From: Eledone cirrhosa
Taxonomy: Eukaryota
Direction of reading: 5' to 3'
Length of the DNA: 64,000 nucleotides
NCBI GenBank assembly: GCA_964016885.1
Contig: OZ024764.1
Location: forward strand, 28,830,001 to 28,894,000
In this document: in pieces, positions 1 through 64,000 of the stretch
How positions within the stretch are numbered: the stretch's first letter is position 1
Layout of the letters: every line of letters begins with the position of its first letter
Translations under genes and position numbers: made by a program
The notes under the pieces: generated by a model
Told to the model about the DNA's origin: nothing
The model's database searches: none
Seen by the model: the letters and a program-made list of their open reading frames with translations, nothing else

Positions 1-3000
1 CGCGAGATGAAACCCTGTCATGTAATGTTATTGACATATCTGCCCCTGTGGCTAATAATTGTCATGTAATGTTATGGTCATCTCTGCCCCTGTGGCTAAT
101 AATTCTGTCATGTAATGTTATGGACATCTCTGCCCCTGTGGCTAATAATTCTGAGAGAGATGAAACGAGTGAGGGATTAGAGTGTTGAAAGAAGAAAGAG
201 AGAGCGAGATGAAATGAGAGAGTGTGAGCGAGATGAAACGAGACAAGGAGAGCGAGATGAAACGAGAGAGTGAGAGCGAGATGAAACGAGAGAGTGAGAG
301 CGAGATGAAACGAGAGAGAGAGAGCGAGATGAAATGAGAGAGAGAGAGCGAGATGAAATGAGAGAGAGAGAGCGAGATGAAACGAGACAGAGAGAGAGCG
401 AGATGAAACGAGAGAGTGAGAGCGAGATGAAACGAGAGAGAGAGAGCGAGATGAAACAGGAGGGAGAGAGAGAGGAAACGAGAGTAGAGAGCGAGATGAA
501 ACAGGAGAGAGAGAGAGCGAAATGAAACAGGAGAGAGAGAGCGAGATGAAACGAGAGGGAGAGAGAGATAGAGGGAGCTGAAACGACAGAGAGAGAGACA
601 GATGAAACGAGAGAGAGAGAGATAGAGATGAAACGAGAGAGAGAGATGAAATGAGAGAGAGGAAGAGTGAGATGGAACGAGAGAGAGGAGGAGAGAGATG
701 GAAGACAGAGGTGAAACGAGAGGGAGAGAGAGCGAGATGAAACGAGAGAGAGGAAGAGAGAGAGCGCGAGATGAAACGAGAGAGAGAGAGCACGAGATGA
801 AACTCTGTCATGTAATGTTATGGACATATCTGCCCTTGGGGCTAATAATTGTCATGTAACGTTATGGACATCTCTGCCCCTGTGGCTAATAACTCTGACA
901 TGTAATGTTATGGACATCTCTGCCCCTGTGGCTAATAATTCTGAGAGAGATGAAACAAGTGAGGGATTAGAGAGAGATAAAACAAGTGAGGGATTAGGGT
1001 GTTGAAACAAGAGAGAGGAAGAGAGAGAGAGAGCGAGATGAAATGAGACAGGGAGAGCGAGATGAAACGCAATAGTGAGAGAAGCGAGATGAAACGAGAG
1101 AGTGAGAGCGAGATGAAACGAGAGCGAGAGAGAGCGAGATGAAACGAGACAGAGAGAGCGAGATGTAATGAGAGAGAGAGAGAGCGGGATGGAACGAGAC
1201 AGAGAGGAAACGAGAGAGAGGAAACGAGAGTAGAGAGCGAGATGAAACGAGAGGGAGAGAGAGATGAAACGAGAGAGCGAGAGAGAGATGAAACGAGGGA
1301 GATAGAGATGAAACGAGAGAGAGGAAGAGAGAGATGGAACGAGAAAGAGGAAGAGAGAGATGGAACGAGAGAGAGGAAGACAGAGATGAAACGAGAGAGA
1401 GAGAGAGAGCGAGATGAAACGAGACAGAGAGAGCGCGAGATGAAACGAGACAGAGAGAGCACGAGATGAAACGACAGAGAGAGAGACAGATTGAAGGAGG
1501 GAGATACAGATAAAACGAGACAGAGAGGAAACGAGAGAGAGGAAACGAGAGTAGAGAGCGAGATGAAACGAGAGGGAGAGAGAGATGAAACGAGAGAGCG
1601 AGAGAGAGATGAAACGAGGGAGATAGAGATGAAACGAGAGAGAGGATGAGAGAGATGGAACGAGAGAGAGGAATAGAGAGATGGAACGAGAGAGAGGAAT
1701 ACAGAGATGAAACGAGAGAGAGAGAGAGAGCAAGATGAAACGAGAGAGAGAGAGCGCAAGATGAAACGAGAGAGAGAGAGCGCGAGATGAAACTCTATCA
1801 TGTAATGTTATTGATATATCTGCCCCTGTGGCTAATAATTGTCATGTAATGTGATGGTCATCTCTGCCCCTGTGGCTAATAATTCTGTCATGTAATATTA
1901 TGGACGTCTCCGCCCCTGTGACTAATAATTCTGACATGTAATGTTATGGACATCTCTGCCCTGTGGCTAATAATTCTGACATGTAATGTTATGGACATCT
2001 CTGCCCCTGTGGCTAATAATTCTGAGAGAGATGAAACAAGTGAGGGATTAGAGAGAGATAAAACAAGTGAGGGATTAGAGTGTTGAAACAAGAGAGAGAG
2101 AGGAAGAGAGGGAGAGAGCGAGATGAAATGAGACAGGGAGAGTGAGATGAAACGCGAGATGAAACGAGAGAGTGAGAGCGAGATGAAACGAGAGAGAGAG
2201 AGAGCGAGATGAAACGAGACAGAGAGAGCGAGATGTAATGAGAGAGAGAGAGAGCGGGATGGAACGAGACAGAGAGGAAACGAGAGAGAGGAAACGAGAG
2301 TAGAGAGCGAGATGAAACAGGAGAGAGAGAGCGAGATGAAACGAGAGGGAGAGAGAGATGAAACGAGGGAGATAGAGATGAAACGAGAGAGAGGAAGAGA
2401 GAGAGGAAGAGAGAGATGGAACGAGAGAGAGGAAGACAGTGATGAAACGAGAGAGAGAGAGAGAGCGAGATGAAACGAGAGAGAGAGAGCGCGAGATGAA
2501 ACGAGAGAGAGAGAGCGCGAGATGAAACGACAGAGAGAGAGACAGATGAAAGGAGGGAGATAGAGATGAAACGAGAGAGAGGAAGAGAGAGATGGAACGA
2601 GAGAGAGGAAGAGAGAGATGAAAGACAGAGGAGAAACGAGAGAGAGAGAGAGCGAGATGAAACGAGAGAGAGGAAGAGAGAGAGCGCGAGATGAAACGAG
2701 AGAGAGAGAGCGCGAGATGAAACTCTGTCATGTAATGTTATGGACATCTCTGCCCCTGTGGCTAATAACTCTGACATGTAATGTTATGGACATCTCTGCC
2801 CCAGTGGCTAATAATTCTGAGAGAGATGAAACAAGGGAGGGATTAGAGAGAGATAAAACAAGTGAGGGATTAGAGTGTTGAAACAAGAGAGAGAGAGGAA
2901 GAGAGAGAGAGAGAGCGAGATGAAATGAGACAGGGAGAGCGAGATGAAACGCAATAGTGAGAGAAGCGAGATGAAACGAGAGAGTGAGAGCGAGATGAAA

Positions 3001-6000
3001 CGAGAGAGAGAGAGAGCGAGATGAAACGAGACAGAGAGAGCGAGATGTAATGTGAGAGAGAGAGAGCGGGATGGAACGAGACAGAGAGGAAACGAGAGAG
3101 AGGAAACGAGAGTAGAGAGCGAGATGAAACGAGAGGGAGAGAGAGATGAAACGAGAGAGCGAGAGAGAGATGAAACGAGGGAGATAGAGATGAAACGAGA
3201 GAGAGGAAGAGAGAGATGGAACGAGAGAGAGGTAGAGAGAGATGGAACGAGAGAGAGGAAGACAGAGATGAAACGAGAGAGAGAGAGAGCGAGATGAAAC
3301 GAGACAGAGAGAGCGCGAGATGAAACGAGAGAGAGAGAGCACGAGATGAAACGACAGAGAGAGACAGATGAAAGGAGGGAGATAGAGATGAAACGAGAGA
3401 GAGGATGAGAGAGATGGAACGAGAGAGAGGAAGAGAGAGATGGAACGAGAGAGAGGAAGACAGAGATGAAACGAGAGAGAGAGAGAGCAAGATGAAACGA
3501 GAGAGAGAGAGCGCGAGATGAATCTCTATCATGTAATGTTATTGATATATCTGCCCCTGTGGCTAATAATTGTCATGTAATGTTATGGTCATCTCTGCCC
3601 CTGTGGCTAATAATTCTGTCATGTAATGTTATGGACGTCTCCGCCCCTGTGGATAATAATTCTGACATGTAATGTTATGGACATCTCTGCCCCTGTGGTT
3701 AATAACTCTGACATGTCATGTTATGGACATCTCTGCCCTGTGGCTAATAATTCTGACATGTAATGTTATGGACATCTCTGCCCCTGTGGCTAATAATTCT
3801 GAGAGAGATGAAACAAGTGATGGATTAGAGAGAGATAAAACAAGTGAGGGATTAGAGTGTTGAAACAAGAGAGAGAGAGGAAGAGAGAGAGAGAGCGAGA
3901 TGAAATGAGACAGGGAGAGTGAGATGAAACGCGAGATGAAACGAGAGAGTGAGAGCGAGATGAAACGAGAGAGAGAGAGAGCGAGATGAAACGAGACAGA
4001 GAGAGCGAGATGTAATGAGAGAGAGAGAGAGCGGGATGGAACGAGACAGAGAGGAAACGAGAGAGAGGAAACGAGAGTAGAGAGCGAGATGAAACAGGAG
4101 AGAGAGAGCGAGATGAAACGAGAGGGAGAGAGAGATGAAACGAGGGAGATAGAGATGAAACGAGAGAGAGGTAGAGAGGGAGGAAGAGAGAGATGGAACG
4201 AGAGAGAGGAAGACAGAGATGAAACGAGAGAGAGAGAGAGCGAGATGAAACGAGAGAGAGAGAGCGCGAGATCAATCGAGAGAGAGAGAGCGCGAGATGA
4301 AACGACAGAGAGAGAGACAGATGAAAGGAGGGAGATAGAAATGAAACGAGAGAGAGGAAGAGAGAGATGGAACGAGAGAGAGGAAGAGAGAGATGGAACG
4401 AGAGAGAGGAAGACAGAGATGAAACGAGAGAGAGCGAGATGAAACGAGAGAGCGAGATGAAACGAGAGAGCGAGATGAAACGAGAGAGAGAGAGAGCGAG
4501 ATGAAACGAGAGAGAGGAAGAGAGAGAGCGCGAGATGGAAATCTGTCATGTAATGTTATGGACATATCTGCCCTTGGGGCTAATAATTGTCATGTAATGT
4601 TATGGACATCACTGCCCCTGTGGCTAATAATTCTGTCATGTAATGTTATGGACATCTCTGCCCCTGTGGCTAATAATTCTGACATGTAATGTTATGGACA
4701 TCTCTGCCCCTGTGGCTAATAATTCTTACATGTAATGTTATGGACATCTCTGCCCCTGTGGCTAATAATTCTGAGAGAGATGAAACAAGTGAGGGATTAG
4801 AGAGAGATAAAACAAGTGAGGGATTAGAGTGTTGAACCAAGAGAGAGAGAGCGAGATGAAACGCGATAGTGAGAGAGGCGAGATGAAACGAGAGAGTGAG
4901 AGCGAGATGAAACGAGACAGAGAGAGCGAGATGTAATGAGAGAGAGAGAGAGCGGGATGGAACGAGACAGAGAGGAAACGAGAGTAGAGAGCGAGATGAA
5001 ACGAGAGGGAGAGAGAGATGAAACGAGAGATCGAGAGAGAGATGAAACGAGGGAGATAGAGATGAAACGAGAGAGAGGAAGAGAGAGATGGAACGAGAGA
5101 GAGGAAGACAGAGATGAAACGAGAGAGAGAGAGAGCGATATGAAACGAGAGAGAGAGAGCGCAAGATGAAACGAGAGAGAGAGAGCGCGAGATGAAACGA
5201 CAGAGAGAGAGACAGATGAAAGGAGGGAGATAGAGATGAAACGAGAGAGAGGAAGAGAGAGATGGAACGAGAGAGAGGAAGAGGGAGATGGAACGAGAGA
5301 GAGGAAGACAGAGATGAAACGAGAGAGAGAGCGAGATGAAACGAGAGAGAGGAAGAGAGAGAGCGCGAGATGAAACTCTCTCATGTAATGTTATCGACAT
5401 ATCTGCCCTTGGGGCTAATAATTGTCATGTAATGTTATGGACATCTCTGACCCTATGGCTAATAATTCTGTCATGTAATGTTATGGACATCTCTGCCCCT
5501 GTGGCTAATAATTCTGTCATGTAATGTTATGGACATCTCTGCCCCTGTGGCTAATAATTCTGACATGTAATGTTATGGACATCTCTGCCCCTGTGGCTAA
5601 TAATTCTGACATGTAATGTTATGGACATCTCTGCCCTGTGGCTAATAATTCTGACATGTAATGTTATGGACATCTCTGCCCCTGTGGCTAATAATTCTGA
5701 GAGAGATGAACCAAGTGAGGGATTAGAGAGAGATAAAACAAGTGAGGGATTAGAGTGTTGAAACAAGAGAGAGAGAGGAAGAGAGAGAGAGAGCGAGATG
5801 AAACAAGAGAGTGAGAGAAGCGAGATGAAACGAGAGAGTGAGAGCGAGATCAAACGAGAAAGAGAGAGTGCGAGATGAAACGAGACAGAGAGGAAACGAG
5901 AGAGAGAGGAAATGAGAGAGAGGAAACGAGAGTAGAGAGCGAGATGAAACAGGAGAGAGAGAGCGAAAAGAAACGAGCGGGAGAGAGAGATGAAACGAGA

Positions 6001-7920
6001 GAGCGAGAGAGAGATGAAACGAGGGAGATAGAGATGAAACGAGAGAGAGGAAGAGAGAGATGGAACGAGAGAGAGGAAGAGAGAGATGGAACGAGAGAGA
6101 GGAAGACAGAGATGAAACGAGAGAGAGAGAGAGCGAGATGAAACGTGACAGAGAGAGCGCGAGATGAAACGAGAGAGAGAGAGCGCGAGATGAAACGACA
6201 GAGAGAGAGACAGATGAAAGGAGGGAGATAGAGATGAAACGAGAGAGAGGATGAGAGAGATGGAACGAGAGAGAGGAAGAGAGAGATGGAACGAGAGAGA
6301 GGAAGCCAGAGATGAAACGAGAGAGAGAGCAAGATGAAACGAGAGAGAGAGAGAGCGCAAGATGAAACGAGAGAGAGAGAGCGCGAGATGAAACTCTGTC
6401 ATGTAATGTTATTGACATATCTGCCCCTGTGGCTAATAATTGTCATGTAATGTTATGGTCATCTCTGCCCCTGTGGCTAATAATTCTGACATGTAATGTT
6501 ATGGTCATCTCTGCCCCTGTGGCTAATAATTCTGAGAGATAGTAAACAAGTGAGGGATTAGAGTGTTGAAACAAGAGAGAGAGAGCGAGAAGAAATGAGA
6601 GAGTGAGAGCGGGATGAAACGAGAGAGGGAGAGCGAGATGTAACGAGAGAGAGAGAGCGAGATGAAATGAGAGAGAGAGAGCGAGATGAAACGGGAGGGA
6701 GAGAGAGATGAAACGAGAGAGAGAGAGGAAACGAGAGTAGAGAGCGAGATGAAACAGGAGAGAGAGAGAGCCAGATGAAACAGGAGAGAGAGAGCGAGAT
6801 GAAATGAGAGGGAGAGAGAGATGAAACGAGAGAGCGAGAGAGAGATGAAACGAGGGAGAGCGAGATGAAACGAGAGAGAGGAAGAGAGAGATGGAACGAG
6901 AGAGAGGAAGAGAGAGATGGCACGAGAGAGGAAGACAGAGATGAAACGAGAGAGAGAGAGCGAGATGAAACGAGAGAGAGAGAGCGCGACATGAAACGAG
7001 AGAGAAAGAGCGCGAGATGAAACGACAGAGAGCGAGACAGATGAAAGAAGGGAGATAGAGATGAAACGAGAGAGAGGAAGAGAGAGATGGAACGAGAGAG
7101 AGGAAGAGAGAGATGGAACGAGAGAGAGGAAGACAGAGATGAAACGAGAGAGAGAGCGAGATGAAACGAGAGAGAGAGAGCGCAAGATGAAACGAGTGAG
7201 AGAGAGCGCGAGATGAAACGACAGAGAGAGAGACAGATGAAAGGAGGGAGATAGAGATGAAACGAGAGAGAGGATGAGAGAGATGGAACGAGAGAGAGGA
7301 AGAGAGAGATGGAACGAGAGAGAGGAAGACAGAGATGAAACGAGAGAGAGAGAGAGCAAGACGAAACGAGAGAGAGAGAGCGTAAGATGAAACGAGAGAG
7401 AGAGAGCGCGAGATGAAACGACAGAGAGAGAGACAGATGAAAGAAGGGAGATAGAGATGAAACGAGAGAGAGGAAGAGAGAGATGGAACGAGAGAGAGGA
7501 AGAGAGAGATGGAACGAGAGAGAGGAAGACAGAGATGAAACGAGAGAGAGAGAGAGCGAGATGAAACGAGAGAGAGGAAGACAGAGATGAAACGAGACAG
7601 AGGGAGAGCGAGATGAAACGAGAGAGAGAGAGCGCAAGATGAAACTCTGTCATGTAATGTTATTGACATATCTGCCCCTGTGGCTAATAATTGTCATGTA
7701 ATGTTATGGTCATCTCTGCCCCTGTGGCTAATAATTCTGTCATGTAATGTTATGGACATCTCTGCCCCTGTGGCTAATAATTCTGACAAGTAATGTTATG
7801 GACATCTCTGCCCCTGTGGCTAATAATTCTGACATGTAATGTTATGGAAATCTCTGCCCCTGTGGCTAATAATTCTGTCATGTAATGTTATGGACATCTC
7901 TGCCCCTGTGGCTAATAAAT
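1..7920 (+). repeat. Compound satellite, GA-rich orientation: 2-7 copies of a 46-bp unit alternating with ~0.6-1.1 kb (GA)n/GCGAGATGAAAC blocks; about 8 monomers of 0.8-1.25 kb
   Basis: Unit CTGACATGTAATGTTATGGACATCTCTGCCCCTGTGGCTAATAATT in blocks starting near 17, 806, 1795, 2726, 3527, 4543, 5379, 6396 and 7647; most GA blocks begin GAGAGATGAAACAAGTGAGGGATTAGAG. Confidence 0.97.
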
Positions 7921-10900
7921 CAGAATTATTAGCCACAGGGGCAGAGATGTCCATAACATTACATGTCAGAATTATTAGCCACAGGGGCAGAGATGTCCAT
8001 AACATTACATGACAGATTTATTAGCCACAGGGGCAGAGATGTCCATAACATTACATGTCAGAAATATTAGCCACAGGGGCAGAGATGTCCATAACATTAC
8101 ATGACAGATTTATTAGCCACAGGGGCAGAGATGTCCATAACATTACATGTCATATTTATTAGCCACAGGGGCAGAGATGTCCATAACATTACATGTCACA
8201 ATTATTAGCCACAGGGGCAGAGATGTCCATAACATTACATGACAGATTTATTAGCCACAGGGGCAGAGATGTCCATAACATTACATGACAGAATTATTAG
8301 CCACAGGGGCAGAGATGTCCATAACATTACATGACAGAATTATTAGCCACAGGGGCAGAGATTTCCATAACATTACATGACAATTATTAGCCCCAAGGGC
8401 AGATATGTCCATAACATTACATGACAGACTTTCATCTCGCGCTCTCTCTCTCTCGTTTCATCTTGCGCTCTCTCTCTTCCTCTCTCTCGTTTCATCTTGC
8501 TCTCTCTCTCTCTCGTTTCATCTCGCGTTCTCTCTCTTCCTCTCTCTCGTTTCATCTCGCTCTCTCTGACTCGTTCCATCTCGCTCTCACTCTCTCGTTT
8601 CATCTCGCTCTCTCTCTCTCATTTCATCTCGCTCTCTCTCTCTCATTTCATCTCGATCTCTCTGTCTCGTTTCATCCCGCTCTCTCTGTCTCGTTTCATC
8701 TCGCTCTCTCTCTCTCTCATTTCATCTCGCTCTCTCTCTGTCATTTCATCTCGCTCTCTCTCACTCTCTCGTTTCATCTCACTCTCAATCTCTCATTTCA
8801 TCTCGCTCTCTCTCTCTCATTTCATCTCGCGCTCTCTCTCTTCCTCTCTCTCGTTTCATCTCGCGCTCTCTCTCTTCCTCTCTCTCGTTTCATCTCGCTC
8901 TCTCTCTCTCTCTCGTTTCATCTCGCGTTCTCTCTCTTCCTCTCTCTCGTTTCATCTCGCTCTCTCTCGTTTCATCTCTGTCTTCCTCTCTCTCGTTCCA
9001 TCTCTCTCTTCCTCTCTCTCGTTCCATCTCTCTCTTCCTCTCTCTCGTTTCATCTCTCTCTCTCGTTTCATCTCTATCTCCCTCGTTTCATCTGTCTCTC
9101 TCTCTGTCGTTTCATCTCCCTCTATCTCTCTCTCGCTCTCTCGTTTCATCTCTCTCTCCCTCTCGTTTCATCTCGCTCTCTCTCTCCTGTTTCATCTCGC
9201 TCTCTCTCCTGTTTCATCTCGCTCTCTACTCTCGTTTCCTCTCTCTCGTATCCTCTCTCTCGTTTCCTCTCTCTCTCGTTTCCTCTCTCTATCGTTTCCT
9301 CTAGCTCTCACTCTCTCGTTTCATCTCGCTCTCTCTCTCTCATTTCATCTCGCTCTCTCTCTCTCGTTTCATCTCGCTCTAATCTGTCTCGTTTCATTTC
9401 GCTCTCTCTCTCTCTCGTTTCACCTCGCTCTCTCTGTCTCGTTTCATCTCGCTCTCTCTCTCTCATTTCATCTCGCTCTCTCTCTCTCATTTCATCTCGC
9501 TCTCTCTCTCTTGTTTCATCTCGCTCTCACTCTCTCATTTCATCTCGCTCTCTCTCTCTCGTTTGATCTCGCTCTCACTCTCTCTTCCTCTCTCTCTCTT
9601 GTTTCAACACTCTAATCCCTCACTTGTTTCATCTCTCTCTTATCCCTCACTTGTTTCATCTCTCTCAGAATTATTAGCGACAGGGGCAGAGATATCCATA
9701 ACATTACATGTCAGAATTATTAGCCACAGGGGCAGAGATGTCCATAACATTACATGACAGATTTATTAGCCACAGGGGCAGAGATGTCCATAACATTACA
9801 TGACGAATTTATTAGCCACAGGGGCAGAGATGTCCATAACATTACATGACAGAATTATTAGCCACAGGGGCAGAGATGTCCATAACATTACATGACATAA
9901 TTATTAGCCACAGGGACAGAGATGTACATAACATTACATGACAATTATTAGCCCCAAGGGTAGATATGTCCATAACATTACATGACAATTATTAGCCCCA
10001 AGGGCAGATATGTCCATAACATTACATGACAGACTTTCATCTCGCGCTCTCTCTCTTCCTCTCTCTCGTTTCATCTCGCTCTCTCTCTCTCGTTTCATCT
10101 CGCTCTCTCTCTCTCTCGTTTCATCTCGCTCTCTCTCTCTCGTTTCATCTCGCGCTCTCTCTCTTCCTCTCTCTCGTTTCATCTCGCTCTCTCTCTCTCT
10201 CGTTTCATATCTGTCTTCCTCTCTCTCGTTCCATCTCTCTATTCCTCTCTCTCTCGTTTCATCTAGCTATCACTCTCTCGTTTCATCTCCCTCTATCTCT
10301 CTCTCGCTCTCTCGTTTCATCTCTCCCTCCCTCTCGTTTCATCTCGCTCTCTCTCTCCGGTTTCATCTCGCTCTCTCTCTCTCCTGTTTCATCTTGCTCT
10401 CTACTCTCGTTTCCTCTCTCTCGTTTCCTCTCTCTCGTTTCCTCTCTCTCTCGTTTCCTCTCTCTCTCGTTTCATCTAGCTCTCACTCTCTCGTTTCATC
10501 TCGCTCTCTCTGACTCGTTCCATCTCGCTCTCACTCTCTCGTTTCATCTCGCTCTCTCTCTCTCATTTCATCTCGCTCTCTCTCTCTCATTTCATCTCGA
10601 TCTCTCTGTCTCGTTTCATCCCGCTCTCTCTGTCTCGTTTCATCTCGCTCTCTCTCTCTCATTTCATCTCGCTCTCTCTCTGTCATTTCATCTCGCTCTC
10701 TCTCACTCTCTCGTTTCATCTCACTCTCAATCTCTCATTTCATCTCGCTCTCTCTCTCTCATTTCATCTCGCGCTCTCTCTCTTCCTCTCTCTCGTTTCA
10801 TCTCGCGCTCTCTCTCTTCCTCTCTCTCGTTTCATCTCGCTCTCTCTCTCTCTCTCGTTTCATCTTGCGCTCTCTCTCTTCCTCTCTCTCGTTTCATCTC

Positions 10901-13900
10901 GATCTCTCTCTGTCTCGTTTCATCTCTGTCTTCCTCTCGCTCGTTCCATCTCTCTCTTCCTCTCTCTCGTTCCATCTCTCTCTTCCTCTCTCTCGTTTCA
11001 TCTCTCTCTCTCGTTTCATCTTGCTCTCTCTCTCTCTCGTTTCATCTCTGTCTTCCTCTCTCTTGTTCCATCTCTCTCTTCCTCTCTCTCGTTCCATCTC
11101 TCTCTTCCTCTCTCTCGTTTCATCTCTCTCTCTCGTTTCATCTCTATCTCCCTCGTTTCATCTGTCTCTCTCTCTGTCGTTTCATCTCCCTCTCTCTCTC
11201 TCTCGCTCTATCGTTTCATCTCTCTCTCCCTCTCGTTTCATCTCGCTCTCTCTCTCCTGTTTCATCTCGCTCTCTCTCTCCTGTTTCATCTCGCTCTCTA
11301 CTCTCGTTTCCTCTCTCTCGTTTCGTCTCTCTCGTTTCCTCTCTCTCTCGTTTCATCTAGCTCTCCCACTCTCGTTTCATCTCGCTCTCTCTGTCTCGTT
11401 CCATCTCGCTCTCACTCTCTCGTTTCATCTCGCTCTCTCTCTCTCATTTCATCTCGCTCTCTCTCTCTCATTTCATCTCGCTCTCTCTGTCTCGTTTCAT
11501 CTCGCTCTCTCTCTCTCATTTCATCTCGCTCTCTCTCTCTCATTTCATCTCGCTCTCTCTCTCTCGTTTCATCTCGCTCTCACTCTCTCATTTCATCTCG
11601 CTCTCTCTCGTTTGATTTCGCTCTCACTCTCTCTTCCTCTCTCTCTCTCTTGTTTCAACACTCTAATCCCTCACTTGTTTCATCTCTCTCTAATCCCTCA
11701 CTTGTTTCATCTCTCTCAGAATTATTAGCCACAGGGGCAGAGATGTCCATAACATTACATGTCAGAATTATTAGCCACAGGGGCAGAGATGTCCATAACA
11801 TTACATGACAGATTTATTAGCCACAGGGGCAGAGATGTCCATAACATTACATGTCATATTTATTAGCCACAGGGGCAGAGATGTCCATAACATTACATGT
11901 CAGAATTATTAGCCACAGGGGCAGAGATGTCCATAACATTACATGACAGATTTATTAGCCACAGGGACAGAGATGTCCATAACATTACATGACAGAATTA
12001 TTAGCCACAGGGGCAGAGATGTCCATAACATTACATGACAGAATTATTAGCCACAGAGGCAGAGATTTCCATAACATTACATGACAATTATTAGCCCCAA
12101 GGGCAGATATGTCCATAACATTACATGACAGACTTTCATCTCGCGCTCTCTCTCTCTCGTTTCATCTTGCGCTCTCTCTCTTCCTCTCTCTCGTTTCATC
12201 TTGCTCTCTCTCTCTCTCGTTTCATCTCGCGTTCTCTCTTCCTCTCTCTCGTTTCATCTCGCTCTCTCTCTCTCTCGTTTCATCTCTGTCTTCCTCTCTC
12301 TCGTTCCATCTCTCTCTTCCTCTCTCGTTCCATCTCTCTCTTCCTCTCTCTCGTTTCATCTCTCTCTCTCGTTTCATCTCTATCTCCCTCGTTTCATCTG
12401 TCTCTCTCTCTGTCGTTTCATCTCCCTCTATCTCTCTCTCGCTCTCTGGTTTCATCTCTCTCTCCCTCTCGTTTCATCTCGCTCTCTCTCTCCTGTTTCA
12501 TCTCGCTCTCTCTCTCCTGTTTCATCTCGCTCTCTACTCTCGTTTCCTCTCTCTCGTATCCTCTCTCTCGTTTCCTCTCTCTCTCGTTTCCTCTCTCTCT
12601 CGTTTCCTCTAGCTCTCACTCTCTCGTTTCATCTCGCTCTCTCTCTCTCATTTCATCTCGCTCTCTCTCTCTCGTTTCATCTCGCTCTAATCTGTCTCGT
12701 TTCATTTCGCTCTCTCTCTCTCTCGTTTCATCTCGCTCTCTCTGTCTCGTTTCATCTCGCTCTCTCTCTCTCATTTCATCTCGCTCTCGCTCTCTCATTT
12801 CATCTCGCTCTCTCTCTCTCGTTTCATCTCGCTCTCACTCTCTCATTTCATCTCGCTCTCTCTCTCTCGTTTGATCTCGCTCTCACTCTCTCTTCCTCTC
12901 TCTCTCTTGTTTCAACACTCTAATCCCTCATTTGTTTCATCTCTCTCTTATCCCTCACTTGTTTCATCTCTCTCAGAATTATTAGCCACAGGGGCAGAGA
13001 TATCCATAACATTACATGTCAGAATTATTAGCCACAGGGGCAGAGATGTCCATAACATTACATGACAGATTTATTAGCCACAGGGGCAGAGATGTCCATA
13101 ACATTACATGACGAATTTATTAGCCACAGGGGCAGAGATGTCCATAACATTACATGACAGAATTATTAGCCACAGGGGCAGAGATGTCCATAACATTACA
13201 TGACATAATTATTAGCCACAGGGACAGAGATGTCCATAACATTACATGACAGAATTATTTGCCACAGGGGCAGAGATGTACATAACATTACATGACAATT
13301 ATTAGCCCCAAGGGTAGATATGTCCATAACATTACATGACAATTATTAGCCCCAAGGGCAGATATGTCCATAACATTACATGACAGACTTTCATCTCGCG
13401 CTCTCTCTCTTCCTCTCTCTCGTTTCATCTCGCTCTCTCTCTCTCGTTTCATCTCGCTCTCTCTGACTCGTTCCATCTCGCTCTCACTCTCTCGTTTCAT
13501 CTCGCTCTCTCTCTCTCATTTCATCTCGTTCTCTCTCTCTCATTTCATCTCGATCTCTCTGTCTCGTTTCATCCCCCTCTCTCTGTCTCGTTTCATCTCG
13601 CTCTCTCTCTCTCATTTCATCTCGCTCTCTCTCTCTCATTTCATCTCGCTCTCTCTCACTCTCTCGTTTCATCTCACTCTCAATCTCTCATTTCATCTCG
13701 CTCTCTCTCTCAGATTCCATCTCGCGCTCTCTCTCTCTTCCTCTCTCTCGTTTCATCTCGCGCTCTCTCTCTTCCTCTCTCTCGTTTCATCTCGCTCTCT
13801 CTCTCTCTCTCGTTTCATCTTGCGCTCTCTCTCTTCCTCTCTCTCGTTTCATCTCGATCTCTCTCTGTCTCGTTTCATCTCTGTCTTCCTCTCGCTCGTT

Positions 13901-16900
13901 CCATCTCTCTCTTCCTCTCTCTCGTTCCATCTCTCTCTTCCTCTCTCTCGTTTCATCTCTCTCTCTCGTTTCATCTTGCTCTCTCTCTCTCTCGTTTCAT
14001 CTCTGTCTTCCTCTCTCTCGTTCCATCTCTCTCTTCCTCTCTCTCGTTCCATCTCTCTCTTCCTCTCTCTCGTTTAATCTCTATCTCCCTCGTTTCATCT
14101 GTCTCTCTCTCTGTCGTTTCATCTCCCTCTATCTCTCTCTCGCTCTCTCGTTTCATCTCTCTCTCCCTCTCGTTTCATCTCGCTCTCTCTCTCCTGTTTC
14201 ATCTCGCTCTCTCTCTCCTGTTTCATCTCGCTCTCTACTCTCGTTTCCTCTCTCTCGTTTCCTCTCTCTCGTTTCCTCTCTCTCTCTCGTTTCATCTAGC
14301 TCTCCCACTCTCGTTTCATCTCGCTCTCTCTGTCTCGTTCCATCTCGCTCTCACTCTCTCGTTTCATCTCGCTCTCTCTCTCTCATTTCATCTCGCTCTC
14401 TCTCTCTCATTTCATCTCGCTCTCTCTCTCTCGTTTCATCTCGCTCTCTCTGTCTCGTTTCATCTCGCTCTCGCTCTCTCTGTCTCGTTTCATCCCGCTC
14501 CGTCTGTCTCGTTTCATCTCGCTCTCTCTCATTTCATCTCGCTCTCTCTCTCTCATTTCATCTCGCTCTCTCTCTCTCTCTCGTTTCATCTCGCTCTCAC
14601 TCTCTCATTTCATCTCGCTCTCTCTCGTTTGATTTCGCTCTCACTCTCTCTTCCTCTCTCTCTCTCTTGTTTCAACACTCTAATCCCTCACTTGTTTCAT
14701 CTCTCTCTAATCCCTCACTTGTTTCATCTCTCTCAGAATTATTAGCCACAGGGGCAGAGATGTCCATAACATTACATGTCAGAATTATTAGCCACAGGGG
14801 CAGAGATGTCCATAACATTACATGACAGATTTATTAGCCACAGGGGCAGAGATGTCCATAACATTACATGTCATATTTATTAGCCACAGGGGCAGAGATG
14901 TCCATAACATTACATGTCAGAATTATTAGCCACAGGGGCAGAGATGTCCATAACATTACATGACAGATTTATTAGCCACAGGGGCAGAGATGTCCATAAC
15001 ATTACATGACAGAATTATTAGCCACAGGGGCAGAGATGTCCATAACATTACATGACAGAATTATTAGCCACAGGGGCAGAGATTTCCATAACATTACATG
15101 ACAATTATTAGCCCCAAGGGCAGATATGTCCATAACATTACATGACAGACTTTCATCTCGCGCTCTCTCTCTCTCGTTTCATCTTGCGCTCTCTCTCTTC
15201 CTCTCTCTCGTTTCATCTTGCTCTCTCTCTCTCTCGTTTCATCTCGCGTTCTCTCTCTTCCTCTCTCTCGTTTCATCTCGCTCTCTCTCTCTCTCGTTTC
15301 ATCTCTGTCTTCCTCTCTCTCGTTCCATCTCTCTCTTCCTCTCTCTCGTTCCATCTCTCTCTTCCTCTCTCTCGTTTCATCTCTCTCTCTCGTTTCATCT
15401 CTATCTCCCTCGTTTCATCTGTCTCTCTCTCTGTCGTTTCATCTCCCTCTATCTCTCTCTCGCTCTCTCGTTTCATCTCTCTCTCCCTCTCGTTTCATCT
15501 CGCTCTCTCTCTAATGTTTCATCTCGCTCTTTCTCTCCTGTTTCATCTCGCTCTCTACTCTCGTTTCCTGTCTCTCGTATCCTCTCTCTCGTTTCCTCTC
15601 TCTCTCGTTTCCTCTCTCTATCGTTTCCTCTAGCTCTCACTCTCTCGTTTCATCTCGCTCTCTCTCTCTCATTTCATCTCGCTCTCTCTCTCTCGTTTCA
15701 TCTCGCTCTAATCTGTTTCGTTTCATTTCGCTCTCTCTCTCTCTCGTTTCACCTCGCCCCTCTCTGTCTCGTTTCATCTCGCTCTCTCTCTCTCATTTCA
15801 TCTCGCTCTCTCTCTCTCATTTCATCTCGCTCTCTCTCTCTCGTTTCATCTCGCTCTCACTCTCTCATTTCATCTCGCTCTCTCTCTCTCGTTTGATCTC
15901 GCTCTCACTCTCTCTTCCTCTCTCTCTCTTGTTTCAACACTCTAATCCCTCACATGTTTCATCTCTCTCTTATCCCTCACTTGTTTCATCTCTCTCAGAA
16001 TTATTAGCCACAGGGGCAGAGATATCCATAACATTACATGTCAGAATTATTAGCCACAGGGGCAGAGATGTCCATAACATTACATGACAGATTTATTAGC
16101 CACAGGGGCAGAGATGTCCATAACATTACATGACGAATTTATTAGCCACAGGGGCAGAGATGTCCATAACATTACATGACAGAATTATTAGCCACAGGGG
16201 CAGAGATGTCCATAACATTACATGACATAATTATTAGCCACAGGGACAGAGATGTCCATAACATTACATGACAGAATTATTTGCCACAGGGGCAGAGATG
16301 TACATAACATTACATGACAATTATTAGCCCCAAGGGTAGATATGTCCATAACATTACATGACAATTATTAGCTCCAAGGGCAGATATGTCCATAACATTA
16401 CATGACAGACTTTCATCTCGCGCTCTCTCTCTTCCTCTCTCTCGTTTCATCTCGCTCTCTCTCTCTCGTTTCATCTCGCTCTCTCTCTCTCGTTTCATCT
16501 CGCGCTCTCTCTCTTCCTCTCTCTCGTTTCATCTCGCTCTCTCTCTCTCTCGTTTCATATCTGTCTTCCTCTCTCTCGTTCCATCTCTCTATTCCTCTCT
16601 CTCTCGTTTCATCTAGCTATCACTCTCTCGTTTCATCTCCCTCTATCTCTCTCTCGCTCTCTCGTTTCATCTCTCCCTCCCTCTCGTTTCATCTCGCTCT
16701 CTCTCTCTGGTTTCATCTCGCTCTCTCTCTCTCTCCTGTTTCATCTTGCTCTCTACTCTCGTTTCCTCTCTCTCGTTTCCTCTCTCTCGTTTCCTCTCTC
16801 TCTCGTTTCCTCTCTCTCTCGTTTCATCTAGCTCTCACTCTCTCGTTTCATCTCGCTCTCTCTGACTCGTTCCATCTCGCTCTCACTCTCTCGTTTCATC

Positions 16901-19900
16901 TCGCTCTCTCTCTCTCATTTCATCTCGCTCTCTCTCTCTCATTTCATCTCGATCTCTCTGTCTCGTTTCATCCCGCTCTCTCTGTCTCGTTTCATCTCGC
17001 TCTCTCTCTCTCATTTCATCTCGCTCTCTCTCTGTCATTTCATCTCGCTCTCTCTCACTCTCTCGTTTCATCTCACTCTCAATCTCTCATTTCATCTCGC
17101 TCTCTCTCTCTCATTTCATCTCGCGCTCTCTCTCTTCCTCTCTCTCGTTTCATCTCGCGCTCTCTCTCTTCCTCTCTCTCGTTTCATCTCGCTCTCTCTC
17201 TCTCGTTTCATCTTGCGCTCTCTCTCTTCCTCTCTCTCGTTTCATCTCGATCTCTCTCTGTCTCGTTTCATCTCTGTCTTCCTCTCGCTCGTTCCATCTC
17301 TCTCTTCCTCTCTCTCGTTCCATCTCTCTCTTCCTCTCTCTCGTTTCATCTCTCTCTCTCGTTTCATCTTGCTCTCTCTCTCTCTCGTTTCATCTCTGTC
17401 TTCCTCTCTCTCGTTCCATCTCTCTCTTCCTCTCTCTCGTTCCATCTCTCTCTTCCTCTCTCTCGTTTCATCTCTCTCTCTCGTTTCATCTCTATCTCCC
17501 TCGTTTCATCTGTCTCTCTCTCTGTCGTTTCATCTCCCTCTCTCTCTCTCTCGCTCTCTCGTTTCATCTCTCTCTCCCTCTCGTTTCATCTCGCTCTCTC
17601 TCTCCTGTTTCATCTCGCTCTCTCTCTCCTGTTTCATCTCGCTCTCTACTCTCGTTTCCTCTCTCTCGTTTCGTCTCTCTCGTTTCCTCTCTCTCTCGTT
17701 TCATCTAGCTCTCCCACTCTCGTTTCATCTCGCTCTCTCTGTCTCGTTCCATCTCGCTCTCACTCTCTCGTTTCATCTCGCTCTCTCTCTCTCATTTCAT
17801 CTCGCTCTCTCTCTCTCATTTCATCTCGCTCTCTCTCTCTCGTTTCATCTCGCTCTCTCTGTCTCGTTTCATCTCGCTCTCGCTCTCTCTGTCTCGTTTC
17901 ATCCCGCTCCGTCTGTCTCGTTTCATCTCGCTCTCTCCCTCTCATTTCATCTCGCTCTCTCTCTCTCATTTCATCTCGCTCTCTCTCTCTCTCTCGTTTC
18001 ATCTCGCTCTCACTCTCTCATTTCATCTCGCTCTCTCTCGTTTGATTTCGCTCTCACTCTCTCTTCCTCTCTCTCTCTCTTGTTTCAACACTCTAATCCC
18101 TCACTTGTTTCATCTCTCTCTAATCCCTCACATGTTTCATCTCTCTCAGAATTATTAGCCACAGGGGCAGAGATGTCCATAACATTACATGTCAGAATTA
18201 TTAGCCACAGGGGCAGAGATGTCCATAACATTACATGACAGATTTATTAGCCACAGGGGCAGAGATGTCCATAACATTACATGTCATATTTATTAGCCAC
18301 AGGGGCAGAGATGTCCATAACATTACATGTCAGAATTATTAGCCACAGGGGCAGAGATGTCCATAACATTACATGACAGATTTATTAGCCACAGGGGCAG
18401 AGATGTCCATAACATTACATGACAGAATTATTTGCCACAGGGGCAGAGATGTACATAACATTACATGACAATTATTAGCCCCAAGGGTAGATATGTCCAT
18501 AACATTACATGACAATTATTAGCCCCAAGGGCAGATATGTCCATAACATTACATGACAGACTTTCATCTCGCGCTCTCTCTCTTCCTCTCTCTCGTTTCA
18601 TCTCGCTCTCTCTCTCTCGTTTCATCTCGCTCTCTCTCTCTCGTTTCATCTCGCGCTCTCTCTCTTCCTCTCTCTCGTTTCATCTCGCTCTCTCTCTCTC
18701 TCGTTTCATATCTGTCTTCCTCTCTCTCGTTCCATCTCTCTATTCCTCTCTCTCTCGTTTCATCTAGCTATCACTCTCTCGTTTCATCTCCCTCTATCTC
18801 TCTCTCGCTCTCTCGTTTCATCTCTCCCTCCCTCTCGTTTCATCTCGCTCTCTCTCTCCGGTTTCATCTCGCACTCTCTCTCTCCTGTTTCATCTTGCTC
18901 TCTACTCTCGTTTCCTCTCTCTCGTTTCCTCTCTCTCTCGTTTCCTCTCTCTCTCGTTTCATCCAGCTCTCACTCTCTCGTTTCATCTCGCTCTCTCTGA
19001 CTCGTTCCATCTCGCTCTCACTCTCTCGTTTCATCTCGCTCTCTCTCTCTCATTTCATCTCGCTCTCTCTCTCTCATTTCATCTCGATCTCTCTGTCTCG
19101 TTTCATCCCGCTCTCTCTGTCTCGTTTCATCTCGCTCTCTCTCTCTCATTTCATCTCGCTCTCTCTCTCTCATTTCATCTCGCTCTCTCTCACTCTCTCG
19201 TTTCATCTCACTCTCAATCTCTCATTTCATCTCGCTCTCTCTCTCTCATTTCATCTCGCGCTCTCTCTCTCTTCCTCTCTCTCGTTTCATCTCGCGCTCT
19301 CTCTCTTCCTCTCTCTCGTTTCATCTCGCTCTCTCTCTCTCTCTCGTTTCATCTTGCGTTCTCTCTCTTCCTCTCTCTCGTTTCATCTCGATCTCTCTCT
19401 GTCTCGTTTCATCTCTGTCTTCCTCTCGCTCGTTCCATCTCTCTCTTCCTCTCTCTCGTTCCATCTCTCTCTTCCTCTCTCTCGTTTCATCTCTCTCTCT
19501 CTCGTTTCATCTTGCTCTCTCTCTCTCGTTTCATCTCTGTCTTCCTCTCTCTCGTTCCATCTCTCTCTTCCTCTCTCTCGTTCCATCTCTCTCTTCCTCT
19601 CTCTCGTTTCATCTCTCTCTCTCGTTTCATCTCTATCTCCCTCGTTTCATCTGTCTCTCTCTCTGTCGTTTCATCTCCCTCTATCTCTCTCTCGCTCTCT
19701 TGTTTCATCTCTCTCTCCCTCTCGTTTCATCTCGCTCTCTCTCTCCTGTTTCATCTCGCTCTCTCTCTCCTGTTTCATCTCGCTCTCTACTCTCGTTTCC
19801 TCTCTCTCGTTTCGTCTCTCTCGTTTCCTCTCTCTCTCGTTTCATCTAGCTCTCCCACTCTCGTTTCATCTCGCTCTCTCTGTCTCGTTCCATCTCGCTC

Positions 19901-21792
19901 TCACTCTCTCGTTTCATCTCGCTCTCTCTCTCTCATTTCATCTCGCTCTCTCTCTCTCATTTCATCTCGCTCTCTCTCTCTCGTTTCATCTCGCTCTCTC
20001 TGTCTCGTTTCATCTCGCTCTCGCTCTCTCTGTCTCGTTTCATCCCGCTCTCTCTGTCTCATTTCATCTCGCTCTCTCTCTCTCATTTCATCTCGCTCTC
20101 TCTCTCTCTCTCGTTTCATCTCGCTCTCACTCTCTCATTTCATCTCGCTCTCTCTCTCTCGTTTCATCTCGCTCTAATCTGTCTCGTTTCATTTCACTCT
20201 CTCTCTCTCTCGTTTCATCTCGCTCTCTCTGTCTCGTTTCATCTCGCTCTCACTCTCTCATTTCATCTCGCTCTCTCTCTCTCTCGTTTGATTTCGCTCT
20301 CACTCTCTCTTCCTCTCTCTCTCTTGTTTCAACACTCTAATCCCTCACTTGTTTCATCTCTCTCTAATCCCTCACTTGTTTCATCTCTCTCAGAATTATT
20401 AGCCACAGGGGCAGAGATGTCCATAACATTACATGTCAGAATTATTAGCCACAGGGGCAGAGATGTCCATAACATTACATGTCAGAATTATTAGCCACAG
20501 GGGCAGAGATGTCCATAACATTACATGACAGATTTATTAGCCACAGGGGCAGAGATGTCCATAACATTACATGACGAATTTATTAGCCACAGGGGCAGAG
20601 ATGTCCATAACATTACATGTCAGAATTATTAGCTACAGGGGCAGAGATGTCCATAACATTACATGTCAGAATTATTAGCCACAGGGGCAGAGATGTCCAT
20701 AACATTACATGACAGATTTATTAGCCACAGGGGCAGAGATGTCCGTAACATCAAATGACAGATTTATTAGCCACAGGGGCAGAGATTCCATAACATTACA
20801 TGTCAGAATTATTAGCCACAGGGGCAGAGATTTCCATAACATTACATGACAGAATTATTAGCCACAGGGGCAGAGATGTCCATAACATTACATGACAGAA
20901 TTATTAGCCACAGGGGCAGAGATGTCCATAACATTACATGACAATTATTAGCCCCAGGGTCAGATATGTCCATGACAGAGTTTCATCTCTCGCTCTCTCT
21001 CTTCCTCTCTCTCGTTTCATCTCGCTCTCTCTCTCGTTTCATCTCGCTCTCTCTCTCGTTTCACCTCTGTCTTCTTCTCTCTCGTTTCATCTCTCTCTTC
21101 CTCTCTCTCGTTCTATCTCTCTCTTCCTCTCTCTCGTTTCATCTCTCTCTCTCGTTTCATCTCTATATCCCTCGTTTCATCTGTCTCTCTCTCTGACGTT
21201 TCATTTCCCTCTATCTCTCTCTCGCTCTCGTTTCATCTCTCTCTACCTCTCGTTTCATCTCGCTCTCTCGCTCCTGTTTCATCTCGCTCTCTACTCACGT
21301 TTCCTCTCTCTCGTTTCCTCTCTTTCTCGTTTCATCTCTCTCTCGTTTCATCTCTCTATGTCTCATTTCATCTCGCTCTCACTCTCTCTTATTTCATCTC
21401 GTTCTCTCTCTCTCTCATTTCATCTCGCTCTCACTCTCTCGTTTCATCTCGCTCTCTCACTCTCGTTTCATCTCGCACTCTCTCTCTCGTTTCATCTCTC
21501 TCTCTCACTCTCTCTCTCTCATTTCATCTCGCTCTCTGTCTCGTGTCATCTCGCTCTCTCTGTCTCTCGTTTCATCTCGCTCTCACTCTCTCGTTTCATC
21601 TCACTCTAACTCTCTCATTTCATCTCGCTCTCCCTGTCTCGTTTCATCTCGCTCCCACTCTCTCATTTCATCTCACTCTCTTTCTCTCATTTCATCTCGC
21701 TCTCTCTCTCTTGTTTCAACACTCTAATCCCTCACTTGTTTCATCTCTCTCTAATCCCTCACTTGTTTCATCTCTCTCTTGTTTCAATTCTT

Positions 21793-21824
<32 letters not shown>

Positions 21825-22100
21825 CCCTCTCTCTTTCTCTCCCCTCTCTCTGTTGTTTCATCCCCTTCTCTCCCCCTCTCTCTCTTCCCCTCTATCTCTA
21901 TTCCTCTCTCTCATCCCCTCTCTCTCTCTTCCTCTCTCTCTCTCTCTTCCTCTCTCCCCTCACCCTCTTGTTTCAACTCTCTCCTCGTTTCAACTCTCTC
22001 TCTCTCCTCTCGTTTCAACTCTCTCTCTCTCCTCGTGTTTCAACCATCTCCTCTCTTGTTTCAACTCTCTCACCTCTCGTTTCAACTCTCTCTCTCTGTG
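7921..22100 (-). repeat. Same compound satellite in inverted (TC-rich) orientation; 46-bp blocks of 8-13 copies; monomers ~1.25-2.25 kb
   Basis: Reverse-complement unit CAGAATTATTAGCCACAGGGGCAGAGATGTCCATAACATTACATGT (period 46, e.g. 7921 and 7967); blocks at ~7921, 9666, 11717, 12974, 14734, 15996, 18147, 20391; degenerates into GTTTCAACTCTC repeats at 21780-22100. Confidence 0.97.
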
Positions 22101-22294
22101 TCTCCAATGTGTATACCGATATATATACCGAAGAATGTACATAAACACACATGCATACACGCATGTGTATATATATATACATACATGTGTCTCTCTCTCT
22201 CCCTATATATATGTATATATGTATAAATATGTACATACATATTAGTGTATATATATTGCTATCTATATGCATATTTGTATAATTATACTGTATG

Positions 22295-22467
22295 GTGAAT
22301 TGGCAGTATCGGTAGAGGGTCTGACGCCATGCTTTCCAGCATAGTTACGTCCCTTTACGATCCGAGGTCAACTTTGCCTTTCATCCTTACGGGGTCGATA
22401 AAATAAAGTACCAGTAATGTACTGGTTAATTACTGACCTTGTGCCTAAAATAGAAACAATTATTAGT
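22295..22467 (+). mobile_element. tRNA-derived SINE, cephalopod-like (duplicate at ~42457-42629)
   Basis: TGGCAGTATCGGTAGAG head, body GAGGTCAACTTTGCCTTTCATCCTTACGGGGTCGATAAAATAAAGTACCAGT, ATT tail; homologous to the copy at 23148. Confidence 0.75.
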
Positions 22468-22993
22468 TCAAAGAGAAACCACCATCATAGAGAAACGACC
22501 ATCCTACCTGAAATATTATGTTATCATATTAAATATTTCTTATACTGTCATGTTTTTTCTTTAAAACGATTGCATTTCAATAAAGTGAAGAAAACTATTA
22601 TATACTGTTGTTATATCATTATACTTTAGTTTTAACTTATTATTTCTATGTGTATAAATATAATGTATGTAAGTGTGTTTGAAAATATATAATAATAATA
22701 TGCATGTTTGAAGCAGGGTTCAACTGAAATATCTACACCGGTAACTTAATTAGTGATACACCTTAGGCATAAACTATTTGGCATTCTTTGAAGGAGGTAC
22801 TAGGTTTTTCACTGTCTTAAATGGAGTATACACGCGCACACAATGCATATATATAAATTGTTTTTCTCTGTACAAAGAGATTGACATCATTTCTTAAATC
22901 ATTATTTAGGGTTTTACAACAAAACATATTGTATGTGTAATTATACAAATTGAATTTAAGTATTTATTTTAAAATTTTACATACTCTTTAGTA

Positions 22994-23034
<41 letters not shown>

Positions 23035-23041
23035 TTTGTGA

Positions 23042-23780
23042 TGCCATGCATTGTATTGTACACTTCGACATATGAATTACATTCATGCAACACTTCTCTT
23101 ATCATAGCCATTTTTTGTGGTGAGCAGTCATTATTTGTTGGGACTAGGGCAGTGGATTGGCAGTATCGGTAGAGCGCCAGACACCATGCTTTACAGCATA
23201 GGGTTATGTCCCTTTACGTTCTGGGTTCAAATCCCTCCAAGGTTGACTTTGTTTTCATCCTTATTAGGTCGATAGAATAAAGTACCAGTAATTGCTGGCC
23301 TTGTGCTAGAAACAATTATTTGGACGTACTTCCAATCTGTGCTACATACCTTCGTTCCCATCAATAATATATAACTGGCCATATTGTGGTGTATTTTCTG
23401 CAGGTTACAGAGATGGGGGTGTAGTGATATGTTTGACCCTGAATATGAAAGCTATACGGGCCTCTGCCGGGTGGTAACACCAAATGAAGTGAAATAAATG
23501 TAGTTTTAATTGCAGATGTTTCTGTGAAATCAACTGCTTCCTGGCCTCTTTCAAAGAGATTTCTCAGTCTCTCAGGGTATATTTGCAATGGTGGCAACAC
23601 AACCTTTCCTTTATTACAACAGTTACAATTTTCATTTCTAAATTTCAAAGCTCCACAGTGATCACACGAAACATTCATATCACTAATATGAAATTCTTCT
23701 ACATTTCCATTAATATTAATTGTTGGCCAATTTCTCTTACAACGCTCATTATCCATTCTTCTCTGTCTGAATGTTTTCCA
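23042..23780 (-). mobile_element. Helitron RepHel N-terminal fragment, cut by the satellite-bearing insertion at ~23041
   Basis: ORF 23361-23756 MNVSCDHCGALKFRNENCNCCNKGKVVLPPL...GRGPYSFHIQGQTYH fits the Helitron N-terminal CxxC...CCxxGKVxLP Zn-finger and GPYxFxIxGQxYH motifs. Confidence 0.88.
23148..23318 (+). mobile_element. tRNA-derived SINE inserted antisense into the Helitron ORF (also ~43267-43436 and 55910-56078)
   Basis: A-box-like TGGCAGTATCGG, B-box GGGTTCAAATCC; at the 55910 copy a 16-bp imperfect TSD: ATTATTTGTTGGTACT (55894) and ATTATTTGGTTGTACT (56079). Confidence 0.8.
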
Positions 23781-24089
23781 TTCTGTTGTTTATTATGTAA
23801 TTAAATAGCTCTGTACAATACATAGAGCACTCTTCTTTTCTTTACCTTTTCTATGGAAATACAAGAACAAACATATAAATATATATATATATGTATATAC
23901 ATAAACAAGACTGTTATTGCTCCAACCAGTCTATTTACCTTTGATAACTATCCTAAATATAAATACACCTATACCATACATACATATATCATATATGTTT
24001 TTGATGCCGTGGTATAGCAGAGATAAGCAAGAAGAGAAAAGAAAATGAAAAGGAGAAAAAAAAAGAAGTAAGAAGTCGGGGGAGGGACA

Positions 24090-24315
24090 GACACTTCACC
24101 CCAGTCTAAGTGGTCCCTCAGCCGCAACCTGTGGAAGAAACGTAAAAGCGTTACCTCGGAGCAAGGCCAGAGACACCTGCTACAATAGTCGCCCCTCCTC
24201 ATGAGGCTCCTGTCATCTTTCCTCCCGACTTTATGGAGGAAATCAGCAGTACAGGGACCAAGTATGGCAGAGGTCTCAATGGAGTGGAAGAGGTGAGTCA
24301 GGCCTTGGTACTATC
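24090..24315 (-). pseudogene. Decayed C-terminal end of a CRE-like non-LTR retrotransposon ORF (copies near 26787, 29510, 32225, 44257, 46840)
   Basis: Manual minus-strand translation YQGLTHLFHSIETSAILGPCTADFLHKVGRK / QEPHEEGRLL*QVSLALLRGNAF resembles the CRE tail ET.G..GP...FL...G..GEPRE..L.QR.S.A..RGNA. Confidence 0.65.
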
Positions 24316-24429
24316 TTACTATCCTCTGCATTGCGGGGTGTGGAGCCTAGGTTTGTGGCTGTAGCTATATTTGAACTTTTATATGAAATTTCAGCTTTAC
24401 ATTTTTCACATCATAAAACTTAATCTTAG

Positions 24430-24490
24430 TCTTTTGCAGCTCATCTTGTTTCATCTCGCAGCACACGATTCGGGAACCACTGCTCTAGAG
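24430..24490 (-). mobile_element. hAT/Charlie-like terminus remnant (in every 2.7-kb unit)
   Basis: ...GCAGCACACGATT(T/C)GGGAACCACTG (reverse complement CAGTGGTTCCC) followed directly by CTCTAGAG, which fits the NTCTAGAN target preference; opposite end not found. Confidence 0.55.
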
Positions 24491-24814
24491 ATAGAAAAAG
24501 TATATTTTATGCAGGGCTTCCCTGAGACATAAAAACTATTTCAAGAGATCGACATGGGTAGAAAGGTTGAGAAATGCTGCACAATGTTCTTTGGTTTTTG
24601 TTCACCTTTAAATAATCATGTATAAAATATCGGGTGTGCAAGATTTCATGAAAAGGTATAACATTATTTATGCTGATCTTGCAGGGACTAGCTCCAATTG
24701 AGAGTTGTACCAATTCCCACTAAACTCGAAACTCCTGGACAATATATACATATCTTTATAAGTTCCTGTGTATTGTGTCGCTGTATAATGAAACATAAAT
24801 ATATACCATGCATG

Positions 24815-25062
24815 TCAGTCAGATTTGAACTCACTATATTTGGCGTTTTATAGATATAATTTGTTTGTTAAAACAATTGATTAAATAATAACTAAATAAA
24901 ATTAATTCTACAATCCTGGATAGGGAATGAACTTATAACTGCATAATAGAAGCCATCTATTCGAGCAGTATTGCCATCTAAGCCACCAGGTTACTTACAG
25001 AACTTCATTCAAATATAAAATATAAAATATATGCCAGACATAGTGAGTTCGAATCTGACTGA
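24815..25062. mobile_element. ~248-bp MITE-like element with ~30-bp imperfect terminal inverted repeats (in every 2.7-kb unit)
   Basis: TCAGTCAGATTTGAACTCACTATATTTGGC ... GCCAGACATAGTGAGTTCGAATCTGACTGA; no clear TSD. Confidence 0.65.
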
Positions 25063-25144
25063 TTAGTTGGTCATTGTCCCAGCCAACAGTTTAAATCGCC
25101 AACCAGTAGGTGACATCGACTAGGTTGGGAAAACTTGGTTAAGT

Positions 25145-25288
25145 AGCTCCAGTTATTGCTACGTTAGACATATTCAAGACTTATCGACACTGAATGGAAG
25201 AAAGGTAAAGTTGAACTCAGAGTAAAGAACTGGAAAAATACTGCAAAGAATTCTATCTGATGTTCTAACAATTCTACCAAGTTACCTC
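25145..25288 (-). mobile_element. Older degenerate SINE copy, antisense (in every 2.7-kb unit)
   Basis: TTATCGACACTGAATGGAAGAAAGGTAAAGTTGAACTC...CTAACAATTCTACCAA resembles the reverse complement of the SINE at 22295. Confidence 0.55.
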
Positions 25289-25370
25289 ATGTATATATAT
25301 TTATATCTAGAGATAAGAAGAAAACTGAAAGAAAGAAAAGAAAAAAAATGAGACCTTATATGTAACCCAT

Positions 25371-26165
25371 GTTACAACTCAATATATATATATTTGGGTT
25401 GTAACATATTCCCGCCGGTGAAATAAAAATTTTAATAGAAAAACGGCGGGAATATATGTTACAACCCAATCTATATATATTTGAGTTGTAACATATATTC
25501 CCGCCGTTGAAATAAACATTTTAATAGAAAAACGGCGGGAATATATGTTACAATCCAATGTACATATATTTGGGTTGTAACATATATTCCCGCCGTTGAA
25601 ATAAAAATTTTAATAGAAAAACGGCGGGAATATATGTTACAACGCAATCTATATATATTTGGGTTGTAACATATATTCCCGCCGTCGAAATAAAAATTTT
25701 AATAGAAAAACGGCGGGAATATATGTTACAACCCAATCTACATATATTTGGGTTGTAACATATATTCCCGCCGTTGAAATAAAAATTTTAACAGAAAAAC
25801 GGCGGGAATATATATTACAACCCAAACATATGTAGGTTGGGTTGTAACATATATTCCCGCCGTTTTTCTATTAAAATTTTTATTTCAACGGCGGGAATAT
25901 ATGTTACAACCCAAATATATATAGATTGCGTTGTAACATATATTCCCGCCGTTTTTCTATTAAAATTTTTATTTCAACGGCGGGAATATATGTTACAACT
26001 CAAATATATATAGATTGGGTTGTAACATATATTCCCGCCGTTTTTCTATTAAAATATTTATTTCAACGGCGGGAATATATGTTACAGCCCAAACATATGT
26101 AGGTTGGGTTGTAACATATATTCCCGCCGTTTTTCTATTAAAATTTTTATTTCACCGGCGGGAAT
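25371..26165. repeat. Nested-palindrome minisatellite, 9 x 89 bp (5 forward + 4 inverted)
   Basis: Unit GTTACAACCCAA-(AT)-TTGGGTTGTAAC-ATATAT-TCCCGCCGTT-GAAATAAAAATTTTAATAGAAA-AACGGCGGGA-ATATAT; orientation flips near 25830. Confidence 0.95.
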
Positions 26166-26226
26166 ATATACCCTGAGAGACTGAGAAATCTCTTTCAAAG
26201 AGATTTCTCAGTCTCTCAGGGTATAT
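26166..26226. repeat. Perfect 30-bp-arm fold-back palindrome truncating the Helitron N-terminal ORF (also ~28863, ~31586, ~46229)
   Basis: ATATACCCTGAGAGACTGAGAAATCTCTTT-C-AAAGAGATTTCTCAGTCTCTCAGGGTATAT. Confidence 0.95.
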
Positions 26227-26542
26227 TTGCAATGGTGGCAACATAACCTTTCCTTTATTACAACAGTTACAATTTTCATTTCTAAATTTCAAAGCTCCAC
26301 AGTGATCACACGAAACATTCATATCACTAATATGAAATCCTTCTACATTTCCATTAATATTAATTGTTGGCAATTTCTCTTACGACGCTCATTATCCATT
26401 CTTCTCTGTCTGAATGTTTTCCAGTCTAAGTCTATTTGCATGGTATAATTATATTCTGTTGTTTATTATGTAATTAAATAGCTCTGTACAATATATATAG
26501 CATTCTTCTTTTCTTTACCTTTTCTATGGAAATACAATAACA

Positions 26543-26591
<49 letters not shown>

Positions 26592-28067
26592 ATATACATA
26601 AACAAGACTGTTATTGCTCCAACCAGTCTATTTACCTTTGATAACTATCCTAAATATAAATACACCTATACCATACATACACATATTATATATGTTTTTG
26701 ATGCCGTGGTATAGCAGAGATAAGCAAGAAGAGAAAAGAAAATGAAAATGAGAAAAAAAAAGAAGTAAGAAGTCGGGGGAGGGACAGACACTTCACCCCA
26801 GTCTAAGTGGTCCCTCAGCCGCAACCTGTGGAAGAAACGTAAAAGCGTTACCTCGGAGCAAGGCCAGAGACACCTGCTACAATAGTCGCCCCTCCTCATG
26901 AGGCTCCTGTTGTCTTTCCTCCCGACTTTATGGAGGAAATCAGCAGTACAGGGACCAAGTATGGCAGAGGTCTCAATGGAGTGGAAGAGGTGAGTCAGGC
27001 CTTGGTACTATCTTACTATCCTTTGCATTGCGGGGTGTGGAGCCTAGGTTTGTGGCTGTAGCTATATTTGAACTTTTATATGAAATTTCAGTTTTATATT
27101 TTTCACATCTTAAAACTTAATCTTAGTCTTTTGCAGCTCATCTTGTTTCATCTCGCAGCACACGATTTGGGAACCACTGCTCTAGAGATAGAAAAAGTAT
27201 ATTTTATGCAGGGCTTCCCTGAGACATAAATACTATTTCAAGAGATCGACATGGGTAGAAAGGTTGAGAAATGCTGCACAATGTTCTTTGGTTTTTGTTC
27301 ACCTTTAAATAATCATGTATAAAATATCGGGTGTGCAAGATTTCATGAAAAGGTATAACATTATTTATGCTGATCTTGCAGGGACTAGCTCCAATTGAGA
27401 GTTGTACCAATTCCCACTAAACTCGAAACTCCTGGACAATATATACATATCTTTATAAGTTCCTGTGTATTGTGTCGCTGTATAATGAAACATAAATATA
27501 TACCATGCATGTCAGTCAGATTTGAACTCACTATATTTGGCGTTTTATAGATATAATTTGTTTGTTAAAACAATTGATTAAATAATAACTAAATAAAATT
27601 AATTCTACAATCCTGGATAGGGAATGAACTTATAACTGCATAATAGAAGCCATCTATTCGAGCAGTATTGCCATCTAAGCCACCAGGTTACTTACAGAAC
27701 TTCATTCAAATATAAAATATAAAATATATGCCAGACATAGTGAGTTCGAATCTGACTGATTAGTTGGTCATTGTCCCAGCCAACAGTTTAAATCGCCAAC
27801 CAGTAGGTGACATCGACTAGGTTGGGAAAACTTGGTTAAGTAGCTCCAGTTATTGCTACGTTAGACATATCCAAGTCTTATCGACACTGAATGGAAGAAA
27901 GGTAAAGTTGAACTCAGAGTAAAGAACTGGAAAAATACTGCAAAGAATTCTATCTGATGTTCTAACAATTCTACCAAGTTACCTCATGTGTATATATTTA
28001 TATCTAGAGATAAGAAGAAAACTGAAAGAAAGAAAAGAAAAAAAATGAGACCTTATATGTAACCCAT

Positions 28068-28862
28068 GTTACAACTCAATATATATATATTTGGGTTGTA
28101 ACATATTCCCGCCGGTGAAATAAAAATTTTAATAGAAAAACGGCGGGAATATATGTTACAACCCAATCTATATATATTTGAGTTGTAACATATATTCCCG
28201 CCGTTGAAATAAAAATTTTAATAGAAAAACGGCGGGAATATATGTTACAATCCAATCTACATATATTTGGGTTGTAACATATATTCCCGCCGTTGAAATA
28301 AAAATTTTAATAGAAAAACGGCGGGAATATATGTTACAACGCAATCTATATATATTTGGGTTGTAACATATATTCCCGCCGTCGAAATAAAAATTTTAAT
28401 AGAAAAACGGCGGGAATATATGTTACAACCCAATCTACATATATTTGGGTTGTAACATATATTCCCGCCGTTGAAATAAAAATTTTAACAGAAAAACGGC
28501 GGGAATATATATTACAACCCAAACATATATAGGTTGGGTTGTAACATATATTCCCGCCGTTTTTCTATTAAAATTTTTATTTCAACGGCGGGAATATATG
28601 TTACAACCCAAATATATATAGATTGCGTTGTAACATATATTCCCGCCGTTTTTCTATTAAAATTTTTATTTCAACGGCGGGAATATATGTTACAACTCAA
28701 ATATATATAGATTGGGTTGTAACATATATTCCCGCCGTTTTTCTATTAAAATATTTATTTCAACGGCGGGAATATATGTTACAACCCAAAAATATGTAGG
28801 TTGGGTTGTAACATATATTCCCGCCGTTTTTCTATTAAAATTTTTATTTCACCGGCGGGAAT
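28068..28862. repeat. Nested-palindrome 89-bp array, copy 2
   Basis: Near-identical to 25371-26165. Confidence 0.95.
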
Positions 28863-29239
28863 ATATACCCTGAGAGACTGAGAAATCTCTTTCAAAGAGA
28901 TTTCTCAGTCTCTCAGGGTATATTTGCAATGGTGGCAACATAACCTTTCCTTTATTACAACAGTTACAATTTTCATTTCTAAATTTCAAAGCTCCACAGT
29001 GATCACACGAAACATTCATATCACTAATATGAAATTCTTCTACATTTCCATTAATATTAATTGTTGGCAATTTCTCTTACGACGCTCATTATCCATTCTT
29101 CTCTGTCTGAATGTTTTCCAGTCTAAGTCTATTTGCATGGAATAATTATATTCTGTTGTTTATTATGTAATTAAATAGCTCTGTACAATATATATAGCAT
29201 TCTTCTTTTCTTTACCTTTTCTATGGAAATACAAGAACA

Positions 29240-29314
<75 letters not shown>

Positions 29315-30790
29315 ATATACATAAACAAGACTGTTATTGCTCCAACCAGTCTATTTACCTTTGATAACTATCCTAAATATAAATACACCTATACCATACA
29401 TACACATATTATATATGTTTTTGATGCCGTGGTATAGCAGAGATAAGCAAGAAGAGAAAAGAAAATGAAAATGAGAAAAAAAAAGAAGTAAGAAGTCGGG
29501 GGAGGGACAGACACTTCACCCCAGTCTAAGTGGTCCCTCAGCCGCAACCTGTGGAAGAAACGTAAAAGCGTTACCTCGGAACAAGGCCAGAGACACCTGC
29601 TACAATAGTTGCTCCTCCTCATGAGGCTCCTGTTGTCTTTCCTCCAGACTTTATGGAGGAAATCAGCAGTACAGGGACCAAGTATGGCAGAGGTCTCAAT
29701 GGAGTGGAAGAGGTGAGTCAGGCCTTGGTACTATCTTACTATCCTCTGCATTGCGGGGTGTGGAGCCTAGGTTTGTGGCTGTAGCTATATTTGAACTTTT
29801 ATATGAAATTTCAGTTTTATATTTTTCACATCTTAAAACTTAATCTTAGTCTTTTGCAGCTCATCTTGTTTCATCTCGCAGCACACGATTTGGGAACCAC
29901 TGCTCTAGAGATAGAAAAAGTATATTTTATGCAGGGCTTCCCTGAGACATAAAAACTATTTCAAGAGATCGACATGGGTAGAAAGGTTGAGAAATGCTGC
30001 ACAATGTTCTTTGGTTTTTGTTCACCTTTAAATAATCATGTATAAAATATCGGGTGTGCAAGATTTCATGAAAAGGTATAACATTATTTATGCTGATCTT
30101 GCAGGGACTAGCTCCAATTGAGAGTTGTACCAATTCCCACTAAACTCGAAACTCCTGGACAATATATACATATCTTTATAAGTTCCTGTGTATTGTGTCG
30201 CTGTATAATGAAACATAAATATATACCATGCATGTCAGTCAGATTTGAACTCACTATATTTGGCGTTTTATAGATATAATTTGTTTGTTAAAACAATTGA
30301 TTAAATAATAACTAAATAAAATTAATTCTACAATCCTGGATAGGGAATGAACTTATAACTTCATAATAGAAGCCATCTATTCGAGCAGTATTGCCATCTA
30401 AGCCACCAGGTTACTTACAGAACTTCATTCAAATATAAAATATAAAATATATGCCAGACATAGTGAGTTGGAATCTGACTGATTAGTTGGTCATTGTCCC
30501 AGCCAACAGTTTAAATCGCCAACCAGTAGGTGACATCGACTAGGTTGGGAAAACTTGGTTAAGTAGCTCCAGTTATTGCTACGTTAGACATATTCAAGAC
30601 TTATCGACACCGAATGGAAGAAAGGTAAAGTTGAACTCAGAGTAAAGAACTGGAAAAATACTGCAAAGAATTCTATCTGATGTTCTAACAATTCTACCAA
30701 GTTACCTCATGTGTATATATTTATATCTAGAGATAAGAAGAAAACTGAAAGAAAGAAAAGAAAAAAAATGAGACCTTATATGTAACCCAT

Positions 30791-31585
30791 GTTACAACTC
30801 AATATATATATATTTGGGTTGTAACATATTCCCGCCGGTGAAATAAAAATTTTAATAGAAAAACGGCGGGAATATATGTTACAACCCAATCTATATATAT
30901 TTGAGTTGTAACATATATTCCCGCCGTTGAAATAAAAATTTTAATAGAAAAACGGCGGGAATATATGTTACAATCCAATCTACATATATTTGGGTTGTAA
31001 CATATATTCCCGCCGTTGAAATAAAAATTTTAATAGAAAAACGGCGGGAATATATGTTACAACGCAATCTATATATATTTGGGTTGTAACATATATTCCC
31101 GCCGTCGAAATAAAAATTTTAATAGAAAAACGGCGGGAATATATGTTACAACCCAATCTACATATATTTGGGTTGTAACATATATTCCCGCCGTTGAAAT
31201 AAAAATTTTAACAGAAAAACGGCGGGAATATATATTACAACCCAAACATATATAGGTTGGGTTGTAACATATATTCCCGCCGTTTTTCTATTAAAATTTT
31301 TATTTCAACGGCGGGAATATATGTTACAACCCAAATATATATAGATTGCGTTGTAACATATATTCCCGCCGTTTTTCTATTAAAATTTTTATTTCAACGG
31401 CGGGAATATATGTTACAACTCAAATATATATAGATTGGGTTGTAACATATATTCCCGCCGTTTTTCTATTAAAATATTTATTTCAACGGCGGGAATATAT
31501 GTTACAACCCAAAAATATGTAGGTTGGGTTGTAACATATATTCCCGCCGTTTTTCTATTAAAATTTTTATTTCACCGGCGGGAAT
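30791..31585. repeat. Nested-palindrome 89-bp array, copy 3
   Basis: Near-identical to 25371-26165. Confidence 0.95.
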
Positions 31586-31962
31586 ATATACCCTGAGAGA
31601 CTGAGAAATCTCTTTCAAAGAGATTTCTCAGTCTCTCAGGGTATATTTGCAATGGTGGCAACATATCCTTTCCTTTATTACAACAGTTACAATTTTCATT
31701 TCTAAATTTCAAAGCTCCACAGTGATCACACGAAACATTCATATCACTAATATGAAATTCTTCTACATTTCCATTAATATTAATTGTTGGCAATTTCTCT
31801 TACGACGCTCATTATCCATTCTTCTCTGTCTGAATGTTTTCCAGTCTAAGTCTATTTGCATGGAATAATTATATTCTGTTGTTTATTATGTAATTAAATA
31901 GCTCTGTACAATATATATAGCATTCTTCTTTTCTTTACCTTTTCTATGGAAATACAAGAACA

Positions 31963-32029
<67 letters not shown>

Positions 32030-34029
32030 ATATACATAAACAAGACTGTTATTGCTCCAACCAGTCTATTTACCTTTGATAACTATCCTAAATATAAATA
32101 CACCTATACCATACATACACATATTATATATGTTTTTGATGCCGTGGTATAGCAGAGATAAGCAAGAAGAGAAAAGAAAATGAAAATGAGAAAAAAAAAG
32201 AAGTAAGAAGTCGGGGGAGGGACAGACACTTCACCCCAGTCTAAGTGGTCCCTCAGCCGCAACCTGTGGAAGAAACGTAAAAGCGTTACCTCGGAACAAG
32301 GCCAGAGACACCTGCTACAATAGTTGCCCCTCCTCATGAGGCTCCTGTTGTCTTTCCTCCAGACTTTATGGAGGAAATCAGCAGTACAGGGACCAAGTAT
32401 GGCAGAGGTCTCAATGGAGTGGAAGAGGTGAGTCAGGCCTTGGTACTATCTTACTATCCTCTGCATTGCGGGGTGTGGAGCCTAGGTTTGTGGCTGTAGC
32501 TATATTTGAACTTTTATATGAAATTTCAGTTTTATATTTTTCACATCTTAAAACTTAATCTTAGTCTTTTGCAGCTCATCTTGTTTCATCTCGCAGCACA
32601 CGATTTGGGAACCACTGCTCTAGAGATAGAAAAAGTATATTTTATGCAGGGCTTCCCTGAGACATAAAAACTATTTCAAGAGATCGACATGGGTAGAAAG
32701 GTTGAGAAATGCTGCACAATGTTCTTTGGTTTTTGTTCACCTTTAAATAATCATGTATAAAATATCGGGTGTGCAAGATTTCATGAAAAGGTATAACATT
32801 ATTTATGCTGATCTTGCAGGGACTAGCTCCAATTGAGAGTTGTACCAATTCCCACTAAACTCGAAACTCCTGGACAATATATACATATCTTTATAAGTTC
32901 CTGTGTATTGTGTCGCTGTATAATGAAACATAAATATATACCATGCATGTCAGTCAGATTTGAACTCACTATATTTGGCGTTTTATAGATATAATTTGTT
33001 TGTTAAAACAATTGATTAAATAATAACTAAATAAAATTAATTCTACAATCCTGGATAGGGAATGAACTTATAACTTCATAATAGAAGCCATCTATTCGAG
33101 CAGTATTGCCATCTAAGCCACCAGGTTACTTACAGAACTTCATTCAAATATAAAATATAAAATATATGCCAGACATAGTGAGTTGGAATCTGACTGATTA
33201 GTTGGTCATTGTCCCAGCCAACAGTTTAAATCGCCAACCAGTAGGTGACATCGACTAGGTTGGGAAAACTTGGTTAAGTAGCTCCAGTTATTGCTACGTT
33301 AGACATATTCAAGACTTATCGACACCGAATGGAAGAAAGGTAAAGTTGAACTCAGAGTAAAGAACTGGAAAAATACTGCAAAGAATTCTATCTGATGTTC
33401 TAACAATTCTACCAAATTACCTTATGTATATATATTTATATCTAGAGATAAGAAGAAAACTGAAAGAAAGAAAAATGAGACCTTATATGTAAACCATGAC
33501 TACCACCATCTCTGGTATCACCCACCAGACCACCATGAAAGATACAAACATCTGCTTTTTTAATATTTATAAGCCTACTTTCAATATTAAAGTAATTAAC
33601 ATGTGGTGTTGTTCATGCCTTTCTCTATGTTATTGGTAAAAAATAAAGTATTTAAACCTCAAATTGTGTTATTCAAATATGCTTGCTTATGTAATTATAA
33701 ATGTCGCAGAATACACACACATATATAGATGTGAAAATATTCAGGACCCCAACGGCTGTGCTACTGCCGTTTCGACATCTATATATATATCTTTTAGTCC
33801 TAGGCTCTTTCAGCGCAGAAAGAATTCTCCAATAATCACAACCAGCTAATGGTGCCCAGTGGAAGCACTTTAGTCGAATTATAACCCCAACGATCACGAT
33901 TAGCGGCGGCTTTTTCGAGTCTGAGGTTGACTGCCAGATATATATATATATATCTATATATATATATTTTTTTTTATACTTTGCTAGAATCCCGGAGAAC
34001 AACAGAAAGATGCTGAGTTCAGAGTTTAA

Positions 34030-35290
34030 AAAACATGTCCCCCTTTAATATAAAAACAATCCGAGTCTTGTAAAAGTGTTATTACTGTAATATAAAGTAG
34101 AAACCCTTTATTTAAACAAAGCTGAGATGCAGCGATCATCAAAGCAAACCCCAAAATGTAAACAAACTTCTCGCAGGTGCTGCCAGATACACGATAACAT
34201 GTGTATACGAAGTGTAACAGGGAGTTGGGTCGTATTATATGACTTTCAAATTGACCCCTATTATATTCAAATTATCCCCTGTGGGGCGTGCACCCCACGT
34301 TGAGAATCCCTCATAAATAAATATATGTGAGTGTGTTGCTATGACTGCTATTTCTAGCAGGTTTACTGCAGTCCTGTAGACGCACAACAAAAACCGGAAG
34401 TGGAAGCCATTAAAAAACTTTGGCTTAAAATCAGGCAAAAGTTTTTTAACAATTTGCCAAGAAAGATAACTCTTGTCTTACTTAATCGCAAAAATCGAGG
34501 CAAAAAATTTTGCGGGTGTGCAGTTTGTTTGGTGTATTTGACTGCTATTTCTAGCATATATGGACACTTTAGAAATAGCAGCGAAACACGGGAAACATAA
34601 GAAAGAAGGACACACACGTATATATATATACATATATATATGCACAGATATATACATTTAAATATATATATTTATATATACATACACGCGCGCACACACA
34701 CCTATACGTAGATATGGGTGTGTGTATAGCTGGTATATATATATATGTATGGGTGAGTGTATAGCTGGTATATATATATATATATAGGTGTGTGTCCTTC
34801 TTTCTGCTGTTTTCCGTTTTTCGCTGCTATTTCTAAAGTGTCCATACATGCTAGAAATAGCAGTCAAATACACCAAACAAACTGTACACCCACAAAATTT
34901 TTGCCTCGATTTTTGCGATTAAGTAAGACAAGAGTTATCTTTCTTGGCAAATTGTTAAAAAACATTTGCCTGATTTTAAGCCAAAGTTTTTTAATGGCTG
35001 CCACTTCCGGTTTTTGTTGTGCGTCTACAGGACTGCAGTAAACCTGCTAGAAATAGCAGTCATAGCAACACACTCACATATATTTATTTATGAGGGATTC
35101 TCAACGTGGGGTGCACGCCCCACAGGGGATAATTTGAATATAATAGGGGTCAATTTGAAAGTCATATAATACGACCAAGCTTCCAGATACACTTCGTATA
35201 CACATGTTATTTGAAGTTTGTTTTGATCATCGCTGCATCGCAGCTTTGTTTAAATAAAGGGTTTCTACTTTATATTACAGTAATAAAAGT
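34030..35290. repeat. Long inverted repeat (fold-back-like element): arms ~34030-34620 and ~34788-35290 around a microsatellite-rich spacer
   Basis: Nearly the same spurious ORF appears at 34235-34438(-) and 34966-35169(+); repeated motif GCTAGAAATAGCAGTC; a further inverted copy of the outer arm lies at ~36620-36755. Confidence 0.9.
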
Positions 35291-35422
35291 TTTACTTCGT
35301 CTACACATGTTATCGTGTATCCGGCAGCACCTATGGGCTGTTTGTTTATACTTTGGTGTTAATTTTGATCATCGCCTCATCGCAGGTTTGTTTAATTAAA
35401 GGTTGCGAGGGGGATCACTGAC

Positions 35423-35488
<66 letters not shown>

Positions 35489-35567
35489 AAGACACACACA
35501 TATATATACATACACGCAGACATACACCCGTGTGTATGTGTATGTTCGTGTGTGCGTGTCTTTGGCT

Positions 35568-35628
<61 letters not shown>

Positions 35629-35744
35629 GTGTATATATATACAGACACACACTGTTGTTTCTTGATTTTTAGCTGCTGTTTCTAAAGTGTCTATTAATAT
35701 ATGCTAGAAATAGCAGTCAAGGGAACATTTACGTATATATATGT

Positions 35745-36130
35745 AAGGACAGTAACACCTGCTGCAACAGGCATCCAACCTCGTGGGACTCCATCCTCAG
35801 ACGGGCCACAGACACTGCGATGTTGCGGAGGAGCTCGGCTGTAATGGGTCCAAGTTGGCCCGGGGTCTCGACGGCGGCTGGTGCTTAGAAGAGGCTCCAG
35901 GACAAACACCGGAATTTGTTTATTTTATGTTCATCTGCGAGACGGGCAGCGATGCTGGGGTTTGTGGATCTACCTCCTTCGAATGGGAAGAGGGTGATTC
36001 CCTCGGGGTGCTTGCCATCTCCGCGGCCTAAGCCTGCTGACTCCAGTTGAGATGGAAATTCAGCTGCGTCCAGGCTTCTTCTCACTATGTCGTTGAGAGC
36101 ATTTATGTGGCTCACACACGCGGAGGCCAA
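35745..36130 (-). pseudogene. CRE-like restriction-like endonuclease (RLE) fragment (copies 50803-51188 and 57704-58089)
   Basis: HINALNDIVRRSLDAAEFPSQLE(S/P)AGLGRGDGKHPEGITLFPF...AARLADEHKINKF, then frameshifted PAAVETPGQLGPITAELL, resembling ALNDII.RAL..LEP.GL.R.DGKRPDG.T..PW...AE..K..KY...PxAVET.G. Confidence 0.8.
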
Positions 36131-36764
36131 GGCGTTGGGCTACTCCGATGCGAGTTCAATCATCATCAAGAATTTATTTGAATTGAAAGGTCACTAAACT
36201 AATATAGGAGTGTCATTTAAAAATAAGGTAAACAGAAATAGTTACACCGGTAACATAATTACTGTGACACCGGTAGTTCACTAACAAATCATTTCACGTT
36301 CGTCTCTAACAGGTAATGTTTTAATTTGCTCTCCATGTTGGGGAGTAACTGTAGTTTGGCTTGCTAGGGGTCATACATCTTCATACACACACACATACTA
36401 TATATATATATACAAAGGAAAGGAAGATAAACAAATATCAGAGGATTTGACCGGCTTCTTCCTCTTGGCACCTGTAGCCACCATGACGTATAAGTATAAA
36501 TACATATCTATCTATCTATATATATATCATCATTTTCATTTTACGTCTGCTTTTCCCTGTTTGCAAGGGTGGGGCATATATATATATATCATCATCATTA
36601 TACATCCACTTTTCCCCGCTTGGCAGCACCTACGAGAAGTTTGTTTTGATCATCGCTGCATCGTAGCTTTGTTTAAATAAAGGGTTTCTACTTTATATTA
36701 CAGTAATAATACTTTCAGAATACTCGGATTGTTTTTATATTAAAGGGGAACATAAACATATTTT

Positions 36765-36803
36765 AGAGGAGGGGTGTGGAACAGAAAAGTTTGGGGACCA
36801 CTG
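36765..36803 (-). mobile_element. hAT-like terminus remnant (duplicate ending ~51858)
   Basis: AAAAGTTTGGGGACCACTG is the reverse complement of CAGTGGTCCCCAAACTTTT. Confidence 0.45.
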
Positions 36804-37514
36804 ATACACACACACATTTATTTACTATATATATGTCTGTGTGTGTATACTATATATATATATATATGTACAGGGAGGTCGAAGCATTTCAGAATTTTTC
36901 TAGGCGGGGGGGGGGGGGGTGCAAATCCCCCTCTTTATATCAATTAGCACACACTCTCTCCCTCTCTATATCTACTACACGGCACTCTCTTCCAATACCC
37001 CTCTCTATATGAAGTAACACCAAACTCTCCCCCTCTCTATATATTAAGCACTAAGTCAGGAATTTTTTTCTTCTTTCGTGCAGAGAGAGTAAAGTTGATT
37101 AAATCTACTGCAGTGAATTACTGGTATTTTATTTAATAAAAATTAAAATTTACTATTTGTCTTCGTTTAATTTTCGTTTTTCTTTACATAGTTTCGTTTC
37201 GTTAAATGTCTCCAGAATTTGTTTTTACTTTTACCGGATATTGAAGGTGTAAACTTGGTGTTGTCTAGAAACGTGTTAGAAATATTTTTCTTTTAATTGT
37301 GAAGAATTTAACCGCAAAGTAAGTTTTTTTTACTGTTTATTTGTGGCTGGGACAACGTATGGTATGTGTTAATGTAAATGGTGAAGGTTTAAAGATTCTT
37401 TTTACAACTGAAAATCAGTTTGTTGTTGCTGCTAATTACTTAACGCATGGAATAGATTAAAAAAATACAGGATTGTTTCTCGGAAGAGAGAAAGAAGAAA
37501 CAACAAATCACAGA

Positions 37515-37700
37515 AGCGGGTAGCACACACATTTGGGACCACATACAACACAAAAACAGGTAATCCACACATCTGGGACCACATACAACACACCAGCAGG
37601 TAATACATACATCTAGGACCACATAAGCAGGTAATACACACATCTAGGACCACATACAACACACAAGCAGGTAATACACACATCTAGGACGACATACAAC
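37515..37700. repeat. ~40-bp minisatellite, ~5 copies (duplicate ~52590-52772)
   Basis: CAGGTAATACACACATCTAGGACCACATACAACACACAAG. Confidence 0.9.
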
Positions 37701-37783
37701 CAAAGGCAGGCGAAAGGGGTGGACAAACGAGCTGCTACTAGAGCAAAAGATAACAGTATCGCGAGGAGCACTGGGAAACCTCT

Positions 37784-37993
37784 CTAATGATTTTTTAGGC
37801 AAGCCAGCACGTCTGCAGCGTTACCTCGGGCGATGGCGAGGCTGAGGAGCTGGAACAACCAAGTGCCCTCACGAGCTTCACCAGTCACCTTCGTCAGGCT
37901 AGCCGCCAGTGAAGATAGGAATCTCGCAGTCAGTATCCCGACTCCCCCAAACGCCACAGGCTGGAAAATGTAGTTAGCCGACAGATCACAGTA
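37784..37993 (-). pseudogene. CRE-like ORF C-terminal fragment ending in a stop codon (duplicate 52858-53067)
   Basis: Open 70 codons: YCDLSANYIFQPVAFGGVGILTARFLSSLAASLTKVTGEAREGTWLFQLLSLAIARGNAADVLACLKNH*. Confidence 0.8.
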
Positions 37994-38017
37994 TTACTTA
38001 ACAGTGATAGATATTCT

Positions 38018-38095
38018 GTCTAAAGGAGGGGCGTGCAACAGGCGGCCCGCGGGCCACAATCGAGCCCACCTGACCAGTCAGAGTGGCCCGCAATG
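38018..38095 (+). mobile_element. hAT/Charlie-like 5' end remnant (duplicate ~53093-53145)
   Basis: GTCTAAAG then GAGGGGCGTGCAACAGGCGGCCCGCGGGCCACAATC...GTGGCCCGC, resembling Charlie-type subterminal GGCCCGCGGGCC motifs. Confidence 0.5.
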
Positions 38096-38145
38096 ACTGT
38101 TGTAGGCTTATTTAGAATTTTTTCCATACCCGTAATACTTCTGTT

Positions 38146-38402
38146 AGTTGACCTATACTAAAGGACTTCACTGATAGGGTTATATGTGTTATAATTTCCC
38201 AGTTGACCTATACTAAAGGACTTCACTGATAGGGTTATATGTGTTATAGTTTCCCAGTTGACCTATACTAAAGGGCTTCACTGATAGAGTTATATGTGTT
38301 ATAGTTTCCCAGAGGGCTTCACTGATAGGGTTATATGTGTTATAGTTTCCCAGTTGACCTATACTAAAGGGCTTCACTGATAGAGTTATATGTGTTATAG
38401 TT
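38146..38402. repeat. 55-bp minisatellite, 5 units (one truncated)
   Basis: AGTTGACCTATACTAAAGGACTTCACTGATAGGGTTATATGTGTTATAGTTTCCC at 38146, 38201, 38256, 38352. Confidence 0.95.
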
Positions 38403-38640
38403 TGAAACAAACTACCTGCATCAGTTATTATACTTTTATAACACCGCTATATTACCTACATGAAAGAGGTAAATATTTATTTCTCTTGTCTTCTTAAATG
38501 TATAGAACATTTTTCTTATATATATTCTTAACATAGCTAGGACCGTTTATTATTTACTAGTCTCTACTCCTAGGACTTTGCTGGTCTCATGTCCCCTCCA
38601 TCAACACACACTCGGTAGAAAGCTGGTCGTCGGAGGTAAA

Positions 38641-38784
38641 GTGGCCCTGATTACAGGTCTAGTATTGAAGCCTTTCGGCTTGAGCCTTGCTGATGCCTAC
38701 AGAGTTCCTGTGGTAGTTTTGGTAGCACAGGTGACATTTTATTGTGTTTAGGTACCGGCTAGTGCGGACACAGAGAGCACAACC
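38641..38784 (-). pseudogene. Decayed PHD finger, probably retrotransposon-derived (copies 53874-54017 and 63228-63371)
   Basis: GCALCVRTSRYLNTIKCHLCYQNYHRNSVGISKAQAERLQY*TCNQGH; C4HC3 spacing is restored by three single-base changes (TCT>TGT, TAG>TGG, GGC>TGC). Confidence 0.75.
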
Positions 38785-38975
38785 AGGTGGTGAGCTGGCA
38801 ACGACCAAGTGTAGAGGGCCAGCTTTGAAATTCGAGCGACGGAGTGAACTAGTAAAAGAGGCAGGGTAAGCAGCATTGGTTCTAACGGTGGGACTAGAAC
38901 GGAGGTTGGGTGGTGCTGGGGGTGGGCTAACAGCTAACAGTTGTAGGAGTGGTGGGGGTTTGCTAGGATTAATTT

Positions 38976-41900
38976 TTACATCTGTCTGTGAACTCTTGAA
39001 AAAGCAACATACAATTGTCCAGGGTTAAATACTTGCTCAGAGAGGAACAGACCCACTTTATCATGTATTTGACCATGGTTCTTGTTGATTGTCATGGCAT
39101 ATGACAGTCTTAATGGAAACTGGGGTCTTTCCAAAGTAAAAGGGATGTTGGCACCACTGGGGGATAACTTCAGTCTTGGGATCAAAACACACCTGCCCAT
39201 CAAAGGACCATAGATATGAGAAGCTTTGATAAAATGTTTATGCAGTTCTACTACTTCTAATCTTGTGCCATTACATAATCTGTTCTGGATTGAAATATTC
39301 CATAGAAGCATTATTATTGATCCTGCTTATAATTGGAGTTAGTGAGGCGGCATCCCAGAAGGTGTAAGCAAGTTCATTTAGCTTGAACCAGGCAGCAAGG
39401 GTCCCTGCATTTCTACCACAACCTGAGCATTGCCTCTTTGAAAGTAAACTCTGTTTGTTCTCCAGGTGTGTGGCTAGGCTGTATACTGTATGTGATGTAC
39501 CATGAAGCTTAAATTCCGAGAGACACGACACTGCTTCTGGCTGAGACACATACCTGCAACAAAGATAGGTTCTTATTTCATCATGGTTGTGTTGGTTCTG
39601 AGCCTCATTAGGTAATGCATTATTCGTTACTTCTATAGATGTACAATCATGCCCCATGTAACATATTTAAAGAGGTACTTGACACTTTTTACAGAAGTGC
39701 AAACTTCAACATTAATATGTGCACAATATTTCTTAATCAAAAAGGCATTAAATGGCACAACATTCCTGTTATCTACTGAATGTCATCCAATTTACACTGC
39801 AGTTCCTGTCTTGCACCTCCTGTACTCTGGGTATCCATTTAGGTTCAATAATGTTTCCCTTCTGTAGGTTTTTGGATAGTTCTTTTTGAAAAATCCATTT
39901 TGTATAAATGGGGGAAAAGGGTTTCCAGAACCACATGGCCTGTGGATCATAAACTTTTAAACCTGCTCATGTAGTACTGGATCATCTTCCAATGCAGGTA
40001 TTTCTGCTGACACGATTCTGTCAATGTCTTCTCTGTTTCTTATCTTGTCTTCATTTTTTAAGGCTCAGTGTTATCATCTGTTTAGATAATTCATTAAACC
40101 ATTATACTCATCCACTCACAATTGGGCTTGATTGTTCCTCAAATATTGAAGCCTGCATCCCTCTACTTTCATATAGGCATCCACTAAATACTGCTAAAAT
40201 AATTTACCTGCCCTATATATCGCACTAAATCCTCCTCTATATGCTATACAGTATATGTAATACTCCTGCATTGTCAGTCTATTGCAAACACAGGTCCTAC
40301 ATTCCTCTCCATGGCACTATGCCACCAAAATTCACCATTATCGGTCGGTCATGAGGTCCAAGTGGCATGCATTATGTGGTATTTTCTGAGGAGGATGGTC
40401 TTTAGGAAAGATGATAATATCTCTTTGTACAGGTGGTGTGCCCTCAATCCCCCACAAAACAACAGCTATCATTACTAGTTGGTAAATTAGAGCAGCTCAT
40501 ATCTGATCCTCTTCTAAATCTTAATTCACAGTTCTGTACACGACAATTTTCTCTTCTTGCACTTTGCTGTTTGAGATGAAACAAGATAGCAATGTCCATA
40601 ACATTACATGTCAGAATTATTAGCCACAGGGGCAGAGATGTCCATAACATTACATGTCAGAATTATTAGCCACCGGGGCAGAGATGTCCATAACATTACA
40701 TGTCAGAATTATTAGCCACAGGGGCAGAGATGTCCATAACATTACATGACAGAATTATTAGCCACAGGGGCAGAGATGACCATAACATTACATGACAGAT
40801 TTATTAGCCACAGGTGCAGACATGACCATAACATTACATGACAGAATTATTAACCACAGGGGCAGAGATGACCATAACATTACATGACAATTATTAGCCC
40901 CAGGGGCAGATATGTCCATAACATTACATGACAGAGTTTCATCTCGCGCTCTCTCTCTCTCGTTTCATCTCTGTCTTCCTCTCTCTCATTTCATCTCTGT
41001 CTTCCTCTCTCTCGTTCCATCTCTCTCTTCCTCTCTCTCGTTCCATCTCTCTCTTCCTCTCTCTCGTTTCATCACTCTCTCTCGTTTCATCTCTATTTCT
41101 CTCTCTCGTTTCATCTGTCTCTCTCTCTGTCGTTTCATCTCCCTCTATCTCTCTCTCGCTCTCTCATTTCATCTCTCTCTCCCTCTCGTTTCATCTCGCT
41201 CTCTCTCTCCTGTTTCATCTCGCTCTCTCTCTCCTGTTTCATCTCGCTCTCTCTCTCCTGTTTCATCTCGCTCTCTAGTCTCGTTTCCTCTCTCTCTCAT
41301 TTCATCTCGCTCTCTCTCTCTCATTTCATCTCGCTCTCACTCTCTCTCATTTCATCTCGCTCTCTCTCTCTCATTTCATCTCGCTCTCACTCTCTCATTT
41401 CATCTCGCTCTGACTCTCTCTCATTTCATCTCGCTCTCTCTCTCTCTCGTTTCATCTCGCTCTCTCTCTCTCATTTCATGTCGCTCTCACTCTCTCTCAT
41501 TTCATCTCGCACTCACTCTCTCATTTCATCTCGCTCTCTCTCTCTCTCGTTTCATCTCGCTCTCTCTGTCTCATTTCATCTCGCTCTCTCTCTCTCTCTC
41601 TCTCTCTCGTTTCATCTCGCTCTCTCTCTCGCTCTCTCTCTCTCTCATTTCATCTCATTCTCTCTCTCTCTCGTTTCATCTCGCTCTCATTTCATCTCGC
41701 TCTCTCTCTCTCGTTCCATCTTGCTCTCTCTCTCTCTTCCTCTCTCTCTTGTTTCAACACTCTAATCCCTCACTTGTTTCATCTCTCTCTTGTTTCAATT
41801 CGTTCTCTCTCTCTCTCTCTCTTTCTCTCCCCTCTCTCTTTCTCTCCCCTCTCTCTTTCTCTCCCCTCTCTCTCTTGTTTCATCCCTCACCCTCTTGTTT

Positions 41901-43917
41901 CATCCCCCCTCTCCCTCTTCCTCTCTCTCTCTTCCTCTCTCTCTCTCTTTCTCTCTCTCTCTTCCTCTCTCTCTCTCTTCCTCTCTCTCTCTCTCTTCCT
42001 CTCTCTCTCTCTTTCACACTCTATCTCCGACTCGTTTCATCACTCTCTCCCCTCTCTCCCCTCACCCTCTTGTTTCAACTCTCTCCTCGTTTCAACTCTC
42101 TCTCCTCTCGTTTCAACTCTCTCTCTCTCTCTCCTCTCGTTACAACTCTCTCTCTCTCTCCTCTCGTTTCAACTCTCTCTCTCTTTTCTCGTTTCAACTC
42201 TCTCCTCTCTTGTTTCAACTCTCTCACCTCTCGTTTCAACTCTTTCTCTCTGTGTCTCCAATGTGTAATAAACCGTGACTCATATATATATACCGAAGAA
42301 TGTACATAAACACATACATACACGCATGTGTATATATATATACATACATGTGTCTCTCTCTCTCCCTATATATATGTATATATGTATAAATATGTACATA
42401 CATATTAGTGTATATATATTGCTATCTATATGCATATTTGTATAATTATACTGTATGGTGAATTGGCAGTATCGGTAGAGGGTCTGACGCCATGCTTTCC
42501 AGCATAGTTACGTCCCTTTACGATCCGAGGTTAACTTTGCCTTTCATCCTTACGGGGTCGATAAAATAAAGTACCAGTAATGTACTGGTTAATTGCTGGC
42601 CTTGTGCCTAAAGTAGAAACAATTATTAGTTCAAAGAGAAACCACCATCCTACCTGAAATATTATGTTATCATATTAAATATTTCTTATACTGTCATGTT
42701 TTTTCTTTAAAACGATTGCATCTCAATAAAGTGAAGAAAACTATTATATACTGTTGTTATATCATTATACTTTAGTTTTAACATTTCTATGTGTATAAAT
42801 ATAATGTATGTAAGTGTGTTTGAAAATATATAATAATAATATGCATGTTTGAAGCAGGGTTCAACTTAAATATCTATACCAGTAACTTAATTAGTGTTAC
42901 ACCTTAGGCATAAACTATTTGGCATTCTTTGAAGGAGGTACTAGGTTTTTCGCTGTCTTAAATGGAGTATACACGCGCACACGATGCATATATATAAATT
43001 GTTTTTCTCTGTACAAAGAGATTGACATCATTTCTTAAATCATTATTTAGGGTTTTACAACAAAACATATTGTATGTGTAATTATACAAATTGAATTTAA
43101 GTATTTATTTTAAAATTTTACATACACTTTAGTAGTATATATATATATATTCATTTGTGATGCCATGCATTGTATTGTACACTTCGACATATGGATTATA
43201 TTCATGCAACACCTCTCTTATCATAGCCATTTTTTGTGGTGAGCAGTCATTATTTGTTGGGACTAGGGCAGTGGATTGGCAGTATCGGTAGAGCGTCAGA
43301 CACCATGCTTTGCAGCATAGGGTTATGGCCCTTTACGTTCTGGGTTCAAATCCCTCTAAGGTTGACTTTGTTTTCATCCTTATGAGGTCGATAGAATAAA
43401 GTATCAGTAATTGCTGGCCTTGTGCCAGAAACAATTATTTGGTTGTACTTCCAATCTGTGCTACACACCTTCGTTCCCATCAATAATATATAACTGGCCA
43501 TATTGTGGTGTATTTTCTGCAGGTTACAGAGATGGGTGTGTATTGATATGTTTGACCCTGAATATGAAATCTATACGGGCCTCTGCCGGGTGGTAACACC
43601 AAATGAAGTGAAATAAATGTAGTTTTAATTGCAGATGTTTCTGTGAAATCAACTGCTTCCTGGCCTCTTTCAAAGAGATTTCTCAGTCTCTCAGGGTATA
43701 TTTGCAATGGTGGCAACACTACCTTTCCTTTATTACAACAGTTACAATTTTCATTTCTAAATTTCAAAGCTCCACAGTGATCACACGAAACATTCATATC
43801 ACTAATATGAAATTCTTCTACATTTCCATTAATATTAATTGTTGGCCAATTTCTCTTACGACGCTCATTATCCATTCTTCTCTGTCTGAATGTTTTCCAT
43901 TCTAAGTCTATTTGCAT
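38976..43917 (-). mobile_element. Internally deleted, frameshifted Helitron RepHel, interrupted by a 2.6-kb insertion and a SINE
   Basis: Zn-finger 43480-43917; NLPTSN..RDIII region ~40400-40570; QYLVDAYMKVEGCRL ~40140-40195; IDRIVSAEIP..MIHRPCG..GYPEYRR..DNRNVVPFN..HINVEVC..KYLFKY ~39660-40030; GHD..DEIRTYL..RYVS.PEA 39271-39657; Pif1-like CNGTR..QFPLRLSYAMTINK..GQ..GQLYVAFSRV 38976-39311. Confidence 0.93.
40575..43157. other. 2.6-kb insertion in the Helitron holding one satellite monomer (46-bp block + TC block), a SINE and AT-rich DNA
   Basis: Empty site GCTGTT-TGA-TGCCATG at 55797-55812; filled site flanked by TGA at 40572-40574 and 43158-43160; the right part matches ~21700-23041. Confidence 0.9.
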
Positions 43918-44018
43918 GGAATAATTATATTCTGTTGTTTATTATGTAATTAAATAGCTCTGTACAATACATAGAGCATTCTTCTTTTCTTTACCTTTTC
44001 TATGGAAATACAAGAACA

Positions 44019-44061
<43 letters not shown>

Positions 44062-46606
44062 ACATACATAAACAAGACTGTTATTGCTCCAACCAGTCTA
44101 TTTACCTTTGATAACTATCCTAAATATAAATACACCTATACCATACATACATATATCATATATGTTTTTGATGCCATGGTATAGCAGAGATAAGCAAGAA
44201 GAGAAAAGAAAATGAAAATGAGAAAAAAAAAGAAGTAAGAAGTCGGGGGAGGGACAGACACTTCACCCCAGTCTAAGTGGTCCCTCAGCCGCAACCTGTG
44301 GAAGAAACGTAAAAGCGTTACCTCAGAGCAAGGCCAGAGACACCTGCTACAATAGTCGCCCCTCCTCATGAAGCTCCTGTCGTCTTTCCTCCCGACTTTA
44401 TGGAGGAAATCAGCAGTACAGGGACCAAGTATGGCAGAGGTCTCAATGGAGTGGAAGAGGTGAGTCAGGCCTTGGTACTATCTTACTATCCTCTGCATTG
44501 CGGGGTGTGGAGCCTAGGTTTGTGGCTGTAGCTATATTTGAACTTTTATATGAAATTTCAGTTTTATATTTTTCACATCATAAAACTTAATCTTAGTCTT
44601 TTGCAGCTCATCTTGTTTCATCTCTCAGCACACGATTTGGGAACCACTGCTCTAGAGATAGAAAAAGTATATTTTATGCAGGGCTTCCCTGAGACATAAA
44701 AACTATTTCAAGAGATCGACATGGGTAGAAAGGTTGAGAATGCTGCACAATGTTCTTTGGTTTTTGTTCACCTTTAAATAATCATGTATAAAATATCGGG
44801 TGTGCAAGATTTCATGAAAAGGTATAACATTATTTATGCTGATCTTGCAGGGACTAGCTCCAACTGAGAGTTGTACCAATTCCCACTAAACTCGAAACTC
44901 CTGGACAATATATACATATCTTTATAAGTTCCTGTGTATTGTGTCGCTGTATAATGAAACATAAATATATACCATGCATGTCAGTCAGATTTGAACTCAC
45001 TATATTTGGCGTTTTATAGATATAATTTGTTTGTTAAAACAATTGATTAAATAATAACTAAATAAAATTAATTCTACAATCCTGGATAGGGAATGAACTA
45101 GAAGCCATCTATTCGAGCAGTATTGCCATCTAAGCCACCAGGTTACTTACAGAACTTCATTCAAATATAAAATATAAAATATATGCCAGACATAGTGAGT
45201 TCGAATCTGACTGATTAGTTGGTCATTGTCGCAGCCAACAGTTTAAATCGCCAACCAGTAGGTGACATCGACTAGGTTGGGAAAACTTGGTTAAGTAGCT
45301 CCAGTTATTGCTACGTTAGACATATTCAAGACTTATCGACACTGAATGGAAGAAAGGTAAAGTTGAACTCAGAGTAAAGAACTGGAAAAATACTGCAAAG
45401 AATTCTATCTGATGTTCTAACAATTCTACCAAGTTACCTTATGTATATATATTTATATCTAGTGATAAGAAGAAAACTGAAAGAAAGAAAAGAAAAAAAA
45501 TGAGACCTTATATGTAACCCATGTTACAACTCAATATATATATATTTGGGTTGTAACATATTCCTGCCGGTGAAATAAAAATTTTAATAGAAAAACGGCG
45601 GGAATATATGTTACAACCCAATCTATATATATTTGAGTTGTAACATATATTCCCGCCGTTGAAATAAAAATTTTAATAGAAAAACGGCGGGAATATATGT
45701 TACAATCCAAGCTACATATTTTTGGGTTGTAATATATATTCCCGCCGTTGAAATAAAAATTTTAATAGAAAAACGGCGGGAATATATGTTACAACCCAAC
45801 CTATATATGTTTGGGTTGTAATATATATTCCCGCCGTTTTTATGTTAAAATTTTTATTTCAACGGCGGGAATATATGTTACAACCCAAATATATGTAGAT
45901 TGGGTTGTAACATATATTCCCGCCGTTTTTCTATTAAAATTTTTATTTCAACGGCGGGAATATATGTTACAACCCAAATATATGTAGATTGGGTTGTAAC
46001 ATATATTCCCGCCGTTTTTCTATTAAAATGTTTATTTCAACGGCGGGAATATATGTTAAAACCCAAATATATATAGATTGGGCTGTAACATATATTCCCG
46101 CCGTTTTTCTATTAAAATTTTTATTTCAACGGCGGGAATATATGTTACAACCTAAATATATATAGATTGGGTTGTAACATATATTCCCGCCGTTTTTCTA
46201 TTAAAATTTTTATTTCAACGGCGGGAATATATACCCTGAGAGACTGAGAAATCTCTTTCAAAGAGATTTCTCAGTCTCTCAGGGTATATTTGCAATGGTG
46301 GCAACACAACCTTTCCTTTATTACAACAGTTACAATTTTCATTTCTAAATTTCAAAGCTCCACAGTGATCACACGAAACATTCATATCACTAATATGAAA
46401 TCCTTCTACATTTCCATTAATATTAATTGTTGGCCAATTTCTCTTACGACGCTCATTATCCATTCTTCTCTGTCTGAATGTTTTCCAGTCTAAGTCTATT
46501 TGCATGGAATAATTATATTCTGTTGTTTATTATGTAATTAAATAGCTCTGTACAATACATAGAGCATTCTTCTTTTCTTTACCTTTTCTATGGAAATACA
46601 AGAACA

Positions 46607-46644
<38 letters not shown>

Positions 46645-48120
46645 ATATACATAAACAAGACTGTTATTGCTTCAACCAGTCTATTTACCTTTGATAACTA
46701 TCCTAAATATAAATACACCTATACCATACATACACATATCATATATGTTTTTGATGCCGTGGTATAGCAGAGATAAGCAAGAAGAGAAAAGAAAATGAAA
46801 ATGAGAAAAAAAAAGAAGTAAGAAGTCGGGGGAGGGACAGACACTTCACCCCAGTCTAAGTGGTCCCTCAGCCGCAACCTGTGGAAGAAACGTAAAAGCG
46901 TTACCTCGGAGCAAGGCCAGAGACACCTGCTACAATAGTCGCCCCTCCTCATGAGGCTCCTGTCGTCTTTCCTCCCGACTTTATGGAGGAAATCAGCAGT
47001 ACAGGGACCAAGTATGGCAGAGGTCTCAATGGAGTGGAAGAGGTGAGTCAGGCCTTGGTACTATCTTACTATCCTCTGCATTGCGGGGTGTGGAGCCTAG
47101 GTTTGTGGCTGTAGCTATATTTGAACTTTTATATGAAATTTCAGTTTTATATTTTTCACATCTTAAAACTTAATCTTAGTCTTTTGCAGCTCATCTTGTT
47201 TCATCTCGCAGCACACGATTTGGGAACCACTGCTCTAGAGATAGAAAAAGTATATTTTATGCAGGGCATCCCTGAGACATAAAAACTATTTCAAGAGATC
47301 GACATGGGTAGAAAGGTTGAGAAATGCTGCACAATGTTCTTTGGTTTTTGTTCACCTTTAAATAATCATGTATAAAACATCGGGTGTGCAAGATTTCATG
47401 AAAAGGTATAACATTATTTATGCTGATCTTGCAGGAACTAGCTCCAATTGAGAGTTGTACCAATTCCCACTAAACTCGAAACTCCTGGACAATATATACA
47501 TATCTTTATAAGTTCCTGTGTATTGTGTCGTTGTATAATGAAACATAAATATATACCATGCATGTCAGTCAGATTTGAACTCACTATATTTGGCGTTTTA
47601 TAGATATAATTTGTTTGTTAAAACAATTGATTAAATAATAACTAAATAAAATTAATTCTACAATCCTGGATAGGGAATGAACTTATAACTTCATAATAGA
47701 AGCCATCTATTCGAGCAGTATTGCCATCTAAGCCACCAGGTTACTTACAGAACGTCATTCAAATATAAAATATAAAATATATGCCAGACATAGTGAGTTC
47801 GAATCTGACTGATTAGTTGGTCATTGTCCCAGCCAACAGTTTAAATCGCCAACCAGTAGGTGACATCGACTAGGTTGGGAAAACTTGGTTAAGTAGCTCC
47901 AATTATTGCTACGTTAGACATATTCAAGACTTATCGACACCGAATGGAAGAAAGGTAAAGTTGAACTCAGAGTAAAGAACTGGAAAAATACTGCAAAGAA
48001 TTCTATCTGATGTTCTAACAATTCTACCAAATTACCTTATGTATATATATTTATATCTAGAGATAAGAAGAAAACTGAAAGAAAGAAAAAAAAAAATGAG
48101 ACCTTATATGTAACCCATGA
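43665..48120. repeat. Two-copy version of the 2.7-kb tandem repeat
   Basis: Shared ORFs at 44136 and 46719; one palindromic array between the copies. Confidence 0.95.
45523..46228. repeat. Nested-palindrome 89-bp array, copy 4 (3 forward + 5 inverted)
   Basis: Same unit as 25371; flip point near 45805. Confidence 0.93.
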
Positions 48121-48659
48121 CCGGGATTGAAACCGAAACCAGGACTACCACCATCTCTGGTATCACCCACCAGACCACCATGAAAGATTAAAAAATCTGC
48201 TTTTTTAATCTTTATAACCCTACTTTCAATATTAAAGTAATTAACATGTGGTGTTGTTCATGCCTTTCTCTATGTTATTGGTAAAAAATAAAGTATTTAA
48301 ACCTCAAATTTTGTTATTCAAATATGCTTGCTTATGTAATTATAAATGTCGCAGAATACACACACATATATAGATGTGAAAATATTCAGGACCCCAACGG
48401 CTGTGCTACTGCCGTTTCGACATCTATATATATATCTTTTAGTCCTAGGCTCTTTCAGCGCAGAAAGAATTCTCCAATGATCACAATCAGCTAATGGTGC
48501 CCAGTGGAAGCACTTTTAGTCTAATTATAACCCCAACGATCACGATTAGCGGCGGCTTTTTCGAGTCTGAGGTTGACTGCCAGCTATATATATATATATA
48601 TATTTTTATACTTTGCTAGAATCCCGGAGAACAACAGAAAGATGCTGAGTTCAGAGTTT

Positions 48660-49354
48660 AAAAAACATGTCCCCTTTAATATAAAAACAATCCGAGTCTT
48701 GTAAAAGTGTTATTACTGTAATATAAAGTAGAAACCCTTTATTTAAACAAAGCTGCGATGCAGCGATCATCAAAGCAAACCCCAAAATGTAAACAAACTT
48801 CTCGCAGGTGCTGCCAGATACACGATAACATGTGTATACGAAGTGTAACAGGGAGTTGGGTCGTATTATATGACTTTCAAATTGACCCCTATTATATTCA
48901 AATTATCCGCTGTGGGGCGTGCACCCCACGTTGAGAATCCCTCATAAATAAATATATGTGAGTGTGTTGCTATGACTGCTATTTCTAGCAGGTTTACTGC
49001 AGTCCTGTAGACGCACAACAAAAACCGGAAGTGGCAGCCATTAAAAAACTTTGGCTTAAAATCAGCCAAAAGATTTTCAATAATAGTAAAATTTTATTTT
49101 TGACAAGGACGATAACTTTTGTCTTACTTAATCGCAAAAATCGAGGCAAAAATTTTGAGGGTGTGCAGTTTACACGCTAAAAATAAACCTGCTAGAAATA
49201 GCAGTCATAGCAACTCACTTACATATATTTATATATCATATATATATATATATGATATATATATTGACACTTTAGAAATAGCAGCGAATAACAGAAAGGA
49301 CACACACACATATATATATATATACACACACACACATATATATATATGCCCTAG

Positions 49355-49406
<52 letters not shown>

Positions 49407-50335
49407 TATATATATATGCCCCAGCATACACACACACACACACATATATATACATATATATATATATGCCCCAGCATGGTCTTGGACGATCGTCTAACTA
49501 AGGCCAATAATAAAATACTTCAAAATAAATTAAACACTACTAAATCCGGGGTTACAACTTGGATTACTTAAAAGTCAGTAAAGCTGTAAAGATTCTATAT
49601 TGTAAATAGGTGGTCGCATGTTCGAATCCGGGCAAATCCCGAGAAAAATAACAAAAAGGACAATGTAAAAATAACAGCCATAGACGAGAGGAGGACACAC
49701 ACATATACACACACATGTATATATATATATATGTGTGTCTGTGTATGTGTTTGGCTGCTATATATATATATAGCGGTCAACACACACACACGTACATATA
49801 TAAGGGTGTGTGTTTGGCTGATATATATATATATATATATATATATGATATATAAATATATGTGAGTTGCTATAACTGCTATTTCTAGCAGGTTTATTTT
49901 AGCGTGTAAACTGCACACCCGCAAAATTTTTGCCTCGATTTTTGCGATTAAGTAAGACAAAAGTTATCGTCCTTGTCAAAAATAAAATTTTACTATTATT
50001 GAAAATCTTTTGGCTGATTTTAAGCCAAAGTTTTTTAATGGCTGCCACTTCCGGTTTTTGTTGTGCGTCTACAGGACTGCAGTAAACCTGCTAGAAATAG
50101 CAGTCATAGCAACACACTCACATATTTTTATTTATGAGGGATTCTCAACGTGGGGTGCACGCCACACAGGGGATAATTTGAATATAATAGGGGTCAATTT
50201 GAAAGTCATATAATACGACCAAGCTTCCAGATACACTTCGTATACACATGTTATTTGAAGTTTGTTTTGATCATCGCTGCATCGCAGCTTTGTTTAAATA
50301 TAGGGTTTCTACTTTATATTACAGTAATAAAAGTT
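48660..50335. repeat. Long inverted-repeat element, second copy, with different inner arms and spacer
   Basis: Mirror ORFs 48866-49069(-)/50010-50213(+) and 49119(+)/49960(-). Confidence 0.9.
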
Positions 50336-50466
50336 TTACTTCGTCTACACATGTTATCGTGTATCCGGCAGCACCTATGGGCTGTTTGTTTATACTTTGG
50401 TGTTTATTTTGATCATCGCCTCATCGCAGGTTTGTTTAATTAAAGGTTGCGAGGGGGATCACTGAC

Positions 50467-50540
<74 letters not shown>

Positions 50541-50629
50541 AAGACACACACATATATATACATACACGCAGACATACACCTGTGTGTATGTGTATGTTCG
50601 TGTGTGCGTGTCTTTGGCTGCTCTCTCTC

Positions 50630-50686
<57 letters not shown>

Positions 50687-53158
50687 GTGTATATATATAC
50701 AGACACACACTGTTGTTTCTTGATTTTTAGCTGCTGTTTCTAAAGTGTCTATTAATATATGCTAGAAATAGCAGTCAAGGGAACATTTACGTATATATAT
50801 GTAAGGACAGTGACACCTGCTGCAACAGGCATCCAACCTCGTGGGACTCCATCCTCAGACGGGCCACAGACACTGCGATGTTGCGGAGGAGCTCGGCTGT
50901 AATGGGTCCAAGTTGGCCCGGGGTCTCGACGGCGGCTGGTGCTTAGAAGAGGCTCCAGGACAAACACCGGAATTTGTTTATTTTATGTTCATCTGCGAGA
51001 CGGGCAGCGATGCTGGGGTTTGTGGATCTACCTCCTTCGAATGGGAAGAGGGTGATTCCCTCGCGGTGCTTGCCATCTCCGCGGCCTAGGCCTGCTGGCT
51101 CCAGTTGAGATGGAAATTCAGCTGCGTCCAGGCTTCTTCTCACTATGTCGTTGAGAGCATTTATGTGGCTCACACACGCGGAGGCCAAGGCGTTGGGCTA
51201 CTCCGATGCGAGTTCAATCATCATCAAGAATTTATTTGAATTGAAAGGTCACTAAACTAATATAGGAGTGTCATTTAAAAATAAGGTAAACAGAAATAGT
51301 TACACCGGTAACATAATTACTGTTACACCGGTAGTTCACTAACAATTCATTTCACGTTCCTCTCTAACAGGTAATGTTTTAATTTGCTCTCCATGTTGGG
51401 GAGTAACTGTAGTTTGGCTTGCTAGGGGGTCATACATCTTCATACACACATACTATATATATATATACAAAGGAAAGGAAGATAAACAAATATCAGAGGA
51501 TTTGACCGGCTTCTTCCTCTTGGCACCTGTAGCCACCATGACGTATAAGTATAAATACATATCTATCTATCTATATATATATCATCATTTTCATTTTACG
51601 TCTGCTTTTCCCTGTTTGCAAGGGTGGGGCATATATATATATATCATCATCATTATACATCCACTTTTCCCCGCTTGGCAGCACCTACGAGAAGTTTGTT
51701 TTGATCATCGCTGCATCGTAGCTTTGTTTAAATAAAGGGTTTCTACTTTATATTACAGTAATAATACTTTCAGAATACTCGGATTGTTTTTATATTAAAG
51801 GGGAACATAAACATATTTTAGAGGAGGGGTGTGGAACAGAAAAGTTTGGCGACCACTGATACACACACACATTTATTTACTATATATATAATATATACAT
51901 ATATATGTCTGTGTGTGTATACTATATATATATATATATGTACAGGGAGGTCGAAGCATTTCAGAATTTTTCTAGGCGGCGGGGGGGGGGGTGCAAATCC
52001 CCCTCTTTATATCAATTAGCACACACTCTCTCCCTCTCTATATCTACTACACGGCACTCTCTTCCAATACCCCTCTCTATATGAAGTAACACCAAACTCT
52101 CCCCCTCTCTATATATTAAGCACTAAGTCAGGAATTTTTTTCTTCTTTCGTGCAGAGAGAGTAAAGTTGATTAAATCTACTGCAGTGAATTACTGGTATT
52201 TTATTTAATAAAAATTAAAATTTACTATTTGTCTTCGTTTAATTTTCGTTTTTCTTTACATAGTTTCGTTTCGTTAAATGTCTCCAGAATTTGTTTTTAC
52301 TTTTACCGGATATTGAAGGTGTAAACTTGGTGTTGTCTAGAAACGTGTTAGAAATATTTTTCTTTTAATTGTGAAGAATTTAACCGCAAAGTAAGTTTTT
52401 TTTACTGTTTATTTGTGGCTGGGACAACGTATGGTATGTGTTAATGTAAATGGTGAAGGTTTAAAGATTCTTTTTACAACTGAAAATCAGTTTGTTGTTG
52501 CTGCTAATTACTTAACGCATGGAATAGATTAAAAAAATACAGGATTGTTTCTCGGAAGAGAGAAAGAAGGAACAAAACAAATCACAGAAGCGGGTAGCAC
52601 ACACATTTGGGACCACATACAACACAAAAACAGGTAATGCACACATCTGGGACCACATACAACACACCAGCAGGTAATACATACATCTAGGACCACATAA
52701 GCAGGTAATACACACATCTAGGACCACATACAACACACAAGCAGGTAATACACACATCTAGGACGACATACAACCAAAGGCAGGCGAAAGGGGTGGACAA
52801 ACGAGCTGCTACTAGAGCAAAAGATAACAGTATCGCGAGGAGCACTGGGAAACCTCTCTAATGATTTTTTAGGCAAGCCAGCACGTCTGCAGCGTTACCT
52901 CGGGCGATGGCGAGGCTGAGGAGCTGGAACAACCAAGTGCCCTCACGAGCTTCACCAGTCACCTTCGTCAGGCTAGCCGCCAGTGAAGATAGGAATCTCG
53001 CAGTCAGTATCCCGACTCCCCCAAACGCCTCAGGCTGGAAAATGTAGTTGGCCGACAGATCACAGTATTACTTAACTGTGATAGATATTCTGTCTAAAGG
53101 AGGGGCGTGCAACAGGCGGCCCGCGGGCCACAATCGAGCCCACCTTAATACTTCTGTT

Positions 53159-53635
53159 AGTTGACCTATACTAAAGGACTTCACTGATAGGGTTATATGT
53201 GTTATAATTTCCCAGTTGACCTATACTAAAGGACTTCACTGATAGGGTTATATGTGTTATAGTTTCCCAGTTGACCTATACTAAAGGACTTCACTGATAG
53301 GGTTATATGTGTTATAGTTTCCCAGTTGACCTATACTAAAGGGCTTCACTGATAGAGTTATATGTGTTATAGTTTCCCAGAGGGCTTCACTGATAGGGTT
53401 ATATGTGTTATAGTTTCCCAGTTGACCTATACTAAAGGACTTCACTGATAGGGTTATATGTGTTATAGTTTCCCAGTTGACCTATACTAAAGGACTTCAC
53501 TGATAGGGTTATATGTGTTATCGTTTCCCAGTTGACCTATACTAAAGGACTTCACTGATAGGGTTATATGTGTTATAGTTTCCTAGTTGACCTATACTAA
53601 AGGGCTTCACTGATAGAGTTATATGTGTTATAGTT
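53159..53635. repeat. 55-bp minisatellite, 9 units (one truncated)
   Basis: Same unit as 38146. Confidence 0.95.
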
Positions 53636-54207
53636 TGAAACAAACTACCTGCATCAGTTATTATACTTTTATAACACCGCTATATTACCTACATGAAAGA
53701 GGTAAATATTTATTTCTCTTGTCTTCTTAAATGTATAGAACATTTTTCTTATATATATTCTTAACATAGCTAGGACCGTTTATTATTTACTAGTCTCTAC
53801 TCCTAGGACTTTGCTGGTCTCATGTCCCCTCCATCAACACACACTCGGTAGAAAGCTGGTCGTCGGAGGTAAAGTGGCCCTGATTACAGGTCTAGTATTG
53901 AAGCCTTTCGGCTTGAGCCTTGCTGATGCCGACAGAGTTCCTGTGGTAGTTTTGGTAGCACAGGTGACATTTTATTGTGTTTAGGTACCGGCTAGTGCGG
54001 ACACAGAGAGCACAACCAGGTGGTGAGCTGGCAACGACCAAGTGTAGAGGGCCAGCTTTGAAATTCGAGCGACGGAGTGAACTAGTAAAAGAGGCAGGGT
54101 AAGCAGCATTGGTTCTAACGGTGGGACTAGAACGGAGGTTGGGTGGTGCTGGGGTGGGCTAACAGCTAACAGTTGTAGGAGTGGTGGGGGTTTGCTAGGA
54201 TTAATTT

Positions 54208-56562
54208 TTACATCTGTCTGTGAACTCTTGAAAAAGCAACATACAATTGTCCAGGGTTAAATACTTGCTCAGGGAGGAACAGACCCACTTTATCATGTAT
54301 TTGACCATGGTTCTTGTTGATTGTCATGGCATATGACAGTCTTAATGGAAACTGGGGTCTTTCCAAAGTAAAAGGGATGTTGGCACCACTGGGGGATAAC
54401 TTCAGTCTTGGGATCAAAACACACCTGCCCATCAAAGGACCATAGATATGAGAAGCTTTGATAAAATGTTTATGCAGTTCTACTACTTCTAATCTTGTGC
54501 CATTACATAATCTGTTCTGGATTGAAATATTCCATAGAAGCATTATTATTGATCCTGCTTATAATTGGAGTTTGTGAGGCGGCATCCCAGAAGGTGTAAG
54601 CAAGTTCTTTTAGCTTGAACCAGGCAGCAAGGGTCCCTGCATTTCTACCACAACCTGAGCATTGCCTCTTTGAAAGTAAACTCTGTTTGTTCTCCAGGTG
54701 TGTGACTAGGCTGTATACTGTATGTGATGTACCATGAAGCTTAAATTCCGAGAGACACGACACTGCTTCTGGCTGAGACACATACCTGCAACAAAGATAG
54801 GTTCTTATTTCATCATGGTTGTGTTGGTTCTGAGCCTCATTAGGTAATGCATTATTCGTTACTTCTATAGATGTACAATCATGCCCCATGTAACATATTT
54901 AAAGAGGTACTTGACACTTTTTACAGAAGCGCAAACTTCAACATTAATATGTGCACAATATTTCTTAATCAAAAAGGCATTAAATGGCACAACATTCCTG
55001 TTATCTACTGAATGTCATCCAATTTACACTGCAGTTCCTGTCTTGCACCTCCTGTACTCTGGGTATCCATTTAGGTTCAATAATGTTTCCCTTCTGTAGG
55101 TTTTTGGATAGTTCTTTTGGAAAAATCCATTTTGTATAAATGGGGGAAAAGGGTTTCCAGAACCACATGGCCTGTGGATCATAAACTTTTAAACCTGCTC
55201 ATGTAGTACTGGATCATCTTCCAATGCAGGTATTTCTGCTGACACGATTCTGTCAATGTCTTCTCTGTTTCTTATCTTGTCTTCATTTTTTAAGGCTCAG
55301 TGTTATCATCTGTTTAGATAATTCATTAAACCATTATACTCATCCACTCACAATTGGGCTTGATTGTTCCTCAAATATTGAAGCCTGCATCCCTCTACTT
55401 TCATATAGGCATCCACTAAATACTGCTAAAATAATTTACCTGCCCTATATATCGCACTAAATCCTCCTCTATATGCTATACAGTATATGTAATACTCCTG
55501 CATTGTCAGTCTATTGCAAACACAGGTCCTGCATTCCTCTCCATGTCACTATGCCACCAAAATTCACCATTATGGGTCAGTCATGAGGTCCAAGTGGCAT
55601 GAATTATGTGATATTTTCTGAGGAGGATGGTCTTTAGGAAAGATGATAATATCTCTTTGTACAGGTGGTCTGCCCTCAAACCCCACAAAACAACAGCTAT
55701 CATTACTAGTTGGTAAATTATAGCAGCTCATATCTGATCCTCTTCTAAATCTTAATTCACAGTTCTGTACACGACAATTTTCTCTTCTTGCACTTTGCTG
55801 TTTGATGCCATGCATTGTATTGTACACTTCGACATATGGATAACATTCATGCAACACCTCTCTTATCATAGCCATTTTTTGTGGTGAGCAGTCATTATTT
55901 GTTGGTACTGGGGCGGTGGATTGGCAGTATCGGTAGAGCATCAGACACCATGCTTTGCAGCATAGGGTTATGGCCCTTTACGTTCTGGGTTCAAATCCCT
56001 CCAAGGTTGACTTTGTTTTCATCCTTATTAGGTCGATAGAATAAAGTACCAGTAATTGCTGGCCTTGTGCCAGAAACAATTATTTGGTTGTACTTCCAAT
56101 CTGTGCTACACACCTTCGTTCCCATCAATAATATATAACTGGCCATATTGTGGTGTATTTTCTGCAGGTTACAGAGGTGGGGGTGTAGTGATATGTTTGA
56201 CCCTGAATATGAAAGCTATACGGGCCTCTGCCGGGTGGTAACACCAAATGAAGTGAAATAAATGTAGTTTTAATTGCAGATGTTTCTGTGAAATCAACTG
56301 CTTCCTGGCCTCTTTCAAAGAGATTTCTCAGTCTCTCGGGGTATATTTGCAATGGAGGCAACACAACCTTTCCTTTATTACAACAGTTACAATTTTCATT
56401 TCTAAATTTCAAAGCTTCACAGTGATCACACGAAACATTCATATCACTAATATGAAATTCTTCTAGATTTCCATTAATATTAATTGTTGGCCAATTTCTC
56501 TTATGACGCTCATTATCCATTCTTCTCTGTCTGAATGTTTTCCATTCTAAGTCTATTTGCAT
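54208..56562 (-). mobile_element. Internally deleted Helitron RepHel without the satellite insertion (most contiguous copy)
   Basis: Collinear ORF fragments 56125-56562 (Zn finger), 55570-55941 (YNLPTSND..RDIIIF..LDLMTDP), KYLFKY ~54895-54912, 54503-54889, 54208-54543 (Pif1-like C-terminal motifs). Confidence 0.93.
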
Positions 56563-56663
56563 GGAATAATTATATTCTGTTGTTTATTATGTAATTAAAT
56601 AGCTCTGTACAATACATAGAGCATTCTTCTTTTCTTTACCTTTTCTATAGAAATACAAGAACA

Positions 56664-56704
<41 letters not shown>

Positions 56705-56793
56705 ATATACATAAACAAGACTGTTATTACTCCAACCAGTCTATTTACCTTTGATAACTATCCTAAATATAAATACACCTATACCGTACATAC

Positions 56794-57290
56794 GTCCATA
56801 CATGCTAGAAATAGCAGTCAAATACACCAAACAAACTGCACAGCCGCAAAATTTTTGCCTCGATTTTTGCGATTAAGTCAGACAAGAGTTATCTTTCTTG
56901 GCAAATTGTTAAAAAACTTTTGCCTGATTTTAAGCCAAAGTTTTTTAATGGCTGCCACTTCCGGTTTTTGTTGTGCGTCTACAGGACTGCAGTAAACCTG
57001 CTAGAAATAGCAGTCATAGCAACACACTCACATATATTTATTTATGAGGGATTCTCAACGTGGGGTGCACGCCCCACAGGGGATAATTTGAATATAATAG
57101 GGGTCAATTTGAAAGTCATATAATACGACCCAACTCCCTCTTACACTTCGTATACACATGTTAGCGTGTATCTGGCCGCACCTACGAGAGGTTTGTTTAC
57201 ACTTTGAAGTTTGTTTTGATCATCGCTGCCACGCAGCTTTGTTTAAATAAAGGGTTTCTACTTTATATTACAGTAATAAAAGTTTTACTT
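56794..57290. repeat. Solo right arm of the long inverted-repeat element
   Basis: Matches 34839-35290 and is joined directly to Helitron upstream sequence at ~56793. Confidence 0.85.
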
Positions 57291-57413
57291 CGTCTACACA
57301 TGTTATCGTGTATCCGGCAGCACCTATGGGCTGTTTGTTTACACTTTGGTGTTTATTTTGATCATCGCCTCATCGCAGGTTTGTTTAATTAAAGGTTGCG
57401 AGGGGGATCACTG

Positions 57414-57457
<44 letters not shown>

Positions 57458-57541
57458 CGAAAAGACACACACATATATATACATACACGCAGACATACAC
57501 CTGTGTGTATGTGTATGTGCGTGTGTGCGTGTCTTTGGCTG

Positions 57542-57587
<46 letters not shown>

Positions 57588-58664
57588 GTGTATATATATA
57601 CAGACACACACTGTTGTTTCTTGATTTTTAGCTGTTGTTTCTAAAGTGTCTATTAATATATGCTAGAAATAGCAGTCAAGGGAACATTTACGTATATATA
57701 TGTAAGGACAGTGACACCTGCTGCAACAGGCATCCAACCTCGTGGGACTCCATCCTCAGACGGGCCACAGACACTGCGATGTTGCGGAGGAGCTCGGCTG
57801 TAATGGGTCCAAGTTGGCCCGGGGTCTCGACGGCGGCTGGTGCTTAGAAGAGGCTCCAGGACAAACACCGGAATTTGTTTATTTTATGTTCATCTGCGAG
57901 ACGGGCAGCGATGCTGGGGTTTGTGGATCTACCTCCTTCGAATGGGAAGAGGGTGATTCCCTCGGGGTGCTTGCCATCTCCGCGGCCTAGGCCTGCTGGC
58001 TCCAGTTGAGATGGAAATTCAGCTGCGTCCAGGCTTCTTCTCACTATGTCGTTGAGAGCATTTATGTGGCTCACACACGCGGAGGCCAAGGCGTTGGGCT
58101 ACTCCGATGCGAGTTCAATCATCATCAAGAATTTATTTGAATTGAAAGGTCACTAAACTAATATAGGAGTGTGATTTAAAAATAAGGTAAACAGAAATAG
58201 TTACACCGGTAACATAATTACTGTTACACCGGTAGTTCACTAACAAATCATTTCACGTTTGTCTCTAACAGGTAATGTTTTAATTTGCTATCCATGTTGG
58301 GGAGTAACTGTAGTTTGGCTTGCTAGGGGTCATACATCTTCATACACACACACACATACTATATATATATACATATATATAATTATATGTAAAGTCAGCT
58401 CCGTATTTAGGACAAATGAAGCATGTTCTAGTTATGAGGCCCCTTTCTTTGGCTCAGTAGGATGTAGGCTTGTTAAAATAATTCTTTTGGTAGGAAGATG
58501 GGCCCTCCTGTGTAGATTCCTTCCTTAATATTTCAGATAGGAGGGACCGTTTCTGTCTTCCTTTAGTTGTTCATTCCTTATTTTCAGTAATGTCCTTTCC
58601 GACCATAATTATGTCGGCGATGTAAGCATAAGTCTAATTTATTCTTTAATGAAGGGTAGATCCT

Positions 58665-58880
58665 TCGATAGTGGAGGCCCGTGGTCTTACGATCATATGT
58701 GTATTCGATTCCTGGACCGTGTTGTTAGTTGTTTTACTTGAGCAAAAACTTAATTTCACATAGGTGGGGGGTTAACCCTGCGATGGACTGACATCATGTC
58801 CAGGGGGAAGTCATGTACTCTCAGTCCCTTTACGCTAGAGGAACTGGGACAGGCACCTGCTTGATAAGTCTCCAGGCTTG
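58665..58880 (+). mobile_element. Degenerate tRNA-derived SINE of a second family
   Basis: B-box-like TTCGATTCC; central AACCCTGCGATGGACTGACATCATGTCCAGGGG resembles a conserved SINE core. Confidence 0.5.
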
Positions 58881-59238
58881 AGCTGACTTTACACTTTGGA
58901 AATCCTTAGATATTCTTCTTGGTGATATATTTGTTAGCTTTGACTTTAATTCATCTGTTTACACCACTAATAATTCATAGATAGAAAAACGTTTGTGGCT
59001 TTAGTACACCTTTAGGCTTTAATTTCAATTACTGACTATGTCTAACGAAGTAATAACTGGAGCGACTAAACCAGGGTTTCCTAACCTGGTGATATCAACC
59101 ACCGGTGGCCGATTTCAACTTGGTCGCTTCGGCCACAAACCCGGGTACCGCGGCCCACGAAGGAAAGGAAGATAAACAAATATCAGAGGATTGTCCGGCT
59201 TCTTCCTCTTGGCACCTGTAGCCACCATGACGTATAAG

Positions 59239-59281
<43 letters not shown>

Positions 59282-59289
59282 CTATCTAT

Positions 59290-61545
59290 CTATCTATATA
59301 TATATCATCATTTTCATTTTACGTCTGCTTTTCCCTGTTTGCAAGGGTGGGACATATATATATATCATCATCATTATACATCCACTTTTCCCTGCTTATA
59401 AGGGTGGGACAGATCCTCTTCAGCGCAGCATCTCTCCTTCATCATCTCCTCTGAGCTTCAACGATCTGAGGTCAGCTCTCACTACCTCTGCCCATATCTT
59501 CCTTGGTCTTCCTCTACTGCATATTCCTCCCACTGGGATTACTTGGCACTTCTTCACCCTGCGGTAATCCTGCATACGCATCGCATGGCCATACCAACGC
59601 AGTCTTTTCTCCCGCACACTGCAGTTTATCCTTCTTATAGAGTTTCACTCTCAACTTGTCCATGCTTGGTCTTTCACGCACATTGACATTGCACATCCAA
59701 TGGAGCATGCTTGCTTCATTTCTCTTCAGCCTTCGCATATCCTCTGCAGTTGCTGCCCATGTCTCACTACCATGCAACATTGTGCATCTCACACAGGCAT
59801 CAAACAACCAACCTTTTGTATGCAGGGAGAAACCCTCTTTGTCACCAGAGGAGGCAGCTCCCTAAACTTCTTCCAGCCCGTCCTTATTCTAGATACTATG
59901 GCCTCGGAACACCCCCCCCCCCTCCCATACTAATCTGATCACCTAGGTACTGAAGCTATCAACCACTTTTATAGAACCAACTTGCATTTGAAAAATGTGT
60001 CTATCAATGCAACTTCTACTGTCAAATTTCCCTGTACATCTACTGCATACGTAGTTTTCCCTACCTGTTAGTTTGCCTGCTATCCCACTACATCTCGTGT
60101 GTACCCAAGATCTGCATTGTGTACATTTTATAGAATGTATGCCAGTTCCTTTTCTGCATATCGAACATGGCCATCAGAGTTTTGTCCTTTTTTCTACTTA
60201 TCAACACTTTTGTTTTAGCTGGGTTCACTCTCAGTCCTCTTAATTCCAACTGCTGTTTCCATAGCCAGAATTTATTCTCTAGCTCCTCTACTGATTCTGC
60301 TATAAAAACCAGATTGTCAGTATAGAGAAGTTCCCATGGGCAGCTAGTCTTAAACTCCTCTGTTATGGCTTGGAGGACTATAATGAAGAAGAGCGGGCTG
60401 AGGACCGAACTCTGATGGACTCCTCCTTGTATCTGGAATTCCTCACTAAACTCCATTCCTACCCTCACTTTACAGACAGTACCTCTGTACAAAGCTTGTA
60501 CTGTCCTCACAAGCCATTCCTCAACACCTAGTTTCCTTAGGGATCACCAGATGACAGACTGGGGTACACTATCAAAGGCTTTCTCTAGGTCAACAAAAGC
60601 TAAGTATAATGGCTTATTCTTCTCTAAGAAGAGGGCATCGGTTGTACTTTTCCCAGGCACAAAACCAAACTGCATCTCATCTAGTTTGACTCTTTCTCTA
60701 ATTAGTTGCTCTAATATCCTTTCTGCCACTTTCATAACCTGATCCATCAGTTTTCTGCCTCTATAATTGATCCTCTCCAGAGCATCCCCTTTACCTTTGT
60801 AGCAATTTATGAGAATACTGCTGCACCAGTCTTTGGGTATGACTCCGCCATATATAGCTTGATTGATTATGCTTGCAACCAGTTTAGTACCTACTTCTCC
60901 TCATGCCTTCAGCATCTCAGCAACTATCCCTGATGGTCCAGCTGCCTTACCATTTTTCCTTTCTTTAATTGCCTCTTTGACCCTATAGTCAACAATCTCA
61001 ATAGCTGGTCCCTCTGTTCGGTCAAATGTGGGTAGTTTCTCTCTCTCCCATTCATTCTCTACATTCATCAGCCTCTCATAATGGCATTTCCAGGCCTCCT
61101 TTTTCTGATCATTATTGACACTGAGTACACCAGCATCATTCCGGACACATTTATCTCCAACAACATCCCGATTTACACTGACACACTGGCTTGCAATGCG
61201 GAACACCGCACGTCTTTGATCTTCCCGTCACAGAACATTGGCAACCCTCCTATTCTCAGCCTCCCTGCGTGCTAAGTACACCTGACGTCTAGCTTCTTTC
61301 TTAGCGGCTGTGCATCGGTCTCTACTCCCACCATTTATCCAAGTGTTCCATGCTAGTCTTTTGTCTCTAATGGCCTTATCTACCGTGTTGTCCCACCACC
61401 AGGTCACTCTCTGTCTGGTCGGAGCTCTGCTCCAGCCACAAGTGTCTTCAGCAGCCTGCAGTAAGTTGTCACATAAGAAATTCCAGTTATTATCTATGTC
61501 ATACGATTCTAAAACGGCTTCTTTCTCGTCATACACATCTTGAAG
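59290..61545 (-). mobile_element. 5'-truncated, decayed RTE-clade LINE (reverse transcriptase pseudogene)
   Basis: Collinear fragments TWWWD, KNGKAAGPSGIVAEMLK, DEMQFGFVPGKSTTDA..AFVDLEKAFD, GVHQSSVLSPLFF..LYTDNLV (degenerate YADD), MLHGSETW, KRLRWYGH..RGRPRK.W; many stops and frameshifts. Only the 3' tip remains at ~36530-36620 and ~51585-51676. Confidence 0.92.
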
Positions 61546-62576
61546 GGCTTAACCCCTTAGCATTAAAACCAGCTGTAACCGGCCAGAATTCTCTCACCTC
61601 TTTCTGTTCAAACCAGCCCTAATTAACCACTCATACTGATGTTAAAGTATTGTTCTGAAAATAAATAATATCGAAATCTCATAGATTCGATATTATGTGA
61701 GATAAAGCCGTTACTGTGAAAATACAATAGTATATATAGAGTAATGTGAATGCTAAAGGGGTAAGAGATTTAATATTCTTAAGATTTAGATGTTTAAACT
61801 AATTTTAGTAAATTAAATTTGTTGCTTGTTTAGTTTTTCTTGTATTCACTTCTTTAAAAACCACAGTGTTGCTACCACGGTTGTTATGGCTACCTCCCAC
61901 CACTCCTCTCTCTATCAATGGAAGCAGACGACCAGGAAAAATATATTAAAATATTATAAATAAATCGCTGATTTTATTTTATCTGTCTTTGTCTTGTTTA
62001 TCTCATTCTGTTCTTTATAAACCCATTTATAACATTTTATAAGGTTTTCTCAACGTAAACATCGGCGATTTCCCCCTCTCTATATATCTTATACTCTCTC
62101 TCTCTCTCTCATATGATTAGAAAATGTTAAAAATAACAGCCAAATCTATCAACCTCTTATTTCTCACCTTCTCTTTACATCTATCACTCTGTCAGAAGTA
62201 AAGAGAGATGAGAAATAAGAGATAGATAGAGGGTGAGAAATACAAAGAAGAAAGAATAAAAGAAGTAAAGATAAGGTGAGAAATATGAGGTAGATAGAGT
62301 AATAGAAATAAAGAGAGGGTGAGAAATACGAGGAAGAAAGTGTAATAGAAAAAAAGAGAGGGTGAGAAAGTAGAGGTAGATAGAGTAATAAAAGTAAAGA
62401 GAGGGTGAGAGAATTGAGTGTGTGACACATTCGTCTTTCTATCTCTCTCTATTTCTCCTCCTTCCATGTATTATTGTCTCTTACTACTCATCGTAAAAGA
62501 TGATCCCCCGCGCCATCTTTCGAGTAAGCAATGAAACTCTAAAGAACCATGGGTGATAACTCTATTTGAAAAATTG

Positions 62577-62652
62577 AGGCGCCGGAAGGGTTCGAACCCA
62601 TGTAACGTCATGATGCTAATGTTTGTAAGCCGAATCGCTAACCACCCATCTA
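62577..62652 (-). other. tRNA-like (SINE head) remnant
   Basis: Reverse complement GTAGATGGGTGGTTAGCGATTCGGCTTACAAAC...GGGTTCGAACCCTTCCGGCGCC has A/B-box-like motifs but no convincing cloverleaf; partial second copy near 62750. Confidence 0.4.
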
Positions 62653-63540
62653 CATAAGTAACTGTTCGTAGCGCCCTCTTTCACTAAACAGTGAAACTAT
62701 ATAAAAAGACTAGGAGATAACTCGTGTGGCACTATAGAGAAGAGTGTAAGATTCGAACCATGTAACGTTACAGCCCTAAGGTTAGTAAGCGGAGCTACGG
62801 ATTTAAAAGGAAAATCGCGTTTAAAATAAGCTTTATAAAGATAAACCAAATTTTATGTGACTCCATTTTGTTTGTTATTGTTTCTTTTACTGTTTTACTT
62901 ATTTCTTATTTCTTATTAAATTACACTTAATTAATTCCATTAAATATTTATTCTTGCTCATATTAAATTACTGTATATTTATTCATGTCATTGTTGCAAC
63001 TTTCATTTCTACATCTTTCATTTATACCGACTGTTACACCGGTCGTATAATTACTTTTATAACACCGCTATATTACCTACATGAAAGAGGTAAATATTTA
63101 TTTCTCTTGTCTTCTTAACATAGCTAGGACCGTTTATTATTTACTAGTCTCTACTCCTAGGACTTTGCTGGTCTCATGTCCCCTCCATCAACACACAATC
63201 GGTAGAAAGCTGGTCGTCGGAGGTAAAGTGGCCCTGATTACAGGTCTAGTATTGAAGCCTTTCGGCGTGAGCCTTGCTGATGCCGACAGAGTTCCTGTGG
63301 TAGTTTTGGTAGCACAGGTGACATTTTATTGTGTTTAGGTACCGGCTAGTGCGGACACAGAGAGCACGACCAAGTGTAGAGGGCCAGCTTTGAAATTCGA
63401 GCGAAGGAGTGAACTAGTAAAAGAGGCAGGGTAAGCAGCATTGGTTCTAACGGTGGGACTAGAACGGAGGTTGGGTGGTGCTGGGGGTGGTCTAACAGCT
63501 AACAGTTGTAGGAGTGGTGGGGGTTTGCTAGGATTAATTT

Positions 63541-64000
63541 TTACATCTGTCTGTGAACTCTTGAAAAAGCAACATACAATTGTCCAGGGTTAAATACTTG
63601 CTCAGGGAGGAACAGACCCACTTTATCATGTATTTGACCATGGTTCTTGTTGATTGTCATGGCATATGACAGTCTTAATGGAAACTGGGGTCTTTCCAAA
63701 GTAAAAGGGATGTTGGCACCACTGGGGGATAACTTCAGTCTTGGGATCAAAACACACCTGCCCATCAAAGGACCATAGATATGAGAAGCTTCGATAAAAT
63801 GTTTATGCAGTTCCACTACTTCTAATCTTGTGCCAATAAAATAATCTGTTCTGGATTGAAATATTCCATAGAAGCATTATTATTGATCCTGCTTTTAATT
63901 GGAGTTAGTGAGGCGGCATCCCAGAAGGTGTAAGCATTGCCTCTTTGAAAGTAAACTCTGTTTGTTCTCCAGGTGTGTGGCTAGGCTGTATACTGTATGT
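63541..64000 (-). mobile_element. Fourth Helitron copy (helicase C-terminus), running off the window edge
   Basis: ORF 63541-63816 near-identical to 54208-54483; homology with the other copies extends left to ~63053. Confidence 0.92.

Follow-up and report, generated by a model that had tools for sequence, protein, structure and literature searches.

Satellite DNA that reaches new sites, or that grows inside mobile elements, has been described in several systems close to the locus analysed here. In the euchromatic Rsp-like and 1.688 clusters of Drosophila (PMC7403614), an existing satellite has inserted at new sites, where the junctions show microhomology and short stretches of extra sequence. 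Clusters of one monomer lie beside larger ones, growth is local and by unequal exchange, and higher-order units move; FoSTeS/MMBIR has been proposed there. In the Pacific oyster, the Cg_HINE Helentrons, of the DINE-1/DINE-TR1 type, carry tandem repeats within a rolling-circle element, some of them with two repeat types in consecutive order, and their arrays vary in length and orientation, some having Helitron sequence on one side only (PMC7492417 and PMC12628747). The retrotransposon-embedded arrays of Lathyrus sativus (PMC7004042) are short within the element and have grown long in a few copies. Finally, truncated Helitrons form rolling-circle arrays of partial copies lying head-to-tail (Xiong et al. 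2016, as outlined in PMC12628747). In these respects the systems resemble the locus in the window, by which we mean the whole 64-kb stretch of Eledone cirrhosa DNA that was analysed.

The locus also differs from all four systems. The landing site of Rsp-like/1.688 repeats is another satellite, whereas here it is a dead transposon gene; the unit, 0.8-2.2 kb long, is a compound of two minisatellites, and a stretch of 56 kb holds all three forms, empty, single and expanded (compare PMC7403614). Cg_HINE elements are short and non-autonomous, with sub-terminal repeats and many dispersed array-bearing copies, while in our case decayed RepHel coding sequence is interrupted by an insert with a 3-bp duplication and a foreign flank, and ends of the Cg_HINE kind were not found (compare PMC7492417, PMC12628747). 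In Lathyrus such arrays regularly belong to an LTR family with dispersed copies, in contrast to what appears to be a single later insertion into one remnant lineage (compare PMC7004042). Unlike the truncated-Helitron arrays, the repeated unit includes outside LINE, fold-back-element and minisatellite DNA, and its mosaic pattern fits unequal crossover (compare Xiong et al. 2016, via PMC12628747). No paper on this repeat was among those listed by our literature search, which covered few subscription journals.

One site, at codon ~340 of a RepHel remnant, occurs in the window in three forms: empty, with a 2,583-bp insert, and with an array of at least 22 kb. In copy C the site is uninterrupted (55791-55812, TGA at 55803-55805). 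In copy B the insert (40575-43157, + strand) is flanked on each side by the TGA duplication. Copy A has the same right junction as B (23031-23048, + strand, TGA at 23039-23041), with the array to its left. Across the window, the string that flanks the site on the left has two occurrences, at 40560 and 55791, and the 18-nt right junction likewise two, at 23031 and 43150. Both junctions sit within long alignments, so chance is excluded as the reason for their sharing: A and B align across the right junction at 94.8% (22119-26080 with 42284-46232), and B and C align at 98.4% left of the site (38162-40574 with 53381-55805) and at 97.5% right of it (43158-44150 with 55803-56793). The exact strings and alignments bear out the first-pass annotation, which had proposed three states at one Helitron position, with an empty site at ~55803, a 2.6-kb insert made of one 46-bp block (7.5 units, as parsed) and one TC block, and a right junction common to 23041 and 43157. 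Its "about 16 monomers" correspond to 17 46-bp blocks in 1-22105. That the array lies inside the Helitron holds for its right side; the left flank would fall beyond the window edge.

The host is a Helitron remnant. Its best match is the RepHel protein P0001 (E 7.6e-30), the domains PF14214, PF05970 and PF21530 exceed their cut-offs (PF21530 in two of the three helicase-end frames scanned), and collinear tblastn pieces of RepHel are found in four copies, all on the minus strand. Copy A (23039-23983) covers P0001 aa 154-340 and is interrupted at ~23152-23320 by a SINE-like insert, in which motifs resembling an A box and a B box are present. Copy B comprises 38431-40574 left of the insert (aa 341-512, 633-867 and 1367-1498, with the HUH motif region and helicase Walker A/B deleted) and 43158-44150, also homologous to P0001, right of it. 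Copy C (53664-56793) is followed by a ~5.7-kb deletion relative to B. A fourth, partial copy (D, 63052-64000), missed at first reading, has a different flank and is 1.2% from B and C. The left half seen in B and C is of C type, that of the insert-bearing lineage lying outside the view. None of this amounts to an autonomous Helitron: aa 513-632 and 868-1367 are gone in B and C, and multiple stops (9 and 7 in two aligned stretches of C) accompany the SINE-like insert. This frame-breaking insert is common to copies A, B and C, hence to empty and filled copies alike, which places the loss of the RepHel frame before the insertion. On this evidence, the Helitron is judged to have been already dead when the repeat arrived.

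A single tblastn alignment to P0001 (aa 141-512) runs across 55803, while copy B is broken at aa 340/341. Since homology to intact RepHel is continuous through the empty site, the empty state is, by this comparison, the ancestral one. The empty continuation at 40574 is also present in contigs from three of four runs, among the loose ends listed. An origin of copy C by precise excision was considered and rejected, as there is no transposase signature and empty is the form in those three runs. Copy C split at 2.1-2.8% and A from B at 1.3-2.3%; when all three are compared together, the pattern is star-like and gives no order of the copies.

The insert of copy B consists, all on the + strand, of a left-junction filler with a short inverted match (40575-40591), 7.5 46-mers (40592-40935), a TC ladder with one 27-mer (40936-41789), a degenerate TC tail (41790-42260) and ~900 bp of non-repeat DNA (42261-43157). 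The last two parts had been missed at first reading. The ~900-bp flank was found in the window in the inserts of A and B only. The anchor unit of the TC ladder is identical in 17/17 monomers, and unit types are many; this diversity is too great for the short gap between the C split and the A/B split, so that the repeat should be older than the insertion. An already diversified compound minisatellite with a foreign flank points to a donor elsewhere, and the composition of the insert thus implies that the repeats derived from outside this locus. Metagenome and viral contigs yielded no donor locus, with 0 matches to the 46-mer core. A TIR or cut-and-paste transposon was rejected as an identity for the insert: it is bordered by a 3-bp duplication, but its ends show no complementarity to each other.

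The left junction suggests how the piece may have arrived. The filler and the two preceding flank bases include 15 nt that match, inverted, 44610-44624, 1.45 kb downstream; this 15-mer occurs only at the left junction and, inverted, in six 2.7-kb sub-units, and none of 300 Markov resamples reached a 15-nt match, while 2 of 156 control 23-mers gave 17-nt matches. The same filler also matches the satellite's opposite strand over 13-14 nt. The nearby template is better by 1 nt in exact match (18/19 with a gap), in a post hoc comparison. There is also a 2-nt overlap (microhomology) at the junction. A templated insertion of MMBIR/FoSTeS type is a candidate explanation of the microhomology and the 15-nt inverted match, although the satellite alone explains 13-14 nt. 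Among the 23 loose ends and 30 pieces listed (87 and 519 more exist), no contig crosses B's left junction, which thus gains no support from outside the assembly; the lack of such a contig is no evidence either way.

We propose the following history, to which, taken whole, we give a probability of about one half. A 2.6-kb piece of a pre-existing compound minisatellite, with its flank, would have been copied once into the dead Helitron by template-switching repair: a break at the TGA would have primed either on the inverted 15-mer close by or on the opposite strand of the satellite, and synthesis would then have switched to the edge of a donor array elsewhere. The insert would have remained single in one allele and grown to more than 22 kb in another, where one non-homologous joining could have produced a dimer that unequal exchange amplified, with an internal inversion and a recent burst (blocks R1-R7) during growth. 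A crossover at 40058-40298 between misaligned paralogs would then have duplicated ~15-20 kb next to an empty paralog, which would make former alleles of A and B, ~1.4% apart. The Helitron would have offered a landing site and homology for misalignment, nothing more; the transposon is probably a bystander and not the cause.

The array of copy A (1-22105; 17 46-bp blocks, 117 parsed units) has a right arm (7921-21779, + strand) of eight 46-bp blocks (77 units) and TC blocks with periods of 1.26-2.24 kb, followed by a degenerate TC tail (21780-22105, + strand, orthologous to 41790-42260) and the non-repeat part of the insert (22106-23038, + strand), which is 1.6-2.3% from copy B and contains a SINE-like sequence at 22294-22418. 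The inner TC-to-46 joints, 16 in number, are all at the same position. Blocks R1-R7 were recently homogenised (0.11% block-private changes, types alternating), and R8 is a diverged edge monomer, 4-7% from R1, L2 and B. With at least 22 kb, homogenised multi-unit periods and a diverged edge monomer, this is a satellite with a higher-order repeat. Contig depth in 46-mer versus Helitron bins was about 158,000-213,000 versus mostly 1,000-3,600 in X4, 287-435 versus mostly 6-17 in X1 and 34-79 versus mostly 2-15 in X2 (X7, with a share of 0.20 and mostly short pieces, was left out); since such depth does not measure copy number, and ~124 units per 3-4 Helitron copies already lie in the window, these values are not taken as abundance elsewhere.

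Whether the lone monomer of copy B is the seed of this array or the remnant of a collapse is the closest question, and we weigh the two at about 50:30. In a collapse, at least two monomers would have been inserted or soon built, and B would later have lost all but one when its first and last monomers recombined, for which homologous exchange suffices; with two monomers present in the donor piece from the start, not even the higher-order unit would be of local origin. Against this, B carries 0/9 of the derived array characters, and joining any visible monomer to the edge monomer by one crossover leaves at least four conflicts (three, if the L9 T1 variant overlooked by the script is counted). 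Yet a collapse between two unhomogenised edges would recreate a seed-like monomer, and the array's left edge lies beyond the window. In the TC ladder, B differs from inner R1 at 5/263 positions and from its positional partner R8 at 14/235 (p = 0.02), and the departure from a clock-like star is marginally significant (p = 0.04), a pattern that a collapse, or conversion from the array, would produce. Divergence is faster in TC DNA than in the unique flank (13/315 versus 48/3,204, p = 0.002), so the distance of the edge monomer needs no older array. Private changes of 0.75% in left-arm blocks and 1.05% in B indicate that array diversification began about the time of the A/B split, which suits a collapse; whole-block pairwise distances vary with block length and were excluded from dating. 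Contigs labelled as other organisms, in which the listed Helitron site is empty, also contain the inner TC-to-46 joint and the "gac" joint, a derived one, again as a collapse would have it, but only a few letters in each piece set them apart from the window, and they may come from the same species. In the junction tree, where 4 of 13 inner branches are starred, B sits in an unresolved group with left-arm monomers, and is not clearly basal, as a seed should be. A collapse is somewhat less probable than a seed, which is the reading that we lean to.

The array is bipolar, which was missed at first reading: the nine 46-bp blocks of the left arm (1-7918, - strand, 40 units), which alternate with a GA-strand minisatellite at periods of 0.8-1.25 kb and continue past the window edge, oppose the eight of the right arm and meet them head to head within a 46-mer (7893-7950; 25-bp stem, 7-nt spacer, 2-nt microhomology). 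With an internal inversion at ~7920, a left Helitron flank of the array is not guaranteed. A single-read fold-back artefact at 7920 was rejected, as the two arms carry different monomer lineages. The inversion with its 7-nt spacer, and four nearby fold-back joints with 30-bp stems, could mean that the large array is the centre of a fold-back palindrome, with the tail, the unique flank and an inverted right half of the Helitron mirrored left of the window in place of the Helitron left flank, and not simply an expanded insert, which would be compatible with seed or collapse. We consider this unlikely: away from the inversion point the arms are not mirror copies, their lineages differ, and L9, which adjoins the inversion point, agrees with B in several states, as a former first monomer would after a simple internal inversion.

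Further tandem sub-units of 2.7 kb lie to the right of the site, 3.7 of them in copy A (23546-33498, each junction with a bipolar 89-bp hairpin array and a 30-bp-stem fold-back) and 1.7 in copy B (43665-48119, with one 89-bp array at 45521-46232). Rfam at gathering scores gave 0 matches in 22000-64000, and ARAGORN 0 tRNAs. It is tempting to speculate, though we hold it rather improbable, that a fragile segment captured two unrelated satellites by template switching, the 46-bp/TC repeat with its inverted filler and the 89-bp hairpin with its 30-bp fold-back, each then amplified in one allele (17 or more monomers against 1, and 3 arrays against 1). In that case the lone monomer would be a true seed, and the higher-order unit would have arisen here and be spreading now in a species group. 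If true, the path of a new satellite from its empty site to its array could be followed and dated here base by base.

The three Helitron copies are not independent of one another, because copy B is, judged by its divergence profile, a mosaic, of empty-copy type on the left and insert-bearing type on the right. B differs from the empty copy by 0.4% up to ~40298 and by ~2.5% beyond (14/3,358 bp over 36622-40298 versus 32/1,267, p = 3e-9), and none of 5,000 permutations reached the observed change-point statistic. The tract nearly identical to the copy-C side (36303-40298) contains the duplication junction 36621/36622 and a 55-bp minisatellite, and the presumed exchange zone, where B changes type, is 40058-40298. 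At 40299, 40314, 40342 and 40490 the majority of contigs agree with C and not with B. Unequal crossover has likely set two alleles side by side. An assembly that joined the array and single-monomer haplotypes in tandem, turning alleles into neighbours, is a quite improbable substitute. The A-B distance of 0.4-1.6% is allele-like, the switch lies within homologous DNA, and the tandem arrangement is known here from the assembly; however, such a join needs ~240 bp of identity between ~3% diverged paralogs in an assembly that separates monomers 0.3-1% apart, and an accurate-read assembler would seldom be expected to make it.

The tandemly repeated unit is a 15-20-kb segment and not the Helitron element. 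Its junctions (36621/36622 and 51676/51677) lie where a fragment of a LINE 3' end is found, ~1.8 kb outside the Helitron boundary, whereas in a rolling-circle tandem array the unit boundaries would be the element ends. A canonical Helitron has a 5' TC and a 3' hairpin followed by CTRR, and inserts between A and T; no CTRR is found at the boundary shared by B, C and D (38431/53664/63052), at none of the 12 CTRR sites between 38400 and 38980 does a clear terminal hairpin coincide with a flank change, and the 5' end was not located. Helentron/HINE elements are defined, in PMC7492417, by paired sub-terminal repeats, a 5' inverted repeat and a 3' stem-loop around a central array; here there is a weak stem near the boundary, one-mismatch inverted matches lie in a fold-back element and in unrelated DNA, and an exact second copy of the boundary 11-13-mers, as a sub-terminal repeat, was not found. 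Copy D shares the exact boundary with B and C beside its different flank, with a weak hairpin 17 nt inside, and the remnant may once have been mobile. As to carriage of the array by dispersed Helitron copies, the site is empty in three of the four runs among the loose ends listed. A birth driven by the Helitron, in which rolling-circle transposition took up the repeat as a central array and also produced the tandem copies, in the manner of DINE-1 or Cg_HINE, is therefore highly improbable, for all that the host is a true RepHel remnant and D shares its boundary: the insertion came after the loss of the frame, neither the tandem junction nor the ends fit, the empty form dominates among the contigs listed, and a 3-bp duplication and an inverted filler are not known as Helitron marks. 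Of the satellite birth in a Helitron that had been suggested at the outset, we retain the single locus, its three states, the ancestral empty site and a lone monomer that looks ancestral in 9/9 derived structural characters; we do not retain a repeat born inside or through the element, given the frame already interrupted, the 15-20-kb tandem unit and the insert already diversified with a foreign flank.

In summary, this locus is a clean example of a known process, whose parts have already been described. The passage from a single unit to a long array is usually inferred from scattered loci or from different species, while here the empty, one-monomer and expanded forms have base-exact shared junctions, lie within 56 kb and are 1-3% apart. 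Direction, timing and the first expansion step thus become testable with population long reads. The locus also calls for caution, since a satellite found in Helitron sequence need not be Helitron-borne: here the element is dead, and its tandem copies fit ordinary unequal crossover.

The same position of a Helitron remnant, derived from a RepHel (Rep plus helicase) gene, is found in three states in the window. It is empty and uninterrupted in copy C (55791-55812, site at 55803), holds a 2,583-bp insert with a single monomer in copy B (40575-43157) and bears an array in copy A (right junction at 23039). By exact string search of the window, the left flank string occurs at 40560 and 55791 and the 18-nt right junction at 23031 and 43150. 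The first-pass annotation had proposed three such states, with an array of more than 22 kb and about 16 monomers; both claims hold, as the junction strings lie inside long alignments (1-4 kb, 93-98% identity, for all junctions) and 17 46-bp blocks occur across 1-22105. TGA is single in C and flanks the insert on either side in B. We parsed 117 46-bp units in the array (1-22105), and seven full ones plus a part in B. The right end of the insert is a degenerate TC tail, after which come ~900 bp of non-repeat sequence that include a SINE-like piece and are confined in the window to A and B.

P0001, a full RepHel according to Pfam, was the sole relative among 73 candidates, matched by a frame of the window. 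Copy C is collinear with its residues 141-512, 633-867 and 1368-1498, and the first alignment passes across the empty site, while B is interrupted at residues 340/341. This unbroken homology in C, broken in B, shows the empty state to be ancestral. The empty continuation also appears in contigs of three of the four outside sequencing runs compared (of 11 listed). The HUH region and the Walker motifs are deleted from the element and C has many stops; the Helitron is dead. Copies A, B and C all share a SINE-like insert of ~170 bp with A- and B-box-like motifs that breaks the frame, and thus inactivation preceded the satellite. We take the SINE-like pieces to be reminiscent of octopus SINEs. B, C and D have exactly the same left boundary; it is accompanied by a weak hairpin, and no CTRR was found there in these copies. 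The fourth remnant, copy D (63052-64000), is partial; it keeps this boundary but has another flank and has lost three small stretches, and may mark a real element end. The locus qualifies neither as an autonomous Helitron nor as a rolling-circle tandem Helitron; it may be a Helentron. In outside runs X4 and X1, a stretch of ~40 bp within the RepHel remnant (39444-39531) attracts contigs of very high depth that jump back a short way internally, and it thus resembles another abundant repeat.

The duplicated unit (15-20 kb) includes a 2.7-kb sub-repeat, a fold-back element, a LINE end and a 55-bp minisatellite. Its junction (36621/36622 and 51676/51677) cuts the LINE end, which continues in C. 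Copy B is a mosaic: as far as 40298 it differs from C at 14/3,358 sites, against 32/1,267 beyond (Fisher p = 3e-9), a change-point value reached in 0 of 5,000 permutations, and right of the switch it is 1.3-2.3% from A. At 40299, 40314, 40342 and 40490, C agrees with the majority of compared contigs; among the variant rows listed, a letter unlike that of X4 and X1 is common to B and C at 39737 and 40057. The simplest reading would be one unequal crossover at 40058-40298 between empty and insert-bearing paralogs on two haplotypes. A and B would then be former alleles, which would also account for the 3.7 copies of the 2.7-kb unit in A versus 1.7 in B. The same pattern would be expected from a conversion tract or from misjoined haplotypes. 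The fold-back element (34070-35295 and 48701-50339) has ~470-bp inverted arms around microsatellite-rich DNA; C keeps one arm only, marking a ~5.7-kb deletion. The 55-bp minisatellite, with 41-bp variants (38146-38403 and 53159-53636), varies in length between copies, and a 40/31-bp compound minisatellite (37509-37710 and 52583-52784) lies in the flank common to B and C. A decayed LINE with reverse transcriptase matches occupies 59157-61550 on the minus strand; of it, A and B retain just the end (~210 bp), located at the duplication junction.

At the joints of the 2.7-kb tandem unit, an 89-bp double-hairpin repeat forms bipolar arrays (25369-26226, 28066-28923, 30789-31646 and 45521-46289). 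Each array switches polarity, and its end is a fold-back into the RepHel remnant with a perfect 30-bp stem, primed where that remnant has a short natural inverted repeat. The site where they begin is uninterrupted at ~33498 in A and holds a different short insert of about 25 bp in B (~48119-48150). They appear to be a second capture by template switching in this lineage, independent of the first, which was amplified to three arrays in A and one in B.

The insertion is dated after the split of C (2.1-2.8%) and before that of A and B (1.3-2.3%). The TC block consists of many unit types in an ordered ladder, and 17/17 monomers have an anchor in common; such diversity could not arise in that interval, which argues that the minisatellites were probably imported from a donor. 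No donor was found when the 46-mer core was compared with metagenome and viral contigs. The proposal of satellite birth inside a Helitron is therefore not upheld, the element having died earlier and the minisatellites probably having arrived as a ready ladder. The region 44585-44650, like its five repeats, contains the TC minisatellite's 15-nt core; it may be where that core came from, or the match may be chance. The end of this region is presumably like that of hAT-type miniature elements. The insert ends are not complementary, and its first bases are inverted filler. The filler 15-mer occurs only at the insert start and, inverted, in the six 2.7-kb sub-units, the closest such copy lying 1.45 kb downstream from the site; 0/300 resampled flanks reached 15 nt. 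Copying from this nearby 15-mer is suggestive only, since matches of 17 nt were obtained with 2/156 control 23-mers and the opposite strand of the satellite itself accounts for 13-14 nt. Together with microhomology and a very small duplication, the short inverted filler is in keeping with template-switching repair. Such repair has been proposed for satellites (PMC7403614).

The array is bipolar: nine blocks have one orientation and eight the opposite one, and the two sets meet head-to-head at 7918/7921 (7893-7950) inside a 46-mer with a 7-nt spacer. Given this inversion, the sequence left of the window need not be a Helitron flank. Periods are 0.8-1.25 kb in the left arm and 1.26-2.24 kb in the right, and the monomer variants of the arms also differ, so a single folded-back read is rejected; they hold distinct monomer lineages and ages.

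We give a probability of about 0.5 to the lone monomer of B being the seed, the ancestral single unit. B carries 0/9 derived characters marking array sub-lineages, and even the best-fitting mosaic, with a visible monomer joined to the edge monomer R8 by one crossover, leaves four conflicts (three counting the T1 variant of left-arm monomer L9), which speaks against a fall from a larger array. Such a collapse, or a multi-monomer donor, is the less likely reading; in its favour, the TC ladder places B nearer the inner monomer R1 (5/263 sites) than R8 (14/235; p = 0.02) and a clock-like star test gives p = 0.04. Orthologous tails differ at 13/315, similar to B-R8 (p = 0.33) and above unique flank (p = 0.002); TC DNA is thus noisy and fast-changing. 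As the left edge of the array lies beyond the window, a collapse between two old edges may also have given B. The monomer tree gives B no placement. Block-private 46-mer changes (B 1.05%, R8 0.67%, left arm 0.75%, R1-R7 0.11%) indicate that array diversification started about when B split and that the right-arm burst is recent.

The 46-mer occurs in all four runs compared, under four organism labels. Among those listed, the inner TC-to-46 joint is in X1, the derived 46-to-TC joint in X1 and X4 and the B-type joint in X2. Each piece from these organisms is only a few letters away from the window, so they do not date the satellite. No contig bridging the left junction of B was found among the 23/110 loose ends and 30/549 pieces listed.

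Helentrons carrying central arrays (PMC7492417; PMC12628747), transposon-embedded arrays that at times expand (PMC7004042) and satellites seeded via microhomology that grow by unequal exchange (PMC7403614) are known. The locus behaves most like the last. No description of the 46-bp/TC repeat was found among the papers listed in literature searches. In summary, the locus is an unusually clean case of an already known process.

What the first reader, a model, noticed from the sequence alone, without database searches (positions are those of the whole stretch)
25371..26165. Palindrome of palindromes: 89-bp double-hairpin array with a movable inversion centre
Seen: each unit contains two alternating inverted repeats, and the array as a whole is mirrored (variants CCGGTGAAAT, TTGAGTTG and AACGCAAT recur reversed in the second half). 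Arrays 1-3 are 5+4 units; array 4 is 3+5, and the TTTTAACA variant that is forward in arrays 1-3 is reversed in array 4. Inference: repeated snap-back synthesis or flip-flop inversion, loosely reminiscent of rolling-hairpin ends. The array occurs only at duplication junctions of the 2.7-kb unit.
Basis: partly seen in the sequence, partly recalled or inferred. Interest (0 to 1): 0.7.

Follow-up and report, generated by a model that had tools for sequence, protein, structure and literature searches.

The report
Folded-back dumbbell repeat at duplication junction
A short run of 89-base hairpin units sits, folded back on itself, at the joint of a 1.9-kb tandem duplication; it was likely left by one DNA-copying accident, then multiplied along with the surrounding DNA, and its middle has flipped once, so it is likely a mutation scar rather than a mobile or switching element.

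Summary
Four arrays (5+4, 5+4, 5+4, 3+5 units) lie at U–U junctions of a 1.87-kb segment. Each unit is one 28-bp arm in alternating orientation with 11- and 22-nt loops (a dumbbell). All four arrays share identical ends, so they come from one event. At the right end a 24-nt inverted copy of the flank grew from a pre-existing 6-bp hairpin; both ends have 3–4-bp microhomology. That is an inverted-triplication-type, template-switch junction carrying a templated insert. Arrays 1–3 match a five-unit run folded back once; iterated snap-back predicts 7–8 orientation switches, not the one seen. The centre is not mobile: the same centre module lies in a 124-bp block that is flipped in array 4 (1 mismatch reversed). 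The mirror is loose (p=0.11). Reads from other samples confirm both junctions and the centre, and end- and centre-specific variants are not diluted, so no large free family is needed. Units differ by 5–6% against 1.3–1.6% for the duplication, so an older donor is likely; it was not found. The scan had not noted this sequence elsewhere, but read other arrays of this genome similarly. Nested dyad satellites are known (Tribolium).

The parts
25369..26169 (.). Array 1: 9 units of [A hairpin 35 bp, TATAT, B hairpin 44 bp, TATAT] = [28-bp arm X, 11-nt loop, X reversed, 22-nt loop]; 10 forward loops then 8 reversed
25369..25371 (+). 3-bp microhomology (ATG) shared by the right end of segment U and the array
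   Evidence: copies without an array (33498, 48119) continue differently after this ATG
25725..25848 (.). Central block A5-B5-A6 holding the single orientation switch (B5 forward, A6 reversed); B5 is the loop of the long predicted hairpin
26166..26226 (.). Perfect 30-bp-arm inverted repeat with 1-nt loop: 24 nt of inverted flank copy (first 4, ATAT, shared with the array) added to a pre-existing 6-bp inverted repeat at 26190-26202
   Evidence: ancestral form with 6-bp arms at 23546, 43665, 56310
23546..25371 (+). Segment U, first copy of block I, with ancestral left flank (no array before it)
26190..28068 (+). Segment U, second copy
28066..28866 (.). Array 2 (5+4); identical to array 3
28887..30791 (+). 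Segment U, third copy
30789..31589 (.). Array 3 (5+4)
31610..33498 (+). Segment U, fourth copy, followed by ancestral right flank (no array)
43665..45523 (+). Segment U, first copy of block II, ancestral left flank
45521..46232 (.). Array 4 (3+5 units), same two junctions as arrays 1-3
45788..45911 (-). The central block of arrays 1-3 in reversed orientation (1 mismatch of 124 to array 2, 28422-28545)
46253..48119 (+). Segment U, second copy of block II, followed by ancestral right flank

Best explanation
The array is likely the scar of one template-switching repair event that duplicated a 1.87-kb segment (U) and left a folded-back copy of a short hairpin minisatellite at the joint; the whole block was then likely multiplied passively, and in one lineage the array's middle is flipped. 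Inferred order: (1) synthesis leaves the right end of U and enters a pre-existing run of dumbbell units at a 3-bp microhomology; (2) after five units the strand turns round on its own inverted arms (B5 as loop) and copies back as far as the mirror of B1, giving 10 forward and 8 reversed loops; (3) it jumps at ATAT onto the opposite strand near U's start and copies 20 further bases; (4) it turns again at a pre-existing 6-bp inverted repeat and runs through U a second time. Later unequal exchange made U-array-U-array-U-array-U in block I. Recombination or template switching between the array's own inverted arms, in a slipped register, inverted the central block and lost a unit in array 4. Shown: the anatomy, the identical junctions, the ancestral empty sites, the 6-to-30-bp arm extension, the reversed block. 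Inferred: the order of steps, that they happened in one event, and that an older donor array exists or existed elsewhere.
For: Single origin: identical letters before and after 4 of 4 arrays; U copies with ancestral, array-free left ends at 23546, 43665, 56310 and right ends at 33498, 48119. Right junction: perfect 30-bp arms where the ancestral site has 6-bp arms; about 1% of background positions (174 of 17000) start such a short inverted repeat. This is the 'snap-back' signature of SD-MMEJ (PMC5728401, passages) and fits the 6-bp reverse-complement junctions of small inverted triplications (PMC13334657, results part 2 of 3 and discussion); DUP-TRP/INV-DUP second junctions carry 1-9-bp microhomology and sometimes templated insertions (PMC11293582, passages). 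One switch per array matches 'five units then one fold-back' for the first 18 loops, and B1/B9 and A4/A7 share private variants in that register. Arrays change no faster than flanks after duplication (5 of 794 = 0.6% against 0.86%), yet units differ by 5.0-6.2% against 1.3-1.6% between the first-made U copies: the unit diversity is older than the duplication. Reads: left junction, right junction and centre joint seen in other samples. The end-unit variant makes up 12-19% of B depth in whole-genome contigs against 20% (7 of 35) in the window, so there is no large diluting pool of free units.
Against: The donor was not found and no genome was held. The mirror test is not significant (p = 0.11); A2/A8 match in a register one unit off and A6/A9 share variants within one half, so extra conversions or unit gains and losses must be assumed. 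Array 4 cannot be made from arrays 1-3 by a single inversion: its outer reversed units carry other variants. Inversion of the distal half of a tandem run, or copying of one donor from both broken ends, would give the same pattern as step 2. The centre-specific variant was 46 of 350 reads in X8 and 16 of 235 in X7 but 0 of 49 in X9 (14% expected). Low-depth contigs in X2/X3 show diverged single hairpins with other neighbours or another loop, so a small dispersed family may exist. Contig depths are crude sums, and 227 and 44 loose ends were not shown.
Confidence: 0.62

Rival explanations
1. The array is a non-autonomous foldback or MITE-derived transposon (or a stack of 78-bp elements with 28-bp terminal inverted repeats) that inserted here and provoked the duplication.
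For: Head-to-head arms made of tandem units are the foldback layout (recalled). Low-depth diverged relatives in X2/X3: a 346-bp contig with 6 substitutions and 5 gaps over 73 window bases and other sequence before it, and a contig at depth 11.7 with the same arms round a different loop.
Against: The two ends are not inverted copies of each other: the left starts in an A hairpin, the right ends after a B hairpin. No short target-site duplication; the flanking direct repeat is 1.87 kb. One insertion site in 4 of 4 arrays; share of X2 contigs that run on unlike the stretch 0.01. No transposase among 57 frames scanned against Pfam.
Confidence: 0.12
2. The units were made by rolling-circle copying of an 89-nt covalently closed dumbbell (DNA, or a rod-like circular RNA reverse-transcribed from both ends of a break, as earlier notes propose for retrozyme arrays of this genome).
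For: The unit folds as a circle into a closed rod: 28-bp stem, two loops, -28.7 kcal/mol. Rolling-circle copying would give uniform loop orientation within each half, as seen. Both array ends lie at the central ATAT of the stem, on opposite strands. Head-to-head twin-primed arrays are reported in notes on this genome (unchecked).
Against: Copies of one circle should be near-identical at birth, but units differ by 5-6% against 1.3-1.6% for the duplication. No hammerhead core letters in the unit; no Rfam match at a gathering score in 22000-64000 (140 listed, all below it). Not inserted in a TA microsatellite, no dispersed copies, flanking repeat 1.87 kb.
Confidence: 0.12
3. The array grew in place by repeated snap-back (rolling-hairpin-like) synthesis from local sequence.
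For: A snap-back is visible at the right junction. The last 20 bases of U resemble the arm a little (13 matches, one 3-base gap; 4% of 3388 background windows score as high).
Against: Iterated snap-back gives 7-8 switches in 17-18 loops; 1 is seen. The 40 bases round the ancestral breakpoint do not stand out (9% of 3376 windows score as high). The GC-rich half of the arm and the 22-nt loop have no source in the window.
Confidence: 0.06
4. The central block is an actively switching (recombinase-driven) cassette with a function.
For: Two orientations of one block exist; every arm pair is an inverted repeat; each arm holds an 8-bp motif that resembles an E2F/DP site (motif name recalled; 69 copies in the window, all in the arrays).
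Against: Only two states, which follow the block I / block II split; arrays 1-3 keep one orientation through two further duplications. No gene or recombinase nearby in the frames scanned. The inversion ends are not sharp (tract 124 to about 216 bp).
Confidence: 0.03
5. Assembly or library artefact (fold-back chimeric reads).
For: Palindromes can make chimeric reads (general knowledge); the centre joints in X7 come from 2 start places each.
Against: Both junctions are in contigs and raw reads of other samples; the halves differ by 11-14 substitutions in every register, which a read fold-back would not give; copies differ as the flanks do.
Confidence: 0.02

Closest known systems
DUP-TRP/INV-DUP rearrangements (PMC11293582, passages) and small inverted triplications, SIT (PMC13334657, abstract, results part 2 of 3, discussion)
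   Same: Direct duplication with a short inverted third copy; one junction at a short inverted repeat (6 bp, the SIT mode), the other with a few bases of microhomology and a templated insertion. The unit itself (arm, loop, reversed arm, loop, arm) has the SIT layout at the small end of its range.
   Different: The inverted third copy is only 30 bp while the insert is 0.8 kb and itself folded back; SITs were described as single, unstable events in yeast and tumours, not as tandemly multiplied monomers fixed in a germline.
Tribolium madens TmSat2 'cassettes' and macro-dyad symmetries (PMC13081366, passages)
   Same: Dyad symmetry inside the monomer and again across the array; one conserved inversion point, fixed borders, variable unit numbers on each side; spread as a cassette.
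   Different: TmSat2 has 704-bp monomers, multi-kb arrays and thousands of pericentromeric cassettes; here 89-bp monomers, 0.7-0.8-kb arrays, one origin, carried by a segmental duplication, and the centre block itself occurs in two orientations.
Snap-back SD-MMEJ / polymerase-theta end joining (PMC5728401, passages)
   Same: A short inverted repeat near the break primes synthesis, the insert becomes part of a longer inverted repeat, and a new microhomology closes the joint.
   Different: Those inserts are short and local; the 0.8-kb array needs an outside template, and the outcome is a 1.87-kb duplication.
Foldback transposons and parvovirus rolling-hairpin ends (both recalled, not read)
   Same: Head-to-head arms built of repeats; flip and flop forms of a hairpin loop.
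   Different: No symmetric termini, no short target-site duplication, no dispersal, no transposase or Rep gene; loop orientation comes in two long runs, not alternating.

Membership tests
DUP-TRP/INV-DUP or small inverted triplication | Segment present three times, the middle copy inverted, inside a direct duplication | tested here: met
   First 30 bp of U: forward at 23546, inverted at 26166-26195, forward at 26197-26226 within U copy 2
DUP-TRP/INV-DUP or small inverted triplication | One junction at a pre-existing inverted repeat | tested here: met
   6-bp arms, 1-nt loop in the ancestral site; 30-bp arms at the junction
DUP-TRP/INV-DUP or small inverted triplication | Other junction with microhomology, with or without templated insertion | tested here: met
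   ATG and ATAT at the two ends of the array; template of the insert not found
DUP-TRP/INV-DUP or small inverted triplication | All junctions formed in one replicative event | not testable with these tools
   Left and right junctions occur together in 4 of 4 arrays in the window; run X1 shows the left junction but not the right, which may be a hole or an intermediate state
Foldback / MITE DNA transposon | Termini that are inverted copies of each other | tested here: not met
   Left end starts in an A hairpin, right end follows a B hairpin
Foldback / MITE DNA transposon | Short target-site duplication | tested here: not met
   Empty sites show a 1.87-kb duplication and a flank-derived inverted copy instead
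Foldback / MITE DNA transposon | Dispersed copies with unrelated flanks | tested here: inconclusive
   No high-depth alternative flank among the loose ends shown; a few low-depth diverged contigs; 227 and 44 loose ends not shown; no genome to search
Rolling-hairpin replicon (parvovirus-like) | Alternating flip and flop loops and a Rep/HUH gene | tested here: not met
   One switch against 7-8 predicted; no such domain in 57 frames; no exact arm match in viral contigs
Retrozyme / Penelope twin-primed array | Hammerhead ribozyme in each unit | tested here: not met
   No CTGA on either strand of the unit; no ribozyme among 140 Rfam rows
Retrozyme / Penelope twin-primed array | Circular RNA of unit length | not tested
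Macro-dyad satellite (Tribolium type) | Dyad symmetry in monomer and across array with a conserved inversion point | tested here: met
   the same centre pair in all 4 arrays and in reads of X7
Macro-dyad satellite (Tribolium type) | Multi-kilobase arrays in (peri)centromeric megabase regions | tested here: not met
   Arrays are 0.7-0.8 kb; chromosomal position unknown

The most novel reading that the evidence does not exclude
The 89-mer is the linear print of a tiny covalently closed dumbbell (28-bp stem, two loops) that was rolling-circle copied and captured at a break from both ends, that is, a fossil of a minimal hairpin-capped extrachromosomal DNA or rod-like circular RNA; or, short of that, the first traced case of a minisatellite whose monomer is a small inverted triplication multiplied in tandem.
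Probability: 0.12. Interest if true: 0.7.

Novelty: new variant of a known kind. Interest (0 to 1): 0.3.

Why it matters
As read here it is a well-preserved record of a multi-step template-switch event, with both empty sites still in the window, and it shows how a repeat built of alternating inverted arms can turn its middle over without changing its period. It extends nested-dyad ('palindrome of palindromes') repeats, which PMC13081366 says are documented at array level only in Tribolium, to a much smaller scale in another animal, and here a plain mutational origin explains the conserved centre. It would matter more if the donor proved to be a free 89-nt dumbbell or if orientation varied within individuals; neither is shown.

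Tried and rejected
No whole genome was held, so no genome-wide search for the unit. Exact arm patterns: 0 matches in viral contigs and metagenome contigs. Earlier findings by sequence: 0 windows for the array and for U; none near; none by words. Rfam: 140 rows, all below gathering score, almost all generic microRNA hairpins. ARAGORN: 0 genes. Pfam on 57 frames picked from 22200-26600, 33400-40600, 49100-50000, 55500-56000 and 56650-64000 (not all frames listed): 3 hits, none near an array. Local origin of the arm from the left flank: weak (4% and 9% of background), rejected as evidence. Mirror register by permutation: p = 0.11, not counted as proof. Loose ends in RAD reads at 25428, 26053, 26145, 26274 and 26285 have mixed letters and sit at AATT sites: library cut sites, rejected as new flanks. 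Hypermutability of the array after duplication: rejected (0.6% against 0.86%). Paper searches with no hit: snap-back + templated insertion + tandem duplication + inverted; alternating inverted + tandem repeat + hairpin + satellite; E2F + motif + minisatellite. Searches listed nothing on this repeat (listings only); one search gave no paper linking inverted triplications to minisatellite birth beyond PMC13334657. Supplements were not read.

Full report
What is there. The window is AT-rich, repeat-filled animal DNA; earlier notes on the same genome call it probably an octopus (unchecked; a SINE-like repeat in the flanks looks cephalopod to me, recalled). Four arrays of an 89-bp unit start at 25371, 28068, 30791 and 45523. 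Each unit has a 35-bp hairpin A and a 44-bp hairpin B joined by TATAT. More simply, it is one 28-bp arm X written alternately forward and backward, with an 11-nt and a 22-nt loop between (28+11+28+22 = 89). Folded as a circle it is a closed rod, -28.7 kcal/mol. Because arms alternate, only the loops carry orientation, and a piece can be inverted between any two opposed arms without changing the period. Arrays 1-3 have 10 forward loops then 8 reversed (B: 5+4), array 4 has 7 then 9 (B: 3+5). Array 1 with its flanks folds at -437.9 kcal/mol, z = -63, as one long hairpin from B1 to B9 with B5 as loop.

One origin, not four. Arrays 2 and 3 are identical and array 1 differs at 5 of 794 bases; the 40 bases before and 70 after are the same for all four. 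The arrays sit between copies of a 1.87-kb segment U: U-array-U-array-U-array-U at 23546-33498 and U-array-U at 43665-48119, two blocks of a larger segmental duplication. Outer U ends keep the ancestral, array-free flanks (23546, 43665, 56310; 33498, 48119). On 1741 gap-free columns the first-made U pairs differ by 1.26-1.55%, the later copies in block I by 0.4-1.0%. So the array arrived with the first duplication of U and was copied passively afterwards.

The junctions. At the left, U and the array share ATG; the last 20 bases of U resemble the arm only weakly (4% of 3388 background windows score as high; 9% of 3376 for the 40 bases round the breakpoint). At the right, the array is followed by an inverted copy of U's beginning. 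The ancestral site has a 6-bp inverted repeat with a 1-nt loop; at the junction it has grown to perfect 30-bp arms (26166-26226), the outer ATAT shared with the array; about 1% of background positions start such a 6-bp repeat (174 of 17000). In SD-MMEJ snap-back, a short inverted repeat primes synthesis and the insert becomes part of a longer inverted repeat (PMC5728401, passages). Small inverted triplications have reverse-complement junctions of mode 6 bp (PMC13334657, abstract, results part 2 of 3, discussion). Human DUP-TRP/INV-DUP events have one junction in an inverted repeat and one with 1-9-bp microhomology, some with templated insertions (PMC11293582, passages). The locus has this layout in miniature, with a 0.8-kb insert.

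How the array was folded. A symbolic model gives 7 switches in 17 loops for iterated full snap-back and 8 in 18 for stepwise snap-back, but 1 for a five-unit run folded back once at its last B loop, whose first 18 loops are exactly those of arrays 1-3. In that register B1/B9 and A4/A7 share private variants. The support from variants is modest: p = 0.11 by permutation, none in array 4, and A2/A8 match one unit off (a 125-bp exact inverted match), which suggests pairing in slipped registers. Inversion of a distal half, or copying of one donor from both broken ends, would look the same; I cannot tell these apart.

The 'movable centre'. The 124-bp block A5-B5-A6 of array 2 matches array 4 (45788-45911) with 1 mismatch reversed, 23 forward, next best placement 15; the reversed match runs 38 and 54 bases further. 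The pair of modules at the switch is thus the same physical pair in both array types, turned over. Array 4 also has one unit fewer and other variants in its outer reversed units, so at least an inversion, a unit loss and some conversions or mutations separate the types. Two states that follow the block I / block II split do not show ongoing flipping.

Age and donor. Modules within an array differ by 5.0-6.2%, three to four times the divergence of the first U pair, while arrays have changed no faster than flanks since (0.6% against 0.86%), and arrays 2 and 4 differ at 1 of their first 188 bases. The unit diversity was therefore present at the start, which points to an older donor array (inference). 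The unit has itself the form of a small inverted triplication, whose direct repeats could seed tandem growth (inference; PMC13334657 notes slippage at such repeats).

Reads. Four of 9 listed runs hold 18-34% of the array's words (2 studies, labels A and B). In X2 and X3 (one sample) contigs cover U's right end at depth 1488 and 1249 and the left junction at 607 and 479; U's start is at 1959 in X2: about 31-41% of U copies carry the junction, and the block is multi-copy (single-copy depth not measured; the tool warns that depth is no copy number). The right junction is in X3 (one contig), X2, X8 and X9; X8 and X9 show 101 and 26 reads with the ancestral flank. X7 has 16 and 7 reads that switch strand inside hairpin A, the centre joint, from 2 start places each. 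The end-unit variant is 12-19% of B depth in X2/X3 against 7 of 35 in the window; the centre variant is 46 of 350 reads in X8, 16 of 235 in X7, 0 of 49 in X9, against 5 of 35. A large pool of free units would dilute both; it is not needed. In X2 the share that runs on unlike the stretch is 0.01. Against a strict junction-only reading: a 346-bp contig at depth 2.6-3.9 with a diverged single B hairpin and other sequence before it, a contig joining an arm to a SINE-like piece (depth 3.7-4.8), a contig at 11.7 with another loop between the same arms, and three contigs leaving the B loop; 227 and 44 loose ends were not shown. These may be the donor's kin. Run X1 (label A) has the left junction with array 4's B1 variant at depth 6.7, a unit at 7.6, U's start at 11.6 with the ancestral flank, and no right junction: possibly a low-copy state, possibly holes.

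What it is not. No symmetric termini or short target-site duplication; no transposase, Rep or recombinase in 57 frames scanned (3 hits, all far off); no hammerhead letters; no Rfam match at a gathering score; no exact arm match in viral or metagenome contigs. The Penelope/retrozyme twin-priming route that earlier notes propose for other head-to-head arrays of this genome lacks its marks here.

Comparison and verdict. Nested dyad symmetry with a conserved inversion point, fixed borders and variable unit numbers is described for Tribolium madens TmSat2 cassettes, and monomers with inverted segments for T. brevicornis and Trichogramma as cited there (PMC13081366, passages; I was led to it by note e1-9912050). 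I found no paper on a tandem repeat whose monomer is a two-loop dumbbell at a duplication junction (listings only), which is weak evidence of absence. The finding is real and neat but best read as one template-switch scar, passively amplified, with one later inversion: a new variant of known kinds, interest 0.3.

Noticed in passing
window 1-22100, centre at about 7918-7921: A compound satellite (46-bp unit blocks alternating with GA-rich 24-26-bp runs) switches strand head-to-head at about 7920; GC and AT skews reverse there, with arms of at least 7.9 kb and about 14 kb. This is closer in scale to the Tribolium macro-dyads than the array studied.
   Followed up: partly
window 34194-35210 and 48825-50254: A roughly 1.0-1.4-kb element with 330-440-bp inverted arms and the same outer ends in both blocks; a rearranged copy lies at 56794-57288. 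Possibly a foldback or MITE-like element or another inverted junction.
   Followed up: partly
window 48105-48185, minus strand: The ancestral left breakpoint lies at the edge of a decayed tRNA-like or SINE-head sequence (resemblance recalled; ARAGORN finds no gene). The copy at 33498 lacks about 24 bases right after the same ATG.
   Followed up: no
all four arrays: Each 28-bp arm holds GGCGGGAA, which resembles an E2F/DP binding motif (name recalled); 69 copies in the window, all in the arrays. One paper search found nothing.
   Followed up: partly
window 60091-60900, minus strand: Two adjacent frames match the reverse transcriptase family RVT_1 (E 2e-08, 3e-07): a broken retroelement.
   Followed up: no
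window 38979-39326, minus strand: Short match to Pif1 helicase 2B domain (E 8e-07), likely a Helitron remnant inside the duplicated block; the stretch has copies near 54200-54550 and 63550-63900.
   Followed up: no
window 25181-25320 (and each U copy): A high-copy SINE-like piece with many other flanks in the reads, 50-190 bases before the left junction.
   Followed up: no
window 22001-40574, 40592-55805, 55803-64000: The whole region is a patchwork of 95-98% identical segmental copies with a 55-bp minisatellite of variable length (38146, 53159); read depth says U is highly multi-copy in organism B.
   Followed up: partly
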